Positions 1-64,000 of a stretch of DNA of 64,000 bases are shown one piece after another. The notes beneath the pieces were generated by a model, which did no database searches, had not been told where the DNA came from, and was given only the letters and a program-made list of their open reading frames with translations. Every line of letters starts with the position of its first letter. Position 1 is the first letter of the stretch. The stretch comes from Promethearchaeota archaeon (lineage in GTDB: Archaea; Asgardarchaeota; Lokiarchaeia; Sigyniarchaeales; SOKP01): assembly GCA_019058295.1 (NCBI GenBank), contig JAHPZI010000021.1, positions 128,001 to 192,000 of the forward strand, written 5' to 3'. The translations under genes and the position numbers were made by a program.

Positions 1-968
1 ATCCCTTTATTATCGATTAAAAAACATGAATGAAACGCCCCATTATCAGATAATTCTTGTAAGATTTCCTGAAGAATTCCTGCTTTTCCTTTTTTCTGCT
101 CCTCTTTTTCTTTAATTTTGTCTTGATCCTCTATTAACTCAGAATAAACGTTTATATTCTTTTGATAGGCAGTTTTTTCTAATTCAGCTTTTCCAATTTC
201 AAATTCTAACTTTTCCTTATCGAATTCAATTTTATTCTTCTCAAAATCATATTTATTTTTTTCTAACATCAATTGAATTTTTCTAATTTGCTTCTCTCTT
301 TCTTCGAGATCAATTTTTTTTTGTTCTAATTGCTTATTTATTTCTATAAAATGTTCTCTAGCCTCCTTTATTTTGTCACTTCGGCCTTTAAAATCAATCT
401 TAACATCTTCTAATTCTTTATTTTTTTGCTCAAATTCTTTTATTGATGTTTCAAATTCAATTCTTTTTTCTATTAATTCTTGGTTTCTATCTTCATATCT
501 CTGTATTGATTCTTCTAATTTATTATATCTATTATTATAATCGTCGATTTTCTCATTTAATTCTTTTAATTTGTTTTCGTAAAAGGTTTTTAGATTTTCT
601 TCCTCTTTGGTTAAGCTAATTTCTTTTGTTTCTAATTTTTTTTTATTTGTTTTAGAGTTTTTTGTTTCTAATTTTTTTTTATTTGTTTTAGAGTCTTTTG
701 TTTCCAATTTTTTTTTATTTGCTTTAGAGTGTTCTGTTTTTACTTTATTAGTTTCTGATGAGATTAGATTACTACTTACTTTTAGGGTTTCATCTTCTAT
801 ATTTTCCTTTATAATATCTGTATAAACCTCATCAATAACTTTTTTTACATCAGCATTAATATTTTCATCTTTAAGAAATTCTTCTTTTGTTTTAGATATA
901 TGTGATACATCATCCGTGAGACTTTTCTCATGGGCATTAATTTGTTTTTCATTATCTTTAATTGGCAT
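1..968 (-). CDS. Coiled-coil protein with a C-terminal Roadblock/LC7-like domain (partial, runs off the window start; not in ORF track)
   Basis: Manual translation from ATG at 968 (MPIKDNEKQ...) is open to position 1. Long E/K-rich heptad region, then ILQEILQELSDNGAFHSCFLIDNKG, matching the Roadblock N-terminal pattern of neighbouring genes. Confidence 0.75.
   Translation of the reverse strand, partial: MPIKDNEKQINAHEKSLTDDVSHISKTKEEFLKDENINADVKKVIDEVYTDIIKENIEDETLKVSSNLISSETNKVKTEHSKANKKKLETKDSKTNKKKLETKNSKTNKKKLETKEISLTKEEENLKTFYENKLKELNEKIDDYNNRYNKLEESIQRYEDRNQELIEKRIEFETSIKEFEQKNKELEDVKIDFKGRSDKIKEAREHFIEINKQLEQKKIDLEEREKQIRKIQLMLEKNKYDFEKNKIEFDKEKLEFEIGKAELEKTAYQKNINVYSELIEDQDKIKEKEEQKKGKAGILQEILQELSDNGAFHSCFLIDNKG
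624..730. repeat. Three tandem copies of a 36-bp coding repeat (SK[A/T]NKKKLETK[D/N/E])
   Basis: Unit beginning ttttgttt recurs at 624, 660 and 696, in frame within the minus-strand CDS. Confidence 0.9.
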
Positions 969-1020
969 TTTTAATCAAAAATTTGATATGTTATTAATTA
1001 TCCAGTATATTACTTTGACC

Positions 1021-1473
1021 TCATAATAGTGAGCCTAAACTTTCAAAGAGCTCCTCTTTAGAAGTTTCTTCTTTGAAATAGTTTTTAATCTCATCAATAA
1101 TTTTATTTGTTTCAAATTGAATTAATCCAAAATTAATCTTTTTAGAAAATATTACTTGAATAAGTACGTTTGAAAATACTCTTGTTATTAATATTGAAAA
1201 ATCTGCATCAAGGCTTTTGTCCATACCGGCATCAATCTTTATTTGTTCGAGCATTTTATTTTTATTGATTATTTCTATACCTCTTTCTGCCATTGATAAA
1301 ATACTTGCTGAGATCGCAGCAAAATTAATATTCATTTCCTCATATTGGTCGTTTTGTTCACTATTTGAAGCTATTACTAAACCATCTTCAGTAATTAAAG
1401 TTGAACTTTTAACGCCAGTATTTAAAATAAAATCATCTAAAAGATTTATTAATTTAATTCTAATATCTGACAT
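1021..1473 (-). CDS. Roadblock/LC7 (MglB-like) protein
   Basis: GVKSSTLITEDGLVIAS...FAAISASILSMAE pattern; paralogous to 3473-3925. Confidence 0.85.
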   Translation of the reverse strand: MSDIRIKLINLLDDFILNTGVKSSTLITEDGLVIASNSEQNDQYEEMNINFAAISASILSMAERGIEIINKNKMLEQIKIDAGMDKSLDADFSILITRVFSNVLIQVIFSKKINFGLIQFETNKIIDEIKNYFKEETSKEELFESLGSLL

Positions 1474-1556
1474 ATAACATCCTGTTTTTCTTTGTCAATA
1501 TTTTACTTTTTTAGCTTTAATTGTAAATAAAAAAAAAAAAATAATAATTAAATTCT

Positions 1557-1922
1557 TTAACCTAAAACCATTTTGATTTTATCCAGAGCAGCATTTATCT
1601 CGAAATCTATTAGTCCTATTTTGGCATCTGAGGGAGCTAATGCAATTAGAGCTGCTTGCGCTAATTGATGGACAACAATAAGATTATCCTTACCACTAAT
1701 TACATGTGAACTCACTTTACCTGATTTTAAAGTATCCGCAACCCTTGACCCAACTGATGTTAAAGCTGCAGTCATGGCAGCTATTCCACGCTCATCCATA
1801 TCTTTATGTAAAGCGCTTGCCATCATCTGACCTTTCAAAGATATAACTGCACTGTTTGATACTTCGGAATTCTTTTCTAAATCATATAATATGTCTTTAA
1901 TTTTTTCTGATCGAGCACTCAT
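1557..1922 (-). CDS. Roadblock/LC7 (MglB-like) protein
   Basis: SAVISLKGQMMAS...IAAMTAALTSVG...AKIGLI; GAGGT SD upstream. Confidence 0.9.
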   Translation of the reverse strand: MSARSEKIKDILYDLEKNSEVSNSAVISLKGQMMASALHKDMDERGIAAMTAALTSVGSRVADTLKSGKVSSHVISGKDNLIVVHQLAQAALIALAPSDAKIGLIDFEINAALDKIKMVLG

Positions 1923-1940
1923 TTATATTTACCTCTTTTT

Positions 1941-2066
1941 TTATTTTTTATCATAAAATTCACAAGTGTCCTTTTCCTTCGCTGTAACAAAAATTTTCTT
2001 TTTCTCACACCAGACTAATCCATCGGAATTTTCATCTCCTGCAAATTTACAATCACTTTTTGCCAC
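1941..2066 (-). CDS. 41-aa Cys-rich microprotein (MAKSDCKFAGDENSDGLVWCEKKKIFVTAKEKDTCEFYDKK); not in ORF track
   Basis: GTG start at 2066 after a GGGTGA SD that overlaps the upstream stop; TAA at 1943-1941. Fills the operon gap and aligns with the C-terminus of 4062-5525. Confidence 0.8.
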   Translation of the reverse strand: MAKSDCKFAGDENSDGLVWCEKKKIFVTAKEKDTCEFYDKK

Positions 2067-2072
2067 TTTAAC

Positions 2073-2549
2073 TCACCCCTCTAAATTTATCGTGAAAATT
2101 GTTGTATTTTCTTCTGGTTTCCACTCAGCTTTTTCAACTGATCCTGTTTTTCCGGTATTTTTTTCAATAGCACCATATAAAATAGCTACCATTGGACAGG
2201 GAGGAATATAATTGATATCATTGCCTCTAAGAACTTTTGTAATTGGTGCTAAAACACATTCTCCAAGATCAAGAACGACTTTACTATCACTAACCTCAAT
2301 AATGTTTGCTCTTTGACAAAAGCCAACTTCTTTAATCTTTTTAGTAAAATCTTCTGTAATAGATTTAACATCTGATCCTCCGACCTCTAATCCGACATCC
2401 TTCATTAAACCTTTAACACCATCTGAATGAAACATCTCTGCCATTTCATTTTGAATCAGTGGAATATTTAATCCCATTTTTAATAAGGAATTCACTGCTA
2501 CACCAAAACTAATGTTTGTAAATGTCAATAAATCTTTAAATTCTGTCAT
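2073..2549 (-). CDS. V4R/Bet3-like fold ligand- or metal-binding protein
   Basis: 158 aa; GFC...LGECVL...PPCPM Cys pattern and terminal beta strands (TTIFTINL) resemble V4R/MetOD1-type domains. Confidence 0.55.
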   Translation of the reverse strand: MTEFKDLLTFTNISFGVAVNSLLKMGLNIPLIQNEMAEMFHSDGVKGLMKDVGLEVGGSDVKSITEDFTKKIKEVGFCQRANIIEVSDSKVVLDLGECVLAPITKVLRGNDINYIPPCPMVAILYGAIEKNTGKTGSVEKAEWKPEENTTIFTINLEG

Positions 2550-2641
2550 ACTTTTTCATCTCTTTTTTTTTTTTATTATTATTTTTTTTAAAGAAAACTA
2601 TTTTTTTAGTAGATTTTTTTATGAAAAGTAAATGTTATAAG

Positions 2642-2712
2642 TTATATTTAAATCTTTTTATAAAGAAAGTTTTTGTCACTTTGTGGTTCCATATAAAAAG
2701 ATTTAAATATAA
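2642..2712. promoter_or_regulatory. Perfect 21-bp inverted repeat forming mirrored BRE-TATA promoters for divergent operons
   Basis: ttatatttaaatctttttata (2642-2662) is the exact reverse complement of tataaaaagatttaaatataa (2692-2712). Each arm reads purine-rich AAAAAGA + TTTAAATA outward. Confidence 0.7.
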
Positions 2713-2829
2713 GAAGAAAATTATATTTATGTCAGAAAAAATTATATAGAAAATGATATTTTTTTATATTTTATAAAAAGGTATCCATTTTTTAGAAAAT
2801 TATGAAGAAAAAATGAGGAGAGTTTAAAA

Positions 2830-3471
2830 ATTAGTGAAAAAAGTATAAAAATTTTCGTGACTGGATTTTTTAATTCGGGAAAAAGTACTTTAGTACATAC
2901 GATTGACGACAAAGCTATCCATGTAGAAAAGGAATTAAGCAAAACATTTAATGAAGAAAAAACAACAACTACTACTGGTTTTGATTTGGGAAGACTAGTT
3001 TGGGCTCGTCCAAACTTAAATAACGAAACTGAAGGGGTAATTATGAGTAAGACAGAGTATTTAAGAGATAAAGATGAATATTTGGGATGGCATATAAAAT
3101 ATGTCGAGTTAAAAGGCAGTCCTGGCCAAATGCAATTTTCTACTGTCCGTAAAATTCTAGCAAAGGGAAGCGACGGTGTGATCTTTTTAATTGATGGATG
3201 TGATTTAGCGAATATTGGCAATGCGTTAGTCGTTTTGGAAGAAATCAAAGCAGTTCTAGGTTCAAATATACCAATGCGAATAATTGCTAATAAATCTGAT
3301 AGGGATGACTTTCATGGATGTGAGGTTATTACAAGTATGATTGGTGAAACAGTATATGTGGGTTCTGGTAAATATAATGTAGGTATAAAAGATGCAATTA
3401 TTGAAGTACTTAAGACAATTTTATATGGTTTAGACCAAAATAAAATTTCAAAAGAGAGTGTGGTAGCTTAA
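2830..3471 (+). CDS. MglA/CvnD-like small GTPase
   Basis: G1 GFFNSGKST, G2 TTTGFDLG, G3 GSPGQ, G4 NKSD. Proposed ATT start at 2830 (SEKSIKIFVTG) after a GAGGAG SD; track start 2857 truncates strand beta1. Confidence 0.85.
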   Translation: MSEKSIKIFVTGFFNSGKSTLVHTIDDKAIHVEKELSKTFNEEKTTTTTGFDLGRLVWARPNLNNETEGVIMSKTEYLRDKDEYLGWHIKYVELKGSPGQMQFSTVRKILAKGSDGVIFLIDGCDLANIGNALVVLEEIKAVLGSNIPMRIIANKSDRDDFHGCEVITSMIGETVYVGSGKYNVGIKDAIIEVLKTILYGLDQNKISKESVVA

Positions 3472-3472
3472 A

Positions 3473-3925
3473 ATGGCTAACTTAAAAGAAAAACAAATTG
3501 TACAGATTCTGAAAGATTTTAGAGGAAGGACAAACATTCTATGTTCTATTTTACTCAATGAAGATGGTTTGATTATTGCATTAGATCAAGCTCAAATGAA
3601 CGAAGATGATGAGTATCATTTATCTTTCAGTGCAATTTGCTCTGGTATTGTTGCATTAGCAGAAAATGGTATTGAAACGATAAAAGAGGAAAATAATGTT
3701 AAAAAAATATCAATTCAAGCGGGAGAACAATTAGATAAGGAGGGATTTACAATTATTCTTCAATCGGTCACAAAAAATATTAAACTATCGATAATGTTTC
3801 CAACGTACTTGAATTTCGGTGTAATTCTTTTTGAATTAAATCAAACAATTCAAAGATTATCGGAGTATTTTTCAATTCCTGAACAAATCAAAAATCTCGA
3901 TGGTGTCAGTACATTAATGCAATAA
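3473..3925 (+). CDS. Roadblock/LC7 (MglB-like) protein
   Basis: ILCSILLNEDGLIIA...FSAICSGIVALAE; translationally coupled to the GTPase (TAA-A-ATG). Confidence 0.85.
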   Translation: MANLKEKQIVQILKDFRGRTNILCSILLNEDGLIIALDQAQMNEDDEYHLSFSAICSGIVALAENGIETIKEENNVKKISIQAGEQLDKEGFTIILQSVTKNIKLSIMFPTYLNFGVILFELNQTIQRLSEYFSIPEQIKNLDGVSTLMQ

Positions 3926-4061
3926 ATTAAAAGATTTATCACTTTAAAAAAAAGTTATTTGTAAAATTAAGGATTACAAACCAAAAGCAAATGTCTCAAG
4001 TTCAATTTATAATTGAAAATTATGAAAAAGATTTTATGAAACTCAGTAGAGAGGTTTTCTC

Positions 4062-5525
4062 GTGGTAATACGTCAATGTATCGTTAATAATATTAATGAA
4101 AAGAATATAAATAAATTTCTGATAGAGAGATTAAACCATAATAATCCTTTAGTACGAAGAAATGCTGCCTTAGAAATAGAAAATCAAGGTATCTTAATCG
4201 CAATTACTCCATTATTAAGTACATATTTTCCTGGATCTTCATATATAATTCCTCGTATAATCGGAAAAATAGGGAAGAAAAATATAAAACTCTTACTTAA
4301 AATTGCAATGAATAATTATAATGGAACGAGAATGCGGCAATATGCTATTGAAGGATTAGGAAAAATTGGAGATAAAAAGATACTAAATAATTTATACTTA
4401 CTTTTAAAGAGTGATGATGTTTATATTAGGAAAAGTTGTATATTAGCACTGGGAGACATTAGGGATAAAAATTCTGCTGGAAAGTTATTATATTTATTAG
4501 ATATAGAAGTTGATTGGATTAAACCCTATATTATTTGGTCACTTGGAAAATTAGGTGATTTAAATTGTTTAAATAAACTAATTGAAATGTTATCCATAAA
4601 AAATTTAAATTTCATCACTAAGAAAATAATTATTAAAGCATTAGGATGGATTGGAGATAAAAGAGCGGTAAAAAAGCTCATTGAACTTTTAAATGAAAAA
4701 AATTCAGGTTTAGAGGATTATATTCTATTTGCTTTGGAAAACATAGGTGATACAAAAGTATTACCAATTTTAATAAAAAATTACTTGAAACCTATATGGT
4801 TTTTAAAGGAACACAATAAATGCATAATAAATAAGTTATCTCCTCAATGGAGAAATTTATTAAACAATTATGATTTAAAAATTTACAATAGAGAAGACTT
4901 ACCTCCACATTTTTATACAAACATCAATAATGAGGATGATTGGTTTTATGGTTGTTTAAACAAATCTCATTACATCTTAAATTCTCAGAAAAAAATCATT
5001 GGTTGTTTAAATTTAATTTATTTAATAAATTATGAGAAAGTTATTCTTTTTTATATGGATACAATTGAAATAAAAGAAGAATTTCGCCGTCAAAAGATAG
5101 GAACAGAATTAGTTAATCAAGTCATTAATGAAATTAAAAAGAAATTCGAGAGATTTAATATCTTTTTGTTAGTTGCAAAATGTAAGCAATATAAATTAAA
5201 ATTTTTTAGTACATTAGGATTTATACCTATAAAATTAAGAAAAACAGGGGTAGGTGCACATTGTATCATGAGTTATCCATTTACAGAAGATTCAGAAAGA
5301 AATTGTAAAAGATTGTTTGAATATTTTTGTTGGAGAGAAGAAAAAAAGGAGATTATCTCATCAGATTGTAAATATGCGTATAATCCCAATCCAACTGGTC
5401 TATATTGGTGTAAAAAAAAAATGATTTATGTTACAGGGTTAGAAAAAAAAAAATGTCCATTCTATATTAAAGAAAAGGAAATAATTAGTGAGAAGAAATT
5501 TTTTGATTTAAAAGAGTTTTTCTGA
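4062..5525 (+). CDS. HEAT-repeat / GNAT acetyltransferase / Cys-rich domain fusion
   Basis: Repeated ALGxIGDxxA HEAT (PBS-lyase type) units; GNAT motif A IEIKEEFRRQKIGTEL and KFFSTLGF; C-terminal DCKY...WC...CPFY. Confidence 0.75.
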   Translation: MVIRQCIVNNINEKNINKFLIERLNHNNPLVRRNAALEIENQGILIAITPLLSTYFPGSSYIIPRIIGKIGKKNIKLLLKIAMNNYNGTRMRQYAIEGLGKIGDKKILNNLYLLLKSDDVYIRKSCILALGDIRDKNSAGKLLYLLDIEVDWIKPYIIWSLGKLGDLNCLNKLIEMLSIKNLNFITKKIIIKALGWIGDKRAVKKLIELLNEKNSGLEDYILFALENIGDTKVLPILIKNYLKPIWFLKEHNKCIINKLSPQWRNLLNNYDLKIYNREDLPPHFYTNINNEDDWFYGCLNKSHYILNSQKKIIGCLNLIYLINYEKVILFYMDTIEIKEEFRRQKIGTELVNQVINEIKKKFERFNIFLLVAKCKQYKLKFFSTLGFIPIKLRKTGVGAHCIMSYPFTEDSERNCKRLFEYFCWREEKKEIISSDCKYAYNPNPTGLYWCKKKMIYVTGLEKKKCPFYIKEKEIISEKKFFDLKEFF

Positions 5526-5600
5526 TAGATTTAGTTTGAAAAAAAGGGTCACTTTTGGTGGTTTAATATACTGAAGGAAGAAAGGATTAATTTTGAAAAT

Positions 5601-6254
5601 TTGGTAAATAACGTTAACATAGAATGCCCAATATGCAAGACAATGAAAGTGTTAAAAATTCCATTAAAAATTATAAATCAGAGTAAGCAACTTACTACTG
5701 TGTCTGTACCAATAGGATTAGTGTGCAAACATAATTTTCAAGCTTTCATAGATAAAAATTTTAAAGTGAGAGGATATCAAAAAGTTGATTTTCATTTTTC
5801 AAAAATGGAATTTTATGAGGGAGGCATCAACTCTACTATTTCTGACTTAGAAAATGAACAAAAAGTAGAAGAACAATTGATTCAGCTCAGTTCAAAGCCA
5901 ATATTTATTGAAATTTTAAAACTTTTAAGAACTTATGTAGATGATGAGGATATTTTAGGAAGTGCTCTCTTTACATTAGAAGGAAAGGTATTATATTCAT
6001 CCTTACCATTGATGACATTAAATAATATAATTAGAGAATTTGAAATTAGAAATCAGAAGGAATTAATTCAAGTAGAAAAACTTTTTCTGGTTTTAACTAA
6101 TAAACAGAAAATATTCTCGCAATTTCTTGAGATTAGGGGTTATTCTCTTATTATAACTTTAATTTTTTCAAAAAAAATTCAATTAGGTATGGGAGATTTA
6201 CACTTAAGGGAATTAATAAAAAAAATATTAAAAATTAATCCATGTATGAATTAA
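5601..6254 (+). CDS. Zn-binding N-terminal domain plus Roadblock/profilin-like C-terminal domain
   Basis: CPIC...VCKHNFQAFIDKNFKVRGYQKVD (shared with 40161-40700); C-terminal ILGSALFTLEGKVLYSS. Confidence 0.6.
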   Translation: MVNNVNIECPICKTMKVLKIPLKIINQSKQLTTVSVPIGLVCKHNFQAFIDKNFKVRGYQKVDFHFSKMEFYEGGINSTISDLENEQKVEEQLIQLSSKPIFIEILKLLRTYVDDEDILGSALFTLEGKVLYSSLPLMTLNNIIREFEIRNQKELIQVEKLFLVLTNKQKIFSQFLEIRGYSLIITLIFSKKIQLGMGDLHLRELIKKILKINPCMN

Positions 6255-6324
6255 TAAACGAGGGAAAGAAGATATATTAAATCAAATAGAGCTATTAAAT
6301 GGATAAAAATGAAATGATAATAAA

Positions 6325-8160
6325 ATGGAAAGCAAATTAAATCAAGAAAATCAATATTTAAAATCTATTTTTGACTCAATTTTCGATGAAATAATGATTC
6401 TTGATAGAAACTACCAAATATTAGATGTGAATAAGACATTCTGCGATAAATATAATGTTTCAAAAGAGGATGCTATAGGATCAAAATGTTATAACTTAAC
6501 ACATGGAATTAATATGGTTTGTAAACCACCTGAATGTATCTGCCCTGTAGAAAATGTTTTAAAAACAGGAGAATTCTGTGAATCAATTCATTCCCATCAT
6601 ATAGATGGAGATATAAAATATATAGAACTATTAGCTTTTCCAATTAAGGTTAATGGTGGTTCTATTGAGCAAATTGTAAAAATTGGAAGAGATATTACAG
6701 ATAAGATCAAAGCAAAAAATATATTAAAAGCTTCCGAAGATAAATTTCGAAATTTATTTGAAAAGTTACCTTTTTCAATATTCCTATTAGATTCAAATTA
6801 TAAGATCATTGAATGTAATAGCATATCAGAAATATATATGAATGAATCTAAAAATGAATTAATAGGTATGAATTTCATAAATCTTTTTTCAATCTCGAAA
6901 AAAAAGGTTAAAGAAATCAATGAGATTTTAACAAATGTCATTAAATTTGATTTAAGTGAAATTTTAGAATTGAAATTTATTAATTATAATGGGCAATTAG
7001 CTTGGGCGGAACTTTTCTTTTCATCTGTAATTCTAAGGAATGAAAAATATATCCAAATCATTTTACAAGATATTACTGAAAGAAAATTAATAGAAGATAT
7101 TATAAAGAAAGAGAACCAGAAATTAAGAGAATTAGATCAATTAAAAAAGCAATTAATGGCTCAATTATCAGAAAAATTGAAGTCTCCACTAAATAATATT
7201 TTTGATATTACTGAAATTCTTCTGAATTCCTACAGAGAACAATTGGATGATGAAATTATAGAACTTTTGGATATGATCAAAAAAGGAGGAGAAAGATCAA
7301 TTGATATGGTTGGAAAAATGCTTGAGATCTCAAAAATTGAGGCTGATAAGCTTGAACTTAACTTTCAAACAGAAAATTTATTTGAAATTATTAAGGATTC
7401 AGTGAAAGAAATTAATGATCAAATAAAAAATCAAAATATTATTCTAAATTTAAATCTTACAGAGGATTTGTACTCTGATATCGATAAAATTAGAATTAAA
7501 TATATAATTAAATACTTGTTAACAAGTATCATTAAAGCCAAATCCTTAAAAAAAGAAATAATTGTTTCATTGATTCAAAATAACCATAATGCTGAAATAT
7601 CAACTTCTTTTAGTGGTATTGGTATAAAAAAATTAAAATCTCTTTCTGAGTTGGAATTCTCAAGAGAAATCATTGATCTACATGGAGGCAATTTAATTAT
7701 TAATTCTGAAAGTAAGAAAAAGGAAACCAATATTGTAATAAAATTACCTCTAAAAAATTGGAAGGAATCTTTAATTCATATTTACATTATATATAGGTCT
7801 GGAATCCCACTATTCGATTATTCCTTTATTGAAAAGACTAAAGCTGACAATACTACTCTAATTTCAGGGAGCATTATTGGTATGATGACTCTTTTAAAGG
7901 CAATAATACATGGGAAAAAACAGATCAAAACAATTGATCATGGGGATAGGAAATTAATGTTTGAGATGAATAGCACTAATGATGTGTCTTTTATTCTATT
8001 AGTTAAAGAGGATTTACACATATTGAGAAAAAAATTGAATGATTTAATTGAAGTTTTCGATAAAAAATATAGATATTTAATCAAAAAAATAGATATGACT
8101 CATAGTATTAGTAATTTATGGGAAGAACTCCATGTACTTATTGAAAAATTTTTTGGATAA
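6325..8160 (+). CDS. PAS-PAS / degenerate histidine kinase / longin-like domain fusion
   Basis: Two PAS-PAC units (RDITD, QDITE). H-box reads LSEKLKSPL with no His; HATPase eroded. C-terminal IHIYIIYRSGIPLFDYSF...LISG...IKTIDHGDRKL. Confidence 0.7.
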   Translation: MESKLNQENQYLKSIFDSIFDEIMILDRNYQILDVNKTFCDKYNVSKEDAIGSKCYNLTHGINMVCKPPECICPVENVLKTGEFCESIHSHHIDGDIKYIELLAFPIKVNGGSIEQIVKIGRDITDKIKAKNILKASEDKFRNLFEKLPFSIFLLDSNYKIIECNSISEIYMNESKNELIGMNFINLFSISKKKVKEINEILTNVIKFDLSEILELKFINYNGQLAWAELFFSSVILRNEKYIQIILQDITERKLIEDIIKKENQKLRELDQLKKQLMAQLSEKLKSPLNNIFDITEILLNSYREQLDDEIIELLDMIKKGGERSIDMVGKMLEISKIEADKLELNFQTENLFEIIKDSVKEINDQIKNQNIILNLNLTEDLYSDIDKIRIKYIIKYLLTSIIKAKSLKKEIIVSLIQNNHNAEISTSFSGIGIKKLKSLSELEFSREIIDLHGGNLIINSESKKKETNIVIKLPLKNWKESLIHIYIIYRSGIPLFDYSFIEKTKADNTTLISGSIIGMMTLLKAIIHGKKQIKTIDHGDRKLMFEMNSTNDVSFILLVKEDLHILRKKLNDLIEVFDKKYRYLIKKIDMTHSISNLWEELHVLIEKFFG

Positions 8161-8200
8161 ATTAAAAAAAATATGTGTTATTGAGATTAAGGCAAAATAG

Positions 8201-9100
8201 GTGGTTGAAATTACTACAATAAATGGGAAAGTAAGTCATCATTATATCTGTCCTGAATGTGGTGGTAGTATCATATTAGATCAAGAGAGAGGTGAAACCG
8301 TTTGTAGTCAATGTGGGTTGATAATTAATGATAAGTTTTTTATTACTTCATATTCTGAGAAAAGGGCATTTACTCGAGAAGAAAAATCTAGAAAGTCGAG
8401 GACTGGAATATTAATTTCTCCTTTATTATCAGATTTAGGATTATGCACGTTAATTGATAAAAAGAACATTAATAATCCTGATTTAAAAAGGGCTGTGAAG
8501 AGGGATTCATATTTAACATGGAAAAAAAGGAATTTATTGATTGCATCAATAGAATTAAAAAGGCTTAGTACAAATTTAGGGATTCCTTGCCATGTAATAA
8601 GTGTGGCATTAAGGTTCTATAAAGAAATTTTTAAAAACAATTTGTTAAAAGGTAGAACCATTAAAGGGATGGTTGCTGCGTGTTTATACGCTGCGTGCCG
8701 GAATGAAAATCTACCAAGAACATTTCAAGAGATATTAAATGAATCTCCGATTAGTTGTAAGACAATTAAAAAATGTTTTAAAATAGTACTCAACTACTTC
8801 AATTTAAAATTGCCACAAGCAAACATAATCTCTTTTATTCCTAGATATACTTCGGCACTAGGTCTAAATAATGATGTTGAAAAATTCGTTATAAAAATTT
8901 TACAAAGTTATTTAAGAAAGGTATCTAATAATGGCAAAAATCCAAAAGGACTCTACGCTGGTGCAATTTACCTTGCTTCAAAACTAAAAAATTCTGGGGT
9001 GACGCAAAAGGAAATCTGTGAAGTCGTAGATACGACCGAAGTCACGCTCAGGTCTAGATACAAAGAGATTATTGAGAATATTAATTTCTTGACAATTTAG
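8201..9100 (+). CDS. tfb: Transcription initiation factor IIB paralogue
   Basis: CPECG...GETVCSQCG Zn ribbon; cyclin repeats KGRT...AACLYAACR and GKNPKG...TEVTLRSRYKE. Confidence 0.92.
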   Translation: MVEITTINGKVSHHYICPECGGSIILDQERGETVCSQCGLIINDKFFITSYSEKRAFTREEKSRKSRTGILISPLLSDLGLCTLIDKKNINNPDLKRAVKRDSYLTWKKRNLLIASIELKRLSTNLGIPCHVISVALRFYKEIFKNNLLKGRTIKGMVAACLYAACRNENLPRTFQEILNESPISCKTIKKCFKIVLNYFNLKLPQANIISFIPRYTSALGLNNDVEKFVIKILQSYLRKVSNNGKNPKGLYAGAIYLASKLKNSGVTQKEICEVVDTTEVTLRSRYKEIIENINFLTI

Positions 9101-9141
9101 ATATAATGAAATTTTAAATTAAATAAAAACTATTAGTTTAT

Positions 9142-9417
9142 TTATTTCCTTAAAGCTTTTTCATCAATTTTTCCAATCACATTTAAAGGTAAATTATCGG
9201 AAATTTCAATTATTTTAGGTAACTTGTATTTAGCTAAATTGTCTTGAGCGTATTTTAAAATATCTGCTTTTGTCTCTTCATTATTCTCGTATCCTTCTTT
9301 CAAAAGTACATAAAATTTGACAATTTCGGAGCTTGAACGATCTGGATTGGGTAATCCCTCGCATTCACAAAGCTCAATTGGAGGATGTATATTGTATACT
9401 ATTTTTTTAAGTTTCAA
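9142..9417 (-). pseudogene. Remnant C-terminal domain of an acyl-CoA synthetase (AMP-binding_C)
   Basis: HPPI...LAKYKLPKIIEISDNLPLNVIGKIDEKALR; there is no room for the large N-terminal domain. Confidence 0.7.
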
Positions 9418-9465
9418 TTTTAATAAAAGATAAGATAATAAATAAATCAGGCTGCCTTAAAAAAA

Positions 9466-9855
9466 CTATTTATTCATAGAAATCTGAGGTTTTTTTATCC
9501 TTAGTGCCTTTTCAATGTTCTCTATTAATTTTTTATTTGAAAAAGGTTTCGTTTTAAAGCACAAAACTCCAATAGAAAGTGCAATTTCCTTAATGGTAGT
9601 ATCGGCACTTGCGAATATTATTTTTGCCTCACTATTGATACTAAGAATCTCTTTTGAGGCTTCAATTCCGCTCTTAATAGGCATTCGATGGTCCATTATG
9701 ATAATATCTGGCTTTATGGGGAAATTTTTATACATTTCTACTGCTTCCTTTCCATTTTTAGCAGTGCCAATAACATCAAAGCCAGAGGCTCTCAGCAATA
9801 TCTCATATAATTGCAGTATTGCTAATTCATCCTCAACAATAAAGATAGATGCTAT
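9466..9855 (-). CDS. Single-domain response regulator (CheY-like receiver)
   Basis: IFIVEDE acidic pocket (upstream of track start 9798), PDIIIMDHRMP, FASAD, KPF. Needs an ATA start at 9855. Confidence 0.9.
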   Translation of the reverse strand: MASIFIVEDELAILQLYEILLRASGFDVIGTAKNGKEAVEMYKNFPIKPDIIIMDHRMPIKSGIEASKEILSINSEAKIIFASADTTIKEIALSIGVLCFKTKPFSNKKLIENIEKALRIKKPQISMNK

Positions 9856-9856
9856 T

Positions 9857-12800
9857 TTATATCAGCTCCGGAATTAATATAATAAAATTGCTTCCTTGTG
9901 AGGGATCTCCTTTAACTTTATCTTCTACCCAAATATCTCCATTGTATTCTGATAAAACTCTTTTTACAAGTAATAATCCCAATCCCATACCATGAGTTTT
10001 TTCCTTTCGATCAGAAATCCCTTTGAAGATATGTTCTTTCATTACATCTGGAACACCAATTCCATTATCGATGAATTCAAATTTTGCATAATTAGTACCA
10101 TTTTTAAACTCTCGAGAGATTTTTACAAAGATTTCAATTCTCTTATTCTCATTATATTTAATACCATTAAAAAGGATATTTTCAAAGACATCTAATAAGA
10201 GTTGGTTTGCGTTGACCTTAACTTCTTTGATCTGGGATTCAATAGCAATATTTATGTCTTTATTGGGGAGGCTTTTGTGAATAAAGCCCTTTGCTTCTTT
10301 TAAGATTTGAATTCCATCAACTTTTTCCAGAGGACTCACTGTTTCTGTAATTTCTGAGAGTTTTCTAATATTTGAAACGAGTTTTGATCCCCTTATTAAT
10401 TGATCATTAATAATTATCATTAATTCGTTGATCTTATTTATTTTCTCAGGTTTATTTTCCCACATTGAAAGGAGCCCTAAAGAGGATTGTATATTTTGAA
10501 GTATATTACTTATATCATGAGCAAATAAATCCTTATAGAATTCCGCTCGCTCATAAGCCTCCCGAAAATCTTCTTCGGATTTTTTTAATTTCTGTTCGGC
10601 CACCACCTCTTCTGTAATATCTCTTGCGATACATAAAATTCCTTCGGTTATTGGATACACACTTACTTCATAGTGTCCTATATGACCATTAGGAAGATTA
10701 AATGAATCCCTCACACGGTTTGGGATTCTTGAATTCATTACATCTTCGTATGTCTTAAAGAAGGGAGTTTGTTCTATACCCGGAAACACGTCAGTTATTT
10801 TATGCCCTAACAAATTATCTCTTGGCATATTAACTAATTTTTCAGCTAATTTATTAACTAAGGTGTATACCCAATCTCGATTTATCGCGTAAACTCCATC
10901 TGTTATAGATTCTAAAAGCATCTCATAGCGTTCTGACATTGTACGGTATTTTTCTTCAGATTCTTTTAAGTTTTCTTCAGCATTTTTCTGCTCAGTTATA
11001 TCTATAAATATTTCTTGAACTGCTGGTTTATTATTAAAAGTAATGAGTGAAGCATATATTTCAACAATTCGAGGAGTACCATCTTTTCGAATAATACGAA
11101 ATTGATAATTTGGTGGAACTGGTTTTCCTTTTAAACGTTCCTTATGGCGATTTAAAACGAATTCTCTATCATCTGGATGTATTAGGCTTATAACTTCTTC
11201 TTTAGACATAGACAGTAAATCATCAACGCTATATCCCAAGATATTCGATAATGCCTTATTTGCGAATATAATTTGAACTTCTTGAAGAATACATATTCCT
11301 TGTAATGATTTTTCTACCAACATTCGATATTTTTCTTCTGATTCTTTTAATTTTTGTTCCGCTTTTTTGCGCTCTGTAATGTCCCTTATAAACATGACAA
11401 CCTTATTTTCAGAAAAATATAGAAAACGACCTTCATAATAATGTATCCCATCTTTCATTTGTAGTTTATATTCAAATATCTGTTGTTCTTTTGAATTAAT
11501 TGCTTTTTTAATATGTTCTGCGCTTACTCTACCCACTTCAGGAGGTAATATTTCTATAGCTTTTTTTCCTAGGAATTCCTCTGGAGGTATGTATAATTCT
11601 TCCATTTTGCCACTATATTCTAAAATGGTGGTATCAGCAGCCACTAAGAAAAATAAATCAGGTAGCGCTTCAAAAATAGCCCTAAATTTCTTTTCAGATT
11701 CTTTTAATTTTTGTTCTGCTTTCTTTCTTTCAGTGATATCTCTCATAATAGATAAATAAGTGTTTTCGTCCTTCTCTCCAATACTATCCATATTCAATAA
11801 TGCCGTAAAAGTGCTATTATCCTTCCGCCTTAATTCAACCTCAAAATCTCGAACAAAACCTTTTTCACTTAATATTTGAAATAATTCAGAACGTTGTTCA
11901 TTAGAAACATATGTATTTTGGATACCAACCATGTTTACCTCTTCCTTGCTATAACCAGTAATCTCTTGGAGAACCGAATTCATTTTTAGTACCTTTCCAG
12001 GAGACACAACTCCAATTCCTATTGGTGATTTTTCAAATAATAACCGATATGATTCTTCTGATTCTTTCAATTTTTGTTCTGTTTTTTTGCGATCGGAAAT
12101 ATCCCTAAGAATGGCTAAATCAGCAGGCTCTCCCTTCCATTCTGTTTTCGCGGCATTTATTTCAACACATACGTTGGGTCCATCCTTTTTAAGTAAAATT
12201 GTTTCATATTTTGCGAGGGTTGGTTTACCATCAATTCTTTTCTTAAATCTTTCCATAACCTTATTAATTTCATCAGGATGCAATAAATTTTTAATATTGA
12301 GTTTGAGCAATTCATCAATACTATAACCTGTTACCTCTGAAGCTCGCTCATTTGCATAAACAATTTTGCCTTCTCCCATTCCAATGAAAATACAGTCATT
12401 AGCATTATTAGCTATATCTCTAAAATTCTTCTCAGATTCTTTTAATTTTTCTTCAGCTTTTTTCTGTTCGGTTATATCCTGGATTATGGCTTGGAAAAAA
12501 TTTTCTCCTCGTATTGTTATATTAGCAATATCAGATTTAATCCTTGCAATTTCTCCATCTTTTCTTTTAACTTCTAATTCCTGTGGTTTTATTCCACCAC
12601 CTTTAGTTATTGCTTGAAATCTTTCTTTTAATACATTGATCATACTTTCCGAATAAAAAGGTAATTGTAAGTAATTTTGACCAATTAGTTCATCTCTTGA
12701 ATAACCAAATATGGTCTCAGTACCTGAATTGCAATCAATAATATTTCCAGTGAAATCAAGCAATGCAATTGCATTTGGCGAATTTTCATATATATTTCGA

Positions 12801-13237
12801 TATTTCTCTTCTGATTCTTTTAATTTTTGTTCTGCTCTCTTGCGTTCTGTAATATTACGCCATATTGCTTGTATATATTTCTTATTGTGTATATTTATTG
12901 CCTTGGCACTTACATAAACATCTATTATTTCACCGCTTTTTGTTATTTGTTTCGTTTCAAAGAGATCAGCTCCTTCTGTTAGAACTTTGAAAAAATGTCC
13001 CTTAACTTCTTCTGGTGTTTCGATAATTTCAAAGGCTGGTATCTTAAGTTTCTTAAATTCATCACGTGTATAGCCTAAGTTTTTATATGTTACATCATTG
13101 AAATCTACTAGTTCTCCTGTCTCTGGATCGATGAGTACAATTGAGTCTGCTGCTTGTTCGAATAAAGCGCGATATTTTATTTCACTATCCCTTAATAACT
13201 CATCATCATCATTTTCTTCATTTTTAGAATCGTTCAA
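9857..13237 (-). CDS. Cytoplasmic sensor histidine kinase with seven PAS domains
   Basis: Seven DITE..KAEQKLKESE-type linkers; H-box FAHDISNIL; N-box NILFNGIKY; DNGIG; GMGLGL. Confidence 0.93.
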   Translation of the reverse strand: MNDSKNEENDDDELLRDSEIKYRALFEQAADSIVLIDPETGELVDFNDVTYKNLGYTRDEFKKLKIPAFEIIETPEEVKGHFFKVLTEGADLFETKQITKSGEIIDVYVSAKAINIHNKKYIQAIWRNITERKRAEQKLKESEEKYRNIYENSPNAIALLDFTGNIIDCNSGTETIFGYSRDELIGQNYLQLPFYSESMINVLKERFQAITKGGGIKPQELEVKRKDGEIARIKSDIANITIRGENFFQAIIQDITEQKKAEEKLKESEKNFRDIANNANDCIFIGMGEGKIVYANERASEVTGYSIDELLKLNIKNLLHPDEINKVMERFKKRIDGKPTLAKYETILLKKDGPNVCVEINAAKTEWKGEPADLAILRDISDRKKTEQKLKESEESYRLLFEKSPIGIGVVSPGKVLKMNSVLQEITGYSKEEVNMVGIQNTYVSNEQRSELFQILSEKGFVRDFEVELRRKDNSTFTALLNMDSIGEKDENTYLSIMRDITERKKAEQKLKESEKKFRAIFEALPDLFFLVAADTTILEYSGKMEELYIPPEEFLGKKAIEILPPEVGRVSAEHIKKAINSKEQQIFEYKLQMKDGIHYYEGRFLYFSENKVVMFIRDITERKKAEQKLKESEEKYRMLVEKSLQGICILQEVQIIFANKALSNILGYSVDDLLSMSKEEVISLIHPDDREFVLNRHKERLKGKPVPPNYQFRIIRKDGTPRIVEIYASLITFNNKPAVQEIFIDITEQKNAEENLKESEEKYRTMSERYEMLLESITDGVYAINRDWVYTLVNKLAEKLVNMPRDNLLGHKITDVFPGIEQTPFFKTYEDVMNSRIPNRVRDSFNLPNGHIGHYEVSVYPITEGILCIARDITEEVVAEQKLKKSEEDFREAYERAEFYKDLFAHDISNILQNIQSSLGLLSMWENKPEKINKINELMIIINDQLIRGSKLVSNIRKLSEITETVSPLEKVDGIQILKEAKGFIHKSLPNKDINIAIESQIKEVKVNANQLLLDVFENILFNGIKYNENKRIEIFVKISREFKNGTNYAKFEFIDNGIGVPDVMKEHIFKGISDRKEKTHGMGLGLLLVKRVLSEYNGDIWVEDKVKGDPSQGSNFIILIPELI

Positions 13238-13366
13238 ATTTATTCCCTTTTTTTCATAATTTTATTTTTTTTAATATTATTTATTCTCCTTAAATCTTAT
13301 TTCATCTCGAAAATTTATACTTTTGTTTTAACAAAAATAAGAAACTTAAATAGAGGAGATTTCAAA

Positions 13367-13490
13367 ATGAAAAAAAAAAAGAAAATATACCATCATCACA
13401 GTTATTCTCATTATTTTAATTATCCCAATTCTTATTGGAATATACAAAGAATATCTGTTTGTAAGAGCTTTATTTTTTGGTATAAATTAA
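13367..13490 (+). pseudogene. Small single-TM protein interrupted by a one-base shift in an A11 tract
   Basis: GGAG SD + ATG + A11. Removing one A gives MKKKRKYTIITVILIILIIPILIGIYKEYLFVRALFFGIN*, ending just before the convergent lysZ stop. Confidence 0.45.
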
Positions 13491-13492
13491 AA

Positions 13493-14302
13493 TTAAACAG
13501 TTATAGTTGTGCAATTATCATTATTAAGAGCTTTGATAATTGGATTCTCTCGTAGACCAGAAGCGATAATTACTTGCTTAATTCCTTCACTGGCAGATTT
13601 TAGGGCGACAACAACCTTGGTTTTCATACCTCCAGTTACATTTTCAAGGATTAATTCAGAGTTTTGCCTATTTATATGATTAATAAGGTTCTTATTTTTA
13701 TCTAATACTCCATCTACATCAGTTAAAAGGATTAGTTTATCTGCTTTAGTCGCTACTGCGATTGCATCAGACATTCTATCACTATCACCACCAACAATCT
13801 CATTATCTTCGCTGATAGCAACAGAAGCTATAACTGGGATATAATTTTTCTCCCAGAGAATTTCGATTAATCTGGTATTCACTTTAGTTGGTTTCCCCGT
13901 GTAATTATCCTTAAGCTTTCTTTTACCATTCAAAATAACCATTGCTTTTTTAAATCTTTCAGCTATTATTAGACCCCCATCTACTCCCGATATACCAACA
14001 GCCGGGAGATCCTTAGCAAGCATTTCTTTTACAAGGCGTTTATTATTTAGGCCCGCAACCACCATAATATAAATATCTCTGGTTTCCTCGTCTACATAAC
14101 GAGCTTTGTAACCTTTCGTAGAGTGAGTAAAAATCTGGGGTTTACCCATCTTTTCAGCCACAGCTGTAATTACATCAGCTCCAGCATGACATAAAATTAA
14201 TTTCTTGTTTTCAGCATGTAGTTTTACTAAATCTGAGATCAGAAAATCTAGGTTTTCCTTTACTAAATCTCCTCCCACTTTAATAACAATCTTTTCTGAC
14301 AT
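13493..14302 (-). CDS. lysZ: [LysW]-aminoadipate/glutamate kinase (ArgB/LysZ family)
   Basis: KIVIKVGG, RYVDEET..IYIMVVAGLNNK, GISGVDGG, LTDVDGV, GGMKTKV. Confidence 0.8.
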   Translation of the reverse strand: MSEKIVIKVGGDLVKENLDFLISDLVKLHAENKKLILCHAGADVITAVAEKMGKPQIFTHSTKGYKARYVDEETRDIYIMVVAGLNNKRLVKEMLAKDLPAVGISGVDGGLIIAERFKKAMVILNGKRKLKDNYTGKPTKVNTRLIEILWEKNYIPVIASVAISEDNEIVGGDSDRMSDAIAVATKADKLILLTDVDGVLDKNKNLINHINRQNSELILENVTGGMKTKVVVALKSASEGIKQVIIASGLRENPIIKALNNDNCTTITV

Positions 14303-14323
14303 CTTTCTTAACTTCCTTTTCTA

Positions 14324-15472
14324 TTATTCTAAATTGCTAACAGCACATTCCACAATTCCACGAGCTACTTTACCTTCGCTAAATACATGTGTTAGATCCC
14401 CAAAATCAATGGTAGCATTAGCTTCACTCGCAAAAAGATTTGCCTTGCTAGTTCCATCAATAAGCAACTCTTTTATTTCATGATAGATCTCTAATTTCAT
14501 ATACCTATCCATATCTGAATGGAATTTTTTATCTTTGGCTTCAAAATCTACTTTAAATCGTTTTTTCATGTGAGTCAATTTGAATTCTTCCGAACTTTTT
14601 AGTTGGTTTCCAAGATCTCTTATATTATTTCTTAGATCTATATCATCGGAATTAACTAATATATCAATGCCTAAAAGTATGCCCCGATCTTTAACCCCAT
14701 CCAGTTTAGTAGCACCGTCTAACACAGACTGGCACATTTTAAATGAGAAAGTTTTTATTCTATCGGAGATTTCGAATTTAACTGAAGGGTTACCTTGAGA
14801 GGTGTTTGCCACGATACATTCCTTCATTGGTATTCTAAATAATGCGGCAAAGATTTCTAAAGGTGAACCTTTCTTTTTACCAACGACGACTCTAATATCA
14901 GCAATATGAGACTTATATTGTTGAACATATAACCCCCATGGATTTGCAAGGATTCTCTCATCTTTAAATAAATATTCATCTAATTCTTCCCGGTTTTTAA
15001 GAAATGTAACCCTCCAGCCTCGACCCCCCCCAGTTGGTTTAATTACAACGGGATATTCAAACTGGCTTTCAATTGTATCTACAATTGATTTTCTAATCTC
15101 TCTAACTTTCAATCTTGGATGATTTGTGATAGGAATCCAGATTGTTGGTGTTGACTGAATCCCCGCTGCTTCAAAGCATGCAGTAGTCAGTGTCTTATTA
15201 TCGCAAATATTTGTAACGGAGGGATTATTAAATAATTCATACCCATTGAGAGTTAACATTGGCTGAATATAATTAACTTGAGACATTAAGCCTATTCGGT
15301 TAATAATGACTGAGTCTTTTTTATAGCTCTTTATAGGATTCAGCAAAGACCAACCCTTATCTTCCACAGAAAATATTTGATGTGAGTATCCTAAATCCTC
15401 TGAGGCTTGTTGAATTCTTTTAATTTCTAACCAATCGCTTCTATATCCCGATAATATTATTATATCCGGCAT
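14324..15472 (-). CDS. RimK/LysX-family ATP-grasp ligase
   Basis: CDNK, YPVVIKPTGGGRG, YVQQY...DIRV, GIDIL, EAN. ATG at 15472 preferred to GTG at 15520; adjacent to lysZ. Confidence 0.75.
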   Translation of the reverse strand: MPDIIILSGYRSDWLEIKRIQQASEDLGYSHQIFSVEDKGWSLLNPIKSYKKDSVIINRIGLMSQVNYIQPMLTLNGYELFNNPSVTNICDNKTLTTACFEAAGIQSTPTIWIPITNHPRLKVREIRKSIVDTIESQFEYPVVIKPTGGGRGWRVTFLKNREELDEYLFKDERILANPWGLYVQQYKSHIADIRVVVGKKKGSPLEIFAALFRIPMKECIVANTSQGNPSVKFEISDRIKTFSFKMCQSVLDGATKLDGVKDRGILLGIDILVNSDDIDLRNNIRDLGNQLKSSEEFKLTHMKKRFKVDFEAKDKKFHSDMDRYMKLEIYHEIKELLIDGTSKANLFASEANATIDFGDLTHVFSEGKVARGIVECAVSNLE

Positions 15473-15673
15473 TTTAGATGTCTTAATTTTTACTTCAGTT
15501 GTACTTATATAAATTGACACTTACTAAAGAAATTTATGCAATTAAGAAATGAATCCTCATCGAATGTCAAAATTGAAAAATTTCTTAGAATTATAAATAT
15601 TAAAATTTCTAACAACTTTTTTAAAATTCAAGCAATTAAGTAGAGAAAAAAATTATTATGAGGTTTAAATAAT

Positions 15674-15949
15674 ATGGAAGTAATAGAATGGGTGTTTATC
15701 ATCTTATCGTTTATTGCTTTTTATTTTTTCATTGGTAAAAAAGCAAGCAAACCCAGTTTTAGGATAATAGGTTTTATTTTATCAGTCATTATTGCAATTC
15801 TTATCACAATTTTTAGTTTTTCCATTGGAGTTTTGAGCCTTGCTTTTATCAACCTTTGTTATGTATTCTTAAATGGATATGGAATATTTAACTGCTTTAA
15901 AGAAATAAAATCAAATCGCCAAAATTTTGAAAAACAGGAAATCAAATAA
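15674..15949 (+). CDS. Small membrane protein (about 3 TM)
   Basis: Hydrophobic 91-aa ORF with a GAGGT SD. Confidence 0.6.
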   Translation: MEVIEWVFIILSFIAFYFFIGKKASKPSFRIIGFILSVIIAILITIFSFSIGVLSLAFINLCYVFLNGYGIFNCFKEIKSNRQNFEKQEIK

Positions 15950-16142
15950 GTAAAACGTAATTTATCATTTATCATTAAATAACAACCTTTATTTAATGAA
16001 TAAAGGTATAATCTTTTTTTTAAATCATAATCATCATATTTAAAAATAGAATTTTCTGTATAAAGTTAGAAAATTAATTTTTATAAAAATTAGAAAAAAT
16101 AATTGGATTCCCACTAAGCTAATAAAAAAATTCTCTAAAACT

Positions 16143-16916
16143 ATGTCTATAAAGAATTTGGAACAGATTCTTGAAAATGAATTAAATAAAATATATAAAA
16201 GAATTCTTGCTAAAAAAACCGTTAGGATTTGTATATATACTTTTTTTATTATATTTTACCCGGGAATTGTTTTGGCAATTACAATCGCAGATGTATATGG
16301 TCCAGAAGGATATAATATATTTAATAATTATATTAGTGATCTGGGCTCAATTAGATATACTCCTGCTCCATTTATTTTAGATGTTTTATTAATAAGTACC
16401 TCAATATTATTAATTCCTATTTTTCTTTATTTAGAACAAATTATTGTTTCAGGCCCTAATCTTAGTAAAAGATTTTTGAATACTTCAATTTTTATAAAAA
16501 TTTTAGCTAGAATTGGTAAGATCTCCTTTATATTAGGCTCTATTGGGTTGCTGGGTGCTGGTATTTTTAATGAAGACTTTTCACCATTTAATATACACAT
16601 TATTACAGCAATATTTTTTTTTGGAGGTTATTTTATTGGTGCTTTTTCTACTGGATTAATAATTTTATTAAAAAAAGTAATAATCCCAAAAGCGATAGGT
16701 TATATTATGGTATTTAATTCAAGTGGAATTTTTATTTTATATGCATTTATAAAGGTAACATTTATTACCTATTATTTTATTGAATGGTGTCTATTCTTAA
16801 GCATACTTATATGGTTTGTTCCAATTACAATCATAATATTAAGATATCAAGATAAAAGTATTAAAAAAAATTCATTAACAAATAGGGAAAAGAAAAAAAA
16901 TTTCGAATGCAAATAA
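16143..16916 (+). CDS. DUF998-like multi-pass membrane protein
   Basis: YNIFNNYISDLG motif, GIFNED..H, about 6 TM. Confidence 0.65.
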   Translation: MSIKNLEQILENELNKIYKRILAKKTVRICIYTFFIIFYPGIVLAITIADVYGPEGYNIFNNYISDLGSIRYTPAPFILDVLLISTSILLIPIFLYLEQIIVSGPNLSKRFLNTSIFIKILARIGKISFILGSIGLLGAGIFNEDFSPFNIHIITAIFFFGGYFIGAFSTGLIILLKKVIIPKAIGYIMVFNSSGIFILYAFIKVTFITYYFIEWCLFLSILIWFVPITIIILRYQDKSIKKNSLTNREKKKNFECK

Positions 16917-16955
16917 TCTATAAAATAGGAAAATATTACAATTCGATTTCGCAAA

Positions 16956-17960
16956 TTAAGATTTTATGAATGAGTTGATTATCTTACTGTGATTATAACT
17001 ACTTCCTATCTTATTTAATGAGGCTCCATTTAGCTGCTGATAAGTTATATTATTTATTTTCATTAACTCATTAATCCTTTTTCTTAAAGTACCTTCAGTA
17101 ATTAGAGCAGCTTCAGATAAATCTTTTTGCAAACTAGTATCTCCATTTATTTTTGAAGATATATAAAGTGCTGCTGCGGTGAATCCTTTTGGATCCTTTC
17201 CTAAAAGTTTAAATTGGTTTTTTTTACTATTTTTTAATATTTTTAAAGCAACATTTCTAGTTTTCATTGATAAGTTTAGATCCTCTTGAATTCTGTCAAT
17301 ATATAGTTCAGGTTCAATGTGCTTAAGTTTAATATCCAAAATGGGAAAAACATTTATATATATAATTTTAAGACTCCTATAGAGATCTTTCTTTGATAGT
17401 TCTGAATCTTGGATAATTTCTTCCAAAAAGATTGGAAGTTCATACAACCGAATTGCACTATATACTGAAGCAGATAATAAACTTAAGATACTTCTCCCTT
17501 TAGTTAATTTTAATTTTAATGCCTGCAGATATATTTTTAAAGCTTCACTTGAAACAAAGCTAGGAAATTTCAATTGGTTTTGTAAACGGTAGAGTATTGG
17601 TAAAGCAATATTTAGATTTCTTTCATATCCATTAATTAAATCCCTATTAATTTTAGCTAATCTTTCATATTTCAGTTTATTTTTAGGTCTTAAATAATTT
17701 CCTAATGCATCTTTATAAGAGGTTAATAGGGTTCTGGGTCCAATTCGGCTATATACACGTTCATTTATTTGTCGATTTTTTTTTTCTTCTTGAGTATGGG
17801 CTCTTATCCCAGAAAGATCTATTATTCTTGAAAAAGTTGTTCCACAATTTGTGCATGTATAGTATCCTTCAGTACTAATAATATTTGGAGCTTCACAGCA
17901 ATTTTCATTCAATTCATCAGAAAAATCTAAATAATTCAATCTAACAGTATTAACAAGCAT
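16956..17960 (-). CDS. tfb: Divergent transcription initiation factor IIB paralogue
   Basis: CC...YTCTNCG Zn ribbon; KGRS...SASVY; GKDPKGFTAAALY; TEGTLRKR. Confidence 0.85.
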   Translation of the reverse strand: MLVNTVRLNYLDFSDELNENCCEAPNIISTEGYYTCTNCGTTFSRIIDLSGIRAHTQEEKKNRQINERVYSRIGPRTLLTSYKDALGNYLRPKNKLKYERLAKINRDLINGYERNLNIALPILYRLQNQLKFPSFVSSEALKIYLQALKLKLTKGRSILSLLSASVYSAIRLYELPIFLEEIIQDSELSKKDLYRSLKIIYINVFPILDIKLKHIEPELYIDRIQEDLNLSMKTRNVALKILKNSKKNQFKLLGKDPKGFTAAALYISSKINGDTSLQKDLSEAALITEGTLRKRINELMKINNITYQQLNGASLNKIGSSYNHSKIINSFIKS

Positions 17961-17965
17961 TATTC

Positions 17966-18475
17966 TTAAAAATCACCATAAATTTTTTTAGTATTAGAAG
18001 TGCAGATACACCCTCTAAATTTTAAATCCACCGGAAGTATTAAATCATTCAAGATATCTAAAACTATTTCCATTGATACAAAATGAATTATTGGATTAGT
18101 CCTAAAATGATAATTTACAATCATATCAAGCTCTTGGATTTTAGAACCAGCAATTAATATTTGAAAATTTCTCAATCCACTTAATCTGAAGGCATAGATC
18201 ATATGAGGACATCCTTTAATTATTTCAGTTATTTTGTTTGGATATTTTGTTTGAATATTTACATTTGCGAAATAAATATTTGACTTTTTTAAGTTTAATC
18301 CTGCTTGGTAATCTAATATACCAATATCTACTAATTTTTTGATTCTTATTCCTACAGTAGGTTGACTTCTATGGACTTTTTCTGCAATTTCATTGTGAGT
18401 AATATTTGGATCACTCTGAATAATGGTTACTATCATTTGATCAATATCATCAATTTTCATACTTTTATTTAGCAT
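17966..18475 (-). CDS. Lrp/AsnC-family transcriptional regulator
   Basis: IDDIDQMIV...ITHNEIAEKVHRSQPTVGIRIKKL HTH plus RAM domain. Confidence 0.88.
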   Translation of the reverse strand: MLNKSMKIDDIDQMIVTIIQSDPNITHNEIAEKVHRSQPTVGIRIKKLVDIGILDYQAGLNLKKSNIYFANVNIQTKYPNKITEIIKGCPHMIYAFRLSGLRNFQILIAGSKIQELDMIVNYHFRTNPIIHFVSMEIVLDILNDLILPVDLKFRGCICTSNTKKIYGDF

Positions 18476-18505
18476 TCTTTTCTCCTTATAAATGGTTAAT
18501 AAATT

Positions 18506-18697
18506 CTACTTTTCTGAAAGAGAAGCTATATAAATACTATTTGAGAGCTTAAATCGTTCGATTGCCGTGTCCTTTTCCCTTTTTTTAATATTATCAAGAG
18601 GGGTTTTTATGATAAATTCGATATCTTCTAAATAATAGTCGATAAAGTACCTTTTCTTTGTTTTATCAAATTCAATATAGCTTTTCATTAATTTCAT
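18506..18697 (-). CDS. Hypothetical protein
   Basis: 63-aa ORF at the head of the lrp-tfb unit. Confidence 0.35.
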   Translation of the reverse strand: MKLMKSYIEFDKTKKRYFIDYYLEDIEFIIKTPLDNIKKREKDTAIERFKLSNSIYIASLSEK

Positions 18698-18737
18698 ATT
18701 TGTTTAAAATTTTTTTTGAGTGTTATTAATAAATTAT

Positions 18738-18783
18738 AATATTACAATATTTAAATATTGCGATTATAAAATATTACAATATT
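18738..18783. promoter_or_regulatory. Candidate operator (palindrome plus direct repeat) between divergent regulators
   Basis: Palindrome caatatttaaatattg at 18745-18760; aatattacaatatt repeated at 18738 and 18770. Confidence 0.35.
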
Positions 18784-18908
18784 GAAAAATTATAAATATT
18801 CAAATTTATATTTAAATAATAGATATTCTGATTATTCATTAAGGAAGAAACTATTATCGTGTTAATTGATCTAATTTAATTATATAAACATACTATAAGT
18901 CTTTAAGA

Positions 18909-19244
18909 ATGAATGAATTAACTAAAGCTACATCAGAGTTTTTAAAAGCATTAAGTGATCCAATTAAATTAGAAATTATTAAATATTTAAAAAATGGTGA
19001 AAAATCAGCTAAAGACATTGAAAATATACTAAAGATTAGTCAATCATATACATCTCAACAATTAAAACAATTAGAGAGAGCAGAGATAATTTTACATAAA
19101 AGAGAAGATGGTATAAAAATGTATTTCATTAAAAACACCAATATTTATCGTGTTATCTCAACAATTAATTCATATATAATTGAACAACATAAAAAGAAAT
19201 TTCAAAAGTTAATAGATTCTGATAATATTGAGAAATTAAAATAA
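18909..19244 (+). CDS. ArsR/SmtB-family transcriptional regulator
   Basis: FLKALSDPIKLEII...SQSYTSQQLKQL...REDG..MY. Confidence 0.88.
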   Translation: MNELTKATSEFLKALSDPIKLEIIKYLKNGEKSAKDIENILKISQSYTSQQLKQLERAEIILHKREDGIKMYFIKNTNIYRVISTINSYIIEQHKKKFQKLIDSDNIEKLK

Positions 19245-19281
19245 TAAAAAAACCTTAAATCCCCTATTTTTCATATCAATT

Positions 19282-19824
19282 ATGTCGAAAAACATTAGAC
19301 GCCCCTTTAGAAAAATTTTAGTGTTAGGTCTTGACAATAGTGGTAAAACATCAGTAGTGCTTAATTTTATTGGGAAAATTAATTTAACTAATTTTATCAC
19401 TCCAAAAGCAACGGAAAAAGTGAATATTGTTAACTTTGAAAAGGATAATTTTAAATTTGAAATATTGGATTTTGGAGGAAAAGAAGTTTATAGAAATGAA
19501 TTTCTAAAAAAATTTAATGAATATATTACAGATACAAAAGAAATTTTTTATGTAATTGATATTCAGGATTATGAAAGGTATGATCTCGCATTGAATTTTT
19601 TAAAAGAAATAATAAAAAGGTTAAACTCAATTAATTATGAGATAGAATTTACGTTTTTTCTTCATAAATTCGATAATGATATATTTAACCTCACCCCCAA
19701 TATAAATGATGAGCTAATTGATGACTTAGTAGAGAAAATAAAAAATATCGTACCTTCTGACGAATTTAATGAAATTTATAAAAGTACAATATATACTGTT
19801 TTAGATAAAATTCATGTATATTAA
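19282..19824 (+). CDS. Arf/Rag-like small GTPase
   Basis: GLDNSGKTS, DFGGKE, YVID, HKFD. Confidence 0.85.
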   Translation: MSKNIRRPFRKILVLGLDNSGKTSVVLNFIGKINLTNFITPKATEKVNIVNFEKDNFKFEILDFGGKEVYRNEFLKKFNEYITDTKEIFYVIDIQDYERYDLALNFLKEIIKRLNSINYEIEFTFFLHKFDNDIFNLTPNINDELIDDLVEKIKNIVPSDEFNEIYKSTIYTVLDKIHVY

Positions 19825-19944
19825 TTTATTTGCTTTATTTTTTTTAATTTTTCTATATTTTTTAACCAATATCTTTAAAAACAATTACTTTTAGTTTAAT
19901 AATGTTAATCAGCGTAATCAAATAATAAAAAAAGATCATATAAG

Positions 19945-21222
19945 ATGTCCCAAAGCCAATCAAACCGTAGAGAAATTAAATTTTTTGATCAAAACAGATT
20001 ATTTAATCATATAAAAAGATTTAGTTTTCCTCGATTAGCAGGAACTAATGGAGAACAAAAAGCTGTTAATCTAACTATTCAGTCCTTTAAAGAGCTGGGA
20101 TTTAAAGAAAATCAAATTATAGAAGAAAATTTTAGATTTTCTACTTTTTATTCTGTCATTCTTATTAAGATAATTATAGTAATGAATATAATTATGATTT
20201 CGCTTTTATTCCTAATAAAATATATTTATCCTTTTCTTATTTTTATAACATCAATATTATTGCTTATTATTTTTTTTTCAGTAATAAAAGTCTTTAAACA
20301 TCCTGAATTAAGGGGTTTCTGGGAAAGGCATTTTGGAAAAATAATTTCTGCCACTAATGTGTATACAAAAGTTCCTGCTATTAATTCATTTAAAGTAGAT
20401 CCTGGTGATATTATCATTTCAGCACATTTAGACTCTAAATCTCAATCATTCAAAACTATTTGGAGAGTAATTTTATTTAGGACGTGGTTATTTAGTGAGA
20501 TTTTACTAATTTTATCTTATATAGCTCTAATAATTGATTTACATAGTGATTTTGAATCATTTATTATAGGAATTCTTACATTTGAAGTAGTGATAGTGGT
20601 TTCAACAGCTTTAGTGATCTCTTCAAATTTTATTTTGTTATTTCTGAATTTAACAAATAAATCATCTGGGGCTTTAGATAATGCTAGTGGAATGGCGATT
20701 GTCTTTGAATTGAGCCGGTACTTTATTGAGAATCCTCTGAATAACTTTACTTTATGGTTCTGTCAATTTTCTGCAGAAGAAATAGGGACGATGGGATCAA
20801 GGAATTTTGTTGATACACATGAATCATATTTTAAAAAGGGTCAAACCTTTCAAATTAATTTTGATATGGTCTCGGCTTCAGATAACAAACGAAATATATT
20901 AGAATTCATCAAATCATATGGTATTTTTCCTCGTAAAAAGATTTCACCTATTCTCCATAAATATATTCAAGAGTCTTCAGAATTGGAAAATATTAATGTT
21001 GATAAGTTTCATGTTTCGGTTGGAGCCCATACTGATTCGATTCCATTTCATCTGAGAAAATTTGACTCGGTTGATTTTACAACCCGAGCTGCAGCAAAAT
21101 ATACTCATAGCACAGAGGATACCCCTGATAAAGTAGATCCTTTAATATTATCTCAGGCAACTAGAATTGCCCGAAGAGTGATATTACTACTTGATAATGA
21201 ATTTAATTTTCAAAAGATTTAA
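19945..21222 (+). CDS. M28-family metallopeptidase with inserted TM helices
   Basis: SAHLDS, GALDNASG, AEEIG, NFDMV, HSTEDT; about 4 hydrophobic helices inserted. Confidence 0.85.
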   Translation: MSQSQSNRREIKFFDQNRLFNHIKRFSFPRLAGTNGEQKAVNLTIQSFKELGFKENQIIEENFRFSTFYSVILIKIIIVMNIIMISLLFLIKYIYPFLIFITSILLLIIFFSVIKVFKHPELRGFWERHFGKIISATNVYTKVPAINSFKVDPGDIIISAHLDSKSQSFKTIWRVILFRTWLFSEILLILSYIALIIDLHSDFESFIIGILTFEVVIVVSTALVISSNFILLFLNLTNKSSGALDNASGMAIVFELSRYFIENPLNNFTLWFCQFSAEEIGTMGSRNFVDTHESYFKKGQTFQINFDMVSASDNKRNILEFIKSYGIFPRKKISPILHKYIQESSELENINVDKFHVSVGAHTDSIPFHLRKFDSVDFTTRAAAKYTHSTEDTPDKVDPLILSQATRIARRVILLLDNEFNFQKI

Positions 21223-21269
21223 TCTTTTTTATCAAAACATATATTTTAAATAATTAATAATTTTGCGAG

Positions 21270-21584
21270 ATGGAAAATAATAAAATGAAGAAAGATATTG
21301 AAAATTTGGTTTTAAATTGGTGTGAGAATGATTTATCAGATAGAATTAATAAAGAAATTAAAAAAGGATTTACTGTTTTAGATGCTATTGATAAAGCTTT
21401 CGAAGAATATAACCTTGAAGACGAAATTATATTAAAATATGAACTTGCTGTTGAAAAGAAAAATAATAATAATTCTAAAAATTTAGATTTGACATATAAT
21501 CAAATTAAGAATTTTAAAGAAAAAATAAAAAAAAGAATTTATAATAAATATATAAATCAAATAGATAAAAATTCGAAAAAATAA
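21270..21584 (+). CDS. Hypothetical protein
   Basis: 104-aa ORF in codirectional context. Confidence 0.5.
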   Translation: MENNKMKKDIENLVLNWCENDLSDRINKEIKKGFTVLDAIDKAFEEYNLEDEIILKYELAVEKKNNNNSKNLDLTYNQIKNFKEKIKKRIYNKYINQIDKNSKK

Positions 21585-21601
21585 TTCTCAAAAACCATAT
21601 T

Positions 21602-24052
21602 TTATATTTTACTTCTTTTATCCAAAATTTTATTGACAAAGACTTTAATGAAATCTGTAATCAAAAAAGCAATAATAGCGTAAATCCAAACAAACAATGC
21701 TAACATCCAACCCATTGCGGGAAGTAAAATTCCATATACAGTGATCAATGTAGCAATAATTTGGGTAGCAACCACTGCTATAAACAAAATTTTTGCTGGT
21801 CTTTTAGTCCAAAAATGCCCTTTTGTTCTTACAACAAAAACAGTTAAATGCCCTGCTACGGATAATTTAAGATATATGAGGGATTGAATAGTTATTTGAT
21901 CTACATGAAAAACCTGTAATCCGATATATAATACGCCAAATGATGAAAATACTCCTATTATCCCCAAAATAGATGCCATAGTTAATACTCTCCTCATATC
22001 CCAAGCTTCAGGACTTTTATTATACTCTACATTGTCATATGCTATAGTCATAATTGCCGCATCATTTAAAATTGCTAATAATACTATCATTAACGCAGTT
22101 ATGGGATAAAATTGAAAAATGATAATAGCTAAAGTTATAAAGATTAAAATTCGTATTGTTTCAGCAATTCGATATGTTGAATAATTTAGCATACGTTGAA
22201 AGATTTTGCGACTTTCTATTGTAGCATCAATTATAACCGAAAGACCAGGTTTTGTAAGAGTAATGTCTGCCGCAGATTTAGCTGCATCAGTAGCATTAGA
22301 TACAGCTATACCTACATCTGCCTTTTTCAGGGCTGGAGCATCATTAACACCATCTCCTGTCATCCCTACTATATGTCCTCTATCTTGAAGTAGTTCTACT
22401 ATATGATATTTGTGTTCTGGAAAAACTTCAGCAAAACCATCAGCGTTTTCAACAAGTTCTATTGTATCTTCATCAGATTTATCCATAATGGACGAAGAGG
22501 GTACTATATTCGTACCTAAATTTACTGTTTTTGCTATTTCTTTAGCAATAGAACTATGATCACCTGTTAACATTTTAACATTTAATCCCATTGCCATAGC
22601 AGTTTTTATTGTTTCTGCTGAATCATCTCGAGGAGGATCATAAAGTGCGATCAGACCAATAAATATCCATGAATCTTCATTATTTTTTGTTTTAGCTACT
22701 CCAAGAGCTCTGTAACCCTTTTCTGCAAATTCATCAACATACTCATTTACTTTATTACTTAAATCTTGTTTATTTGAGGATAATGATAATATTATCTGAG
22801 GGGCTCCTTTAGCAACTTTAAATTTTTTACCATCTTTATCTTTTACTTCGGCCTCTGTACGTTTAATAACTGGGTCAAATGGAGTAAAATTTGCTATAGT
22901 ATACCCATTAATTATTTTTTCAAATCCTTCAATCATTTTTGCTTTATCAATTATCGTATTATCAATTGCATCTTCGTCTTCTTCTCTTGAGGCAAGTGTT
23001 CCATATATTAAGATATCATTACTACTAAAATCATTAAATGAAATCACATTTCCAACTGATAAATCATTTTTAGTTATAGTACCAGTCTTATCAGAACATA
23101 ATATATCAACTCCTGCAAGTTCTTCAATAGCAACTAATTTACTAACAATAGCTTCTTTTTTTGTTAAAGCTACTGCTCCAATTGCCATCGTGACGGATAA
23201 AACAGCAGGTAATGCCACCGGTATTGATGCAACTGTCAGAACTAAAGCAAATTCAAATGTACTGAGAAGATCTGTATTTCGTAAAATTGACACGAGAAAG
23301 ATTATACCTACAAGAATAGCAGCAAAAACCATTAAAAAATTTCCAATTTTCATAACAGCTTTTTGAAAATGAGATCGATTTTTAGCTTCTTCTACAAGTT
23401 TAGTTGTTTTACCGAAATATGTATTCATTCCTGTTGTAACAACTAACCCATCCATTTCACCTTGTTTAACTATGGCTCCAGAATAGCCAATATCAGAAAC
23501 CTTTTTTTCAACAGGTAATGATTCTCCTGTTAATGCAGATTGATCTACTAACAAATAATCTCCTTTAGTTAATTTAACATCAGCAGGAATTATATCTCCT
23601 AATCTAACTCGTATTATATCTCCAGGTACTAAGTCTCTTGCCTCTAATGTTTTCCATTTACCATCACGTTTTACTTTAGCTTTTAAGGCTAAATTTTGTT
23701 TTAAAAGCTCAATTGCATTATCTGCTTTATGTTCTTCCCAAAATCTGACAATTGCGTTTAAGAGTAATAGTGCTAAAATAATCCAAAAATCTGCCCAATG
23801 AGCAATTACTGCTGAAAGGATTACTGCAATTTCAATCATCCATGGAATTGGTCCCCAAAAATTACTTAGAAATTTTATTATTGGGCTAACTTTTTTTTCA
23901 GTTATTTCATTATATCCATATTTCTCATATCTTTTTTCTACTTCAGAATTAGAGAGTCCGCTATCGTTTGATGATAGAATTTTGTATAACTCGTCAATAT
24001 TTGTGTTTTCTAATTCTTCACTTGTAATTGATTCTTGATTCATAAAATCCAC
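21602..24052 (-). CDS. P-type H+-exporting ATPase (type IIIA)
   Basis: DKTGT phosphorylation site, LTGES, IPVALPAV, KGAPQ, GDGVNDAPALK, AILND; FWGPIPWMIE typical of P3A. Confidence 0.93.
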   Translation of the reverse strand: MDFMNQESITSEELENTNIDELYKILSSNDSGLSNSEVEKRYEKYGYNEITEKKVSPIIKFLSNFWGPIPWMIEIAVILSAVIAHWADFWIILALLLLNAIVRFWEEHKADNAIELLKQNLALKAKVKRDGKWKTLEARDLVPGDIIRVRLGDIIPADVKLTKGDYLLVDQSALTGESLPVEKKVSDIGYSGAIVKQGEMDGLVVTTGMNTYFGKTTKLVEEAKNRSHFQKAVMKIGNFLMVFAAILVGIIFLVSILRNTDLLSTFEFALVLTVASIPVALPAVLSVTMAIGAVALTKKEAIVSKLVAIEELAGVDILCSDKTGTITKNDLSVGNVISFNDFSSNDILIYGTLASREEDEDAIDNTIIDKAKMIEGFEKIINGYTIANFTPFDPVIKRTEAEVKDKDGKKFKVAKGAPQIILSLSSNKQDLSNKVNEYVDEFAEKGYRALGVAKTKNNEDSWIFIGLIALYDPPRDDSAETIKTAMAMGLNVKMLTGDHSSIAKEIAKTVNLGTNIVPSSSIMDKSDEDTIELVENADGFAEVFPEHKYHIVELLQDRGHIVGMTGDGVNDAPALKKADVGIAVSNATDAAKSAADITLTKPGLSVIIDATIESRKIFQRMLNYSTYRIAETIRILIFITLAIIIFQFYPITALMIVLLAILNDAAIMTIAYDNVEYNKSPEAWDMRRVLTMASILGIIGVFSSFGVLYIGLQVFHVDQITIQSLIYLKLSVAGHLTVFVVRTKGHFWTKRPAKILFIAVVATQIIATLITVYGILLPAMGWMLALFVWIYAIIAFLITDFIKVFVNKILDKRSKI

Positions 24053-24413
24053 TTTTTCTTTTATTTAAAGAAATTCAAATTTATAGTAAATTTCTCATGC
24101 ATCTTTGTTTTCAGATTAATTTAAACAAATGGTTTAAATTTTATAAAAAAAAATACAGTTTTACATGTCGAAATTATAAATTTTTATCTATCTCATTTGA
24201 TTTCTAAGCTTTCATTATAATGTCATAATAATAGAACTATATTTACCATATAAAACGATTTAACAAATTTCTCTTAATTATCATATATTAAGTAGAAATC
24301 TAGATTTTATTAACCTTAATTTTAAATATAAAACAAGGTGATTTATTGTAAAAATAATTAAATCAGAAATATTGTTCAAAATAATCTTTATTATAATATA
24401 AATAGGTGCTATA

Positions 24414-26510
24414 ATGAATCAAACAATAAATTTAAGCGTGATAGCTATTAATCCTCAAAATTTATTTTGGTTTTTCCTTGTAATCACTATAATTCTCTCT
24501 ATTTTTGGTATTGGCTACATTTTTTGGATTATTCATAAACTGAAGCAATTAGATAATGGAACAGAAGAAATGATAAAGATTCACAATTTAATTAAATTGG
24601 GATCAAATGCTTATTTAAAGAGACAATTTAAAACGATAAGTATCGTTTTAAGTATTTTAACTATCATCCTTTTTTTTATAAGTCTTCCATTAGCAATTTC
24701 CTTTATGATTGGTGCCATAACATCGCTAATTGCTAGCTATATTAGTATGATCGCATCAACAATGTCAAATGTAAAGGTCACTCAAGCATGTAAAACCGAT
24801 ATTAAACAAGCTCTAAAAATTGGTTTTAATGCCGGAATGATCATAGGAGTTTCTGTAATTTCAATATCATTATTAGGGATCTCGATATTATATATTATAT
24901 TTAACTACTCCGTTGAGAATATATTAGGATTTGCCTTCGGGGCTTCTTTTTCTGCATTATTTGCTCAATTAGGTGGAGGAATCTTTACTAAAGGTGCAGA
25001 TATTGGGGCAGATTTAGTTGGAAAATTAGAGCATGGATTAGCTGAAGATGATATTAGAAATCCAGCTGCCATCGCTGATAATGTTGGAGATAATGTAGGG
25101 GATTGTGCTGGAAGAGGGGCAGATCTTTATGAATCCTCTTCAGCAAACAATATTGGAGCGATGATAATTGGTGTTACTCTGACTTTAATTACTAATAATC
25201 CATTATTTATTATTTTCTCTTTAATCACAAGAGCATTAGGAAATATTGCTAGTATAATTGGAGGTCATTTTGCCAAAATGAAAAATACAGATAAAAGTCC
25301 AATTAAAGCTTTTGCCAGAGGATTATCCATTACTGCATTGATGAGTATATTATTCTTTTTTATTTTAACATGGGTCAGTTTTGGAACTGGATGGTGGCTT
25401 TTATTTTTATGTGGAATTTTAGGGATACTCTTAGGGATTTCAACCTATTTCCTTGTTGATTATTATACCTCCTCAAGATATGGACCAGTAAAAAACGTTA
25501 TAAAAAATTCAGAAACTGGAGCTGCGACAAACGTCATTAGTGGGTTTTCTTTAGGTCTTGAATCTCCTGCTATTCCAGTTTTTTCATTTATTTTAGGTAT
25601 ATTAATTAGTTTCTCTTTAGGCAAAATATATGGAATTATCCATCATATAGATCCATTTTTAGGCGGAGTTTTTGGAATAACAATTGCAACTTTGGGATTA
25701 TTATCTATTACAACAATTATTCTCGCTTTTGATGGATTTGGCCCTGTATCCGATAATGCTGCAGGGATCGCTGAAATGGCACATCTCGGAGAGGATGTTA
25801 GATTTAATTTAGATCGTTTAGATGCTGTTGGAAATACTACAAAAGCACTTGCAAAGGGATTTGGGATAACATGTGCGGCGTTATCTGCCATAATATTATT
25901 TGAGGCATATTTAGAGGAAATTAGAGCTACTGATGTAAATATATATCATCCGATTATTATGTGTTCTTTATTGCTAGGAGCCGTTATTCCATTTCTATTT
26001 TCTTCCTTAGCAATTCGAGCAACAGGAAAAGCGGCATATGGAATGATAAAAGAGATCCAAAGACAATTTAAAGAAAATCCAGGAATCTTAGAAGGTAATT
26101 CACTTCCAGATTATGAGAATTGTATTGATATAGGAACTAAAGTTGCTTTAAAACAGATGATCTTTCCAGCACTACTTCCCACCCTAACACCAATCTTCTT
26201 AGGTTTTTTATTCGGTCCAATTGCAGTTGCTGCTTTTTTGATATCTGGTACAATCTCAGGAATCATATTAGGATTTGTCTTGAATACAGGAGGGGGGGCA
26301 TTGGATAATGCCAAAAAAGCTATAGAAAGTGGTTTATTAGGTGGAAAAGGTTCTGAGGCCCATTCTGCATCGGTAGTAGGAGATACGTTTGGTGACCCCT
26401 TGAAAGATACAGCTGGCCCCTCACTTCATATTTTAGTTAAAGTCTTAAATACTGTTTCAATCGCTTTTGCTCCGATTTTTATTGCTTTCGGAGCACTTAT
26501 AATTTTATAA
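24414..26510 (+). CDS. hppA: Membrane-bound H+-translocating pyrophosphatase (K+-independent signature)
   Basis: GGGIFTKGADIGADLVGK, DNVGDNVGD, GNTTKA (Lys signature), GDTFGDPLKDTAGP. Confidence 0.93.
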   Translation: MNQTINLSVIAINPQNLFWFFLVITIILSIFGIGYIFWIIHKLKQLDNGTEEMIKIHNLIKLGSNAYLKRQFKTISIVLSILTIILFFISLPLAISFMIGAITSLIASYISMIASTMSNVKVTQACKTDIKQALKIGFNAGMIIGVSVISISLLGISILYIIFNYSVENILGFAFGASFSALFAQLGGGIFTKGADIGADLVGKLEHGLAEDDIRNPAAIADNVGDNVGDCAGRGADLYESSSANNIGAMIIGVTLTLITNNPLFIIFSLITRALGNIASIIGGHFAKMKNTDKSPIKAFARGLSITALMSILFFFILTWVSFGTGWWLLFLCGILGILLGISTYFLVDYYTSSRYGPVKNVIKNSETGAATNVISGFSLGLESPAIPVFSFILGILISFSLGKIYGIIHHIDPFLGGVFGITIATLGLLSITTIILAFDGFGPVSDNAAGIAEMAHLGEDVRFNLDRLDAVGNTTKALAKGFGITCAALSAIILFEAYLEEIRATDVNIYHPIIMCSLLLGAVIPFLFSSLAIRATGKAAYGMIKEIQRQFKENPGILEGNSLPDYENCIDIGTKVALKQMIFPALLPTLTPIFLGFLFGPIAVAAFLISGTISGIILGFVLNTGGGALDNAKKAIESGLLGGKGSEAHSASVVGDTFGDPLKDTAGPSLHILVKVLNTVSIAFAPIFIAFGALIIL

Positions 26511-26631
26511 ATCTCTTTTTTATTATTTTTATTTAACTATTCTAATAGATTAAGATTTAAAACCTTAATAGAGTATCAAAATTAGTTTTATATGTGAGTT
26601 TAGCTAAAATAAAATAAAATAAAAAAACCCA

Positions 26632-27096
26632 TTAACGAACAATTAAAACATCACATGATGCGTGTTCTAATGCTTTCTCAGCAACTGATCCCATAAGAAA
26701 CTCTTTTAATTTTGAATGTTCACCTTTATATCCTAATACAACAAGGTCAAATCCTTCTTCCTCTACAACTTTTTTAAGATATTCTGCAGGGTTTTCATCT
26801 TTTATTAATCTAGTTTCTACTTTAGCCATAGAAGAGCCAAAAATTTCTCGAGCATTATTTAATATAGTTTTTCCTTCTTCAATTTTTGTTCTTTCAATAT
26901 CTGAAGAACTCATTGCTGGGTAATGACTTGCTGTTGGCATTATGGAGAGTACTGGTACATTCTCAAAAAACTTATGCTTAATTGCATGGAAAATGACGAC
27001 CTTTCTTGGCCATTTTTCTTCAATTTCTCTAATTTTTATAACTGCTCGCATAGAATCTTCAGATCCATCAACACCAATCAAAATTTTCTTATAAAT
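26632..27096 (-). CDS. Universal stress protein (UspA family)
   Basis: YKKILIGVDGS, DLVVLG, MGSVAEK...CDVLIVR. Proposed ATT start at 27096 after an AGGTGA SD. Confidence 0.9.
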   Translation of the reverse strand: MYKKILIGVDGSEDSMRAVIKIREIEEKWPRKVVIFHAIKHKFFENVPVLSIMPTASHYPAMSSSDIERTKIEEGKTILNNAREIFGSSMAKVETRLIKDENPAEYLKKVVEEEGFDLVVLGYKGEHSKLKEFLMGSVAEKALEHASCDVLIVR

Positions 27097-27326
27097 TATA
27101 TATCACCTTATAAATTTTTAATTATTATCAATCCAAACTACTATCAAATAAGTAGACTTAAAAAGGTAATATTAAAGTTTTATAAATTATTTAGAAGAAC
27201 CTCTTTCTAAGATTAATCAGTATAGTAGCTTAACTTTAACATTCTTAACCCGTATTCTTAATAAGTTAAAACTACAATGAAGATTGACTATAGGATTATA
27301 ATCAAAATCCTCATGGAGGTTGATAT

Positions 27327-27503
27327 ATGTCAAAAGAAAAAAAGCTTATCTTTTGTTATTATTGTGGGAATCTAATAAAAGAATATGATGATGAAAAAAC
27401 TAAAATATGTCCATATTGCGGAATAGAATTACATTATACTGATAAAAAAATTAAGAGAAATAAAGCACATAAAACCCTCAATTCAGAAGTATTGGATTTT
27501 TAG
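27327..27503 (+). CDS. 58-aa zinc-ribbon protein; not in ORF track
   Basis: GGAGGT SD; MSKEKKLIFCYYCG...ICPYCGIEL...DF*. Confidence 0.75.
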   Translation: MSKEKKLIFCYYCGNLIKEYDDEKTKICPYCGIELHYTDKKIKRNKAHKTLNSEVLDF

Positions 27504-27528
27504 TCCTATTCTAATAACGCATAGAAGG

Positions 27529-28464
27529 TTAATCAAAAGGAATGAATTTATTCATTTCTTCAATGAATTTATTCATATCTTCAGCCCTTCTTAAAATTTC
27601 AATAAAAATTCTTTTTAACATAATGTAAGTATCGGACAAAAAACGAACAAATGATTTATTGGATGATTGAAATCCGGAAACATCAGTTAAGCCAATTCTA
27701 TTATCTTTTTTATCATCAGTTTTTAAAGCCATTAGGACTTCCGAGTCATCAATTATCGAATACCTTAGAGGTGCATTTACTATCGCCCCATCAATAAAAC
27801 AATTTTCAACAAATTTATCTAAAATCTGTTTATTCGGATCTATCACATTTTTTTTGAAAAAAGATCGAAATCTATTATTTTCTTTCTTTTGAATATCATA
27901 AAATGAACCTCCATATAATATTCGTATTTCTAATGAGGGTTTTTTAGTAAAAATCTTATTTAAATAGTCTTTTAAAATAATCTCCTCATTTTTAATTAAA
28001 AATCCACAGATTATTATTACTTTTTTCTCAGCATGTTCAAGTAAATATTCTAAACGCGAAAAATAAACATCTATTCTATTGAAAAAGCTAAATGGAATTG
28101 TATCGCGCAATGGATATTTTGGTTCAATATGAGGTAAAGAGTATAAATCATCTATCATTTTTTCTCCTGCTTTTTCTAAAATCATCGTTTTATCAGAAAT
28201 CATTTTTTCAATGGCGTATTTCGGATCATATACTTCAATGACCATAGGTCGATATCCAATTATATGTATCAATTTATATTCTTCTAATTTTTTAATAGCC
28301 TCATAAACTTTAGGTTTTGAATATTTTGACATCTGAACTAAATCAGATACATTAATTTTATTATATTTTTGAGGGGAAACTTTTGTTAATTGAATTAACT
28401 GCTTATAAATATTTTTTTCAGTATCTTTAAATTTAAAAACTTCAAAAGGATCAATTTCTATCAT
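27529..28464 (-). CDS. TrmB-family transcriptional regulator
   Basis: TEKNIY..L...SDLVQMSKYSKPKVYEAIKKL..RP; PLD-like effector domain (AEKKVII...IIDDSEV). Confidence 0.8.
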   Translation of the reverse strand: MIEIDPFEVFKFKDTEKNIYKQLIQLTKVSPQKYNKINVSDLVQMSKYSKPKVYEAIKKLEEYKLIHIIGYRPMVIEVYDPKYAIEKMISDKTMILEKAGEKMIDDLYSLPHIEPKYPLRDTIPFSFFNRIDVYFSRLEYLLEHAEKKVIIICGFLIKNEEIILKDYLNKIFTKKPSLEIRILYGGSFYDIQKKENNRFRSFFKKNVIDPNKQILDKFVENCFIDGAIVNAPLRYSIIDDSEVLMALKTDDKKDNRIGLTDVSGFQSSNKSFVRFLSDTYIMLKRIFIEILRRAEDMNKFIEEMNKFIPFD

Positions 28465-28825
28465 TTTCTAGTTTGAAAAAATTTGTAGTTAATATTATTA
28501 ATTTCAAATTTGTTGTTAATAAATTTAATTATAATTTCTATTTATTTAATTTGGGCATTTTTAAATAATTTCAAAAAATAAATATTTCAATATTTTTTAG
28601 ATTTTTTTTTGTAAAATATTCAAGAATTTTACCCAAACTTCCCTATCATAAAATTCTGAAATATATATAAAAAGATTTATCCCTTAAATAGACAAAAACT
28701 TTAAAAACTCAGTTAAGGATTATATTATTAAGTGAAAAATTTCAATTTTTCATATAAAAATTATAAATAATTATAGTTTTTTAATTCAAGGTTATAAGAA
28801 AATAAAATATGTAATTAGGTGAAAT

Positions 28826-30088
28826 ATGAAATATCTTGAAAAATTATTAAAAGATTTTCAAAATATACCTCAAAACATCATTCTCCACGCCGATATCCTA
28901 AGAAGGGGTATTAAACTGAACGATGATTTGAAAAGAGCGGGTAAAGAATCGTGTCAAACAGGAATCGCTACAAAACTTCAATATCATATCCTGAACCAAA
29001 AAGATTTGCCACCCAGCCAGTTCCATTTCACGTCAGATGAGACAACAGTGGATATAAAAATAGATAAAAACAGCCCCTATGAGATAAAAGAGCTTAGTAG
29101 TAAAGAATACCATCTTTGCGCCGGGGACAGGGATTTCGGCAGGGTTAGATTTACAAAGCGTCCTAAATACGCAGATAAAAACACATCGGATGGACAGGAA
29201 TGCCAGTTTCTCTTAATGCAGAGAGGTTCATTCTGCCTTCTTGTGAGCCCTCTTGACTTTTGCGCATATCTTAAAAAAGGTGATGCATGTCAATATTGTA
29301 TCCTATCCCCAGCAATGGATATTGCAATACAGCGAGAAATAATGAAACCGATACCTGATCATAAGATCATTGCTGAAGCTGTTGAGATTGCTTGTAAAGA
29401 GGATGTTAAGCTCAGGGACTTGAAACTCTCCGGCGGAGCACTTTATAACACCAAAAAGGAGGCAGAATACTATAAAAGTTGCCTTTCGGCGATTCTTGAG
29501 CGTATTGATCCACCTGAGGAGATTACAATCTTCTCACAGGCATTTGATAAGGAAGATCAGATGGATTTAAAAGAGATGGGGGCAACGAATGTAATCTTTA
29601 ATTTGGAGGTCTGGGATGAACAACTCTGGCCTAAGCTTCTTCCAGGTAAGGCAAAAGCAATTGGGCGTGAAGAATGGATTAACCGACTTAAAGATGCGGT
29701 GGAGATCTTCGGAAGGGGGCATGTAAGTTGTAGCTTTGTAGCGGGATTTGAGTGCGCTCCTAAGCAAGGTTTCTTAACACAAGAAGATTCATTTAATGCA
29801 TATTTAACTGCATTTGAATTTCTTCTTAAGAGGGATATAGTGCCATCGTTTACCATTTGGACGCCTTACCCTTTAGTTGGTGGATTTAAAGAAAAGGATC
29901 CCCCCGACACTGAATGGTATCTCCGGTTAGGAGTAAAACACCATGAAATGTTGGAAAAGTATGATATGTACAAATCTTTGGGATTCCCTCATTATGGAGT
30001 AGATCCCCCAACACTTGGTCTATACTGTTATTATTGCTTTAGTATGCAGTTTCTACGTGATTTTCCAAGGTTAATTGATCGTGATTAA
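28826..30088 (+). CDS. Radical SAM protein with a CX8CX2C motif
   Basis: CAYLKKGDACQYC, LSGG, FNLEVWD, PGK, AVEIFGRG. Confidence 0.8.
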   Translation: MKYLEKLLKDFQNIPQNIILHADILRRGIKLNDDLKRAGKESCQTGIATKLQYHILNQKDLPPSQFHFTSDETTVDIKIDKNSPYEIKELSSKEYHLCAGDRDFGRVRFTKRPKYADKNTSDGQECQFLLMQRGSFCLLVSPLDFCAYLKKGDACQYCILSPAMDIAIQREIMKPIPDHKIIAEAVEIACKEDVKLRDLKLSGGALYNTKKEAEYYKSCLSAILERIDPPEEITIFSQAFDKEDQMDLKEMGATNVIFNLEVWDEQLWPKLLPGKAKAIGREEWINRLKDAVEIFGRGHVSCSFVAGFECAPKQGFLTQEDSFNAYLTAFEFLLKRDIVPSFTIWTPYPLVGGFKEKDPPDTEWYLRLGVKHHEMLEKYDMYKSLGFPHYGVDPPTLGLYCYYCFSMQFLRDFPRLIDRD

Positions 30089-30203
30089 AAATGATTTTTG
30101 AAAAAAGAAGGTAAATTAAAATTTACCATCTAAAACTATATCTAAAGTTATAAATTATCATAAATTTATAGAGAAAATATTAAATCTTAAAAAGTAATAT
30201 ATA

Positions 30204-30662
30204 ATGTCTTCGAAAAATGAGAAAGCACTACAATTAAGAAATGAGACCATAGCCGCAAATGTGGGTAGATTGTTTCAAATGTTAGTTGATATATATGGTG
30301 TATCAGAGCTTCATAATTTAGAAAAGATTGTTAAAAAGCGAGAAGGACAAGTAGTAAATCTTGATTTTAAACCATTAAATACCACTGTTTCCTTTGTCTT
30401 ATCTAAATCTCGCCTTTCTCCACATTTAGGAAAATCTGATAAAGCCGCTGCGACTGTGATTTTAAATATGAAAAAAGAAGACTTAATCCCTTCATTTATA
30501 GATTTTATCAAAACCAAGGATAATTTTTTCGGTTTTCTAAAAAATATTTTTAAATATTATATTCCAGGAAAAATTAAAGTAAAAGGTTCCTTAGGTGCTG
30601 GAATTACTTTATGGAAATTACTTTTCATCGGAAAGCATTCAATGTATAAGAAAAAAACGTAG
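30204..30662 (+). CDS. SCP2 (sterol carrier protein 2)-like lipid-binding protein
   Basis: AAATVILN...GKIKVKGSLG motif typical of the SCP2 C-terminus. Confidence 0.55.
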   Translation: MSSKNEKALQLRNETIAANVGRLFQMLVDIYGVSELHNLEKIVKKREGQVVNLDFKPLNTTVSFVLSKSRLSPHLGKSDKAAATVILNMKKEDLIPSFIDFIKTKDNFFGFLKNIFKYYIPGKIKVKGSLGAGITLWKLLFIGKHSMYKKKT

Positions 30663-30670
30663 CAAACGAG

Positions 30671-31819
30671 ATGGTATTAATGAGTTTTGAAAGTTTCATA
30701 AAAGTAAATAAAACTATTTCTAATTCTTATGTAGAGGAATGGAAAAAGCAAGGAAAAAAAATTGTAGGATATTACTGTTCTTATATTCCAGAGGAGATTT
30801 TAGTTTCAGGAGGAATTTTACCATTTAGAATGAGATCGGTCGAAGCGGAAGGAACTTCTCGAGCAGATACTATTTTAAGTCGTTTTAATTGCTCGTTTGT
30901 TCGAGCATCCCTAGATTTAGCGATGCAAGGTAAATATAACTTTCTTGATGGATTAGTGGTTATGAATTCTTGCGACCACGCTCGAAGGATGTATGATATT
31001 TGGAAATATAAAATAATTGGAAAGTTGGAGGGAATTGAGGAGAATTTTGGATTATTTTTTATTTCTTTACCACATATTATTACAGAAAGAGGATATAATT
31101 GGTTATTAGAGGAATTCACATTTTTTAAAGAAAATTTAGAAAAAACCTATAATATAACGATTTCCGAAGAAAATCTAAAAACTGCAATTAAAACTTTGAA
31201 TGAAAACAGAAAACTTCTAAAGGAAATTCATAAATTTCGAATTCTAGATAAACCAAAACTTAATGGAGTTGAAGCTCTTAAATTAAATATCGCAACTACC
31301 GCTACTCCAAAAGAAATTTCAAACCAAGTATTAAGTTCTTATTTGCAGTCTCTAAAGGATCGAGAAGGCATATCAGATTATAGAGCAAGATTATTGATTA
31401 CAGGAAGTCTAATTGATGATCCTACTTTTTTAAAAATTATTGAAGATGTTGGCGGTCTTGTGGTCTCAGATTTATTATGCTTTGGTGTTAGAAATTTTTG
31501 GGACTTAACTCCTGAAACAGGAGATCCTTTAGAATCAATTACCAAACGTTATTATGAGAAAATCTCTTGTCCAAGAATGATGGATGATCATGACAGGCGA
31601 TTTAAATTCCTACAAGAGTTAATAAAAGAAGCGAAAGTAGATGGAGTAATCGGAACAAGAATCGAGTTTTGCGATTTAAATGGATGTGAATGCATGCTAT
31701 ATGAACATGAATTGGAAGATTTAAACATTCCCATGTTAAGTTTAGATAGAGATTATTTTGTTGGTGATAAAGGAAGATTTAAAACTCGATTCGAAGCTTT
31801 TATCGAACAAATTGAATAA
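30671..31819 (+). CDS. 2-hydroxyacyl-CoA dehydratase / benzoyl-CoA reductase family subunit (HgdB/BzdN-like)
   Basis: WKKQGKKIVGYYCSYIPEEI, CSFVR, NSCD, VDGVI..FCD, TRFEAFIE. Confidence 0.88.
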   Translation: MVLMSFESFIKVNKTISNSYVEEWKKQGKKIVGYYCSYIPEEILVSGGILPFRMRSVEAEGTSRADTILSRFNCSFVRASLDLAMQGKYNFLDGLVVMNSCDHARRMYDIWKYKIIGKLEGIEENFGLFFISLPHIITERGYNWLLEEFTFFKENLEKTYNITISEENLKTAIKTLNENRKLLKEIHKFRILDKPKLNGVEALKLNIATTATPKEISNQVLSSYLQSLKDREGISDYRARLLITGSLIDDPTFLKIIEDVGGLVVSDLLCFGVRNFWDLTPETGDPLESITKRYYEKISCPRMMDDHDRRFKFLQELIKEAKVDGVIGTRIEFCDLNGCECMLYEHELEDLNIPMLSLDRDYFVGDKGRFKTRFEAFIEQIE

Positions 31820-31836
31820 AAAAAAAGGTTAATTAT

Positions 31837-33144
31837 ATGAGTAGCCATAAAATTATTCCGTATGAAATATTATATGAAGCAATATGTACCACAAAGGACC
31901 TTGTTGAAGGTGGCCCCGCTAAAGATGAACTTTTAGTGTTAAAATCATTTTTGAAACACATGAAAACCGTTATTAAAAGATATCTAGATAATGCAGATTC
32001 AGGGTTACCTGTAATAGGACATCATTTTGCATGGCCAACAGAAATATTTTATTGCTTCGATTTTGTCCCCGTTGTATTTGAAGGAATTCCATACATACTG
32101 AGTGCATTATTACCCGAAGGTTCTGAAAGGTTCTATGATATCGCAGATAGCTTTGGTCATCCTTATCATTCTTGTACCTCTCAAAAAGGAACTTTGGGCA
32201 TGGTCTTGGACGGTTTATTTGAATTTGATGTAATATCAACGCCAACGAGTCCATGTGATAATACTTTTGCAACTTATCCTGTTATAAAACAATTATATGA
32301 TAAAATCAAAAAGCAAAAAACACCATTTATAATTGCTGATATGCCATATTATCGTGATGATCGCTCTTATAATTACTACGGAAAAGAATTAAATAGAGTA
32401 GTTTCAGAAATAGGTCAAATTATCGGTCAAGAACCTGATTATGAGAAGTTAAGAAAAGCTATTGATGTAAATAATAAAGCAATTGAAATTATTGCAGAAA
32501 TAAACGAATTTAAAAAACTTACACCATGTCCAATTGAATCCATGTTTTGTCCTTTAATGACTGCAGTTTTGGCATTCATCCCAGGCCAACCTGAAAGAAT
32601 AGGTTTTTTTAAAGATGTATTAGAAATCGCAAAAAAGCGAGCTAATAAAGGTGAGAGAGCACATGAAGGAGAAGAAAAAATACGAACCGTCTGGCCATAT
32701 ATGTCTATCTTTTTTGACATTGGATTCTGTGAATGGTTGGATCGGGAAATTGGAGCGACAATACTATTAGATATATTCAATTATTTATTTTTTGATGTTA
32801 TTGATACCTCAAAAAGCGAAGAACATATTTTTAAAGGATTAGCAAAACAATCGATGAATTATCCTATGGTAAGACAATCCGCAACTTTTTGTGATGACCT
32901 TATCACAGATTTTATCTATTTATCAAAAGAATATAAAGCAGATTGTGCAATCTTCACAGCTCACTTAGGTTGTAAACAAAGCGTTAGCGTTATCCAATTA
33001 TTAAGAGAGGCATTCCGAGATGAGATTGGAATCCCAATGCTTTCAATTGATCTTGATATAGGAGATGCCCGATTTACTTCTATAGCAACTGTAAAAAGAG
33101 AAATAGAAAATTTTACTAAAATTCATGATTTTTCGAAAAAATAA
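31837..33144 (+). CDS. 2-hydroxyacyl-CoA dehydratase / benzoyl-CoA reductase family subunit (HgdA/BzdO-like)
   Basis: SCTSQKG, PCD, HLGCK, GIPMLSIDLDIGDARF. Confidence 0.85.
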   Translation: MSSHKIIPYEILYEAICTTKDLVEGGPAKDELLVLKSFLKHMKTVIKRYLDNADSGLPVIGHHFAWPTEIFYCFDFVPVVFEGIPYILSALLPEGSERFYDIADSFGHPYHSCTSQKGTLGMVLDGLFEFDVISTPTSPCDNTFATYPVIKQLYDKIKKQKTPFIIADMPYYRDDRSYNYYGKELNRVVSEIGQIIGQEPDYEKLRKAIDVNNKAIEIIAEINEFKKLTPCPIESMFCPLMTAVLAFIPGQPERIGFFKDVLEIAKKRANKGERAHEGEEKIRTVWPYMSIFFDIGFCEWLDREIGATILLDIFNYLFFDVIDTSKSEEHIFKGLAKQSMNYPMVRQSATFCDDLITDFIYLSKEYKADCAIFTAHLGCKQSVSVIQLLREAFRDEIGIPMLSIDLDIGDARFTSIATVKREIENFTKIHDFSKK

Positions 33145-33221
33145 TGTTCAATCTTTAATCTTTTATTATTAATTAATCACATAATCGTTTATAGAATCAT
33201 TAGCATCAGTGGGATTTCGAT

Positions 33222-34022
33222 TTGAAGGATTATAATTTTTATATTGGGGTGGATGCGGGAGCATCTTTTTGTAAAGCAATTGCTTTAAATTCGAAGAATA
33301 ACGAAATTAAAGCAAATTCAATCACTTTTGTCCTTGGAAATCCTGAAAAAGCAGCAAATAAGTGTTTAGATGAAATAGGAAAGAAATTAAATGTGAAATT
33401 AAAAATTTTAAAAAAAAATGTAATTACTACAGGACAAAATGGGGATAAGATTAGAATTGGACAAAATAAATCCGAAATAATATGCATTGGGAGAGGAGCC
33501 TATGCACTCGATCCTAATATAAGAATTATGGTGGATGTTGGGAGCTTTAGCATGAAAGTATTAAAAATAGATGAATCTGGAATAATCAAAGATTATCTTA
33601 TGAACAATAAATGCGCTGCAGGATCAGGAGTCCTATTAGAACTCGTTGCTGAAGGCTTAGAAATGAGAATTGACGAATTAAATAATAAAGCATTTCAAGC
33701 AAAAAAGCCAATTCAGATTTCAAGCCAATGTAGCATTTTTGCTGAATCTGAGGTAATTTCTTATAAGAATGAAGGAGCAAATATTCCTGATTTAGTTGCA
33801 GGGGTGTGTAATTCTGTAGCAGGTAGAATTTATCCCTTAATTCGGATGATTGATAAAGAAACAAATAAAGTAGCTTTTAGTGGAGGGGTCGCTAAAAACA
33901 AATATATAGCTGAAAATCTTGAGGAACGATTAGGATTTAAATTGGTCAAATTATCACTTGAACCAGAATATATAGCTGCATATGGAGCTGCAATTATAGC
34001 AAAAGAGGGAGGGGGAACATAA
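33222..34022 (+). CDS. CoA-substrate-specific enzyme activase, variant subunit (HgdC/BzdP-like)
   Basis: GVDAG, NNKCAAGSG, CSIFAESEVI, SGGVAKN; ATP-site motifs divergent (TGQNG, DVGSFS). Confidence 0.85.
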   Translation: MKDYNFYIGVDAGASFCKAIALNSKNNEIKANSITFVLGNPEKAANKCLDEIGKKLNVKLKILKKNVITTGQNGDKIRIGQNKSEIICIGRGAYALDPNIRIMVDVGSFSMKVLKIDESGIIKDYLMNNKCAAGSGVLLELVAEGLEMRIDELNNKAFQAKKPIQISSQCSIFAESEVISYKNEGANIPDLVAGVCNSVAGRIYPLIRMIDKETNKVAFSGGVAKNKYIAENLEERLGFKLVKLSLEPEYIAAYGAAIIAKEGGGT

Positions 34023-34023
34023 A

Positions 34024-34806
34024 ATAGTATTTGCGGGAATTGATATAGGGTCTCTCACAGGTAAAGCATTATTGTTAGAAGATAGTGAGATCCGTGGATT
34101 TAAAATAATTAGGGTAAAAAAAACTCCCGTTGAAACTGCTGAAAGTGTTTTTGAAATGGTTTTATCCGAGACGGGGATAAATAGGGATAATGTAAAATTT
34201 GTGGTTAGTACAGGTTACGGGAGAGATAATATTCCCTTTTCTAATAAAAGTATGACAGAAATCACATGCCATGGGTTAGGTGCCCATTTTCTAATACCAA
34301 GCATTCGGACGATAATTGATATAGGGGGTCAGGATTGTAAAGTAATCGCCGTAGATCGAACGGGTAAATTAGTTGAATTTGCAATGAATGAGAAATGCTC
34401 CGCAGGCACGGGAAGATATCTCGAAATAATGGCCAATTTACTCCATATTTCACTCGATGATCTTGGGACTTTATCATTGAAGAGTAAAACTCCTGTTCAA
34501 TTGAAAAGTACTTGTAGTATTTATGCTCAAGCCGAGGTATTGCAATGTATCAATTCTGGATTTAAGAAGTCTAATATAGCTGCGGGAATTAATAAAGCTA
34601 TGGCTGAGCGCGTTTATTCCATGTCAAAAAAAGTTAAGATGAGACCAGATGTGGTTATTTCTGGAGGTGTAGCTAAAAATGCTGGTGTTGTCGGTTATCT
34701 GGAAGAAATGATAGGAATCGAATTCTTAAAATTACCAATTGATCCTCAAATTATTGGTGCTCTTGGAGCTGCTGTAATTGCTCAAGAGAGGTATAAAAGA
34801 AAGTGA
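34024..34806 (+). CDS. CoA-substrate-specific enzyme activase (HgdC/BzdQ-like)
   Basis: GIDIGS (upstream of track start), TGYGR, EITCH, DIGGQD, NEKCSAGTG. Needs an ATA start at 34024. Confidence 0.9.
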   Translation: MVFAGIDIGSLTGKALLLEDSEIRGFKIIRVKKTPVETAESVFEMVLSETGINRDNVKFVVSTGYGRDNIPFSNKSMTEITCHGLGAHFLIPSIRTIIDIGGQDCKVIAVDRTGKLVEFAMNEKCSAGTGRYLEIMANLLHISLDDLGTLSLKSKTPVQLKSTCSIYAQAEVLQCINSGFKKSNIAAGINKAMAERVYSMSKKVKMRPDVVISGGVAKNAGVVGYLEEMIGIEFLKLPIDPQIIGALGAAVIAQERYKRK

Positions 34807-34952
34807 AAAATAACTTATAGAAATTACATGGTTAATTTTTTTTTTCTTATAAAATAAAGACATAATATTTTTTAAAAAACTGTAACTAAATAGCAATAGT
34901 TAATATTTAGGAATCTTAGTGTTAGTCTGATTTAGATTCTTTATAAATATAA

Positions 34953-37223
<2,271 letters not shown>

Positions 37224-37410
37224 TGGTTTAATAGGCTCCCTGGTATCAGCAGCATCCCCAGACTTGGTAATATTGATATAAATAAAACTACAGGCGTATA
37301 GAAAAAAAAGTAGATAATTCCATTTTAAAATTACATTTTTTTTTATTAACTAGGAAGAAAATATAAATTGTAAGCAATTCAATTTATTAGGAACACTAAA
37401 GTAGTGAAAT

Positions 37411-37905
37411 ATTATATATCAATCCGAGAAAAACTCTGATCTCCCAGAAGAAGGATCTAGTAACTCTGAACTAGAAAATAATGAGCCTGAAAATTTAAAT
37501 AAGGAGGATGAGAAAGAGCGCAATAAATATGTCAGAGGATTATATTTTACTGGGGGTATCATTTGTTTAAGTTTAGGAATTATAGGAATACTTTTACCTA
37601 TTTTACCTACTACCCCTTTTCTTTTACTTGCCGCAGGATGCTTTTCTAGAAGTTCTAAAAGATTTTATAATTGGTTATTAAACAACAGGATTCTTGGCTC
37701 ATATATTAGAAACTTTAGAGAAGGAAAAGGAATGCCTATAAAAGTTAAAATTTTTACAATTTCTATGTTATGGATAACAATTCTTTTAACATCGTTCATT
37801 TTTATTCAAATTATATGGATTAGATATGTACTAATCATCATTGCTATTGCTGTGACAATTCATATTATTTTAATTCGCCCAAAAAAAAAAAAGAGTAAAA
37901 GTTAG
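37411..37905 (+). CDS. YbaN/DUF454-family membrane protein; not in ORF track
   Basis: LGIIGILLPILPTTPFLLLAAGCFSRSSKRFYNWLL..LGSYI. In-frame stops at 37402/37405 and no ATG/GTG/TTG before the domain; ATT at 37411 or ATA at 37414. Confidence 0.8.
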   Translation: MIYQSEKNSDLPEEGSSNSELENNEPENLNKEDEKERNKYVRGLYFTGGIICLSLGIIGILLPILPTTPFLLLAAGCFSRSSKRFYNWLLNNRILGSYIRNFREGKGMPIKVKIFTISMLWITILLTSFIFIQIIWIRYVLIIIAIAVTIHIILIRPKKKKSKS

Positions 37906-38092
37906 ATTAAAATCTTAATTAAAAGTAAAAATTCTTAAAAAAAGAAATTCTTATTTTACTCTTTTTTCTTATAAAGTTTATTTTTAAGAAATAATTTATC
38001 GTAATACTAGTGTTTAAAAATTTGTAGCCTATTTATATCATCGGAGTGAATTTGTAATAAAATTGATTTATATTTAAAAATGGATATTTTTT

Positions 38093-38713
38093 ATGGATAA
38101 TAGAAAAAATAGCGAAGGTGATATTTTAAATCAAGCCTTCGAATTAATGGGAAAAGGTACTGATTTAGCAAAAGTAAAAGAATACGATGAGGCATTAAGA
38201 TTATATAATGAAGCTGTAGAATTACTAAGAGAAATTAATTGGGTTGACCAAATTCAAACAATCCAAAAAACAATTGATCAGTTGGAAATAGAAAGAATAC
38301 ATCATAATCAAGCTTTAGAAAAACAAAAAGCTCGTGATGAAAAACAACGCAAATTAAAAGCTGAAGAGGCAATCTTAGAAGAGAAACAAGCTAAAGAAGA
38401 AAAAGAAAGAATAGAAAGTGAAAGAGCAAGGAAAATAGAGAAGTCTGAAAAAGAGAAGGATTTTAAACAGCAAATTGTTGATATGGAGGAATATACTGAT
38501 AAAATGATAAGAGAATACGAATCTCAGATTAAGAAAGGAAATTTTAACTCAGATCCTCCATACGAAAAAGTAATTAGAATATATTTGAATATGAGAAGTT
38601 TGTTAACAGAAAAAGGTTGGAAGGCCCAAATTGATAACGTTAATGAACAAATTAAATTTTTCATAGAGAAAATAGAAAAAGATAAAAAATTACGAGAAAT
38701 TTATTCGGCATAA
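38093..38713 (+). CDS. Helical (TPR/MIT-like) coiled-coil protein
   Basis: YDEALRLYNEAVELL; two W..Q repeats (NWVDQI, GWKAQI) flanking an E/K-rich coil. Confidence 0.6.
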   Translation: MDNRKNSEGDILNQAFELMGKGTDLAKVKEYDEALRLYNEAVELLREINWVDQIQTIQKTIDQLEIERIHHNQALEKQKARDEKQRKLKAEEAILEEKQAKEEKERIESERARKIEKSEKEKDFKQQIVDMEEYTDKMIREYESQIKKGNFNSDPPYEKVIRIYLNMRSLLTEKGWKAQIDNVNEQIKFFIEKIEKDKKLREIYSA

Positions 38714-38736
38714 AATAAATAATTGGTAATTAATCT

Positions 38737-40065
38737 TCACTCATCTTCAATTTCATCTTTACCTTTCAGCATTTTTTGTATGGAATCTTGCCATTTATCA
38801 CCTAATTTTTTTATACCATCCCCTAATTTTTTTCCCATTGCTTGAATCCCTAACTCAAAAGGAGATGGGCCATTTTCTGGTCTTTTAAATAAACTTCCAA
38901 TATATTTAATCACTTGCGTAAGTGTGAATTTGTCAATCATAAATTCTTTGAACCTTTTAGACATTTTAAACACAAGACAAGCAATTAGAGTTATCATAAA
39001 AGAAGTAATTAAGAAAATTCTATGATATAAATCACTTATCTTCAAGTTAGGGGTAATTTTAGTTAAAATAGGCAGATCTGTGATGAAAAATGAATCTAAA
39101 TAAACCATATGATATCCAACGGCAATGCCAAGAATAATCAAAACCACTCCTTTTTCTCCAAATGCTTTTTTAATTCTATCTGTAAAATAAAGTCTAGATT
39201 GAAACCTAACCTCTAGTCGCTCAGGCGATTCAGGCGATTCTGAGATTCTCATTGTTAAAATTTGAACAATATATAATACTCCTATTAAGAGCATAAAAAT
39301 TTCAAAAACTAATGAAACAACAGATTCGCTCGTAAGGGTAATACTCATATATAAATGATAAGTCATAAACATGTTAAAAAATCCAATTGCAGTTGCAAAA
39401 TTTACAATTCCTGGATTTGATTCAACTCTTTTGGGTGCCCTCCAAATCAGTATAAGTACAATCAATGCATTTATTATCCCAAAAATTCCAAAAATCACAC
39501 TAAGCAAATCCATTTGAAAAATGATATAAATGTAAAATACTATGGAGATGTAAATGATTATTTTTACTATAAATCCGAAAAAAATATGAGTTTTTGGCAT
39601 TCCAAGCGTCATAACCTTTTTAGGAAATGAAGTAAAAAAATATAATATTAAAAAGAACATACTAATTGATAAAATTAGTATCCAACACATAAGATATATC
39701 AGTTTTGCAAATTGGAAAAATAGGTGGTTATAATCCCATTTGAAATAGAAAAAAGCGAAAATAAAGAGAGTAATGACTATAAATGAAAATATATAATATA
39801 ACCATAATTTTTTAATCCTTCCAATTAAAATTCCAGATGATACAATACCAAAAGAAAGAAATAATTCTAAAATCAGCATAAAGCGAATAAATTCCAGAGA
39901 AATTAAAAATTTAAAGTGATAAAGTAGCGCAAGAATTGTATTAGCTGTCATAATGATTAAAATTATTAGAGCAAATGGCAGATATTGCTTTTGTGTTAAC
40001 TTCTTAATTCCCCCAAATATCCGGTTTTTTAAAAACCAATATAGAGTTCTCTCTAAATATGACAT
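38737..40065 (-). CDS. Multi-pass membrane protein of unknown function
   Basis: About 10 hydrophobic segments, 442 aa. Confidence 0.7.
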   Translation of the reverse strand: MSYLERTLYWFLKNRIFGGIKKLTQKQYLPFALIILIIMTANTILALLYHFKFLISLEFIRFMLILELFLSFGIVSSGILIGRIKKLWLYYIFSFIVITLFIFAFFYFKWDYNHLFFQFAKLIYLMCWILILSISMFFLILYFFTSFPKKVMTLGMPKTHIFFGFIVKIIIYISIVFYIYIIFQMDLLSVIFGIFGIINALIVLILIWRAPKRVESNPGIVNFATAIGFFNMFMTYHLYMSITLTSESVVSLVFEIFMLLIGVLYIVQILTMRISESPESPERLEVRFQSRLYFTDRIKKAFGEKGVVLIILGIAVGYHMVYLDSFFITDLPILTKITPNLKISDLYHRIFLITSFMITLIACLVFKMSKRFKEFMIDKFTLTQVIKYIGSLFKRPENGPSPFELGIQAMGKKLGDGIKKLGDKWQDSIQKMLKGKDEIEDE

Positions 40066-40160
40066 AATTGAATTAAGGAAAAATTAGTTTAAAATTATTA
40101 GATATCAATAATTTACGACTTTTTAACTTTGTTTTTAAAAATATAAATAGTGATTTATTT

Positions 40161-40700
40161 ATGTTGAAAGATTCGTATGCAAATTCAGATATAAGTGAAA
40201 TTGATATTTCACATGAAGTTAAGATTGTAAATGTTATATGTCCTCTTTGTAAATCCAAAAAAGAAATTACTGTTCCAGTAACAATTATCAACCAAACAGG
40301 TCTAACAACAGTATCTATACCTAAAGATTTAGTTTGCAGCCATCATTTTCAAGTTTTCATTGATAAGCAATTTAAGGTTCGGGGTTATCAAAAAGTAGAC
40401 CTTGATTTGGCTCTTAATAAAAATAAGGAGTCTAATATTGATAATTTCAATAAAAAAGATGACGAGCTTTTCGAAAATCTAATTCTAGAAGGCAATTACC
40501 TTGAATATAATCCAAAGAAGGTAAAAAAGATACATATAAATAGTGAACCTGAAAAAATTGTATCCAATGAGGAAAAGGTAATGACTCTTAAAGAAATATA
40601 CGAAGAATTTTGGGAATTCATAGATGATGATAATCCTGAATTTAAAGAGTATATCATAAAAGATAAAAAGAGAAGACAAGGAGTAAAAAGAAGGAATTAA
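40161..40700 (+). CDS. Zn-binding domain protein, paralogue of 5601-6254
   Basis: CPLC...VCSHHFQVFIDKQFKVRGYQKVD. Confidence 0.7.
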   Translation: MLKDSYANSDISEIDISHEVKIVNVICPLCKSKKEITVPVTIINQTGLTTVSIPKDLVCSHHFQVFIDKQFKVRGYQKVDLDLALNKNKESNIDNFNKKDDELFENLILEGNYLEYNPKKVKKIHINSEPEKIVSNEEKVMTLKEIYEEFWEFIDDDNPEFKEYIIKDKKRRQGVKRRN

Positions 40701-40901
40701 AAAAAATTACTATTGATTGGAAATAACCTGGCTATAGCCATCCCAAAAACATCTAATCATATCAAAATAAATCTCTAAATTTCCATTCTATACATTCAAG
40801 ATATATCTGAATTTTATTTTAAAAAATTAATATGAAAAGTTGTATTATAATACAAAATAAGAGTTTACAATGCGGAATATTTACTTTTTATAGCATTATT
40901 T

Positions 40902-42068
40902 ATGTATTTAAGCGGTCTAATAAGGAAAGAATTTAGTAGAATTAAAGCCGATAAAAGAACGTTAATTTTAATATTTACAATCCCAGTCATATTAATCGTG
41001 ATATTCGGTCTAACTAGTGGAGGAGGCCCCACTGAATTCTATAACGCTGCAATTATTTCTCGTGATAAAATACCATACGAAACTCCTGAATTCCCTGTCG
41101 AATCAAATTCTACCCTTAATTATGACGATATATTTATTGATGTTGTGGAGGATGATTGTTCAGCATGGGGCCTTATTGAATCGTACTCATGTGATAATGA
41201 GGAAGAGTATGATGATGCATTTGAAGAGTGCTTTGAGCTCCTAAGGAATGAAATCATAGATGTATTTATTATTTTAGAGGAAGATTTCTCTGAAACAATA
41301 GAGAACGAAACTGATACAACTCTTACTTATTACATCGATGGATCAGATTTAGAGGCGGTTGATGCAATTGATGTGGCGATTCAGGAACCGATTGGTTTGT
41401 TTAAAATTAAGGCGCGAAAGACGGCTAATTTTGTAATAATGGTTCCTTATCTGGAGTATGAAGTTCCTTTTTGGGAGACTCAGGTACTCAACTATGCCCT
41501 ATCCATAGTTTTATCAATGCTTATTCTAGGATTGTTAATGAATCTTACTTCTTTATCAATTGTGTCTGAAGGACCGCTCCCACGTATGATGCTTACTCCA
41601 ACAGCAAAAAAAGAAATAATCTTAAGTAAACTGATTGCAAATTCTATAATAATGTTATTACAGGTAACAATTATATTTGCTATGTCAGCGATATTTGGGA
41701 TGTTTTCTTTAGGATCATTGTTTAGTCTCTATTTGATTTTAATTGCAATAGGTTTTTGTGGGATTTGCATTGGATTATTCATTTCCTCAATAAGTAAGAC
41801 GGAACAACAAGCAAACCAAATTTATATAATGCTTTTTATCGCTTTATTGATGTTTTCAGGCTCATTCTTAAGAATGGATACATTACCACTCGCAATGCAA
41901 GTCATAATCAATGCGTTGCCATTAAGTCATGCCGTTCCATTAATAAATGAAGTTACTAAAAAAGGCTTACCTATTGATTTATTCCACTTTTTTAGTTTAA
42001 ATTTGATTTCTTTGGGGTTCATAATAGGAGCATATATTGCGTATAGATTTAAAAAAGTGGAGGTCTGA
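40902..42068 (+). CDS. ABC-2 type exporter permease
   Basis: IRKEFSRIKADKR, acidic ectodomain, LTPT...ILSK, FSG, PLSHA. Confidence 0.88.
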   Translation: MYLSGLIRKEFSRIKADKRTLILIFTIPVILIVIFGLTSGGGPTEFYNAAIISRDKIPYETPEFPVESNSTLNYDDIFIDVVEDDCSAWGLIESYSCDNEEEYDDAFEECFELLRNEIIDVFIILEEDFSETIENETDTTLTYYIDGSDLEAVDAIDVAIQEPIGLFKIKARKTANFVIMVPYLEYEVPFWETQVLNYALSIVLSMLILGLLMNLTSLSIVSEGPLPRMMLTPTAKKEIILSKLIANSIIMLLQVTIIFAMSAIFGMFSLGSLFSLYLILIAIGFCGICIGLFISSISKTEQQANQIYIMLFIALLMFSGSFLRMDTLPLAMQVIINALPLSHAVPLINEVTKKGLPIDLFHFFSLNLISLGFIIGAYIAYRFKKVEV

Positions 42069-42074
42069 TAAATA

Positions 42075-43307
42075 TTGGATGAGAATAATCATAATACGAG
42101 TAGCATCGACACGTATGAAGGTGGTTTTTTAAAATTAAAAATTCGATTATTTCGATTGGTAAAACAGATAAAAAAAGAATTCCAGCTTTTAAAAACCGAT
42201 AAAGTAAATCTATTTATTGCCCTCGCACTACCACCACTAATAATATGGATGTTCGCTTCCATGTCTTCTGCTGGTGCCTCAGAGATCATTCCAGTTAAAT
42301 GTACTGTTGTTAGCTACGATTCCGAAGTATATGTCAATCAAGATAACTATACTATTACAACTTTTTGGGATAATTTTACTGAAAGATATTTAGACGCGGT
42401 CGAAAAATCTAAATATTTGGACCTTGTTGATTTCTACGATGCAAGTGAAGAAAAATATGCTATGGAAACGGCAAGAGATGATTTACGTGATAGTAAAATT
42501 GGAATTATAATTGAGATTCCTGTAGAGTTCTCAGAGTTTTTATCTACAGGTTTACCTGGTATAATCGAATGTATACCAGATTCCTCAGAAATATTCTATA
42601 TTCAAGAAAAACTCAATGCCGTTGAGGATTCAATTGATCTTTTTGTGGAAGATAACAATTTAGACCCTCAATTCGTCCGTATGGAATACGACGAGTACTC
42701 AGTGCCATCTGATTATAATTTCAGATTCAATTATAGCATGATTATATTATTTTCATTTATGATTTTTGGTATTAGCACTGTACTTACTATTTTAGTAGTT
42801 GTACAAGAAAAACCTATACCTCGTCTTTTGCTAACCCCAGCTAAAAAACATGAAATTCTCTTGTCCAAATATATTACATATTTAATTATTTTAGCGCTCC
42901 AAGTATTTCTAATTCTTTCAACTGCACTTCTTAATGGTCTCTATGTGGCTGGCTCGTTGTTTGATATATTTTTAGCCTTATTCATTTTAGGCTTAACGGG
43001 CGTCTCTTTAGGAATGTTTATCAGCACTGTTAGCAAAACTAAGACAGAAGCTAATCAATTATTCTTCGCCGCGTTCATTGTCATTGTCCTTTTGAGTGGG
43101 ATTTTTGTTCCCATAGAATCTATGCCTGAATATTTACAAATAGTGGCGTTTATCTTACCATTATCTCATGGAAAACCAATGATAAATGGAATCTTATCAA
43201 AAGGGAAATCAGTCTTTTGCTTCGACTTTTTTGCTTTGCTTATTTTAAGTATTGCATTTATATTACTTTCATTTTTGGTAATTAAAAGAAAAAGATATGA
43301 GGTGTAA
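42075..43307 (+). CDS. ABC-2 type exporter permease
   Basis: IKKEFQLLKTDK, LLTP...ILLSK, LSGIFVPIESMP, PLSHG. Confidence 0.88.
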   Translation: MDENNHNTSSIDTYEGGFLKLKIRLFRLVKQIKKEFQLLKTDKVNLFIALALPPLIIWMFASMSSAGASEIIPVKCTVVSYDSEVYVNQDNYTITTFWDNFTERYLDAVEKSKYLDLVDFYDASEEKYAMETARDDLRDSKIGIIIEIPVEFSEFLSTGLPGIIECIPDSSEIFYIQEKLNAVEDSIDLFVEDNNLDPQFVRMEYDEYSVPSDYNFRFNYSMIILFSFMIFGISTVLTILVVVQEKPIPRLLLTPAKKHEILLSKYITYLIILALQVFLILSTALLNGLYVAGSLFDIFLALFILGLTGVSLGMFISTVSKTKTEANQLFFAAFIVIVLLSGIFVPIESMPEYLQIVAFILPLSHGKPMINGILSKGKSVFCFDFFALLILSIAFILLSFLVIKRKRYEV

Positions 43308-44333
43308 ATGATCGAAAAATCTGCTGAAATAATGGTAAATGTTGAAAATTTAAATGTTAAATTCGGAGACAAACAAGTTGTTCATAATGTATCTTTTCAA
43401 GTGAAATCCGGAGAAATAATCGGTTTATTTGGTATCAGCGGTGCTGGTAAAACAACAATTATACGAGTACTTACGTGCCAGCTCAATAAAAAGAACTGGA
43501 ATGGTAACGTAAAAGTCACGGATTTAAATCCCGCACAAAGTAAAAATCATCCGAAAATCTTAAGCAATATTGGATATGTTCCTCAACTTGAAGGACTCAA
43601 TCTTTACTATGAGTTGTCACCTATGACGAATGTAGAAATATTTGCATCAACATATGGATTGAAAAAAAAAAATGCGAAAGAAATAGCAAAAGAACTATTT
43701 TCGATACTTGACATTCCAGAAGATACTTGGAAAAAACGGCTAAAAAAATTAAGCGGAGGAGAAAAAAAGAGAGTTTCCGTAGCGATTGGTTTAATCCATC
43801 AGCCTAAAATTCTATTTCTTGACGAGCCTACGACTGGTGTTGATGCCGCAAAAAGATATGAAGTTCTTTCATATTTAAAAAAGTTAAATCGAAAATTAGG
43901 GACGACAATGTTTCTTATTACACACGATATGGAGGCAGCTTTAATATGTGATAAAAGCGCGATTTTGAGAGATGGAAAATTATTAGAATTCGATTCTAAT
44001 GATAATCTCATAGCATCACTCCCGAGTGGTGGCTTATTAACTAGATTAACTATTGAAGATCTTACTGAGAATAAAATAAAAATTATTAAAAATTTTACAC
44101 CCGTACAAAAAACTATACGTGTAGGAAATGAAATAATTGAAGTGTTTATTGAGGATTTTGAAGAAAACCTTCAAAAATTAATTGAATATACGATAAAAAA
44201 CAATTTAAAAGTTACGTCCATGAGTAAGGATAATGCTACTTTTAGAAGGTATTTCCAGATTAGAATCCAAGAAGAAGAGGAGAAAGAAAGGACATTAAGA
44301 GAAAGCGTACAGATAATGGAAGGTGAGGCATAA
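43308..44333 (+). CDS. ABC transporter ATP-binding protein
   Basis: GISGAGKTT, GYVPQ, LSGGE, LFLDEPTTG, ITH. Confidence 0.93.
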   Translation: MIEKSAEIMVNVENLNVKFGDKQVVHNVSFQVKSGEIIGLFGISGAGKTTIIRVLTCQLNKKNWNGNVKVTDLNPAQSKNHPKILSNIGYVPQLEGLNLYYELSPMTNVEIFASTYGLKKKNAKEIAKELFSILDIPEDTWKKRLKKLSGGEKKRVSVAIGLIHQPKILFLDEPTTGVDAAKRYEVLSYLKKLNRKLGTTMFLITHDMEAALICDKSAILRDGKLLEFDSNDNLIASLPSGGLLTRLTIEDLTENKIKIIKNFTPVQKTIRVGNEIIEVFIEDFEENLQKLIEYTIKNNLKVTSMSKDNATFRRYFQIRIQEEEEKERTLRESVQIMEGEA

Positions 44334-47300
44334 TAGAGAATAAAGCAAAACGAAAATTAAAAATATTATTATTATTATCAGCATTATTCGCTTTACAAAT
44401 TACCATTTTAGCTGTAATAAACTATCCTTGGATAAAATATTATGATGATGATGAACTTCAAGATTTGAAAGAAGATATGATGGAATTTTCATATTCACAC
44501 AAAAATTCTGATTCTGATCTTTTTATTGAACCTGAAATCGACGCAAACTTCCGTGCAATTGATTCAATTGATTTTTCTCAGGTTAATCCATATTTAACCG
44601 ATTTAATTTCTCCTAGGTCAATTAGTTATATTAAGGATTATGATGAGTTCTTTTTTGATTATTTATTTGAAAAACAGAACAATAATGGTTCATTTTCTGA
44701 TATTGGTGGGTTAGGCAACATGTTTTCAACTTATGAGGTAATAGAAATTATAGATTTATTAAATCCTACTTATTTTTATTTAAAATCCGATGAAATTGGG
44801 AAAATTTTAACTTATATCCAAAATTGTCTTGTAGAGAATGGATGGGGTTTTAAATATAATGAATACGCCCCTTTACCCGATATTATATCTACATATTGTG
44901 CAATTCATATGGCTAATATATTTAACGCCAAATCCATTCTTAGTAATCCAAATATTACTAATTATGTAGAACTAAGCACTTGGGCTGGTGAACCTGTTGA
45001 GCAATTGTATTATAGAATTAAAGCTTATTTAGAATTAGGGCAAAAATTCAATCAATTTCAAAATGATACTATTGCAAATTATCTTAAGAGTCTTAGAAAC
45101 ATCGATGGTGGATACTCTAACGTTGGAGGAGCCAACGTTCAATCTACTTTTTATGCATTATCATCAATGTATAGTTTAAATATTATGCCAGATGAAGCTA
45201 ATGAAACACTTCAGTTTGTCCTTAATTGTGGGAAGTTAGATGGAGGTTTTGGATCAGATCCTTATTTGAACAGTAGTTCAGATTTTACATCTGGATGGGC
45301 TGCCATGAAATCAATAGATTTACTCAAAGATAAGGTTAATTTACCAGGTGTGAATATCGAAACCTATATTCAAAATTATTATAACTGGTTATACACCCAT
45401 CAAGCAAAGAACGGATTATTTGGGCAAACTTCACTTGAAGCAAATTATTTAGGAGCATTATCGATATATCTCGTCGAGCCTGATAATTTTACTGATTATG
45501 TTGATATAGATAATATGTGGGACTATGTTGAAGATTGTTATAATAAAGGAGATGGAGGGTTTAGCTCTCAACCTGGTGGAAGTACAAGTTTATTAGCAAC
45601 TTATCATGCAATTAATCTTTATGAAATATTACTTATTTATTCAGATATTTCTCTTCCTGATAGAAAAGATATCATTGATTATTTAGTTGATCTTCAAGAT
45701 GATGATGGAGGATTTGAATTAGGGATTGATATAAATGAAATTATGTCACTTTTTGGACCATTAAGTCAAATGTTTACAGATCTAATTGAACCAGATGCAC
45801 CAACTATTGAAAGTACATATTGGGGTGTAGTATCGCTAAAAATTTTAGATGCTTTGGATAAGATAGATGAGGAAAATTTAATTCATTGGATTTCAGCAGC
45901 CCAAAGCGCTGATGGGGGTTTTCCAATAGTTTTAGGGTTTCATAGCGACACTATTTCAACTTATTTTGGATTAAAAACTTTAAAAATTTTAAAAATAGAA
46001 CCTATGTCAACAATTGCGGCAATAGAATTTTTGAAAAAAGCCCAAGATGAAGATGGAAGCTTTGTTCCGATCCCTGTAATCTCAGATCTTTTTGAGTTTC
46101 CATCGACATTTTTCGTATCATATTTCGCAGCAATGGGACTATACGAATATGATTTTCAACCAGAAAATATTGAAGATTTAATTGATTGGTACGAAGATTG
46201 TCTCAGTTCTAACACAGGAGGAATTGGAGACTTTCCTATGTTTGGTGGAGATTTAAGAAATACTCCATATGGTATAATGCTCATTGAAGAATTAAGTTAT
46301 GACCAAAGTTTTAACCCAAAACCTTGGAACGATTTAATTACTTCAATCTTTATTATAGAAATTTTAATATTACTTTTATTTGGCATGCTAAAGATTATTT
46401 CCTTATTAAATGTAACAGTTTCCAAAAAATTGAAAGAAAGATTTGGAGTCGGTGAAAAATATAATATATCATATTTGGAAAAGTTCCCAGCCATTTTATG
46501 CGATAGTGTAAATATTTTTGCTGGTAGAAAGTTAATAGTTGAGTCTGTGTCGATGAAATTAAAGCATGGAGAAATTTTAGGAGTCTTAGGAGAGAGTGGT
46601 GCTGGTAAGTCAACATTTGTAAAATCACTTTTAGGAATGCGAAAATATAATGGAAAAATTCAGATTTATGGTATGAATGTCAAGAAGAAACATAAGAAGA
46701 TGCGACCAATTTATGGTTATGTCCCCCAAGATCTTGGTAAAATTTACCTAAATTTCACGACTTTGCAAAATATAATGTATTTCGGAAAGCAATACGATAT
46801 GACAGAGAAATTGATTATGCAAAAAACAAAGCGGATATTAACCGCTTTAGAAATTGAAGATAAAATGCATGAAAAGGTTAAAAATTTATCTGGTGGTCAA
46901 AAAAGACGTGTATCCATTGCTATGGCATTAATTCATGATCCTATTATCATTTGGATGGATGAACCGACTAGTGGATTGGATCCAGTTGTGAGGGAAAATC
47001 TTTGGCTAGCATTGACTAAAATTAATGAACAATTTAATTCAACCTTAATAGTTGTAACTCATTATCCTGAAGAATCTCAATTTTGCCACCGCGTTGCCAT
47101 ATTTGGGAGAATGAGAGGGATGATAGATTATGGCCGTCCTAAAGATTTATTAGCTCAATTACCAGGTAAAGGAAGAACTGTAGACTTATATTTTAATGAG
47201 GTAAATGAAAATGCGATTGAAAGGCTCGAATCCATTGAAGGTATTGATAAAGCTCTTGAAAATAAAGCGGGAACTGATTTTTCTTTACTTTCCGATTTGA

Positions 47301-47431
47301 ATATAAACTCGATAGAAGAAAAAATTAAATTAAATTTTGGTAATGATTCTATTAAAGATATAAATCAGAACGATACAAAGATGGAACAATATTTTAGATA
47401 TAAAGCGATGGAGGTTCCAAAATTAGAATGA
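44330..47431 (+). CDS. Signal anchor - prenyltransferase/squalene-cyclase-like repeat ectodomain - TM - ABC ATPase fusion
   Basis: Frame extends upstream of 44465 to ATA 44330/44333, adding KRKLKILLLLSALFALQITILAVI. About 9 QxxDGGF..STYxA repeats, one TM, then GESGAGKS, LSGGQ, WMDEPT. Confidence 0.8.
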   Translation: MIENKAKRKLKILLLLSALFALQITILAVINYPWIKYYDDDELQDLKEDMMEFSYSHKNSDSDLFIEPEIDANFRAIDSIDFSQVNPYLTDLISPRSISYIKDYDEFFFDYLFEKQNNNGSFSDIGGLGNMFSTYEVIEIIDLLNPTYFYLKSDEIGKILTYIQNCLVENGWGFKYNEYAPLPDIISTYCAIHMANIFNAKSILSNPNITNYVELSTWAGEPVEQLYYRIKAYLELGQKFNQFQNDTIANYLKSLRNIDGGYSNVGGANVQSTFYALSSMYSLNIMPDEANETLQFVLNCGKLDGGFGSDPYLNSSSDFTSGWAAMKSIDLLKDKVNLPGVNIETYIQNYYNWLYTHQAKNGLFGQTSLEANYLGALSIYLVEPDNFTDYVDIDNMWDYVEDCYNKGDGGFSSQPGGSTSLLATYHAINLYEILLIYSDISLPDRKDIIDYLVDLQDDDGGFELGIDINEIMSLFGPLSQMFTDLIEPDAPTIESTYWGVVSLKILDALDKIDEENLIHWISAAQSADGGFPIVLGFHSDTISTYFGLKTLKILKIEPMSTIAAIEFLKKAQDEDGSFVPIPVISDLFEFPSTFFVSYFAAMGLYEYDFQPENIEDLIDWYEDCLSSNTGGIGDFPMFGGDLRNTPYGIMLIEELSYDQSFNPKPWNDLITSIFIIEILILLLFGMLKIISLLNVTVSKKLKERFGVGEKYNISYLEKFPAILCDSVNIFAGRKLIVESVSMKLKHGEILGVLGESGAGKSTFVKSLLGMRKYNGKIQIYGMNVKKKHKKMRPIYGYVPQDLGKIYLNFTTLQNIMYFGKQYDMTEKLIMQKTKRILTALEIEDKMHEKVKNLSGGQKRRVSIAMALIHDPIIIWMDEPTSGLDPVVRENLWLALTKINEQFNSTLIVVTHYPEESQFCHRVAIFGRMRGMIDYGRPKDLLAQLPGKGRTVDLYFNEVNENAIERLESIEGIDKALENKAGTDFSLLSDLNINSIEEKIKLNFGNDSIKDINQNDTKMEQYFRYKAMEVPKLE

Positions 47432-49179
47432 GTCTTACTCGAGTGCCACAATTAGAGGTTCTAAGATTAAAAATTGTTGATGCAATTCGATTTTCGGAAA
47501 AATATTGGATGATTTATAGAGAAAGAACCTTTGGAATTGCTACTATTTTAGATTTAATTTATAAAAGATTATATATTGAAATCTTATTTTTCACCAATGA
47601 GGATGTAAAGAAACGCGGTGTTCCCCTCATAAAAATATATACCCCAACAGAGACTGAATTTGATTTTATTGAAATTATAGTGGATCCAGATATTGATAAA
47701 GATGGACTTGTTAGCCCTAAAAAAATAATAGAAAGAGTTAATAAGCTGATTAAAAAAGAGTTAGAATATCATTTAAACATATTGGATAATGAAATTCAAT
47801 TAATTGATGAGCATTTTGAAAACAGTCCAGTTTATGGGAATCCTTACTTCAGAAAGATAAGAATTTATCTTCCGGATCTAATTATTAAATTCAAGATTAA
47901 TTTAGAAAAATACCCTCTTGAACCAAAATTAATGGAAAAAAATCAAATTATAATTGAAAAATATATAAAAACATATATAGATCGTTTTAAAGAGATATTA
48001 AGAGAGAAAATTACAGGTGTAGGCAGGCAAAAAGTAAAAAAGATGAAATCCTTTATGGAAGATCTTTCTATAAACACAGATGTAATTAAAGGTTGGGATG
48101 CTGAGAACCCGCCTCATGTCTTCCAAATAATTAGATCATTATTTAACTTAAAGGAGGGTACACAGAGTCTCGTACTTAATAATATATCTTCTGGAGACGA
48201 TATTAAAGATATAATATTTAGGATTCATAGAGGTCAATCAATTGGAATCTTTTACGATTTAGAATCATCAAGTGAATTGAGATCAACTTCACCAATCATG
48301 AAATTATTTAATATGATAGCGGGATCTCAATTAATAGATTCAGGAGATATCAAATTATTTGGAAAACATATACAGTTGGCTACGAATGATGAGTTGAAAA
48401 AAATTGTTATAACTTCGCATTTAATTGATGAGAGAATATTAAATATGTCTATTAAGAAAGCAGTACAGTACAATATTAAAATAAAACCAAAATGGAAAAT
48501 CAGAAAGAGAGCTTTTAGCACTAAAGTAAAATATGCTGGAATTTTTAGTAAAATTGACGAGATTATATCGTTGCCTCCAAAATACAAGACTAAAAAGAGC
48601 TTTATAAACTCCGCATTAGAAGTAACAGGACTATTAAACAGAAAAAAAGAAAAAGTGTCTAAACTTTCTAATATAGATCGTTTATTATTATCAATCTCAA
48701 GAGAACTTCTAAAATCACCTGATATAATTATGTTCTCTGTACCTCCACGCAAGTTAGAACGGATTCAAGGTGAAAATTTTAACGATTTTATGAATAAAAT
48801 AAAAAAGAAGTTTCACGTTATCTTAATAATTCATGGTCGTAAAAATATTGTTTCAAACTGCGATAAAATCCTTATGGTTTCTGGAAAAATTGCTGAACTT
48901 GGCACTGTCAATGATTTTATTTCTAAGATTCCCAATTTTGGTGAAATCATCACGATTGAATTAAATAACCCTGATATTGACGCATTGAAAAAAATGCTAG
49001 AAATTAAATCAGCAACCTTTATTACAGAACGTGTTAACGAAAAATACAAAATCTTTTCAAGAAAGAATCCAGATCAATTGATAATTAAATTAATGGAAAT
49101 CGTTGGCCCGTATATTTATAATTATAAAAAATATAAAGCATCAATGCTTGAATATTTAGAATTTTTTAATTTAAATTAA
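47428..49179 (+). CDS. RWD/UBC-like domain(s) fused to an inactive ABC ATPase
   Basis: NEIQLIDEHF...FKINLEKYPLEP...WDAENPPHV. ABC fold with no Walker A, signature LSNID and Walker B IIMFSV. Confidence 0.6.
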   Translation: MSLTRVPQLEVLRLKIVDAIRFSEKYWMIYRERTFGIATILDLIYKRLYIEILFFTNEDVKKRGVPLIKIYTPTETEFDFIEIIVDPDIDKDGLVSPKKIIERVNKLIKKELEYHLNILDNEIQLIDEHFENSPVYGNPYFRKIRIYLPDLIIKFKINLEKYPLEPKLMEKNQIIIEKYIKTYIDRFKEILREKITGVGRQKVKKMKSFMEDLSINTDVIKGWDAENPPHVFQIIRSLFNLKEGTQSLVLNNISSGDDIKDIIFRIHRGQSIGIFYDLESSSELRSTSPIMKLFNMIAGSQLIDSGDIKLFGKHIQLATNDELKKIVITSHLIDERILNMSIKKAVQYNIKIKPKWKIRKRAFSTKVKYAGIFSKIDEIISLPPKYKTKKSFINSALEVTGLLNRKKEKVSKLSNIDRLLLSISRELLKSPDIIMFSVPPRKLERIQGENFNDFMNKIKKKFHVILIIHGRKNIVSNCDKILMVSGKIAELGTVNDFISKIPNFGEIITIELNNPDIDALKKMLEIKSATFITERVNEKYKIFSRKNPDQLIIKLMEIVGPYIYNYKKYKASMLEYLEFFNLN

Positions 49180-49191
49180 ACATAAAAAAAT

Positions 49192-50016
49192 GTGAGTAAA
49201 AAAATGATAAAAAGTTTTTACATAATGAAACAAAATGGATTGTTGATATATTCAAAGAATTACACGAAAGAAGACTTTGAAGATAATATCATGATTGGTT
49301 TTTTTGCTTCAATCGCAAATTTTAGCAGAGAGGCCTTACGGAGTGTGATAAAATATATCGATTTGGGTCAAGATAATAAATTAATATTAGCTGAACAACA
49401 AGATGAAAAATTAGTGGCTGCAGCAATAGTTAATTCTTCAGACGATAATGACCTTATTACTAAAGTTCTTAATAACATCATGCACGAAATTATCATTATG
49501 TTTTCACCAGATTATGAATCTGACAAAATAGATATAAACGAAATGGAAAAAATAATAGATGGAAATATAAAAAATAAAACTAGCTTATCTACAATAAAAA
49601 GACTTGTTCTCTCGTGGATTATTTTAGTACCTATTACCATCTTAATTGCCATCTTAAATCTAATGGCAACTTCGTATTATTTTCAATACATTTTTTTTGA
49701 AGAGCGCACATATTCTCAAGAAGAATTAATTACTGAAGTAATTCCTGAAGTAATGGTTATATCAATGGTAATTGTAGTAATTGTTTTTGTACTTCCAAAT
49801 CTTATCTCCGGCTATATTACTTTAAATCGGAATTTAGCATTTTTAAATTCGGGGTTATATCTTGTAGTAATACTCATTGCCTATTTATATTCAGTAGATC
49901 CGCTATTTTTCTTTGTTATTCTTTTCTATTTACCTGCTGCTATTTTCACATCAAATGTTTTTGCATATATTGGTTTTAGATTAGGAATTAAAAAAAAAAT
50001 TGTAAAAAAAAAATAA
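49192..50016 (+). CDS. Longin-like domain fused to about 4 TM helices
   Basis: IKSFYIMKQNGLLIYSKNY...IMIGFFASIANFSRE...IKYIDLG; hydrophobic C-terminal half. Confidence 0.65.
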   Translation: MSKKMIKSFYIMKQNGLLIYSKNYTKEDFEDNIMIGFFASIANFSREALRSVIKYIDLGQDNKLILAEQQDEKLVAAAIVNSSDDNDLITKVLNNIMHEIIIMFSPDYESDKIDINEMEKIIDGNIKNKTSLSTIKRLVLSWIILVPITILIAILNLMATSYYFQYIFFEERTYSQEELITEVIPEVMVISMVIVVIVFVLPNLISGYITLNRNLAFLNSGLYLVVILIAYLYSVDPLFFFVILFYLPAAIFTSNVFAYIGFRLGIKKKIVKKK

Positions 50017-50033
50017 GGCAAAAAAAAAAGAAT

Positions 50034-51398
50034 TTACTTTTCTTCTGATACTTTTACAAATTTAAGGACCAATAGTCCCAGTAGCATAATAATCCCCATA
50101 GCAAGTAAACCTAAACCCCACGCGTATTTACCAATCACATCAGCACTCAGTAAAATAGCTCCAAAAATTATAGGCCCTAAGGATGCCGATGCCTTTCCAC
50201 TTATGCTTGTAAAGCCAAAATACTCCCCAAATTTTTCTTTAGGTGAGATCCTTGTCACCATGATTCTGTTTGCGGTCCAAGTGCCCCCAAGTGCGGGTCC
50301 AGCGACGACCCCCATTATAATACTAAGCATGAAAGGATAATTTAAGCCAATATCGATATAACGAAAGGCAAAAATTAAATAAATACCTAATATCAGAGAG
50401 ATTGCCCATAAAAAGCATACTAAATAAAAGCAAATTTTTGGACCATGTTTTTCTCCAAACTTTCCAACGAAATAAGTAAAGATTACAGCTGAAAATGTTG
50501 CTATTATTATGAAAAGCACACCAAATATATCAGAAGCTTTACCTCCTGTTCCAATAATAAGACCATCAGTTATAAGAGGCATCATAAAGATAACTAAAGT
50601 CTGTGCGATATTACCAATTAAAAAATACGCAAATATATAGATGACCATTGGTTTATGTTGTTTTATATCCTTAAGTGTGGCTTTTAATTGTCTGAAGGAA
50701 TCACCAATTCTTTTACCAACGGGAGGAATTTGTCCTGTTTTTTGTTTTTCACGAACTATGAAAAATGGAATCATCAGAACGAGAAAAAGAACCATGGGTA
50801 AAACAAATGTTATCCAATAACCAGCGTAACCGTATGAAAGATCTCCTTGAGTTGGATCACTTACGACATCACCCCACATAATCATTAATGGTAGCAGAAC
50901 AATTAAAGAGATAATAGTACCAAAATATCCCCATGCAATCCCAAACCCAGAGACTTTTCCTATATCTTCTTTTTTAGCAATAAAAGGAATCATGGCATCG
51001 TAGAAAATCAGACTTAATTGATAAGAAACATTCGCAAGGACGTAAAAGATTAGTACAACGATTAGACTATGGAAAAAACCGAGTAGACTCGCAAAAAGAA
51101 TGCAAAGTCCGCCCAAACTTATAACATACGGTTTCCGTTTCCCACTTTGATCACCAAAGGCGCCAACGATAGGAACTGTAATCGCTAATCCTGCTTGCAT
51201 AAGACCTTGAACAAGCCCAAAAATAAAGCTTGCTTGACCATAAGTTATTCCATCTTCCAGCTGAGCAATGACCATTATATATCGAAAAATGATTAAGCTT
51301 ACAATTACCATTGAATAAATCGTATTTGCCAAATCATACATAGCCCAGAAAAATACATTTTTTTTATCAGTTTTAGTTTCTACTTCCACTTCATTCAT
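50034..51398 (-). CDS. MFS transporter (UMF1/Atg22/BtlA-like)
   Basis: WAMYDLANTIYS, GAFGDQSGKRK, YDAMIP, GKVSGFG.AWGY.G, GEYFGF. Confidence 0.88.
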   Translation of the reverse strand: MNEVEVETKTDKKNVFFWAMYDLANTIYSMVIVSLIIFRYIMVIAQLEDGITYGQASFIFGLVQGLMQAGLAITVPIVGAFGDQSGKRKPYVISLGGLCILFASLLGFFHSLIVVLIFYVLANVSYQLSLIFYDAMIPFIAKKEDIGKVSGFGIAWGYFGTIISLIVLLPLMIMWGDVVSDPTQGDLSYGYAGYWITFVLPMVLFLVLMIPFFIVREKQKTGQIPPVGKRIGDSFRQLKATLKDIKQHKPMVIYIFAYFLIGNIAQTLVIFMMPLITDGLIIGTGGKASDIFGVLFIIIATFSAVIFTYFVGKFGEKHGPKICFYLVCFLWAISLILGIYLIFAFRYIDIGLNYPFMLSIIMGVVAGPALGGTWTANRIMVTRISPKEKFGEYFGFTSISGKASASLGPIIFGAILLSADVIGKYAWGLGLLAMGIIMLLGLLVLKFVKVSEEK

Positions 51399-51502
51399 AT
51401 TGAATCATCTTACGGTATTTCTAATTTAAAAATATGGTTTAATTTATTTAAAGATGATAATAAAAAAAAGAAATTAAATAATGAGAAAACTATAATTATT
51501 TA

Positions 51503-52654
51503 ATGGAGTATAATCTAAGAGATTTTTTTCTTCCACCATTATTCATATCGTTGGGGCTTGGTTATCAAATTTTCATATATTTTTTATATCAATATTATAA
51601 GGCTAAAAAAGAGAAATTAGAATTTACTGAAATTTTACTAGCTTATGGATTAATATTTGGATTAACTCTAACAGGATTTTTCATTCGTATAATAAATCTT
51701 TATTATACAAGAGAAATTAATATTGAAATCTTTCATTTCTTAACGAAAATAACTTTTCTTATCCTTTATTCAGCTTTAATGTTGTTTTTCATTATAATAT
51801 CAACCAAATCCTTCCAAAAAATCATAAACTCAATTTTTACAAAAATTTTAGCAATTTTATTAATTATACCAATGATTACAGTCTTTTTATTTCAACCTGA
51901 AAACCTTTTATTTGGTCTCATTTCTGGAATAACTCTCGGGATATCATATTCATATATCTTTTATTTTCATACTAGACTGATTAAAATTTCTACAGGTGAT
52001 ATAAAAAAAAGATTAAACCTCATACTTTTAGGATTAACATTATGTGCGATACAACATTTTATTGGAGGATATTTCCCCAGTTATGTATTATTTAAAGGTT
52101 ATAGTGAGCACCTTCAATTAATTTCTGCTCCAATATTTGTTTGTGGATTAATTATTGTTTTTTTAGGCGTTTTTAGATTTCCCGCCTTTCTTGAATTTGG
52201 ATGGAAAGAATCTCTACTATATGTTTTTATTATAAATCAAAGTAATTTAAAAGTAATTTACACATTTGATTTCAAAGAAATCATAAATCAACGTGGAAAA
52301 CCAATAAATAAACTTTCGGATATCAATGAAATTAAGCAGTTTTTTTCAAGCGGGATTATTGGAATCAATAAGATTATATCAGGTATAACAAACTCAAAAT
52401 CTGAATTTATTGAATCAATTAGACAAAAAGATTTCATAATTCTTTTGAATCGTGGAGATGAGCCTCAATCTTATATAATTTATTGTATATTAGTTAGTAA
52501 AGATATGAACAGCCTTAGATATTTTTTAAAAACAATTAAAAAGGAATTTGAACAGATCTATAAAAATATACTCATTAATATGAATGATCTAGAAGGCAAA
52601 GAAGAAAAAATATTCTCAAATTTTGATGCGATTATGAAAAAATTAATTGAATAA
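51503..52654 (+). CDS. Seven-TM membrane protein with a C-terminal longin-like domain
   Basis: Seven hydrophobic helices, then WKESLLYVFII...FFSSGIIGINKIISGI...IESIRQKDFIILL...LKTIKKEFEQIY. Confidence 0.7.
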   Translation: MEYNLRDFFLPPLFISLGLGYQIFIYFLYQYYKAKKEKLEFTEILLAYGLIFGLTLTGFFIRIINLYYTREINIEIFHFLTKITFLILYSALMLFFIIISTKSFQKIINSIFTKILAILLIIPMITVFLFQPENLLFGLISGITLGISYSYIFYFHTRLIKISTGDIKKRLNLILLGLTLCAIQHFIGGYFPSYVLFKGYSEHLQLISAPIFVCGLIIVFLGVFRFPAFLEFGWKESLLYVFIINQSNLKVIYTFDFKEIINQRGKPINKLSDINEIKQFFSSGIIGINKIISGITNSKSEFIESIRQKDFIILLNRGDEPQSYIIYCILVSKDMNSLRYFLKTIKKEFEQIYKNILINMNDLEGKEEKIFSNFDAIMKKLIE

Positions 52655-52663
52655 GAAAAATTT

Positions 52664-53752
52664 ATGGGTATTAAATTGATTTTAAATGAATTCCCTATAA
52701 AAGGACCCTTAAAAGAACCATTATTAGTATTAGAATCATTAATAGTTTTTTCTTTTATAGAACTGGCAGTTATATTTTGGATGAGAATTAGAAAAAGTGA
52801 ATTAAAAAAATCACTGGAAAAAGGATATATCTGGTTATTTCTTGGTTATTCTCTTTTGAGGTTTTTTACAATAGTTGGGGATTATTATGTTGATGGTTTT
52901 CATTTTAGAACTTTATTTTTAAATGTAGGCTATTTAATTCAAATGGCATTTTTAATTAATTTTGTAAGAATTATGGAAAATTACAAAGTTTTTATTAGAA
53001 AATACTTATTTACTAAGATTTGTTTGGTTTTAATTTTTATTTATTTCATAGTTTTATTCATTGATAGTAATTATGTGATCTTTTTTTTAATTTCATTTTG
53101 GATATTTTTTTTAGTATTCTTTATAATTTATTTGAAGGATTTAGGATCAAAATTTAATAATAAAATAGATTTAAGAAGTTTTAAACTAAATTTGCTTAAA
53201 TTTTATATAGGAATGATTTTAATAGTTGTAGGATCTGCTACAACTATGGACTTTGTGATCGAGATTTTTGGATTTGGTATCCGCCTTATAGGAAATATCC
53301 TTCAACTAATTGGGGTAATTTTTATTTCATTTTTCTTTTTTTCTATTCCTTCTTATAGTGAATATGATTGGCAAGATAAAATTATTAGCGTTTTTATAAT
53401 GCATAAATCTGGTCTTTTTATCTATAAAAAGTCTTTTAGAGAAAAAGCCTCTCCAATTGATGAATCAGTCATTACAGGTGCATTGACAACTATAGAAATG
53501 ATGTTAGAAAAAGTAAGCCACATTGATAGTATTTCTATAATTAAAAAGAAAGAAAAAATTCTAATTTTTCAACCAGGGAGATTTATTTATGGGGTTTTAA
53601 TATGTGAGGAAGAGTTAGAATCCCTTAAAATTTTATTGAGTAAATTTATTAGTAAAATTGAAACAATTTATTCTAATGTTCTTGAGGATTGGGATAGAAA
53701 TTTAAATGTTTTTACGCCAATTGAAGGCATCGCGAAGGAAATTTTTTATTAA
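52664..53752 (+). CDS. Seven-TM membrane protein with a C-terminal longin-like domain
   Basis: Seven hydrophobic helices, then WQDKIISVFIMHKSGLFIYKKSF...VITGALTTIEMML...IIKKKEKILIF. Confidence 0.72.
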   Translation: MGIKLILNEFPIKGPLKEPLLVLESLIVFSFIELAVIFWMRIRKSELKKSLEKGYIWLFLGYSLLRFFTIVGDYYVDGFHFRTLFLNVGYLIQMAFLINFVRIMENYKVFIRKYLFTKICLVLIFIYFIVLFIDSNYVIFFLISFWIFFLVFFIIYLKDLGSKFNNKIDLRSFKLNLLKFYIGMILIVVGSATTMDFVIEIFGFGIRLIGNILQLIGVIFISFFFFSIPSYSEYDWQDKIISVFIMHKSGLFIYKKSFREKASPIDESVITGALTTIEMMLEKVSHIDSISIIKKKEKILIFQPGRFIYGVLICEEELESLKILLSKFISKIETIYSNVLEDWDRNLNVFTPIEGIAKEIFY

Positions 53753-53914
53753 TAGCAAAATTTTCAATCAGAAATATTATTTCAGTTATAAGAATTATGG
53801 ACTTTAAAATATGGTTAATAAAAACAAGTATTACTTATCAATAAATATTAAATTTTTAAATAAAAATCAATATTAGAAATATGAGTACAATTTAAGAGTT
53901 CTTGGAGGATAACT

Positions 53915-54454
53915 ATTTCATCGGATTATTCTTTTAAAATCTGTATATTTGGAGATACGGGAGTTGGGAAAACCTCTTTAATTTCTAGATATCTAGGTGA
54001 ACAGTTCGAAAAAGATATTGGAAAAGATATGGAAAGATCAATGGGAGTGGATATTAATCATAAAAATATAGTAGTAGATGATATAAAGGTTTCATTGCAG
54101 ATATGGGATTTAGTAGGTGAGGAACGATTTAGAACTATGTTACCTTTTTATTTACGTGGATCATCTGGTGGTATTTTCATGTATGACACTACTCGGGAGG
54201 AAAGTTTGAACAAGATAGATGAATTGCTTAATATATTTAAGGAAAGTAATGCTGGAATGCAGGTTCCAATTATAATGGTTGGAGGAAAATCAGATCTTCA
54301 GGAAATGAGAACTGTTTCTATTAAAAAAGCGGATAGTATCTCAAAATCCCATGATTTTTATGATTATATTGAATGCTCTTCTAAAACGGGGGAAAATGTT
54401 GAGTTCTTATTCAATACACTAACTAGACTAATTTTAAAGAAGATTGGTTTGTAA
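53915..54454 (+). CDS. Rab-like small GTPase
   Basis: FKICIFGDTGVGKTS (upstream of track start 54029), LQIWDLVGEERF, GGKSDL, ECSSKTGENV. ATT start at 53915 after a GGAGG SD. Confidence 0.9.
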   Translation: MSSDYSFKICIFGDTGVGKTSLISRYLGEQFEKDIGKDMERSMGVDINHKNIVVDDIKVSLQIWDLVGEERFRTMLPFYLRGSSGGIFMYDTTREESLNKIDELLNIFKESNAGMQVPIIMVGGKSDLQEMRTVSIKKADSISKSHDFYDYIECSSKTGENVEFLFNTLTRLILKKIGL

Positions 54455-54670
54455 AATTTAAAATTAGCAATAAATTTATCTAAGTTTGAATAATATTTTT
54501 GTCTTTTAGGTTAATTATTTTTAAAAATTGAACAATAATTTTATAAAAAAAAGTCTTCTTTTTTATGAAAAGCTTTTAAGAAAAATTAAAATTCAGTATT
54601 TAATTTACCAAGATAATAAAAATTTTATTATAATTCATAAAAAACAAATAAAATATAGGTATGAATAATT

Positions 54671-56155
54671 ATGTCGTATAAGGCACCCGATGAGAAAGAT
54701 TTAGAAGCAATGATTGGGATTGTGGGAAAGAATTATGCCACCAACAATAAAGCAATCACCGCTTCTTATCTGGCTAAATCGGTAATGGGTCTAGAAAGTC
54801 AAATCCCAGATATTGTAGTACGACCAAAATACACGGAAGAAATACGCAAAATATTAATCTATTGTACAGCAGAAAAAATCGCAGTAAGTCCTATTTCTGG
54901 AGGACTCTCTGGTGGGTTCGCGTGCCCAACAATTAAACCAGCAGGCGTTGTATTAGATTTAGGTAGAATGGATAGAATAATAGAAATCGATGAGGCGAAT
55001 CGATACGCAATCATTGAGCCTGGTGTCACTAATGGAGGTCTATGGGCTTATATGGAGAAATATCATCCTGATTGGGCTCCTCCTATAGCTGATGGTGCTC
55101 CTCCCGCTGCAACTGTAATGGGTGATGCTATTGATAGAGGATTCTCGCTTTATACATCAAGTGTAGGACCTCAAGGAGATAATTTTATGTGTGGAGAAGT
55201 CGTATTTCCTAACGGAGATGTTGTAAGAACAGGTTCTTGGGCGCTTCCTTTTGCAAAACCTTTCTACAAATTTGGTATCGGTCCAGACATGTGGTCGTTT
55301 TTAATGGGAAGCCAAGGATCTTTAGGTGTAGTAACTAAAGCTGCTGTTAAGATTTATCCTCACCCTAAGCATAAAACGGTTGTAGCATGGGGAATGTCTA
55401 ATCCATACGATATGCAAGATTTAACTCTCGAGGTAGGACACCAAGAATTCGGAATCAGCCATAACACCGTAATGGTCCAAGGTGGGAATTATCCACTCGT
55501 CATGGCACGCTGGCCAAAAGATAAAGTTCCACATGAATACGCTGCCTTCCAAAAGATGGGGATTCCAGAATGGTGGATGAATTGGGAATGCTGGGCTCAA
55601 ACTCAAGAGGAATTGGATTACGTTGTCAAACGGATAAATTCGATGGCAGAAGATTTCAAAAAGAATCGTGCTAAGGATGGGGCTGCTATGAAACCTTGGG
55701 AATTGCATCCTAAACAAATAGCCAGTAGGATGAAAAAGCCAAATAAAATCGCAGTACCTTATAGTTTTTGGGACGCAGGTTTCTTATTTATTACTTGGTA
55801 TACTCCTTGGAATGAATGTGCTGAATTTGCTGAGATGTATAATGCAGAAATGGAGAAACGCGATATTCCTCCAGTAATGTGGATTGCGAGCATTGAACGA
55901 TGTAGACAAGCAATTTGTATGCCAATTATTTGTTTCGATTCTACTAAAGATGAAGATTTTGAAAAAGTACAAGATCTAAACGCTGTGACAACTGAATATT
56001 CATTGAAGAGAGGATGGCTTAATTACAGGCCTGATCCATTTATCCACATTCAAGCGTATTACCAAGCAGGTATGTATTGGAAATATTTAAGAGCGTTTAA
56101 AAAGTTAGTAGATCCTAATATGATAATGCATCCAGGAAGACTTGCTCTTCCATAA
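54671..56155 (+). CDS. FAD-binding oxidoreductase (GlcD/VAO-PCMH family)
   Basis: PDIVVRP, LDLGRMDRIIEID, IEPGVT, GSQGSLGVVTK, DPNMIMHPG. Confidence 0.88.
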   Translation: MSYKAPDEKDLEAMIGIVGKNYATNNKAITASYLAKSVMGLESQIPDIVVRPKYTEEIRKILIYCTAEKIAVSPISGGLSGGFACPTIKPAGVVLDLGRMDRIIEIDEANRYAIIEPGVTNGGLWAYMEKYHPDWAPPIADGAPPAATVMGDAIDRGFSLYTSSVGPQGDNFMCGEVVFPNGDVVRTGSWALPFAKPFYKFGIGPDMWSFLMGSQGSLGVVTKAAVKIYPHPKHKTVVAWGMSNPYDMQDLTLEVGHQEFGISHNTVMVQGGNYPLVMARWPKDKVPHEYAAFQKMGIPEWWMNWECWAQTQEELDYVVKRINSMAEDFKKNRAKDGAAMKPWELHPKQIASRMKKPNKIAVPYSFWDAGFLFITWYTPWNECAEFAEMYNAEMEKRDIPPVMWIASIERCRQAICMPIICFDSTKDEDFEKVQDLNAVTTEYSLKRGWLNYRPDPFIHIQAYYQAGMYWKYLRAFKKLVDPNMIMHPGRLALP

Positions 56156-56173
56156 AAAAAGAGGTGAAAAAAA

Positions 56174-57562
56174 ATGGCTAAAACTGGAATGGATAGATTA
56201 AATGAATTAAAAAAAGAGATATTTAAATGTATACACTGTAAAGCATGCAGATTTGCTTATTCTGGAGAACCTAGTAGAAAAGGTATTGGTGAACATAAAG
56301 GTAAACAAGGTACTGTATTATATGAAGGGATGGTAGATTCCTGTCCTGCGGGTATAGAATATGGATGGGAAGCTTTTTGGAATGCAGGGAAAATCTGGAT
56401 TGCTCGCTCAATTTTATCTGGCGATTTAGAATTTTCTGAAGAAGTAAGAGATGTGATTTTACCATGTATCACATGCGGTCAATGTTCTGCGCAATGTGAA
56501 AATAAGATCCCTACAGTAGATATAATTGAATCCTTACGGGCTGCTTGTGTAGAATCAGGAGTTCCTTTAATAGAGAAGCACGCTTTAGTAGATAGACTAG
56601 TGAAAGAAAGAAACAATCCTTATGGTGGTCAAGCAGCTGAACGCTTTAAATGGGCTAAAGATGCGGGCCTAGGTAAGTTTGTTAATAATAAAGACGCAAA
56701 AATTGCATATTACGTCGGTTGTACCGCAAGTTATAGACAAGTAGAAGTCGCTATCGCAACAGCAAAACTATTTGAACAACTAGGGATGAATTTTACATTA
56801 GTAGAAGATGAGGTTTGCTGTGGAAGCCCATTCTTTAGAATTGGTGAAGTTAATACAGCTCAAGAATTAATGAAAAAGAACCTTGAAGCTTTTAAAAATG
56901 TCAAAAAAGTATATTTCTCTTGTGCAGGTTGTTATAGGACCTTTACAATTGATTATCCTAAATGGATGGCTGAAGGAGAAAAGCTTCCCTTCACAACGCA
57001 ACATGCCTTTGAGTTAGTTGCTAAATTAATTCAAGATGGGAAGATTAAATTCAAACCAAATGCTGATCTTAAGGGTAAAGTGGTAACTTATCATGATCCA
57101 TGCCACACAGGAAGACATTTCGCCGTAGATATGGAACAAGAAATGATTAAAGAATCTAAAAATCTTATGTTCGACAGCAGGAAAATTAAACAAAGAATCG
57201 ATGAATGGTTTGAAATCCCGAGAATTATTCTCAAACAACTTGAAAAAGATGTCGGAATCGTATTTAAAGAGATGTATCGTATTAAACTTAACTCAATGTG
57301 TTGTGGAGCCGGTGGAGGAGTACGGGCAGGATATCCCGATTTCTCAATAAGGACTGCAAGTCTAAGATGTGACGAAGCTAATGCGGTAGGTGCCGATATC
57401 TTAACAACCGAATGCCCCTTTTGCTGGAGAAATTTGACAGACGCAAATGAACTTTACAATCATGGTATGACGGTAATGGGCGTACTTCAAATGATAACTG
57501 AATATGATCTTTTAGATATTCAGCAAAAACCAACTGAAGCAGATTTATTAGGTAAGAAATAG
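56174..57562 (+). CDS. Fe-S oxidoreductase with CCG domains (GlcF/HdrD-like)
   Basis: CIHCKAC...CP, CITCGQC..C, YVGC, CCG, YHDPCH, CCGAGGG, CPFC. Confidence 0.9.
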   Translation: MAKTGMDRLNELKKEIFKCIHCKACRFAYSGEPSRKGIGEHKGKQGTVLYEGMVDSCPAGIEYGWEAFWNAGKIWIARSILSGDLEFSEEVRDVILPCITCGQCSAQCENKIPTVDIIESLRAACVESGVPLIEKHALVDRLVKERNNPYGGQAAERFKWAKDAGLGKFVNNKDAKIAYYVGCTASYRQVEVAIATAKLFEQLGMNFTLVEDEVCCGSPFFRIGEVNTAQELMKKNLEAFKNVKKVYFSCAGCYRTFTIDYPKWMAEGEKLPFTTQHAFELVAKLIQDGKIKFKPNADLKGKVVTYHDPCHTGRHFAVDMEQEMIKESKNLMFDSRKIKQRIDEWFEIPRIILKQLEKDVGIVFKEMYRIKLNSMCCGAGGGVRAGYPDFSIRTASLRCDEANAVGADILTTECPFCWRNLTDANELYNHGMTVMGVLQMITEYDLLDIQQKPTEADLLGKK

Positions 57563-57565
57563 TAT

Positions 57566-57615
57566 ACGAGCCTTTTGCTCGTTAAATTTTATTTTATTTT
57601 TTTTTATATCTTTTT
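57566..57615 (+). terminator. Hairpin plus T-tract terminator between convergent genes
   Basis: acgagc-ctttt-gctcgt stem-loop followed by a long T-rich run. Confidence 0.55.
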
Positions 57616-57632
57616 TTAGAAATTTAAAGGTC

Positions 57633-58817
57633 TTATTTTAAAAAGTCTTCAAGGAGATTGTAGACTGTTTCCAAAATTTTTAAATCCGGTAAAAATGTAA
57701 GCCTTATATGGTCTTTACCATAAGTGCCAAAACCAGATCCATAGACGCCACAGATTCCTGTTTTTCTAACTAGATCTATAACAAATTCCTTATCATTCTT
57801 CCATTGAGTGTATTCATTGAAATCTATTTTCGGAAATAAATAAAAAGCTCCTTCTGGTTTTATGCATGAGATGCCTTCGATTTGTCGTAGTCTCTTATAG
57901 GAATAATCACGTCTTTCTTTTAATTTCTTGACCATATCTTCAGTATGAGTGTCTGGTTTTTTTAATGCTTCTATAGCTGCGAATTGTGCTAGAGAATTTG
58001 CGCATAATCTTGCTCGTGCCATCTTTTCTAAGCCTTCTTTCAACTCATTAAGTTTTCCTTCAGGGTCGTGATAATAAAGATAACCAATTCTCCATCCAGT
58101 AGCAAGATGAGCTTTTGAAAAGCCATTCATTCCTATAATAGGAACATCTTTACTAAGGGATGCGGGACATGTATATTCTTTCTCATAGATAATCTGATCG
58201 TATATTTCATCTGATACAATTGGTAAGTCAAATTCTCCGGCAATATCTATTATTTCTTTTATCTTTTTACTGCTATAAACTACTCCAGTTGGATTATTTG
58301 GGGAGGCTAATAAGATAGCTTGGGTTTTATCCGTTATTTTCTTTCTTAAATCATCGATATTAGGGTCCCAATCGTTACTTTCGTCAAGTTCATATTCAAC
58401 GGGGATACCGTCAAAAAACTTAGCATAATTAATATAAACTGGATATGATGGTCCAGGAATTAATATTTCTTTATTTTTCTCAATTAAACCTGCAAAAACG
58501 AAAAATATCCCCTCAGTGACACCAGAAGTAATTAATACATCATCAGCTGTAATTGTTATATTGTTTTTATGATTTTCAAATTTGCTAATTTCTTCGCGAA
58601 GCGCGTATACGCCCAAAGAATCAACATAAAAATTTTGGCCCTTAAATGTTGCACTGGCTAAAGCTTGTGAAATATAATTAGGGGTCTTAAAATCGTATTT
58701 TACAGGATCCCCGATATTTAGGTGGTAAACTTTTCTGCCACTCTTTGCAACTTCATTAGCAACAACGGCAACATCCCTTATCGCATATTCTAAATCGGTA
58801 ATTCTCCTTGAAACCAT
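57633..58817 (-). CDS. PLP-dependent class I/II aminotransferase (AlaA/AspC-like)
   Basis: YAIRD, LNIGDP, PNNPTG, SDEIY, NGFSK...GWRIG, GAFY. Confidence 0.92.
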   Translation of the reverse strand: MVSRRITDLEYAIRDVAVVANEVAKSGRKVYHLNIGDPVKYDFKTPNYISQALASATFKGQNFYVDSLGVYALREEISKFENHKNNITITADDVLITSGVTEGIFFVFAGLIEKNKEILIPGPSYPVYINYAKFFDGIPVEYELDESNDWDPNIDDLRKKITDKTQAILLASPNNPTGVVYSSKKIKEIIDIAGEFDLPIVSDEIYDQIIYEKEYTCPASLSKDVPIIGMNGFSKAHLATGWRIGYLYYHDPEGKLNELKEGLEKMARARLCANSLAQFAAIEALKKPDTHTEDMVKKLKERRDYSYKRLRQIEGISCIKPEGAFYLFPKIDFNEYTQWKNDKEFVIDLVRKTGICGVYGSGFGTYGKDHIRLTFLPDLKILETVYNLLEDFLK

Positions 58818-59026
58818 TTAAATTCACTGGAGGAATATAAAAAATTATAACAATCTGAAATTATTACTTTATTTTAATAATTGTTATTTTGCAGTAAAGT
58901 AATTGGTATTAAAATAATGTTATTATTTACATAAGATTAAGTGGGGGAAACATAAAAATAAAAGACCGTATCATCATTAATATTTAGAAGAATTTTAATA
59001 AAATTTTTCCGAGGTTTTTTAGATAA

Positions 59027-62000
59027 GTGATAAAAGAGAGTTTTATTTTTAAGGAAGACTTGGTTGAAGGGAAATCATTATATCCTTATGTCACGATATT
59101 TAAGAAGGAACCGTTTAAATCCTTTTTTTCAGTGAAAAGGAGAGAGATTGGACGATTTTATATTAGTAATTATGATGAGGTCATAAAATATTATCAATTT
59201 TTTAAGAAAAAGATACTAAATGAAAGAATTTTTAACATCGAAAATGTTTACTATTTCCTCTTATTAAGAAAGTATTTGAAAGAGGATAAGAAAGAAAATA
59301 AGAAAGAATTATATGATTATATTAAAAAATGTATATTTACAAAAGGGAATGATAAATTAGGATTTAAATTTTCTCCCTATTCAGATCAAAAAGAACCGGA
59401 TATTTGGTCCACTTATTTTGCTTTAGCAAGCATGAAATTATTAGGAGTTTTGAAGGAATTTCTTGCTTCAAAGGGACAAAAACATGTCGCCCGAGAAATT
59501 AAAAACTTTGTCCTCCCTCACAATAAAGGTGATAGATTCTTACACTGTTTTGATGAAAATTGCGAAATTTGCAAAAAGACATCCTCTGCAAGAACACTAT
59601 ATTTCGCATTGGAGATTTTAAGGCTTTTAGGAATAGATACAAGATTAAGTAAAGACTCGTTTCGCTCCCATTTAACTGATAAAAAGCGAGATCCATCGTT
59701 GGTTTTCAAGTTGTTATGTTTTAAGCTTTTGGATCTTGATTCTAATGTTAATGATAAAGCTCTTCAATATCTTCATCAATTTCAAAAAGAAAATGGCGGT
59801 TTTAGTTTTAAAAAAATAGATGGAAGAATAAATACAACATTTTGGGTAGTTTATGCTCTCGATATATATTCTTGGTTAATAGATTATAATCCTATTGCAA
59901 TCTATTCTTTTATAAACTCTAAACTAAATGAAATATTAAGGGAGGATTCTCATCGAAACTTTATTAAAATGATGGAACTCTCCAAATTGATTATATTATT
60001 ATCAATAATTTGGAAAAAATTCATTTCCGAAATTGAAAGAGTTATATTCAAGAAACTAGAACAAGATAAATATATTGATTTTAATCAAATTCAAGCTCCC
60101 TTAGGCTTAACTCATGGAATTAATGAGGTTATTTCTTATATCAATCACAATTATACGTTTAATTTGAAATTACAAGATAATACTAAAGAATTTCTCAATT
60201 TTACTCGTAATCTTACTCAGGGCCAAAGGATGATAGTTGAAGATTTTTATGAGCAACTTAGCAACAATAGAGACGTTTCTCTTTCTAAAATCATGAAAAA
60301 ATATAAAGTTTCTAACGCTTTTGAACATCTAAAATTAAAGGAAGACATTTTTCCTTTAATAAATAAAATGATAGAGAAGAATTTTTTTAAAGGTAAAATT
60401 ACAAAAAAAGGCATCCGTAAAAAATATTACTTTCATCTCGACGTATTATTAAAAAAAATAATTATTTCTGACACTAATATAATTTTGGCTCAACTACTTA
60501 ATGAAAAAGAGAAATTGAAGGAAATTAAAAACAATATTTTTAACATGATTTTAAAATTGAAGAATGTATCCTCTCAAATAAAAGAAGAAATCGAATCTTA
60601 TTTAATTCTAAATGAAATTGATCTCGCTAAAGAAAGGTTAAAATACATTATAAGAGACGCTTTAATGGAAGCCGATTTCTTAAACGAAAATATTGAAAAT
60701 TCATTTAATGAAGATTTATATTATACTAATATTCAAACTGTTTTTAATTCAGAGATAACCCGCTGGAACGAATTATATTCCATTTTAAGTAAAGAACTGA
60801 AGGCCACAGAATTGTTTCTGTTGAAGAAAATTACAGAAAAGGAAGATATAAGAAAGTTTAATAATACAATTGAGAATTTAGAAAATAAAATTTTCATATT
60901 TAAAGAATCAATCAATAGAAATATAGATGAATTTAGAAATAATTTAAGAGAAGTCAGTGAAAAATATTCAGATACAGAATTATCTGTTGTTATTCAAGAT
61001 TTTGAAAAGATTAGAATGAATGTAAGCGAATTTGATAAAAAATTTTATGAAATTTCTCAAAAAATAATCACAGAAGAACCTGAGATTATACAAAATCGAA
61101 AGAAAATAATAAATCAGTGGATTGAAATAAAGAAGGAATTAGATGACATCTTTAACTATTATTCTAATGGCTTTACCTTCTTCAAAGAGAATGAGACAAA
61201 AATTAATGATCTGAAAAATACAATTATTCAAGATATTGAACTTATAAGTGAAAAAACCAAGCTTAAAACAAAAGAAAGTCAATTTAAAGAAGCATTTGAT
61301 TTTATTAAAAAGGAAGCAGATAATTTATTAAAAACTAAAACAAGTGAAATTAAAGAGCTCCAAAAGATCATTAATAAAGCAATAATACCTAAACAGAGAT
61401 TATATTTGTTATATAAAGAATTACATAATAGGCTAGAGGATTTAGAGGAAAATCTACTTACAGAAATAGGACAACATGTTAAATCCCTAAAAAATAAAGT
61501 TGTAGAAGAAAGAAATAGAACAAAAATAGAGGATTTTGATAATTTTGTTTCACAAGAGATCTTTAATTTCAAAGAGATCTTCAATAATTATAAAAAAAAC
61601 ATAGGTCAGTTAAGTGATAAAGGAGTTAAAGATATAATTAATGGATTTAATGATATTCAAAATAAGTTTAATGATGTAGATCGATTATATTTAAAAAAAT
61701 TAAAAAAATGTAATGAATTAATTGAAAATTTTAACGAAAAATCCAATTTGACCATTATTCAATGGGATAATTTTAAAAAATATTTTAATCACGAAATAGA
61801 TATCTTAAAAGAAGAATACATCAATGAGATTATTACACGAAAAATTAATTCTATCTCAAACGAGAGAAAAACGAATACAATAAAAGTTATCGAATTAAAA
61901 AAGGAACTTGGCTTAAAATGTAATGATCTAATGTCTAGGATAAAAGAGATGATTGAGATTTCTAAATTAAATGCAAAACTTTATGATGCCGAAAAATGTG

Positions 62001-63469
62001 TTTTATTATATACAGATCATTATTATAAAAACAAGGAATTAAAGAATTATATTGACAATAAATTATTAAAATTAGTACGAGAGAGAATAGGGAAAATACT
62101 TGCCTTGTATGACTCCAGCATAAGAAAAAGAACATTAAGCGTAAATATATTAGAACTTCAAAATCGAATTAACGAGTTGAATTTTGAAGAAATTGTTCGA
62201 GAGCAATTTAAGCAAAAAGTCACGGAACTCCAAATCGATCAAACGCGAATGGAATTTATTGAGACTAAAAACTATTTTGAAGGTGTTTTAGAAAATAACA
62301 TATTTGCAATAAATAAAATAAGAAGCAACCTTGAATTGTTTATTAATAAGCAAAATTTTATAACACAGGAATTTAATGATTTGGAAACAGAGTTGAAGGC
62401 ACAAAATTCAAAGATTTTCAAAGATATTGAGAAATCACATGGAGAATCGTATATTAAAATTAAGGAAAGCTTTGAAAATGAATGGAGAAAACTAGGAAAT
62501 AAATTTGATCAAACTCAGCAAAGAATTGAAGAAGACTTAAAATCATCGTTAAGCAATATTAACGATTCAAATAAAATGGGACTTGAACTTAGTGAATATT
62601 TTGTTAAGAAAAAAAGTGAGTTTTTAAAAGATTATAAAGATAAAAAAGAAAAAATTAGCACCGAAATAATTATTTTAAAAGATGAGGCTTTCCTTGGAAA
62701 ATTACTCAACTTCATTAACGAACGAAAGGTGCGTATAAGCCAAATGCTAGGAACACTCCAAATTAGAGTTGAAGAGGACATAGATGCACGAGAATTTAAG
62801 AGGGCCTCCTATAAGATAAATAAACGAGCAGACAATATCTATAAACATATAAAATTAATTAAAAAGAATATAAAGAATTTAACGAAAGAATTTAATAAAT
62901 ATTCCAAAGATTTTGAAACAAAAAGCAAATATATTTTAAAAGACTTTGAGAGGTTTCTCATCGAATATTATGAAGCTTTAACTGAAAAAATTAAAAGTTT
63001 AGAGCAATTAATAATTAAATCATATATATCAATGGCCATAAAAGCTGTGACTAATGAGTTTCTCACGCTTAGTTTTTTAGCCAATGAGCTCAAAATAAAA
63101 AAGCATAATCTGCAAGAACATTTGATTTTCCTAATAAGCAGTGGCGAGTTAAAAGGCAAATATGATCCGCGCTTGGGATTATATTATGAAAATCCTGATG
63201 TTTTAGATAAATTAGATGAGGACGAGTTAGAAGTTTTTAAGAAAATGAATTTCCGAGTTTATATGTTTTGGAAACGATTTAAAAGCTTTACTAGTTTATA
63301 CGGTCCAATTATTGGTTTTTTTGCGTCTTTATTAGCAATAACTTATTATATTTTTATATTTTCTGGTGGGAATCCCGTCACCTTTGCAATTCCTATTTTG
63401 TTTGTCTTAGTAATCGTTTTTTATTTCTTTTTCAAAAGGGGCAAAGAAGAAAAAGTTAAGCTTGAATGA
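59027..63469 (+). CDS. 1480-aa prenyltransferase-like repeat / winged-helix (PCI-like) / coiled-coil protein with a C-terminal TM pair
   Basis: PDIWSTYFALA, FQKENGGF; long heptad region; LSFLANELKI...LISSGELKGKYD; two terminal TM helices. Confidence 0.7.
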   Translation: MIKESFIFKEDLVEGKSLYPYVTIFKKEPFKSFFSVKRREIGRFYISNYDEVIKYYQFFKKKILNERIFNIENVYYFLLLRKYLKEDKKENKKELYDYIKKCIFTKGNDKLGFKFSPYSDQKEPDIWSTYFALASMKLLGVLKEFLASKGQKHVAREIKNFVLPHNKGDRFLHCFDENCEICKKTSSARTLYFALEILRLLGIDTRLSKDSFRSHLTDKKRDPSLVFKLLCFKLLDLDSNVNDKALQYLHQFQKENGGFSFKKIDGRINTTFWVVYALDIYSWLIDYNPIAIYSFINSKLNEILREDSHRNFIKMMELSKLIILLSIIWKKFISEIERVIFKKLEQDKYIDFNQIQAPLGLTHGINEVISYINHNYTFNLKLQDNTKEFLNFTRNLTQGQRMIVEDFYEQLSNNRDVSLSKIMKKYKVSNAFEHLKLKEDIFPLINKMIEKNFFKGKITKKGIRKKYYFHLDVLLKKIIISDTNIILAQLLNEKEKLKEIKNNIFNMILKLKNVSSQIKEEIESYLILNEIDLAKERLKYIIRDALMEADFLNENIENSFNEDLYYTNIQTVFNSEITRWNELYSILSKELKATELFLLKKITEKEDIRKFNNTIENLENKIFIFKESINRNIDEFRNNLREVSEKYSDTELSVVIQDFEKIRMNVSEFDKKFYEISQKIITEEPEIIQNRKKIINQWIEIKKELDDIFNYYSNGFTFFKENETKINDLKNTIIQDIELISEKTKLKTKESQFKEAFDFIKKEADNLLKTKTSEIKELQKIINKAIIPKQRLYLLYKELHNRLEDLEENLLTEIGQHVKSLKNKVVEERNRTKIEDFDNFVSQEIFNFKEIFNNYKKNIGQLSDKGVKDIINGFNDIQNKFNDVDRLYLKKLKKCNELIENFNEKSNLTIIQWDNFKKYFNHEIDILKEEYINEIITRKINSISNERKTNTIKVIELKKELGLKCNDLMSRIKEMIEISKLNAKLYDAEKCVLLYTDHYYKNKELKNYIDNKLLKLVRERIGKILALYDSSIRKRTLSVNILELQNRINELNFEEIVREQFKQKVTELQIDQTRMEFIETKNYFEGVLENNIFAINKIRSNLELFINKQNFITQEFNDLETELKAQNSKIFKDIEKSHGESYIKIKESFENEWRKLGNKFDQTQQRIEEDLKSSLSNINDSNKMGLELSEYFVKKKSEFLKDYKDKKEKISTEIIILKDEAFLGKLLNFINERKVRISQMLGTLQIRVEEDIDAREFKRASYKINKRADNIYKHIKLIKKNIKNLTKEFNKYSKDFETKSKYILKDFERFLIEYYEALTEKIKSLEQLIIKSYISMAIKAVTNEFLTLSFLANELKIKKHNLQEHLIFLISSGELKGKYDPRLGLYYENPDVLDKLDEDELEVFKKMNFRVYMFWKRFKSFTSLYGPIIGFFASLLAITYYIFIFSGGNPVTFAIPILFVLVIVFYFFFKRGKEEKVKLE

Positions 63470-63470
63470 A

Positions 63471-64000
63471 TCAATCGTAATCTTTAATAAATTGAATATA
63501 TTTAGGATGTTTCTTCAAATATCCTAAATGACAGGCTTGATTTAAGTGAGTATGAAATTTATTATCTTGTATATCTTCCTCTCGAGCGAGATCTTGGAAC
63601 TCTGAAAATTTCATTTTGCCATTTTCACTTAATTTAGCAATATTAATTAAAGTCTTAATATTCCTATTTAAATAACATTTTCTTTCTCTTGAAGTTAGTG
63701 TTTTTTTCCCTTTTAACTTTAAAATGTTTTTTCTTAATTTTGACTCATCTATTCTAATCAAATCTGCAACGAAGGATAATCCATAATTTTTAAGTTTCTT
63801 ATATTCTGAACTTTTTGCAAAGTTATCAATCTCTATAATAATTTCTTCAATTGAACGATCTGCCAAGACTTCTTTTTCCTTTTCTCGGCGTTCTTTAAAA
63901 TTGTTGATAATATCTAACTCTGAATAATTACTAACCTTAGGAGAAAACTTGATTTTTTCTCGCTTTAAGTTTTTATTTAATTCTAATTGTGTAGGTTGCA
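63471..64000 (-). CDS. Hypothetical protein (partial, runs off the window end; winged-helix-like C-terminus)
   Basis: Frame is open from the window end through track start 63866; ends FHTHLNQACHLGYLKK. Confidence 0.6.
   Translation of the reverse strand, partial: QPTQLELNKNLKREKIKFSPKVSNYSELDIINNFKERREKEKEVLADRSIEEIIIEIDNFAKSSEYKKLKNYGLSFVADLIRIDESKLRKNILKLKGKKTLTSRERKCYLNRNIKTLINIAKLSENGKMKFSEFQDLAREEDIQDNKFHTHLNQACHLGYLKKHPKYIQFIKDYD

Follow-up and report, generated by a model that had tools for sequence, protein, structure and literature searches.

We found that one bacterial-type small GTPase is tied to five Roadblock-domain proteins in a conserved Asgard gene cluster, which overlaps the left end of a 64,000-nucleotide window of a Promethearchaeota archaeon contig (JAHPZI010000021.1, positions 128,001 to 192,000). 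The locus probably works as a G-protein signalling unit in its own right, an Asgard form of the MglA-MglB and conservon systems, and it names concrete GTPase-regulator partners for testing in the archaea most closely related to eukaryotes. The original prediction had described positions 1-8160 of this window as a signalling locus built on a GTPase and Roadblock proteins, akin to the MglA and conservon systems. An ORF check found all ten reported ORFs in 1-8160, each at its predicted position, and domain-by-domain tests bore out both the ten-ORF layout and every domain call. That interpretation stood, but the extent given for it was too small: the unit reaches past both ends of 1-8160 and additionally comprises a TFB paralog, an RHH-HisKA-REC protein and two multi-PAS kinases flanking it, conserved parts that had been missed.

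Conservation of gene order had been set beforehand as the refutation test, and the same order was recovered in more than 20 loci from Promethearchaeota, Thor- and Hodarchaeota MAGs. Order and orientation are shared across the three groups, with proteins 45-80% identical and tight spacing, and intergenic distances inside each arm are 1-136 nt. The complete gene order was found in 6 loci. All 12 loci whose upstream DNA reaches at least about 2.9 kb contained RoblA and RoblB, RoblC came right after the GTPase gene in all 22 loci with a GTPase identity of at least 60%, and a core comprising V4R, Cys41, RoblB, GTPase, Roadblock and histidine kinase genes was retained in another family at about 40% (41%) GTPase identity. 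Because the gene order recurs and the core survives at about 40% GTPase identity, we regard the locus as a real functional unit. For close GTPase paralogs of 50-56% identity (L024-L026 and L028), no partner genes were found by tblastn. The two arms diverge from an intergenic region of 15% GC (2550..2829, no strand) containing a perfect 21-nt inverted repeat (2642-2662 / 2692-2712, with TTTAAATA inside each arm), which a script comparison of 11 homologous loci found not to be conserved.

The GTPase (213 aa; 2830..3471, + strand) was assigned to the MglA/CvnD type using motifs, alignment and context. Its gene lacks a canonical start codon. We placed the start at ATT 2830 and not at the called GTG 2857: the former aligns with the Met of 216-aa orthologues, the frame is open from 2806 with GAGGAG 9 nt upstream of the ATT, and starting at the GTG removes strand beta-1. 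In the orthologue alignment the motifs were G1 GFFNSGK[ST]T, G2 TTTGFD, G3 KG[SC]PGQ (of the GxPGQ and not the DxxGQ type) and G4 NKSD. Thr is found where group-1 MglA carries its Arg finger, and relative to GTPGQ relatives a conserved insert of ~28 aa separates beta-2 from beta-3. MglA groups 2-5 have been described as combining GTPGQ, Thr instead of Arg and a coupled MglB (Wuichet & Sogaard-Andersen, PMC4316618), and in the nearest non-Asgard relatives of the GTPase (~30% identity) the motif is LFGTPGQ and a Roadblock gene lies next door. Scored over the whole sequence, MglA is not a nearer match to the GTPase than Rab21, Sar1 or 8oun are, and its putative membership of the MglA family rests on motifs and gene context. 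In the MglA-MglB polarity switch a Roadblock (MglB) dimer is the GAP, and additional Roadblock paralogs modulate the switch. The locus resembles the MglA-MglB(-MglC/RomY) systems of Myxococcus and Thermus in having a GTPase without the G3 Asp and an adjoining Roadblock gene, and differs from them in the absence of an intrinsic Arg finger (replaced by Thr, as in MglA groups 2-5), in weak whole-sequence similarity to MglA (1e-8 with a profile) and in its other gene context.

The five Roadblock domains of the locus comprise three stand-alone proteins, one coiled-coil protein and one Zn-ribbon protein. RoblA (150 aa; 1021..1473, - strand) matched Pfam Robl_LC7 at 1e-4 with 22.4 bits, slightly below the 23-bit cut-off, and its orthologues in homologous loci are 60-71% identical. 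RoblC (150 aa; 3473..3925, + strand; Pfam 2.2e-5, 24.5 bits) starts 1 nt 3' of the GTPase gene; its profile retrieved 7f8m (1.4e-5), CvnB5 (1.2e-3) and MglB (1.3e-3) from the PDB, and it is likely the cognate MglB/CvnB analogue of the GTPase. Profile-profile comparison using hhalign matched the paralogs RoblA and RoblC at 99.8% and each of them to RoblB at 94%. RoblB (121 aa; 1557..1922, - strand; Pfam Robl_LC7 1.2e-9), a canonical Roadblock/LC7 protein, matched 7f8m (2.6e-9), 7yh1, 9jue and CvnB5 (3leq, 4.5e-3) by sequence and is the best conserved partner, its identity being 68-82% across the loci and still 43-50% in L038 and L039, which are distant ones. The window holds the N-terminal 322 of the 478 aa of the coiled-coil-Roadblock protein (1..968, - strand; ORF, hhalign), whose gene adjoins RoblA in 14 loci and continues left of the window to L001:17532. 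Most of its Roadblock-like domain (residues ~295-420) is encoded there (L001:17532-18000), and residues 288-478 matched a merged Roadblock profile at 89-92% (E ~1e-6, hhalign). Alignment and a profile match defined the fifth protein (217 aa; 5601..6254, + strand), in which a Zn-ribbon-like N-domain with an invariant CPxC...CxH in the orthologue alignment, which also occurs within other architectures in 654 cluster representatives, precedes a C-terminal part that matched the merged Roadblock profile at 91% (E 1e-6, 105 columns).

Rag GTPases have a C-terminal Roadblock domain of their own and heterodimerise. The original prediction went on to propose a Ragulator-like arrangement, in which four to five Roadblock domains build one hetero-oligomeric platform round the GTPase, with V4R and PAS as inputs and acetylation by the GNAT protein as output; we consider this unlikely, if still the foremost alternative. 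The locus does share with Ragulator-Rag and EGO the combination of several long and short Roadblock-fold subunits with GTPase signalling. One GTPase is co-conserved with five distinct Roadblock-domain proteins, the paralogs RoblA and RoblC lie on opposite arms, as expected of a heterodimer, the coiled-coil-Roadblock protein could be a scaffold, and the long (150 aa) and short (121 aa) Roadblocks recall LAMTOR2/3 and LAMTOR4/5 (Tran et al., PMC10933270). However, the GTPase is MglA-type and not Rag-like, with no C-terminal Roadblock domain, by which Rags dock on Ragulator, found on it; neither a LAMTOR1 analogue nor a LAMTOR1-like wrap was found at the locus; the Asgard and bacterial Roadblock structures that have been solved are homodimers (PMC10933270); GNAT, V4R and Cys41 are dispensable, being jointly missing from L013, L015, L019 and L020; and TFB, a conserved member, is left out. 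V4R and PAS are plausible inputs, and as a candidate for the output TFB ranks no lower than acetylation.

The V4R/TRAPPC3(Bet3) fold of the 158-aa protein V4R158 (2073..2549, - strand) was assigned from an AF2 model (pLDDT 92) and alignment, the sequence itself having no match in Pfam or the PDB and none detectable to Thor-TRAPPC3 or Pfam TRAPP/V4R. The top matches of the model were TRAPPC3/Bet3 (Z 10-10.9), Thor-TRAPPC3 (9.5), the V4R domains of MopR/PoxR (9.3-9.7) and H-NOX (7-8.5). Cys41, a 41-aa microprotein with a GTG start (1941..2066, - strand; conservation, hhalign), has an invariant C-x13-C-x14-C pattern, with 56-87% identity in 13 loci and 44% in L038, and hhalign (99.4%) shows it to be homologous to residues ~432-470, at the C-terminal end of the GNAT protein. 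The latter (487 aa; 4062..5525, + strand) joins HEAT repeats, a GNAT acetyltransferase and the Cys41-like domain (Pfam HEAT_2 1.3e-21, Acetyltransf_1 2.1e-7); the HEAT part is gone and the GNAT and Cys domains are retained in 7 loci. Most orthologues have RRxGLG as motif A of the GNAT; the protein of the window has RRQKIG, with Lys replacing the first Gly. V4R/Cys41 and the GNAT-Cys protein are co-present in 10 loci and co-absent from the 4 listed above, and at least 4 loci without V4R, Cys41 and GNAT retain the GTPase, the Roadblocks, the longin pseudokinase and mostly TFB. GNAT, V4R and Cys41 are thus an optional sub-module.

The pseudo-histidine kinase (611 aa; 6325..8160, + strand) was resolved by Pfam, alignment and modelling into two PAS domains, a DHp without His, a degenerate HATPase and a longin. 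No phospho-acceptor His was found in the H-box of any of 11 orthologues, whose ATP-lid boxes are degenerate, and C55, C66 and C73 of PAS1 are invariant. A structure model search assigned residues 471-611 to the longin fold, the best 50 matches all being longins (Fuzzy Z 13.8, Sec22b 13.5, TRAPPC1/4 11-11.6). Fuzzy is a Rab23 GEF subunit, and the TRAPP core consists of Bet3 and longin subunits. These folds could be read as a GTPase exchange complex, formed by the TRAPPC3-fold protein, the pseudokinase longin and the Roadblocks and comparable to the TRAPP core, Mon1-Ccz1 or Fuzzy-Inturned, a reading to which we give little credence. V4R158 best matches TRAPPC3/Bet3, over a full-length alignment, and the longin best matches Fuzzy; the V4R-Cys41-Robl-GTPase core is kept down to 41% identity; and the locus shares with the TRAPP core a longin fold encoded near a small GTPase, and with Asgard TRAPPC3 (Thor-TRAPPC3, 7yh2/7yh3) the TRAPPC3/V4R fold and a Cys metal site, putative here. 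However, the MopR/PoxR V4R sensors tie with TRAPPC3, the gap lying within 1 Z unit; the orthologue alignment gives V4R158 three invariant Cys (C78, C98, C118), not four, and these three hint at a metal site like that of V4R proteins and at ligand sensing; several otherwise complete loci are without the V4R gene, odd if a GEF were essential; and a similar fold does not show function.

According to Tran et al. (2024, PMC10933270), the GTPase genes of MK-D1 generally do not share operons with genes for Roadblock, longin or TRAPPC3 proteins, whereas the GTPase here does sit with Roadblock, longin and TRAPPC3-fold genes. A longin is likewise joined to PAS/HisKA/HATPase modules in the NPRL2-like Asgard fusions with two-component domains reported by Liu et al. 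(bioRxiv 10.1101/2020.10.19.343400, Fig. 5c), but that report covers domain architectures and not this neighbourhood, the His loss or a connection with an MglA-type GTPase. The actinobacterial conservon comprises the kinase-like sensor CvnA, the Roadblock CvnB, the DUF742 protein CvnC and the GTPase CvnD (Komatsu 2006, per PMC4316618). Similarly, the locus combines a kinase-like sensor, Roadblocks and a GxPGQ MglA-family GTPase in one conserved multi-copy locus, its core has no classic response-regulator output, and the CvnB5 structure is matched by the RoblB and RoblC sequences. It differs in its sensor, which is a soluble, cytoplasmic PAS-PAS protein without phospho-acceptor His and with a longin end where the conservon has a membrane HAMP kinase with an LPxR tail, in its five Roadblock domains instead of one, in its ~28-aa interswitch insert in the GTPase, and in the additional V4R/TRAPPC3-fold protein, Cys microprotein, GNAT and TFB. 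Since a Pfam search found no CvnC/DUF742 homologue at the locus, it falls outside the strict definition of a conservon.

The TFB (TFIIB) paralog (8201..9100, + strand; Pfam TFIIB 2.4e-38), which belongs to a set of at least 8 TFB paralogs encoded by the genome, is present in 7 homologous loci and is a conserved cluster member. In a signalling unit of the MglA-MglB/conservon kind, the PAS/Cys sensors and the V4R/Cys41 pair may sense a small-molecule, metal or redox signal, and the pseudokinase would take the role of CvnA, its longin domain holding or releasing the GTPase with no phosphate transfer. Roadblock dimers would act as MglB/CvnB-like GAPs or scaffolds setting the GTP/GDP state, with RoblC as the cognate Roadblock and RoblA perhaps as its hetero-partner. 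The state of the GTPase would be relayed to transcription through the TFB paralog and the RHH-HisKA-REC protein and, in the variant bearing V4R, Cys41 and GNAT, also to protein acetylation.

The block is a presence/absence island in this genome and is insertable, which the original prediction had overlooked. It spans 20.2 kb between 80-nt imperfect direct repeats without strand (right copy 13469..13548; left copy L001:11186-11265, 6.7 kb left of the window), whose copies are 85% identical over 81 nt, and two same-genus genomes have a single hybrid repeat copy and no island. Close GTPase orthologues were found in 2 of 40 same-family genomes and 0 of 2 same-genus genomes, and several genomes have two copies. 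Although the repeat-flanked indel, this patchy spread and the double copies would fit a GTPase-Roadblock pair, two-component proteins, a GNAT and a TFB that are independent systems sharing a mobile island, we find this very improbable, as order and orientation recur over three Asgard groups at 45-80% identity with tight spacing, both arms are linked by common domains (the Cys41 domain and the RoblA/RoblC paralogs), and even a distant single-strand version of the locus still has a kinase and a GNAT. The right-hand end of the island is a block of kinase and receiver genes (9466..13237, - strand), in which Pfam identified a 1126-aa multi-PAS histidine kinase (9857-13237, - strand) followed by a stand-alone receiver (9466-9798, - strand). 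The multi-PAS kinases flanking the unit are genuine kinases.

The DNA of the window occurs in sediment metagenomes, with no RNA data set listed among the sequencing runs that contain it, and belongs to a 3.2 Mb assembly that is 79% complete. It has a GC content of 24-32%, and homologues of its proteins come almost solely from MAGs of Promethearchaeota (Lokiarchaeota), Thor-, Hod- and Odinarchaeota; we accordingly regard the organism as a member of the Promethearchaeota within the Asgard archaea. The signalling genes form two divergent arms on either side of a 280-nt spacer of 15% GC (2550-2829). On the minus strand, the left arm encodes a 158-aa V4R-like protein (2549-2073), the 41-aa microprotein Cys41 (2066-1941), two stand-alone Roadblock proteins, RoblB (1922-1557) and RoblA (1473-1021), and a 478-aa coiled-coil protein, whose gene runs from 968 beyond the window to L001:17532 (L001 being the DNA record to the left of the window). 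On the plus strand, the right arm encodes the GTPase (2830-3471), a third stand-alone Roadblock protein, RoblC, that follows after 1 nt (3473-3925), a HEAT-GNAT protein (4062-5525), a 217-aa Zn protein (5601-6254) and a 611-aa PAS protein (6325-8160). Intergenic gaps inside the arms measure 1-136 nt. These arms and the domain calls of the original prediction were borne out by per-protein Pfam, profile-profile and fold checks. Between the two gene arms, in their shared promoter region, a script detected a 21-nt inverted repeat without mismatches, TTATATTTAAATCTTTTTATA (2642-2662 and 2692-2712, 29-nt spacer), both halves of which contain TTTAAATA; the repeat showed no conservation among 11 homologous loci. 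Rfam and ARAGORN searches of the window and L001 returned no match, and PADLOC reported no defence-system family.

To survey the locus, we performed a pattern scan on one genome per species, yielding 27 Asgard loci, and retrieved the partner genes by tblastn using the window proteins as queries. Six loci (L002, L004, L007, L012, L016, L027) showed the full order, and a further 15 retained substantial portions. The order reads histidine kinase / RHH-HisKA-REC, coiled-coil-Roadblock, RoblA, RoblB, Cys41 and V4R on one side, and, divergently, GTPase, RoblC, (HEAT-)GNAT-Cys, Zn-Roadblock, TFB and pseudokinase-longin on the other. RoblC directly follows the GTPase in all 22 loci whose GTPase is at least 60% identical, and both RoblA and RoblB occur in 12/12 loci with enough upstream DNA. 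The V4R/Cys41 pair and GNAT-Cys are jointly present in 10 loci and jointly missing in 4, as though they formed a single optional sub-module; within the GNAT protein, the HEAT repeats make up another optional part. In G075, which belongs to a different family and has a GTPase 41% identical, the core forms a one-strand operon (HTH-PAS / V4R-Cys41-RoblB-GTPase-Robl-HK) with a GNAT gene nearby. The original prediction had been staked on synteny in relatives and clearly holds on this point, because the order recurs across Asgard loci. It had drawn the unit at 1-8160; the unit extends further on both sides. The left flank encodes an RHH-HisKA-REC protein with an intact H-box, an architecture noted for Lokiarchaeum (PMC5847659), and a 1671-aa multi-PAS/GAF kinase; the right flank encodes a TFB paralog (8201-9100, plus strand), a receiver and a 1126-aa multi-PAS kinase. 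In the homologous loci, the TFB paralog is present 7 times. It is one of at least 8 TFB genes of this genome; a second (16956-17960, minus strand) is located 8 kb further right, beyond the island bounded by direct repeats. We found no description of the cluster in the literature on Asgard GTPase/Roadblock/histidine-kinase operons, of which our coverage was incomplete, and an earlier description may exist.

The GTPase is a single-domain Ras-superfamily protein of 213-216 aa (thus below 240 aa) with the motifs GFFNSGK[ST]T, TTTGFD (G2), NKSD and GS[AG]K, and it matches Pfam small-GTPase families below their cut-offs only. Its mean column identity is 71% across four phyla. The MglA family is defined by loss of the G3 Asp (Wuichet and Sogaard-Andersen, 2014, PMC4316618); here G3 reads K-G-[S/C]-P-G-Q, invariant in 19 sequences, and the universal Asp is absent. 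Within the MglA family, group 1 combines TxxGQ with an intrinsic Arg finger in switch I, and groups 2-5, conservon CvnD among them, have GTPGQ and a Thr replacing the Arg finger (PMC4316618). In our family the group-1 Arg-finger position in switch I is occupied by Thr or His (K-T-x-T-T-T-G-F-D), and the lack of an intrinsic Arg finger fits groups 2-5 and not group 1. A Roadblock gene within four genes, as used to delimit the MglA family, was also found, namely RoblC 1 nt downstream in 22/22 loci. The nearest non-Asgard relatives found (Nitrososphaeria, bacteria) are about 30% identical, carry LFGTPGQ and adjoin a Roadblock gene. Whole-sequence scores placed the GTPase at equal distance from Rab21, Sar1, 8oun and MglA; since overall scores do not favour MglA, the label "MglA/CvnD-like" stands on motifs and gene context. 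The Asgard family has a conserved interswitch insert of about 28 aa between beta-2 and beta-3 (window 2956-3045, residues ~43-72 of the protein counted from an ATT start), with invariant W, RPN, MS, EY and W, that is absent from GTPGQ-type relatives outside Asgard. We found no longer, fused forms of the GTPase, which is weak evidence.

A GTPase read from the called start (GTG 2857) is missing strand beta-1. Its reading frame stays open as far upstream as 2806, with no in-frame ATG, GTG or TTG ahead of beta-1. ATT 2830 aligns with the Met of 216-aa orthologues and has GAGGAG 9 nt upstream, and shortening the A-run at 2805-2813 by one base would bring an out-of-frame ATG at 2802 into register. 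The start is therefore either the ATT or an ATG masked by a homopolymer error. Contigs from a second sample showed no indel across 2000-4000; the contig over the A-run begins only 8-16 nt before it.

Roadblock domains were assigned by a match to the PF03259 (Robl_LC7) family profile and the alpha-beta-beta-alpha-beta-beta-beta topology. RoblB (1.2e-9, 38.2 bits) and RoblC (2.2e-5, 24.5 bits) scored above the Pfam cut-off and RoblA (1e-4, 22.4 bits) slightly under it. In profile-profile comparisons built from alignments of 16-22 orthologues, RoblA matched RoblC at 99.8% and each matched RoblB at 94%. By sequence, RoblB and RoblC matched CvnB5, MglB and Asgard Roadblock proteins of known structure. 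When compared with a merged Roadblock profile, the coiled-coil protein scored 89-92% in its C-terminal part (E ~1e-6) and the Zn protein 91% in its own (E 1e-6, 105 columns), with the GTPase and the V4R-like protein as negative controls both below 1%; for these two proteins the match is seen by profile-profile comparison only. Together with RoblA, RoblB and RoblC, they bring the locus to five Roadblock-type domains, the upper end of the four to five in the original prediction. A complex prediction of two RoblC with the GTPase, GTP and Mg scored 0.17 and 0.09 against a mark of 0.32 in a single job and counts neither for nor against binding. The Zn protein matched no PDB chain by sequence, either as a single sequence or as a profile. 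Its N-terminal ~80 aa (window 5601-5850), with the pattern CPxC...CxH...DKNFxVRGYQxVD, hit 654 cluster representatives at E<=1e-3, where the domain is fused to PAS, PARP-like, NosD/beta-helix or Ig-like domains; it corresponds to no Pfam family and is a widespread unnamed module. Separately, a 36-nt tandem repeat (window 622-746, 3.5 copies, 89% match) encodes a repeated KTNKKKLETK[DN]S stretch within the low-complexity N-terminal region of the coiled-coil-Roadblock protein.

For the V4R-like protein, sequence searches were empty, with no match to Pfam V4R (PF02830) or TRAPP (PF04051), NCBIfam or the PDB, even as a profile, so that fold prediction was required; an Atlas search listed a TRAPP cluster at rank 16 only. 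The model (pLDDT 92) is a two-layer alpha/beta structure with a full-length V4R/TRAPPC3/H-NOX fold and Z scores of 10.9 for TRAPPC3 (148 residues aligned), 9.5 for Thor-TRAPPC3, 9.3-9.7 for MopR/PoxR and 7.5 for the V4R protein MJ1460. Judged from this model, TRAPPC3 and V4R sensors are statistically tied as its best predicted fold match. A homologue from a Lokiarchaeota MAG (P0272, 525 aa, 67% identity) is called as fused behind a coiled-coil/repeat region of ~365 aa; this layout mirrors the coiled-coil-Roadblock architecture and may be a gene-call artefact. Cys41, predicted as a Cys microprotein, is a real ORF as judged by its conservation in 13 loci (56-87% identity, C-x13-C-x14-C); the GNAT protein has a homologous domain at its C-terminus (99.4%, hhalign). 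The GNAT protein itself scored 31.7 bits with Pfam Acetyltransf_1, above the cut-off; its motif A (expected Q/R-x-x-G-x-G/A) reads R-R-x-G-L-G in most orthologues and R-R-Q-K-I/L-G in the window and in locus L006.

The 611-aa sensor has the architecture PAS-PAS-DHp(no His)-degenerate CA-longin. Its H-box reads T-S-E-x-L-K-x-P-L, with His in 0/11 orthologues and S282 invariant, and HATPase_c scored 20.5 bits against a cut-off of 26.4. The subgroup to which it belongs lacks the N-box Asn, DxGxG and GxGxG, and a sister subgroup retains NDGVGL. With no phospho-acceptor His and degenerate ATP-lid boxes, the protein is, by its motifs, a predicted pseudokinase. The last 140 residues were modelled with moderate confidence (pLDDT 75) as a longin fold (beta-beta-alpha-beta-beta-beta-alpha-alpha), with Z scores of 13.8 for Fuzzy, 13.5 for Sec22b, 12.5 for AP sigma and 10.4-11.1 for SRX; the top 50 rows were all longins, and Pfam Fuz_longin_1 gave a weak match in 3/11 orthologues. 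A Roadblock identity for this C-terminus was rejected, hhalign against Roadblock profiles giving 3% and the structure being that of a longin. The first PAS domain has three invariant Cys, as does the V4R-like protein (C78, C98, C118). Exactly three invariant Cys thus recur in PAS1 (C55, C66, C73; 6325-6700), the V4R-like protein (2073-2549), Cys41 (1941-2066) and the GNAT C-terminal domain (5361-5465), a theme that may point to metal or Fe-S sites which these domains share or bridge.

We compared the locus to known systems. As in conservons, a Roadblock protein (CvnB) and a GTPGQ-type GTPase (CvnD) have counterparts in one locus. Conservons also contain CvnC (DUF742), whereas no locus ORF matched Pfam DUF742, and their CvnA, a HAMP histidine kinase of the membrane, carries LPxR at its C-terminus, unlike the PAS-PAS pseudokinase-longin, which ends in ...KYFG and has no LPxR. 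Rag GTPases have a C-terminal Roadblock domain and form heterodimers, whereas the GTPase here is single-domain without a Roadblock. The five Roadblock subunits of Ragulator are held by LAMTOR1, but no LAMTOR1-like protein was recognised at the locus, and the likeness to the Ragulator-like platform of the original prediction would be one of analogy only.

What we observed directly are the parts of the locus and their co-inheritance, from which we infer an Asgard variant of the MglA/Roadblock/conservon G-protein switch. In such a switch, a signal (ligand, metal or redox) would be sensed by the PAS pseudokinase, which is Cys-rich, and by V4R together with Cys41. The nucleotide state of the GTPase would be set by Roadblock dimers, RoblC being the cognate one, and the longin domain might hold the GTPase in the way suggested by SRX-SR-beta and longin GEFs. 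Output would pass to the dedicated TFB and the RHH-HisKA-REC protein, with acetylation as an accessory branch. A bolder reading, which we consider improbable, sees in the island a prokaryotic precursor of the GTPase-regulator machines that eukaryotes build from longin, Roadblock and TRAPPC3 folds. The TRAPPC3-fold protein with its 3-Cys partner, the dead-kinase longin and hetero-pairing Roadblocks would jointly load and unload an MglA-type GTPase by docking on its family-specific interswitch insert; the dedicated TFB would read out the result, and the whole machine would pass between Asgard lineages as a mobile cassette.

Asgard genomes encode dozens of small GTPases and more than 100 Roadblock/longin proteins. 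The genes of both are mostly not in operons (PMC10933270; Liu et al. preprint), which makes regulator-GTPase pairing hard to tell. Tran et al. (PMC10933270), who solved Asgard Roadblock and TRAPPC3 structures, placed MK-D1 GTPase genes generally outside operons with Roadblock/longin/TRAPPC3 genes, and Liu et al. (preprint, bioRxiv 10.1101/2020.10.19.343400) described longin/two-component fusions and few conserved ESP neighbourhoods. The cluster is a conserved exception, with one GTPase and about ten candidate partners, all small and apparently soluble, TRAPPC3-fold and longin-fold included. Asgard Roadblock, longin and TRAPPC3 folds can thus belong to signal sensing of an ordinary prokaryotic kind, with PAS, two-component and TFB proteins and a prokaryote-type GTPase at the centre, which tempers reading such folds as evidence of membrane trafficking. 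The cluster is of interest for its Asgard context, for partners with TRAPPC3 and longin folds, and for a mobility like that of a cassette.

The signs of this mobility are at the ends of the island. Two 80-nt imperfect direct repeats, 85% identical, bound a 20.2-kb block carrying the whole signalling cluster; one is located at L001:11186-11265, 6.7 kb to the left of the window, and the other at window 13469-13548. Two genomes of the same genus (98-99% complete) are without the GTPase and V4R genes and have L001:..11265 joined straight to window:13469.. via a single 80-nt sequence, a hybrid whose left half matches that of the left copy and whose right half matches that of the right copy. A single hybrid copy in relatives against two here makes the block a discrete indel with att-like ends, a rare clean instance in which such a unit is polymorphic for gain or loss among members of one Asgard genus. 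Among the island ORFs tested, none matched an integrase or recombinase family. An amino-acid-kinase-family gene on the minus strand (13493-14302) adjoins the island, and its 3' end overlaps the right repeat. Several MAGs carry two copies of the locus, and close orthologues were found in only 2/40 genomes of the same family. Also in the island, a 91-aa ORF (window 9142-9417, minus strand) matches only the C-terminal domain of AMP-binding enzymes and is probably a gene fragment.

Follow-up and report, generated by a model that had tools for sequence, protein, structure and literature searches.

The small subunits of glycyl-radical enzymes (GREs) are HiPIP-like [4Fe-4S] proteins, and the role of their clusters is unknown (2026 review, PMC13450708). 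The gamma subunit of 4-hydroxyphenylacetate decarboxylase (HPAD-gamma or HpdC; chain B of 2y8n and 2yaj; Pfam PF18524 HPIP_like and PF18671 4HPAD_g_N) has a C-terminal HiPIP-like domain. It carries one cluster that is held by four cysteines and one that is held by three cysteines and a histidine (PMC13450708). When the clusters of benzylsuccinate synthase (BSS) are chelated or removed, its small subunits are released (PMC13450708). The beta and gamma subunits of BSS and of (1-methylalkyl)succinate synthase have four-cysteine sites, are 51-69 residues long in the matched entries, and have a GRE as their partner. The HiPIPs themselves (PF01355) are periplasmic electron carriers of bacteria, with 55-85 residues and four cysteines.

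Asgard archaea possess many small GTPases, Roadblock and longin proteins, and TRAPP-like proteins, and how these cooperate and which signals they receive is largely unknown. Tran et al. (2024) described Asgard GTPase, Roadblock, and TRAPPC3 proteins, including a four-cysteine zinc site in Thor-TRAPPC3 (PMC10933270). In MK-D1, the GTPase genes are generally situated outside operons with Roadblock, longin, or TRAPPC3 genes (PMC10933270). Here, we describe a cassette that contains the same protein classes as those of Tran et al. but arranges them in one conserved operon together with a microgene. It was found in a stretch of 64,000 nucleotides from a Promethearchaeota archaeon, which in its entirety is referred to as the window.

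Results

The microgene is located at 1941..2066 on the minus strand. Its 41 codons, the length given in the initial annotation, begin with GTG and are followed by a TAA, and its product contains three cysteines (C6, C20, and C35). An SD-like sequence, GAGGGGTGA, is present just 5' of the microgene and spans the stop codon of the preceding gene, which encodes a V4R-like protein of 158 residues (2073-2549) and ends 6 nt before the microgene starts. At the other end, 18 nt separate the microgene from the ATG of a 121-residue Roadblock gene (1557-1922), and the AGAGGT within this spacer is the Roadblock gene's own site. Comparison of the microgene with its two closest orthologues by the Nei-Gojobori method (36 aligned codons) gave a dN/dS of 0.05-0.09, and across 13 microgenes the same method gave a mean pS of 0.70 against a mean pN of 0.25. 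These values indicate that selection acts on the protein.

Given that the microgene is very short and starts with GTG, its reading frame and its likeness to the tail of a GNAT protein in the same window could be thought to be due to chance or to a remnant. The strong purifying selection argues against this, as do the pairwise E value of 6e-15 between the free and the fused copies, the intact frames that are kept across several families and classes, and the conservation of both position and ribosome-binding site. A chance origin is excluded, and the notion that the microgene is not real is effectively refuted. Judging from its sequence, 1941-2066(-) encodes a genuine, translated protein of 41 residues that founds a small unnamed family.

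In the window, the microgene continues the frame of the V4R-like gene after a TGA and two codons (2064-2078, minus strand). Read-through of this stop codon to give a V4R-micro fusion was considered and rejected, because other loci do not preserve the shared frame. There, the two genes are separated by 4, 5, 6, or 21 nt or overlap by 4 nt.

An alignment of 42 sequences shows that C6, C20, and C35 are invariant and that G16, W19, K22, and V27 are nearly so. Neither the free nor the fused copy matched a Pfam (hmmscan, E<=1) or NCBIfam family, in agreement with its earlier description as an unnamed module. Profile searches of the PDB sequences with alignments of 21 and 42 sequences returned only chance matches to GH18 (E 0.6-2.9). 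In the ESM Atlas, a feature search found only unnamed clusters, the best of which is probably the micro family itself, and a shape search found unnamed small proteins only. A search of the literature found no mention of the microprotein. The protein had also been called unannotated, which is correct for its function and family, but the protein itself has been called publicly as a "hypothetical protein." The exact 41-residue sequence is already present in an NCBI/Logan-derived protein collection, and the 90% cluster to which it belongs comprises 31 entries, labeled "hypothetical protein" and derived from MAGs of Promethearchaeota, Thorarchaeota, and Odinarchaeota.

In six-frame searches, the micro domain turned up in 9 of the 60 close relatives that were scanned and, across the phylum, in 40 of 400 genomes. 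Its spread is patchy: of the 10 genomes searched from the window's genus, just 2 carry it, one of them being the window's own. When an HMM built from 21 copies was scored against 1.84 billion representative proteins, only 31 clusters were found at E<=1e-3; their free forms have 39-57 residues, and their GNAT-fused forms have 156-475. A word-indexed search of 5.8 billion proteins returned three called relatives of 41-64 residues, among them a "hypothetical protein" that NCBI lists for a Thorarchaeota MAG. As far as searched, the family is limited to Asgard archaea. One 431-residue "HlyD family secretion protein" (P0057) shares a 90% cluster with a 57-residue micro relative (P0007); the probable cause is either an artefact of the clustering or a mis-called frame.

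The window's genome contains exactly two copies of the domain. Besides the free microprotein, there is a copy at the C terminus of a 487-residue protein with HEAT repeats and a GNAT acetyltransferase domain (4062..5525, plus strand; Pfam HEAT_2 1.3e-21, HEAT_PBS 3.2e-16, Acetyltransf_1 2.1e-07). Residues 431-470 of this protein (5352..5471, plus strand) align to the free microprotein by BLASTP with 21 of 40 positions identical and no gaps (E 6e-15), and a conserved short tail follows. This recurrence had been recognized in the initial annotation, and the span that it assigned to the alignment (5361-5465) falls within the BLASTP match. The C-x13-C-x14-C spacing that it gave and the SD, GL.WC, KK..[FY]VT, and FY motifs are likewise present.

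The fused copies of other genomes align and retain all three cysteines, the HEAT-GNAT orthologues occupy the same position in other genomes, and some family members consist of a GNAT-micro protein that lacks the HEAT repeats. In the scan of 400 genomes of the phylum, no family other than that of the window has the fused form, which lies on the opposite strand from the free gene at a distance of ~3 kb. A tree of 50 domain sequences places the 13 fused copies on one side of a branch with a support of 98/89, which indicates that the GNAT fusion arose once from the free gene. The fusion is a later event of single origin that is found only in the window's family. Consequently, the free protein works without the GNAT domain in most lineages. 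The GNAT domain is also the sole fusion partner; among the 31 clusters with E<=1e-3, there is no fusion of the micro domain to a V4R or Roadblock domain.

The neighborhood of the free microgene was mapped by BLASTP to the window's proteins in 38 loci outside the window, comprising 12 larger loci and 26 loci from the phylum scan. The microgene directly follows the V4R-like gene in all 38 loci and directly precedes the gene for the 121-residue Roadblock protein in 37 of them. The spacers within the cassette are a few nucleotides long, and some gene pairs overlap by 4 nt. The 121-residue protein (1557..1922, minus strand) is a Roadblock/LC7 protein (Pfam Robl_LC7 1.2e-09), and the next gene of this left arm encodes a Roadblock-like protein of 150 residues (1021..1473, minus strand; Robl_LC7 1e-04, just under the cut-off), whose place is conserved in the window's family. 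The divergent right arm contains a small GTPase (2857..3471, plus strand) with weak Pfam and NCBIfam small-GTPase matches, followed by another Roadblock-like protein of 150 residues (3473..3925, plus strand; Robl_LC7 2.2e-05) in a conserved order. In the window's family, this arm runs divergently, with the GTPase gene first, then the Roadblock gene, and then the GNAT-micro gene. In other families, the GTPase gene is collinear and situated directly after the 121-residue Roadblock gene, and another Roadblock gene follows it.

As called from the GTG at 2857, the GTPase frame begins within the strand of the P-loop (product M-TGFFNSGKS), and the orthologues are 10-18 residues longer. Upstream of this GTG there is no in-frame ATG, GTG, or TTG. 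An in-frame ATT at 2830, 8 nt past a GAGGAG, would add ISEKSIKIF to the protein, and from the sequence this non-canonical codon is likely the true start.

Some loci deviate from the common arrangement. At seven loci from genomes of family f31 (L057, L059, L058, L064, L050, L041, and L060), a second microgene of 38-50 residues, ~50-60% identical, precedes the V4R-like gene by ~300 nt, which leaves the latter flanked by two paralogous microgenes. At L039:421-2109 (G020:C47), a 525-residue protein ends in the V4R-like domain, and the microgene after it is cut to 36 residues, with its first half alone recognizable; the cassette seems to be decaying or to have been rearranged here. A truncated V4R-like fragment at G027:C39:37301-37534 (profile positions 1-83, E 1.4e-28) belongs to a genome that has no micro match and may be the remnant of a lost cassette.

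Sequence searches of Pfam, NCBIfam, and the PDB gave no match to the 158-residue neighbor (2073..2549, minus strand) that precedes the microgene. The AF2 model of this protein has a pLDDT of 93.6. Its top Foldseek matches are TRAPPC3 (6aq3; E 8e-6), H-NOX, the V4R sensor domain of PoxR, and Thor-TRAPPC3 (7yh3), and it also matches Bet3 and the V4R sensor domain of MopR; the probability is 1.00 for 6aq3, Bet3, PoxR, and 7yh3. The label V4R-like is right at the level of the predicted fold, which is the two-layer alpha/beta arrangement of TRAPPC3 (Bet3) and V4R proteins.

The occurrence of this protein parallels that of the microprotein. Of 61 genomes, 9 have strong V4R-like matches (profile, E<=1e-60); these are the 9 that also have strong micro matches, and the copy numbers of the two agree in each of them (1, 2, 3, 2, 1, 1, 1, 1, and 2). 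Residue C78 of the V4R-like protein is invariant, and C98 and C118 are lost in one clade. The latter concerns three loci of families f5 and f7 (L032, L033, and L034), where GEC is changed to GDS and PPCP to PASP or PPTP, so that two of the three conserved cysteines are absent, and the adjacent microprotein has a CxxC. Covariation between the loss of Cys98 and Cys118 and the gain of the CxxC was considered as evidence and set aside, because one clade with three loci represents a single event. At most, the change hints at a metal site that is shared or has shifted.

The V4R-like protein and the 121-residue Roadblock protein were co-folded with the microprotein as the scored partner and a 4Fe-4S cluster along, in three runs and three controls. 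The mark used for this method is reached by 58 of 80 solved complexes and by 2 of 110 mismatched pairs. The median ipSAE was 0.57 (runs 0.24, 0.63, and 0.57), which falls in the range up to 0.60 that contains just 7 of the 80 solved complexes and both passing mismatches, a band that is more often wrong than right; the best of the three controls reached 0.00. The runs share at least 64% of their contacts, and the pLDDT of the partner is at least 80. In the control in which the V4R-like chain was swapped while the microprotein and the Roadblock protein were kept, the ipSAE was 0.00, and therefore the modeled interface needs the V4R-like chain. The initial annotation had named the V4R and Roadblock proteins as candidates for co-folding with the microprotein, and the outcome was graded as weak support for docking. 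Taken together, the co-fold and the 1:1 genomic pairing make the V4R-like protein the most likely partner of the microprotein.

The fold of the microprotein was predicted with AF2 from the 21-sequence alignment. The best model has a pLDDT of 81.9 and consists of three short strands and a helical turn; it alone is highly confident, and the other four models range from 75.5 down to 59.0. Foldseek found no match to this model in the PDB at E<=0.001, and the match ranked second was 2y8n chain B, with a TM of 0.67 over all 41 columns. In an exhaustive structure comparison, the nine best matches were all cubane-cluster domains of the HiPIP type, although their scores are modest. The best is the small subunit of 4-hydroxyphenylacetate decarboxylase; BSS beta, the small subunit of methylalkylsuccinate synthase, and five HiPIPs are among the others. 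The HiPIP-type fold of the cluster-binding core is present in the predicted model.

The cysteines can be compared directly with the cluster ligands of HPAD-gamma. In the PDB sequence and 24 natural homologues, the C-terminal domain of HPAD-gamma has an invariant C45-x2-C48-x13-C62-x17-C80, and the N-terminal domain has invariant H3, C6, C19, and C36, as well as C14. The spacing in the micro family is (C)-x1-2-C-x13-C-x12-14-C, where the first cysteine is optional. This additional cysteine, 2-3 residues before the first invariant one, occurs in a minority of members and is missing from both window copies and most of the family, which have Ser-Asp-Cys at this place. An hhalign alignment of the micro family with the 24 HpdC sequences extends over 41 columns and sets C6, C20, and C35 on C48, C62, and C80 and the optional cysteine on C45, but it is weak (P 0.006, probability 6%), and its score was reached by 4 of 200 column-shuffled nulls. 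Against the single N-terminal domain of HPAD-gamma, the probability was 2%. No sequence similarity was detected between the microprotein and the small subunits of BSS or (1-methylalkyl)succinate synthase. PF18671 and PF18524 were searched over the whole genome and did not match the reading frame of the microgene, and for this reason the microprotein is not filed as a member of those families.

Eight proteins with a glycyl-radical domain, 816-1094 residues long, are encoded elsewhere in the genome, on contigs C2, C3, C7, C21 (87482-87793), C26, and C28. A 43-residue frame at C2:104393-104446, ~15-20 kb from two of the GRE genes, has a very weak match to HPIP_like (E 1.0).

Discussion

The explanation that we favor, with a probability of roughly one half, is that the microprotein is a HiPIP-like accessory subunit that holds a cluster and docks on the V4R/TRAPPC3-like protein of a Roadblock/GTPase cassette. 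The micro domain would be a minimal HiPIP-like module in which the three cysteines, with the optional fourth, most likely hold a cubane Fe-S cluster. The free protein would then serve as an accessory subunit that depends on its cluster and, as the small subunits of GREs do, docks on a larger partner. This partner would be the product of the upstream gene in the order V4R-like, micro, Roadblock, small GTPase, Roadblock. Where the domain is fused to GNAT, it would bring the acetyltransferase to the same site or place it under the same cluster-dependent control. The initial annotation had suggested that the module joins the two arms physically and that the free copy may compete with or recruit the acetyltransferase; these suggestions are conjectural, and the association that the genomes conserve is with the adjacent V4R/TRAPPC3-like gene. 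In the forms with the SDC motif, the fourth ligand may be Ser4, Asp5, a water molecule, or a residue that the partner supplies, or else the site may bind a single metal ion. We infer the identity of the metal, the fourth ligand, the binding partner, and any role in sensing redox state or oxygen from these predictions and comparisons.

By analogy, the microprotein most likely works like the subunits of the HPAD-gamma type. It differs from HpdC in having one domain rather than two, in a last spacer of 12-14 rather than 17 residues, in the missing fourth cysteine of the window copies, and in the lack of a significant match to the Pfam models. Its partner and context are also different (a V4R/TRAPPC3-like protein with Roadblocks and a GTPase, not a GRE), and it occurs in Asgard archaea, not in clostridia. 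Compared with the HiPIPs, it is cytoplasmic by context, half the size, encoded in a signaling operon, and has three invariant cysteines. HiPIP-like small domains typically have four cluster ligands spaced C-x2-C-x13-16-C-x13-17-C, and the window copies lack the first of these cysteines. Since one of the HPAD-gamma clusters is held by three cysteines and a histidine, three cysteines alone do not exclude membership among HiPIP-like proteins.

The initial annotation had left the choice between a metal and an Fe-S site, and the predicted fold and the HPAD-gamma cysteine register support the Fe-S reading best. A possible but less probable alternative is that three cysteines, together with Asp5, Ser4, or the optional cysteine, form a site for a single zinc or other metal ion, and that the protein is a pure adaptor with no redox role. 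Most members, including both window copies, have three cysteines after a conserved Ser-Asp, which a mononuclear Cys3 site for zinc or iron would fit equally well, and the scores of the HiPIP fold matches are modest. The fold class of the neighboring V4R/TRAPPC3 protein also uses a cysteine-based zinc site in Thor-TRAPPC3 (PMC10933270). Against a zinc site, the window copies have no CxxC knuckle pairs and no conserved histidine, and their cysteines are single, 13 and 14 residues apart. All nine of the best structure matches are cubane domains of the HiPIP type rather than zinc fingers or ribbons, the spacing and register of the cysteines match the cluster ligands of HPAD-gamma, and the conserved aromatic residues around the cysteines (W19, Y26, and the Phe or Tyr at positions 8 and 37-38) may form a cage like that of a HiPIP cluster. 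It is improbable that the cysteines bind no metal at all and instead serve for a disulfide, thiol chemistry, or acylation on a metal-free adaptor or regulator. Thiol chemistry does occur in the fold class of the neighbor, as the Bet3/TRAPPC3 structure that is its top Foldseek match (6aq3) carries a covalent palmitate. However, three invariant cysteines in a domain of 35 residues match cluster-binding domains in spacing and predicted fold. Stable cytoplasmic disulfides are unlikely in strict anaerobes.

The structural matches also raise the question whether the microprotein is a stray HPAD-gamma- or BSS-beta-like small subunit of one of the genome's own GREs and acts outside GTPase signaling. 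The best matches are indeed GRE small subunits, and the genome does encode eight glycyl-radical domain proteins, but none of their genes is in the window, and the nearest is situated ~40 kb before it on the same contig. All 38 mapped loci are V4R-like/Roadblock/GTPase cassettes, the microgene co-occurs 1:1 with the V4R-like gene, its sole fusion partner is GNAT, and searches with the Pfam models for HPAD-gamma domains miss it. We consider this origin very improbable.

A more far-reaching version of the cluster-holding accessory subunit is that the Fe-S microprotein would be an obligate subunit of a TRAPPC3-like/Roadblock platform, where the state of the cluster, set by redox conditions, oxygen, or iron supply, would gate GTPase signaling and, in one lineage, the acetyltransferase as well. 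We regard this as rather unlikely.

The microprotein represents a new, narrowly distributed family of small proteins with a predicted HiPIP-like fold that is fixed in a TRAPPC3-like/Roadblock/GTPase cassette. With 41 residues and no family model, it has been missed by surveys of gene families. The cassette itself provides a defined set of proteins (the V4R/TRAPPC3-like protein, the cysteine microprotein, Roadblocks, and a GTPase) that several Asgard families have inherited as a unit. If the microprotein were a plain zinc adaptor, it would be a modest new family of small proteins. If it carries an Fe-S cluster and attaches to the TRAPPC3-like protein, one archaeal GTPase module would have a sensory input that can be tested, and the HiPIP-like accessory subunits known from GREs, which are poorly understood, would have a second biological setting. 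Should the cluster also gate signaling, this would mean a metal-cluster input into archaeal forerunners of the eukaryotic GTPase-regulator complexes.

Follow-up and report, generated by a model that had tools for sequence, protein, structure and literature searches.

Introduction

The closest described precedent for initiation at AUU is the bacterial infC gene, which encodes IF3 and uses its AUU start for translational autoregulation; E. coli pcnB also begins with AUU. Such bacterial AUU starts are rare, regulatory, and confined to one or two genes. A second precedent is found in mitochondrial and Mollicutes-type start sets (NCBI tables 2, 4, and 5), in which ATA, ATT, and ATC are routine starts, and several mitochondrial codes also read internal AUA as Met. 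ATT, ATA, and ATC are likewise among the starts listed in NCBI table 11, where they are used in homology-guided annotation. Start fidelity is enforced by aIF1/eIF1. Archaeal aIF1 destabilises complexes on non-AUG codons (PMC6237735), and eukaryotic eIF1, according to the work of Ivanov et al. (2010) as it is cited in PMC6237735, autoregulates via an AUG in poor context.

Here, we analysed a 64-kb window (the whole stretch of DNA under study) from the genome of an uncultured Lokiarchaeon (Promethearchaeota), a metagenome bin of 30 contigs and 79% completeness, in which seven genes carry candidate ATT or ATA starts. We consider it highly probable that translation in this genome and its family genuinely starts at the near-cognate codons ATT, ATA, and ATC (AUH), which would be read by the ordinary initiator tRNA. 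As in infC, AUU lies behind a ribosome-binding site and, in relatives, the gene for a fidelity factor (aIF1) is itself on AUU or AUC; unlike infC, ~6–9% of ordinary genes would be involved, and the factor is of the aIF1/eIF1 type and not IF3. Like eIF1, the homologous aIF1 has a weak initiation site of its own, although the weakness lies in the codon (AUU/AUC; TTG, GTG, or ATA in the sister family) and not in the context. The combination of an AT-rich genome with AUH codons as common initiators recalls the mitochondrial and Mollicutes sets, but internal ATA stays Ile, unlike in several mitochondrial codes, and the organism is free-living, an archaeon whose relatives possess the complete aIF1/aIF2 machinery. 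Compared with the usual exceptions among table 11 rare starts, the frequency here would be one to two orders of magnitude higher. Our literature search turned up no description of ATT/ATA initiation in Asgard archaea.

Results

Seven genes with conserved sequence ahead of any canonical start

An earlier note on this window had listed seven ATT/ATA starts, on the grounds that conserved N-terminal elements lie ahead of the first ATG, GTG, or TTG. Each of the seven codons is found where it was placed, with an in-frame stop 1–10 codons upstream, no canonical start between, and at least a 4-mer of GGAGGTGA at 6–11 nt upstream. Pfam domains start at or near the proposed codon in five of the seven genes, and relatives support all seven. 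Two starts that had been given as alternatives, 37411/37414 and 44330/44333, were borne out as sites and are refined here to ATA 37414 and ATA 44333. Compared with the window's 51 frames of 100 codons or more that do not overlap, the seven genes represent about 12–13%, in agreement with the claim that more than one in ten genes of the window is affected.

Judged by how much of a domain lies upstream of the canonical codons, the cases of the receiver, the activase, YbaN, and the Rab-like GTPase appear strong. The single-domain response-regulator receiver (9466..9855, reverse strand) has its candidate start at ATA 9855, behind GGAG at 9869–9866 (10-nt spacer) and in TAA-A-ATA spacing to the stop of the upstream gene. 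Its residues 4–114 match positions 1–110 of the Pfam Response_reg profile, and a start at TTG 9798 would leave out the acidic pocket. A canonical start ahead of the domain is also absent from the homologues in G003 and G004, which have only ATC or ATA there, and ATA 9855 was called independently by the start model. The BcrAD/BadFG-type ATPase (dehydratase activase; 34024..34806, forward strand) likewise follows its upstream gene as TAA-A-ATA, with ATA 34024 as candidate start and GGAGG at 34008–34012 (11-nt spacer); the two couplings share, as had been claimed, the geometry of TAA-A-ATG at 3469–3475. Residues 5–253 of the activase match BcrAD_BadFG profile positions 2–271. Its orthologue in the same-genus genome G007 (79% identity) carries ATG at exactly the ATA codon of the window (M-V-F-A-G-I-D-I-G-S), all other relatives compared have a canonical start at this position, and the start model called ATA 34024 with a posterior of 0.71.

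The YbaN/DUF454 membrane protein (37414..37905, forward strand; candidate start ATA 37414, GTGA at 37404–37407, 6-nt spacer) lies in a frame whose first 108 codons are without ATG, GTG, or TTG, and the first canonical start leaves fewer than 60 amino acids. Residues 42–156 match DUF454 profile positions 1–113, with no canonical start anywhere upstream; orthologues in G006 and G003 have ATT-ATG at the ATT-ATA of the window, which G007 retains. For the Rab/Ras-like small GTPase (53915..54454, forward strand), the candidate start is ATT 53915 behind the previously noted GGAGG (53904–53908, 6-nt spacer), with ATA 53909 as a possible alternative. Residues 8–174 match Pfam Ras profile positions 1–161, and the first ATG (54029) comes after the P-loop and switch I. 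The ATT is kept in G007 (83% identity) and G004 (62% identity), both without a canonical start. Public gene calls from four separate sources shorten the orthologues to 141–164 amino acids, with the P-loop missing, while one NCBI call of 181 amino acids begins M-T-I, corresponding to an ATA start.

By the same measure, the evidence for the universal stress protein (USP) and the GTPase at 2830 appears moderate. The USP (26632..27096, reverse strand) would start at ATT 27096, 6 nt from the AGGTGA named in the earlier note (27108–27103); the canonical alternative, TTG 27081, is 21 nt from this Shine-Dalgarno (SD) site. Residues 2–154 match Usp profile positions 2–141, the homologue in G004 has ATG exactly at the ATT codon (M-Y-K-K-I-L-I-G), and that in G001 shows GGTGA followed by ATT-ATT, without a canonical start. 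The P-loop GTPase (2830..3471, forward strand) has ATT 2830 as its candidate start behind the likewise confirmed GAGGAG (2815–2820, 9-nt spacer), and a GTG 2857 start would cost it strand beta-1. Its G004 orthologue (80% identity) retains ATT-AGT behind AGAGGAG, and another copy of the gene in G004 shows ATG in a comparable place.

By homology, the weakest case is the membrane-anchored prenyltransferase-repeat/ABC ATPase fusion (44333..47431, forward strand), the N-terminus of which has no Pfam cover and for which the proposed start depends on comparison with G007. Its candidate start, ATA 44333, stands 6 nt from AGGTGA (44321–44326) and overlaps the upstream stop by one base (TAATA). In G007, the first ATA (44330) is GTA while ATA 44333 is retained, and the 45 codons ahead of the first canonical TTG of the window differ mostly by synonymous changes. 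The start model also called ATA 44333.

These genes might instead be decayed or N-terminally shortened, with translation from the first downstream ATG, GTG, or TTG and the upstream conserved part a relic. This would fit the USP and the 2830 GTPase, which would lose just 5 and 9 residues by starting at TTG 27081 and GTG 2857, codons preferred by the simple start model; taken alone, these two cases are the weaker ones. We nonetheless regard decay as very unlikely, since starting further downstream would cost these proteins the P-loop, the acidic pocket of the receiver, the ASKHA phosphate-1 motif, or two helices of YbaN, and the upstream parts are conserved between species (45–83% identity, changes mostly synonymous). 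G004 reads GTA at the GTG codon of the 2830 gene, and the ~6–9% of genes affected include a TFB paralogue and, in relatives, the single-copy aIF1.

Swaps of the kind that the earlier note proposed to look for, with ATG at the ATA or ATT codon of the window, were found in the activase, YbaN, and USP orthologues. Sequencing or assembly errors turning ATG into ATA or ATT could be suspected in a 30-contig metagenome bin that is 79% complete, and we assign this explanation an almost negligible probability: the same ATT/ATA recurs at orthologous positions in the independent assemblies G007, G004, G001 (LW40_45), DZ2S.378, and ABR15, the shortened orthologue calls from four public sources imply the same absence of ATG, and random errors would not single out the third position of start codons behind SDs.

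Three of the seven sites adjoin an upstream stop (TAA-A-ATA at 34024 and 9855, TAATA at 44333), as would be expected if initiation occurred only by termination-reinitiation, in which ribosomes that have just terminated on the preceding gene resume at a near-cognate codon close by, without the normal proofreading of the start. The other four (2830, 27096, 37414, and 53915) follow intergenic spacers with an SD of their own, and aIF1, the Rab-like genes, and the TFB paralogue are also preceded by intergenic sequence. Such coupling may assist initiation in certain operons but is unlikely to account for these starts in general, and reinitiation as the sole route is highly improbable.

AUH starts are about as common as GTG across the genome

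Homology-anchored starts across the genome comprised 356 ATG, 79 TTG, 40 GTG, and 45 AUH codons. At least eight conserved residues preceded any canonical start in 51 of 836 genes, and in 45 of these 51 the alignment began at ATT, ATA, or ATC. A usable canonical start was found in three of nine homology-flagged cases inspected by eye, i.e. a quarter to a third were false flags; allowing for these, AUH starts would account for ~6–9% of genes and be about as common as GTG. The genome-wide, homology-guided tally suggested earlier thus puts such starts at one gene in roughly 10–15.

A mixture model with free codons assigned 6.0% of starts to ATT, 3.2% to ATA, and 2.9% to GTG, with ~0 for AAT, TAT, TTA, and TTT. 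The restricted model gave 7.5% for ATT, 3.8% for ATA, 1.2% for ATC, and 0% for CTG, with 0.7% for all other codons together; it was used for 400-kb samples, on which the free 61-codon model was too noisy (spurious TGG and TCA). The departure from ATG is confined to the third codon position, in the order ATT > ATA > ATC, with CTG ~0. The 12% of the mixture model is an upper bound, because sister-family genomes receive 5–9% ATT/ATA by the model and 1–3% by homology, and our conclusions lean on the homology counts. Because antisense shadow frames and BLAST extension into leaders raised the counts of a loose orthologue test, a stricter version was used.

Since ATT and ATA make up about 10–13% of triplets here, such a codon a few positions past a stop is expected by chance. 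What goes beyond chance is the lack of a canonical start ahead of essential motifs, the enrichment of SDs, and the codons aligned to a partner's canonical start, 13 of 23 of which are ATT, ATA, or ATC (p = 1.5e-6). Among in-frame ATT/ATA codons ahead of the first canonical start, 3.4% have a strong SD at the correct distance, compared with 0.4–1.3% for AAT, TAT, TTA, TTT, and AAA, a 3- to 8-fold enrichment over control codons genome-wide; 26 of the 45 homology-anchored AUH starts are without a recognisable SD. The affected genes extend beyond the window: three of 33 small GTPases in this genome have no canonical start ahead of the P-loop, the Zn ribbon of a TFB paralogue lies entirely upstream of its first canonical start, and a GPN-loop GTPase and a ubiquitin-like protein likewise have conserved sequence ahead of theirs. 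MCM is not among these genes, as the sole gene carrying an MCM_N domain (contig C30) starts at a TTG that immediately follows the stop. Five independent lines (the swapped or conserved codons at all seven sites, the start model, the anchored tallies, the GTPase paralogues, and the public calls) support the proposal that ATT/ATA starts are systematic and that gene callers truncate or miss about one gene in ten as a result.

The elongation code and the initiator tRNA anticodon arm are unchanged

A change of code or tRNA, with AUA (and AUU) read as Met or with a second initiator-like tRNA carrying another anticodon, would also produce such starts. Contig C22 holds a block of ~29 intron-less tRNA genes that includes a tRNA-Ile(UAU) and the only CAU tRNA of the assembly, which has the A1:U72 pair, yet its anticodon stem is weak and it is not initiator-like; this 79%-complete assembly does not contain the native initiator tRNA. 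These features are compatible with such a change, which we consider extremely unlikely on the following evidence. Compared with sister-family orthologues, internal ATA aligns to Ile at 46.6% and to Met at 3.6%, and internal ATA, ATT, and ATC all behave alike (Ile 47–48%, Met 3–4%), which shows that the elongation code is unchanged and internal ATA still Ile. The initiator tRNA in the genus (G007 and G005) and family is canonical (A1, GGG/CCC stem, CAU), and the genus, the family, and the sister family share one and the same sequence in its 5' half and anticodon stem-loop, ruling out an altered initiator tRNA. Hits for an initiator-like stem carrying a UAU anticodon are not confined to the family. 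ARAGORN found no tRNA at those in G003 or G018, and the G003 match is by its sequence an intergenic hairpin and not a tRNA.

The ordinary initiator tRNA (anticodon CAU) would, on our preferred reading of AUH codons as genuine near-cognate starts, initiate at AUU, AUA, and less often AUC, with the third-position mismatch tolerated and an upstream SD site often helping to position the codon in the P site. Start-codon stringency would be set lower in this family.

The aIF1 gene itself uses AUU or AUC in most of the family

Of the components that the earlier note had singled out for inspection, the initiator tRNA offered no change in its anticodon arm, while the aIF1 gene proved to be on ATT or ATC in most of the family. 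In seven family genera (g1, g2, g6, g7, g9, g10, and g11), aIF1 starts at ATT or ATC behind a conserved AAGGTTGTGA-N9. Elsewhere in the order it starts at TTG, GTG, ATA, or ATG, and outside the phylum at ATG in 64 of 64 archaea examined. A weak aIF1 start site is conserved across species, as infC- or eIF1-type autoregulation would need.

In this assembly, neither a Pfam SUI1 search nor blastn with the G007 locus found aIF1. The gene is present in 86 of 101 family genomes and in all six other genomes of the genus, which argues against its loss here, and its absence is most readily put down to an assembly that is 79% complete. The basic loop R-K-W-G is identical in three aligned aIF1 sequences (from this genus, another family genus, and the sister family), which show no family-specific change at the residues important in P. 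abyssi (PMC6237735). Across six genomes, the aIF1 start codon was unsupported as a predictor of genome-wide AUH use: G016 has aIF1 on GTG yet high AUH use, and G030 has it on ATA yet low use.

With its own gene on AUU or AUC in most of the family, aIF1 is one candidate lever for the lower stringency; if it is the lever, its level would be tied to the efficiency of AUU initiation. A broader scenario, which we offer tentatively and do not favour, is that the family reset its start stringency, with AUH as a regular class like GUG, the set point held by AUU/AUC-translated aIF1, and an AUH regulon rising when aIF1 falls. If true, the aIF1 set point would parallel, in archaea, the feedback loops of infC and eIF1.

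Distribution across the order

The same homology test gave 7.3% in G001, 10% in G016, and 7.4% in G019, all relatives from the family, while a fourth member, G013, had none in a small sample of 42. In other families the values were 1.8% (G032), 2.7% (G030), 1.5% (G050), and 2.9% (G033); this outside sample consisted of Harpocratesius and three others, and Promethearchaeum MK-D1 was compared for aIF1 only. The family differs from the other families by Fisher's test (p = 2.8e-4; AUH cases only, p = 9.5e-6). The trait is family-wide but quantitative, at 7–10% in three of four sampled relatives vs. about 1–3% in the order's other families. G+C content is 28–31% in this genome, G001, and G032, and since Harpocratesius, the single outside genome measured, equals the family in G+C, AT content fails to explain the family contrast.

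Discussion

Most metagenome bins are annotated by callers that ignore ATT, ATA, and ATC, such as Prodigal, which does not consider these starts (PMC2848648), and several per cent of this family's proteins in public databases would for that reason be truncated or missing. The losses would include the P-loops of eukaryote-like small GTPases, which are central to Asgard biology, and a bias is to be expected in counts of 'eukaryotic signature proteins', in domain architectures, and in signal anchors.

Promethearchaeota are close archaeal kin of eukaryotes, and the eukaryotic machinery for start-codon fidelity descends directly from the aIF1/aIF2 system. Free-living archaea that tolerate a third-position mismatch at ~6–9% of starts would represent a natural experiment on how aIF1/aIF2 fidelity is set, for which the contrast with the order's other families, one of them measured and of equal G+C, would provide a ready comparative system.

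Seven probable ATT or ATA starts in the window

The earlier note had proposed that at least seven genes of the window start at ATT or ATA, and re-reading of the sequence, Pfam matches and orthologues all bear this out. The sites belong to a GTPase (2830), a receiver (9855), a USP protein (27096), an activase (34024), YbaN (37414), an ABC fusion (44333) and a Rab-like GTPase (53915). All seven have ATT or ATA at that coordinate, an in-frame stop 1–10 codons upstream, and no canonical start (ATG, GTG or TTG) between this stop and the conserved N-terminal sequence. The stop–start geometries first described were also correct; the ABC fusion start overlaps the upstream stop as TAATA. Part of GGAGGTGA is found 6–11 nt upstream of each site. 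Pfam matches place domain starts at or near the proposed N-termini: Response_reg in the receiver (residues 4–114, profile positions 1–110), Usp in the USP protein (2–154, positions 2–141), BcrAD_BadFG in the activase (5–253, positions 2–271), Ras in the Rab-like GTPase (8–174, positions 1–161), and DUF454 in YbaN (42–156, positions 1–113), whose frame has its first canonical codon only at codon 109. GTPase profile matches begin at residue 4–8 of the 2830 GTPase, and Pfam gave no match over the N-terminus of the ABC fusion. With the window's 51 non-overlapping frames of 100 codons or more as the comparison, the seven genes come to about 12–13%.

Alignment of orthologues revealed swaps between ATG and ATA or ATT in the activase, YbaN and USP genes, and retention of ATT or ATA in the Rab-like GTPase, the 2830 GTPase and the ABC fusion. 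A 72-kb contig from the same genus (G007) is colinear with window positions 13.5–56 kb. The activase ATA is ATG at the same codon in G007, and this position is also occupied by a canonical start in some fifteen relatives that are more distant. The USP ATT is likewise ATG in G004, and the G001 gene reads GGTGA followed by ATT-ATT only. The YbaN start is placed at ATA 37414 because the ATT-ATA of the window reads ATT-ATG in G006 and G003. G007 and G004 (83% and 62% identity, respectively) both keep the ATT of the Rab-like GTPase, and in neither does a canonical start precede the P-loop. For the ABC fusion, the first ATA is GTA in G007 and ATA 44333 is kept, and the 45 codons upstream of the first TTG of the window gene differ mostly synonymously, as coding sequence would. 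G004 retains the Shine-Dalgarno (SD) sequence and ATT-AGT of the 2830 GTPase, with GTA in place of the window's GTG, and receiver homologues in G003 and G004 similarly lack a canonical start.

Additional observations were made along these alignments. One G004 contig (G004:C300) carries two 2830-type GTPase copies (150–779 and 18815–19447), each 80% identical to the window gene, one starting with ATG and the other with the conserved ATT. In the window gene at 40077–40700 (+), an ATA upstream of the canonical ATG 40161 is ATG in G007 (codon 23 of the frame), where a TTG is present still farther upstream. The extra sequence may represent a longer isoform or a mere conserved leader. A katG-like catalase-peroxidase (34953–37223, +) shares 98% protein identity with G007, leader included, compared to 52–97% for its neighbours, pointing to either exceptional conservation or an exchange in the recent past.

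Prodigal takes only ATG, GTG and TTG as starts (PMC2848648). Orthologues of the Rab-like GTPase in a public protein collection (57–96% identity) are called as 140, 141, 153 or 164 aa; among the calls inspected, the first three forms begin downstream of the P-loop and the 164-aa form inside strand beta-1 just before it. ATA 53909 remains a candidate alternative to ATT 53915 as the start of this gene, since one 181-aa NCBI call begins M-T-I, i.e., at an ATA two codons before the ATT.

Genome-wide excess of AUH starts

Because ATT and ATA make up 10–13% of triplets in this genome (3.2 Mb bin, 30 contigs, ~31% G+C, 79% complete), their presence just after a stop means little alone. Four sets of results do go beyond chance: SD enrichment, a mixture model, homology anchoring, and aligned codons together with paralogues. 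For the first, in-frame codons located three or more codons before the first canonical start were examined in 2,620 long frames, with SD spacing taken from ATG starts. A strong SD preceded 3.4% of pre-canonical ATT and ATA, compared to 0.4–1.3% of AAT, TAT, TTA, TTT and AAA. A mixture model based on start codon, SD class and coding/non-coding codon statistics, in which all 61 codons were free, attributed 69.5% of starts to ATG, 10.9% to TTG, 6.0% to ATT, 3.2% to ATA, 2.9% to GTG, and about 0 to the AT-rich controls AAT, TAT, TTA and TTT. A restricted model yielded 7.5% ATT, 3.8% ATA, 1.2% ATC, 0 CTG and 0.7% for all others, and independently selected ATA 9855, 34024, 37414 and 44333 in the window.

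Homology anchoring against 2.4 Mb sampled from eight relatives flagged genes in which 8 or more conserved residues (identity of 30% or higher) precede every canonical start. This applied to 51 of 836 informative genes, 45 of which had ATT, ATA or ATC (AUH) at the alignment start. The homology-guided tally comprised 45 AUH starts (26 ATT, 12 ATA, 7 ATC) beside 40 GTG, 79 TTG and 356 ATG. Since three of nine flagged genes inspected by eye had a usable canonical start, a fair figure for the share of AUH starts would be ~6–9%. Where a codon aligned to the canonical start of its partner, in this genome or a relative, it was AUH in 13 of 23 cases (binomial p = 1.5e-6). Among 33 small-GTPase paralogues of the genome, three lack a canonical start upstream of the P-loop. 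Strong SDs were found at 31% of AUH starts vs. 10% of ATG starts, a difference inflated by the best-SD-candidate rule, and more than half of AUH starts have no SD. Overall, ~28% of starts have an SD, whereas a 2026 review (PMC12993045) goes no further than to describe SD sequences in Lokiarchaea as rare. Also affected are a TFB paralogue, with its Zn ribbon (Pfam match) entirely upstream of the first canonical codon and behind GGTGAT-N6-ATT, a GTPase of the GPN-loop type, and a ubiquitin-like protein of 86 aa. An ATT start for the MCM gene was not confirmed: the one gene with an MCM_N domain (contig C30) begins with TTG right behind the stop.

On another contig (G000:C1, ~135,770, +), a relative's ATG aligns with ACG (M-I-F-Q-G-L-F vs. 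T-I-F-Q-G-L-F) and the next codon is ATC, with a conserved stretch of at least 72 codons before the first canonical start; either ACG or ATC is a possible start.

Distribution across families

In the same homology test, 7.3% of genes were flagged in G001 (same genus), and 10.0%, 7.4% and 0 of 42 in G016, G019 and G013 (same family), vs. 1.8%, 2.7% and 1.5% in G032 (Ca. Harpocratesius repetitus), G030 and G050 of the sister family, and 2.9%, none with AUH, in G033 of a third family. The family, with this genome left out, differed from other families (p = 2.8e-4; p = 9.5e-6 for AUH cases only), although kinship makes these tests overstate independence. AT pressure alone does not account for the difference from G032, since G+C is 28–31% in all three genomes measured (this genome, G001 and G032). 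Clear single cases occur in the sister family as well, such as a MazF-like gene after GGTGA in G032. The trait is a quantitative one. Orthologue codons, the mixture model, homology counts, the small-GTPase paralogues and truncated public gene calls support the earlier interpretation that this lineage systematically starts translation at ATT or ATA, with ATT, ATA and ATC as probable regular start codons of this family; relaxed third-position discrimination at initiation may be the mechanism.

Genetic code and initiator tRNA

A changed genetic code was rejected, as sister-family orthologues have Ile opposite internal ATA just as they do opposite ATT and ATC. A changed initiator tRNA was likewise rejected: the genus (G007, G005), other family members and the sister family do not differ in the sequence of its 5′ half and anticodon stem-loop (A1, GGG/CCC, CAU). 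The gene itself is absent from this assembly, which is 79% complete. The aIF1 basic loop (R-K-W-G) is identical in three aligned sequences, one each from the window's genus, a second genus of its family and the sister family. Both components had been named in the earlier note as worth inspecting, and no change was found in the tRNA arm or the basic loop.

Within the genus, the initiator tRNA gene (L161, G007:C174, ~41.5 kb; L160, G005:C236) carries two interruptions, one after the anticodon stem (variable-region side) and a second within the T arm, which cause ARAGORN to miss it; other family members have introns in the D arm instead. Outside the window, G000:C22:30303–33335 encodes ~29 densely packed, intron-less tRNA genes on both strands, covering nearly all amino acids, including tRNA-Ile(UAU) and a tRNA with anticodon CAU that has an A1:U72 pair but a weak anticodon stem. 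Several have an encoded CCA end, while tRNA genes scattered elsewhere in the genome mostly contain introns, and this block resembles tRNA arrays of the mobile-element or virus type.

An AUU start on the aIF1 gene

Loss of aIF1 was also rejected: the gene is absent from this incomplete bin, yet 86 of 101 genomes in the family carry it, as do all six of the genus's other genomes. In genera g1, g2, g6, g7, g10 and g11 (g9 with a variant form), aIF1 has a conserved AAGGTTGTGA, nine bases, ATT, and then AAA-GAC-GA. The TGA within AAGGTTGTGA is an in-frame stop, and the Zn knuckle follows at codon 9 with no canonical start in between. Three genomes of the window's own genus have ATC instead of ATT. 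Elsewhere in the order, the start is GTG (g5, g8, g22, g23), ATA (g17), TTG (Harpocratesius, Promethearchaeum) or ATG (g20, g24), and in archaea of other phyla ATG lies 3–4 codons upstream of the knuckle in 64 of 64 examined. Across loci L166–L205 and L246–L259, the leader through ATT-AAA-GAC is kept nearly base for base in seven genera, its SD being a weakened form of GGAGGTGA; in G047 an additional aIF1 copy starts at a canonical codon.

Since aIF1 destabilises initiation complexes at non-AUG codons (PMC6237735), its conserved AUU start mirrors bacterial infC, which has an AUU start on its own gene, and eukaryotic eIF1, although the latter has a weak-context AUG rather than AUU. As read from sequence, this gene shows that, in this family, AUU would suffice for the synthesis of an essential protein. 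We hypothesize that aIF1 could form a feedback loop via its own AUU start. Among six genomes with both types of data, the aIF1 start codon did not predict genome-wide AUH use, which is high in G016 (aIF1 on GTG) and low in G030 (aIF1 on ATA).

A full-text literature search found no description of ATT or ATA initiation in Asgard archaea. Near-cognate starts are already known from infC, and those reported here are of the same kind; what is new, as far as the literature searched shows, is their scale in a free-living archaeon, their family-level spread, and their coupling to the aIF1 gene.

Follow-up and report, generated by a model that had tools for sequence, protein, structure and literature searches.

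Longin and roadblock dimers such as MglB, TRAPP, Mon1-Ccz1 and Ragulator serve as platforms for small GTPases (PMC10933270). In Asgard genomes, many fusions of longin with two-component domains were described by Liu et al. (2020/2021; bioRxiv 10.1101/2020.10.19.343400, Fig. 5c), in whose view prokaryotic two-component wiring is combined with 'eukaryotic' regulators. A kinase-like sensor that feeds a G protein is also known from the conservons, which comprise a CvnA kinase, a CvnB roadblock protein, CvnC and a CvnD GTPase (PMC13343842). Each Asgard genome holds dozens of small GTPases, longins and roadblocks, and because these are generally not arranged in operons, regulator-GTPase pairs and their stimuli cannot be assigned; in MK-D1, GTPase genes are generally not found in operons with roadblock or longin genes (Tran et al. 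2024; PMC10933270).

The DHp-CA fold of histidine kinases can outlast normal autophosphorylation and then work as a conformational or binding module, as in DivL from Caulobacter and RetS from Pseudomonas. In DivL a Tyr replaces the His and the CA domain is intact, and RetS works by DHp heterodimerization with GacS. The protein described here resembles them in keeping this fold without its usual activity, but unlike either of them it carries a longin output.

The gene lies at positions 6325–8160 of the forward strand of the window, a stretch of 64,000 nucleotides from a Promethearchaeota archaeon. Its open frame encodes 611 residues in the order PAS-PAS-DHp-CA-longin, with degenerate DHp and CA domains and a C-terminal tail of 125 residues. 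The two PAS domains span residues 16–126 (6370–6702; PAS_9/PAS_4, E 3e-18) and 140–250 (6742–7074; Pfam PAS, E 3e-9). They are followed by a DHp-like helical hairpin at residues 259–340 (7099–7344), located by HisKA, the alignment and the helices of the model, by a degenerate, HATPase_c-like CA domain (7366–7752; Pfam, alignment and model), and by a predicted longin-fold domain at residues 483–611 (7771–8160; models and structural matches). There are 45 full-length homologues of 43–95% identity, all with intact frames and labeled Promethearchaeota or Hermodarchaeota, giving a family of 46 with the target. In some members (P0040, P0042 and P0124) a receiver is fused at the N terminus, and the DHp-CA-longin block follows.

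The architecture is not unprecedented. Like the fusions of Liu et al., it joins a longin to two-component domains in an Asgard genome. Those authors gave architectures only and named the longin 'NPRL2-like'; the top matches listed for the target are sedlin, Sec22b, adaptin and SRX. They say nothing of a lost His or ATP site, and report no conserved locus with a GTPase, a roadblock protein and a TFB. In the literature, neither the pseudokinase state nor the conserved cluster was found to be described.

The first PAS domain contains the motif C55-x4-H60-x5-C66-x4-C71-x-C73-P (6487–6546). The Cys cluster to which the original prediction drew attention is real. The motif is kept in 21 of the 46 members, namely those with this type of PAS domain, two of which have Tyr in place of C71. 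Within the 3.2-Mb genome it is unique. Judged from its residues, the motif is a candidate metal, Fe-S or redox site.

The H-box of the target reads L-S-E-K-L-K-S-P-L, in which Glu-283 (codon 7171–7173) takes the place of the phospho-accepting His. A regular-expression count over the family finds Glu at this position in 39 members, Lys in six, Asp in one and His in none, and the family alignment reveals no alternative conserved His in DHp helix 1. A second paralogue in the same genome has the H-box SEKLKYPL, likewise without His. In the alignment, the nearest canonical kinases (P0048, P0050 and P0053) have the H-box S/A-H-E-L-K-T-P-L, and they have no longin tail. In the CA domain of the target, the Asn of the N-box is replaced by Ser, at a position that is variable across the family and where some members retain Asn, and the G1 Asp is lost. 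The subclade of the target also has a deletion of about 27 alignment columns that removes the F-box, the ATP lid and the G2 box. The missing His and the eroded N and G boxes of the original prediction are thus confirmed.

The Pfam scores are low. HisKA (residues 274–340) reaches 26.1 bits on the whole protein, under the cut-off of 26.9, and 31.5 bits on the fragment; HATPase_c (residues 387–477) stays at 20.5–23.4 bits, under its cut-off of 26.4. The target lacks the acceptor His, the N, G1, F and G2 boxes and the ATP lid of a class-I histidine kinase, but its fold is that of the class. In the model of residues 258–611, a DHp hairpin is followed by an alpha/beta CA sandwich, both with pLDDT of about 85–90, and Foldseek matches this model to GacS, RetS, HK853, ZraS and DivL with E values from 2e-12 to 1e-10.

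Comparison with a 92.5% identical orthologue gives a dN/dS of 0.25 for the whole gene, which indicates that the pseudokinase gene is maintained and not in decay. By domain, none of the 85 DHp codons carries a non-synonymous change, and dN/dS is 0.18 for the CA domain and 0.32 for the longin domain. Maintained function, for which dN/dS had been proposed as a check, is thus borne out by purifying selection. The orthologues lack the His as well, the opposite of a situation in which they retain it and this copy alone is decaying. Judged from these comparisons, the data support a conserved pseudokinase under purifying selection.

The C-terminal tail had been described as longin-like, and the predicted models agree. 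In two independent AlphaFold runs (mean pLDDT 78 each), DSSP assigns the topology b-b-a-b-b-b-a-a, which lacks an N-terminal helix and has two C-terminal helices, as in longins. Among the matches listed by VIA-align, the tail scores highest against sedlin and Sec22b (Z 12.4), followed by AP2 mu, AP3 sigma, synbindin, Fuzzy, SRX and VAMP7 (Z 11–12), with roadblock domains below the longins at Z of about 8–9. Longin domains also come first among the matches listed by Foldseek, with a TM score of 0.72–0.75 for Sec22b. Different longins score closely, and NPRL2 is absent from the matches listed by either program. These comparisons of predicted models support a longin fold for the tail, as a better match than roadblock. 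The tail is also the best conserved part of the protein, with a mean column identity of 65%, and an invariant D-H-G-D motif is located in the β3-β4 turn of the longin-fold domain.

At the sequence level, Pfam assigns nothing to the last 130 residues; searched alone up to E 10, the tail returns only noise (DUF1374, LRRK2 propeller), with none of Longin, Sybindin, Sedlin_N, Clat_adaptor_s, SRX or Fuz_longin_1 among the hits. A profile of the tail finds nothing below E 0.02 among PDB sequences, and hhalign gives a probability under 1% against the roadblock proteins of the locus and two uncharacterized neighbors. In a related Atlas cluster, Fuz_longin_1 is present in 22% of members; with feature-search scores of at most 0.89, this is a lead only. 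Assignment of the tail as Roadblock/LC7 (PF03259) was rejected, as there is no Robl_LC7 match and the topology is of the longin type, whereas a roadblock has a helix ahead of b1-b2 and a single helix at the C terminus. The closest relatives of the tail are found on MFS transporters, namely P0047 and, in the same genome, C28 (E 2e-37). Not every longin works with a GTPase; in SNAREs and adaptor subunits, for instance, the domain has other roles.

The predicted fold class of the tail is shared with MglA-MglB, TRAPP Bet5-Trs23, Mon1-Ccz1, Ragulator and SRX-SRbeta. A dimeric platform encoded beside a small GTPase gene is the arrangement expected from MglA-MglB and the eukaryotic platforms, but none of these is covalently joined to a kinase-like sensor, and none has a detectable sequence relationship with the tail. 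The Asgard structures of a lokiarchaeal Roadblock-Longin protein and of Rag-like GTPases with fused longin or roadblock domains (8yqg, 8yl2 and 9m28; PMC10933270) match the tail model with Z 9.0–9.6; in these proteins the domains are joined with GTPases or with one another and not with sensors.

Upstream of the pseudokinase gene, on the same strand, a conserved small GTPase of about 216 residues is encoded at 2806–3471 (start provisional), with the P-loop GFFNSGKS, the G3 motif GSPGQ and the G4 motif NKSD. A gene for a 150-residue Roadblock/LC7 protein (3473–3925, forward strand; Robl_LC7 24.5 bits, cut-off 23) abuts it, and the two genes overlap in orthologous loci. With this roadblock partner of its own, the GTPase may not need the longin domain. 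Next on the forward strand are a fusion of HEAT repeats with a GNAT acetyltransferase, ending in a small Cys3 module (4062–5525), and a 217-residue protein (5601–6254) whose N terminus aligns as a Cys-rich motif, CPxC...CxH, which on inspection is a possible Zn-ribbon. The 217-residue protein has no Pfam match and no PDB match by profile; the resemblance of its C-terminal half to roadblocks is weak (hhalign probability 30% over 28 columns against the roadblock paralogue). On the other side of the pseudokinase gene, 41 nucleotides 3' of it, a TFB paralogue with a Zn-ribbon and two cyclin folds is encoded at 8201–9100 (forward strand).

A divergent arm on the reverse strand begins with a conserved 158-residue protein (2073–2549), for which neither Pfam nor a profile search of PDB sequences returned a match. 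It continues with a 41-residue Cys3 peptide (1941–2066), which resembles the C terminus of the HEAT-GNAT protein; orthologous loci have a gene call for 41–42 residues in the corresponding position. Then follow a 121-residue Roadblock/LC7 protein (1557–1922; Robl_LC7 38.2 bits), a 150-residue roadblock-like protein slightly under the cut-off (1021–1473; 22.4 bits) and the C-terminal part of a conserved 478-residue protein without a family (3–968), which runs off the window and has counterparts of 436–498 residues in orthologous loci. Besides these, the locus encodes a DHp-REC protein that has a His but no CA domain and whose gene is found again in orthologous loci, a 110-residue receiver (9466–9798) and two giant, genuine PAS kinases. 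A neighboring PAS kinase of 1126 residues is encoded at 9857–13237. Contigs from two sediment runs, although fragmentary, show no insertion or deletion relative to the locus.

The locus is an analogue of the conservons and not a member of them. It shares with them a kinase-like sensor next to a G protein, but CvnA8 of the conservons autophosphorylates (PMC13343842), whereas the target has neither the His nor the ATP site. In the target the sensor itself carries the presumed platform domain, a longin in place of a roadblock, and the archaeal locus includes a TFB, unlike the conservons. Among the Pfam results for the locus there is no CvnC/DUF742 homologue, so the four-gene core is incomplete.

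Of 11 informative contexts, 10 have the GTPase-roadblock pair upstream of a family member and in the same orientation. Two of the contexts were reached by a search with the GTPase only, and each of them contained a family member that has both SE[QK]LK and the longin domain (E 1e-58). In a further context (G065), the GTPase and a family member are 2.2 kb apart on one contig. Altogether the conserved locus, with further roadblock proteins, is seen in about ten independent contigs, and given the general absence of such operons noted by Tran et al. it is an exception. Outside the conserved cluster are a divergent member, P0046, and a 1485-residue paralogue in the same genome. A TFB paralogue adjoins the family member, upstream or downstream, in 8 of 12 contexts; in the other four it is missing while the GTPase pair or the family member is retained. 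The genes that separate the GTPase from the target vary (HEAT/GNAT, the protein of about 220 residues, TFB or an extra PAS-ATPase), and a single operon is therefore not certain.

The window contains two further small GTPases, at 19282–19824 and in an open frame around 53936–54454, and the genome of 3.2 Mb has about 60. Coupling to all three window GTPases had been proposed, but these two belong to unrelated loci. At 51503–54454 a gene for a longin on a membrane protein adjoins the GTPase. When a small-GTPase HMM was run over 20 loci from other genomes that encode multi-pass membrane proteins with this type of longin, a GTPase was found within 5 kb in two and adjacent in none. In genomes with about 60 GTPases this is the level of chance, and the adjacency in the window is thus not conserved.

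We consider the protein to be a signaling scaffold derived from a class-I histidine kinase, coupling a PAS signal to the GTPase-roadblock module through the longin domain, a reading whose chances we judge to be evenly balanced. The coupling is supported indirectly, by gene order and by the predicted fold. Of the original claim, a link to a small GTPase is indirectly supported for the one GTPase-roadblock pair by the strongly conserved synteny, but rewiring to a GTPase "instead of a receiver" was too strong. In view of the receiver-fused members and of the DHp-REC protein and two PAS kinases of the locus, the longin block seems to have been built into a phosphorelay and not to have displaced it.

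The scaffold is predicted no longer to bind ATP or to autophosphorylate, and the ancestral kinase core would be retained as a conformational relay, not as an enzyme. Dimerization would occur through the DHp four-helix bundle, as in kinases, and such a dimer would pair two longins into a dimeric platform of the longin/roadblock type that holds small GTPases. PAS1 would sense the signal, and its conserved motif of three to four Cys and a His hints at a cue of metal, Fe-S or redox type; in place of PAS1, some relatives would take their input from a fused receiver. The signal would then travel along the DHp coiled coil and alter how the longin platform engages the GTPase-roadblock module of the locus, where the platform could serve as a GAP or GEF co-factor or as a docking site. 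The state of the GTPase would set the output of the locus, possibly through the adjacent TFB paralogue.

It is possible, if on the unlikely side, that the protein is instead a pseudokinase of the DivL/RetS type that modulates the phosphorelay of the locus. Its DHp domain would bind a phosphorylated receiver, either the DHp-REC protein or the small receiver, or would heterodimerize with a true kinase, without any contact to the GTPase, and the longin tail would serve for dimerization or docking only, for example by pairing with the closely related longin tails of MFS or other membrane proteins. The absence of non-synonymous changes from the DHp domain, which makes this the most constrained part, fits such a role, as does the presence at the locus of possible partners: the recurring DHp-REC protein, the 110-residue receiver and the two giant PAS kinases. 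So do the MFS transporters that carry the closest relatives of the tail (P0047 and C28) and the membrane-protein-longin genes, which show no synteny with GTPases. RetS and DivL are also among the top structural matches, but this carries little weight because many ordinary kinases score similarly. Such a role leaves unexplained why, in 10 of 11 contexts, the gene accompanies the GTPase-roadblock pair.

The position of the TFB gene, directly adjacent in 8 of 12 contexts, raises the alternative of an anti-TFB factor, in which either the inactive GHKL/DHp core or the tail would hold a dedicated TFB, or free it on a PAS signal, with the GTPase as a parallel input. GHKL-type anti-sigma factors such as SpoIIAB and RsbW hold sigma factors in this way. 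The four contexts without TFB argue against such a factor, and the adjacency fits equally well with TFB as the downstream output of the GTPase route; we regard it as distinctly improbable.

A kinase or ATPase that is still active through a non-canonical acceptor or nucleotide site could draw on the well folded CA-like domain of the model and on the N-box Asn retained by some members. It is nevertheless very hard to uphold, since none of the 46 members has the His, DHp helix 1 offers no other conserved one, the G1 Asp is gone together with the G2 box and the ATP lid, and HATPase_c falls under the Pfam cut-off. A decaying kinase gene, on its way to a pseudogene and extended at the C terminus by chance, would account for the eroded catalytic motifs, but it is refuted by 45 intact homologues, the dN/dS of 0.25, the 65% mean column identity of the tail and the conserved synteny, and we give it practically no credence.

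The scaffold that would couple the PAS signal to the GTPase-roadblock module is of the bacterial two-component type and would have been re-used, after loss of catalysis, to bear a platform domain of eukaryotic type. It would be a concrete case of the mixed wiring that the archaeal ancestors of eukaryotes are proposed to have had. The locus offers a GTPase, a roadblock partner, a sensor-tethered longin platform and a candidate transcriptional output, and its conservation as a cluster makes the link between two-component and GTPase signaling testable. Because the genes are conserved together across about ten contigs, they define a small set of soluble proteins that can be expressed and tested. 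Even if GTPase binding fails, there would be a new family of pseudo-histidine kinases, conserved among archaea and marked by an unusual PAS sensor of Cys/His type.

A more specific version of the scaffold reading is tentative, and we think it rather unlikely to hold in full. The degenerate DHp-CA-longin block would be a signal-gated regulator of GEF/GAP type or a docking platform. Through it a redox or metal signal from PAS, or phosphorylation of a receiver, would set the nucleotide state in which a dedicated Sar/Arf/MglA-like GTPase is found, and the GTPase in turn would govern a dedicated TFB paralogue. If true, this would be a complete archaeal pathway that leads from a sensor through a longin platform and a small GTPase to transcription, and the GTPase would be the first in Asgard archaea that can be assigned to a regulator by genome layout. 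The pathway would then represent a forerunner of the longin-based nutrient signaling of eukaryotes (GATOR1/FLCN-Rag).

The gene at 6325–8160 (+) is an unbroken open reading frame of 611 residues. It belongs to a Loki-type Asgard genome of 3.2 Mb in 30 contigs (79% complete). The window has a G+C content of ∼28% and encodes many small GTPases along with roadblock proteins and archaeal TFBs. Pfam assigns PAS domains to residues 16–126 and 140–250 and HisKA to residues 274–340, the latter with 26.1 bits for the whole protein and 31.5 bits for the fragment (cut-off 26.9). HATPase_c scores 20.5–23.4 bits on residues 387–477, under the 26.4-bit cut-off, and the last 130 residues have no Pfam match even at E 10.

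A search limited to residues 270–611 returned 45 proteins spanning this entire region with 43–95% identity, below which there is an abrupt fall to ordinary kinases aligning over DHp-CA only. The homologues are labeled Promethearchaeota or Hermodarchaeota. The alignment gives the family H-box as S/T-[E/K/D]-x-L-K-x-P-L, and the position of the phospho-accepting histidine is occupied by Glu in 39, Lys in 6, Asp in 1, and His in none of the 46 members; no alternative conserved histidine is present in DHp helix 1. The nearest canonical kinases (P0048, P0050, and P0053), which are 32–34% identical to the target over the full length and have no tail, read S/A-H-E-L-K-T-P-L. Ser replaces the Mg-binding Asn of the N-box in the target, and this position varies across the family; the G1 Asp is lost. 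The stretch that contains the F-box, ATP lid, and G2 box in the outgroup has a deletion of ∼27 columns in the target's subclade, and it is shorter and degenerate in the remaining members. The original prediction of a missing acceptor histidine and eroded N and G boxes therefore holds. In a model of residues 258–611 (pLDDT 78), the DHp hairpin is still long and the CA sandwich compact; Foldseek matches with E 1e-12 to 1e-10 include GacS, RetS, HK853, ZraS, and DivL. These losses and fold matches together identify the target as a true class-I kinase homologue that lacks both sequence hallmarks of catalysis, the acceptor histidine and the ATP-site boxes.

A paralogue in the same genome (L004:4372–8829 (−), contig C25), situated outside the GTPase locus, has 1485 residues with many PAS domains and a longin tail. 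Its H-box, L-S-E-K-L-K-Y-P-L, has the same His-to-Glu change.

The Cys cluster noted earlier in the first PAS domain has the form C55-x4-H60-x5-C66-x4-C71-x-C73-P. It is conserved in the 21 members whose PAS domain is of this type, two of which have Tyr in place of C71. The motif has no second occurrence in the genome and can reasonably be considered a candidate metal, Fe-S, or redox site. The other members contain different PAS domains or an N-terminal receiver instead.

A single-pair Nei-Gojobori comparison with the closest orthologue (92.5% identity, 574 codons) gave an overall dN/dS of 0.25, a value that rests on one pair and only 83 substitutions. There are no non-synonymous changes in the 85 codons of the DHp, and the ratio is 0.18 for the CA-like domain and 0.32 for the tail, the mean column identity of which is 65% in the family alignment. 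This ratio, proposed with the original prediction as a check, indicates maintained function. The gene is not decaying, in agreement with the 45 intact homologues and the conserved tail; that orthologues keep the histidine and this copy is degenerating is contradicted by the count of 0/46 together with the dN/dS.

Residues 478–611 were folded with 19 orthologous tails (pLDDT 78, pTM 0.73), and the predicted topology, β1-β2-α1-β3-β4-β5-α2-α3, recurs in the longer model. In a Foldseek search of the PDB, every hit at E 1e-3 or better is longin-type (SRX, AP sigma, AP mu, Bet5/Trs23/sedlin, and Sec22b, the last with a TM score of 0.72–0.75). A second, independent structure search placed sedlin and Sec22b at Z 12.4, other longins at Z 11–12, Lokiarchaeal longin and Rag-like proteins at Z 9.0–9.6, and roadblock proteins at Z 8–9. 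The longin-like C terminus suggested originally is thus reproduced in predicted topology and structural matches, and the tail is predicted to be a longin fold. By sequence, it falls outside every curated longin family (Pfam to E 10; profile against PDB sequences). An invariant D-H-G-D motif is placed in the β3-β4 turn.

The plus-strand genes around the target are spaced by 1–137 nt. A small GTPase (2806–3471 (+)) is followed by a roadblock protein (3473–3925 (+)), a HEAT-GNAT fusion (4062–5525 (+)), a 217-residue protein with an N-terminal Cys-rich motif (5601–6254 (+)), the pseudokinase as the fifth gene, and a TFB paralogue (8201–9100 (+)). The divergent minus arm encodes a 158-residue protein, a 41-residue Cys peptide, two roadblock proteins, and a 478-residue protein. 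Just upstream of the window, L035:10559–11404 (−) encodes a 281-residue DHp-REC protein, with a His-containing DHp (H-box I-S-H-D-L-K-E-P-L), a receiver, and no CA domain, and a 1671-residue ORF lies next beyond it, outside the window start. Most orthologous loci have conserved the DHp-REC gene where the minus arm ends; possible roles of its product are phosphotransfer with the flanking giant PAS kinases or binding to the pseudokinase as a ligand.

The 41-residue Cys3 peptide (1941–2066 (−); S-D-C-K...G-L-x-W-C-x-K-K...V-T...E-K...C-x-F-Y) shows clear similarity to the module that ends the HEAT-GNAT protein, encoded on the other arm (5361–5465 (+)), and a 41–42-residue gene is called at the same spot in four orthologous loci. 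The start of the GTPase (2802–2857) is unusual. There is no in-frame ATG, GTG, or TTG ahead of the P-loop; the first is GTG 2857, inside β1/P-loop, and the ATG at 2802 is one base out of frame within an A-run. Orthologues begin M-E-x-x-K-I-F-V-T-G. Candidate causes are an indel introduced during assembly, a genuine frameshift, and initiation at a non-canonical codon (ATT 2830 or ATA 2845); the contigs of a second sample, which are fragmentary, show no indel. A 180-residue Arf/Gtr1-RagA-like GTPase at 19282–19824 (+) (Arf 59 bits, Gtr1_RagA 56 bits) is unrelated to this locus.

The arrangement is repeated around seven family members (P0007, P0008, P0009, P0010, P0012, P0028, and P0042). Two further contigs were picked through the GTPase alone, and both have a downstream gene with SE[QK]LK and a longin tail (E 1e-58). 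In 10 of 11 informative contexts, the GTPase and roadblock genes precede the family member as a pair on the same strand, the exception being P0046, the most divergent member; most contexts are metagenome contigs of related organisms and are not fully independent. The genome has ∼58–60 Ras/Arf-superfamily matches, and at about one per 55 kb, GTPase proximity needs a control for chance. The GTPase family shows 55–79% identity to the query GTPase across MAGs labeled Promethearchaeota, Thorarchaeota, Odinarchaeota, and Hodarchaeota. Its distribution is patchy, with 11 members among the 46 genomes of the family to which the window belongs that have it; judged by sequence, the solved structures closest to it are those of Sar1 (E 5e-7) and of Rab and MglA (E 0.01). 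Two orthologous loci have a 513–520-residue PAS and HATPase_c protein with no recognizable H-box directly upstream of the pseudokinase (L003:6424–7986 and L033:11150–12691), which is missing from the window.

Among Asgard proteins, the tail itself is a mobile module. Exhaustive searching with HMMER yielded 245 clusters at 50% identity, and among the matches listed the domain is mostly near the protein C terminus, with stand-alone forms and a few other proteins as exceptions. Hosts include MFS transporters, very large winged-helix proteins, receiver-PAS-kinase-like proteins, ∼360-residue proteins, and stand-alone forms of ∼135 residues. Of the phylum's sampled genomes, 149 of 201 match the profile, as do 81 of the 85 with high quality, and this genome has ten copies. 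Similar folds in the ESM Atlas are fused to V4R, TPR, TrmB, HTH, and Arf/Ras domains, nearly always in Promethearchaeota or Thorarchaeota. The window's own two ∼360-residue hosts are tandem multi-pass membrane proteins, each ending in this domain (51503–52654 and 52664–53752 (+)), followed by a Ras/Rab-like GTPase (∼53936–54454 (+); PF00071, 104–131 bits). Related genomes repeat this pair but without the GTPase neighbor.

Longin and two-component fusions are an architecture already known in Asgard archaea (Liu et al., bioRxiv 10.1101/2020.10.19.343400); full-text literature searches found no paper describing the loss of the histidine and ATP site or the conserved locus. GTPase genes of MK-D1 generally lie outside operons with roadblock, longin, and TRAPPC3 genes (Tran et al., PMC10933270), a rule from which the present locus departs. 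In function, its closest analogue is the actinobacterial G protein system of CvnA kinase, CvnB roadblock, CvnC, and CvnD GTPase (PMC13343842). CvnA8 autophosphorylates, whereas the sensor described here is predicted from its sequence to be dead and has the platform domain fused to it.

The pseudokinase state, the predicted longin-fold tail, the maintained function, and the conserved locus are solid. A mechanism to which we give about an even chance is that DHp-mediated dimerization would pair two longin domains, a PAS or receiver signal would travel through the coiled coil, and the longin platform would engage the GTPase-roadblock module, with TFB as a possible output. In the main alternative, the target would act like DivL or RetS within the real phosphorelay of the locus, the tail serving only for docking or dimerization. 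The DHp is the most constrained part of the protein, the nearest relatives of the tail are found on transporters, and the longin genes of membrane proteins lack synteny with GTPases (only 2 of 20 loci have one no more than 5 kb away), all of which favor this reading, which we nevertheless consider rather unlikely. TFB adjoins a family member in 8 of 12 contexts. An anti-TFB role of the target is a further, improbable possibility.

MFS transporters with a C-terminal longin-like tail occur in the same genome at L005:2136–3827 (C28) and L006:1751–3403 (C27), and the target's tail has its closest relative in the C28 copy (E 2e-37). Speculatively, a transporter joined to a longin tail is reminiscent of eukaryotic transporter-to-Ragulator signaling.
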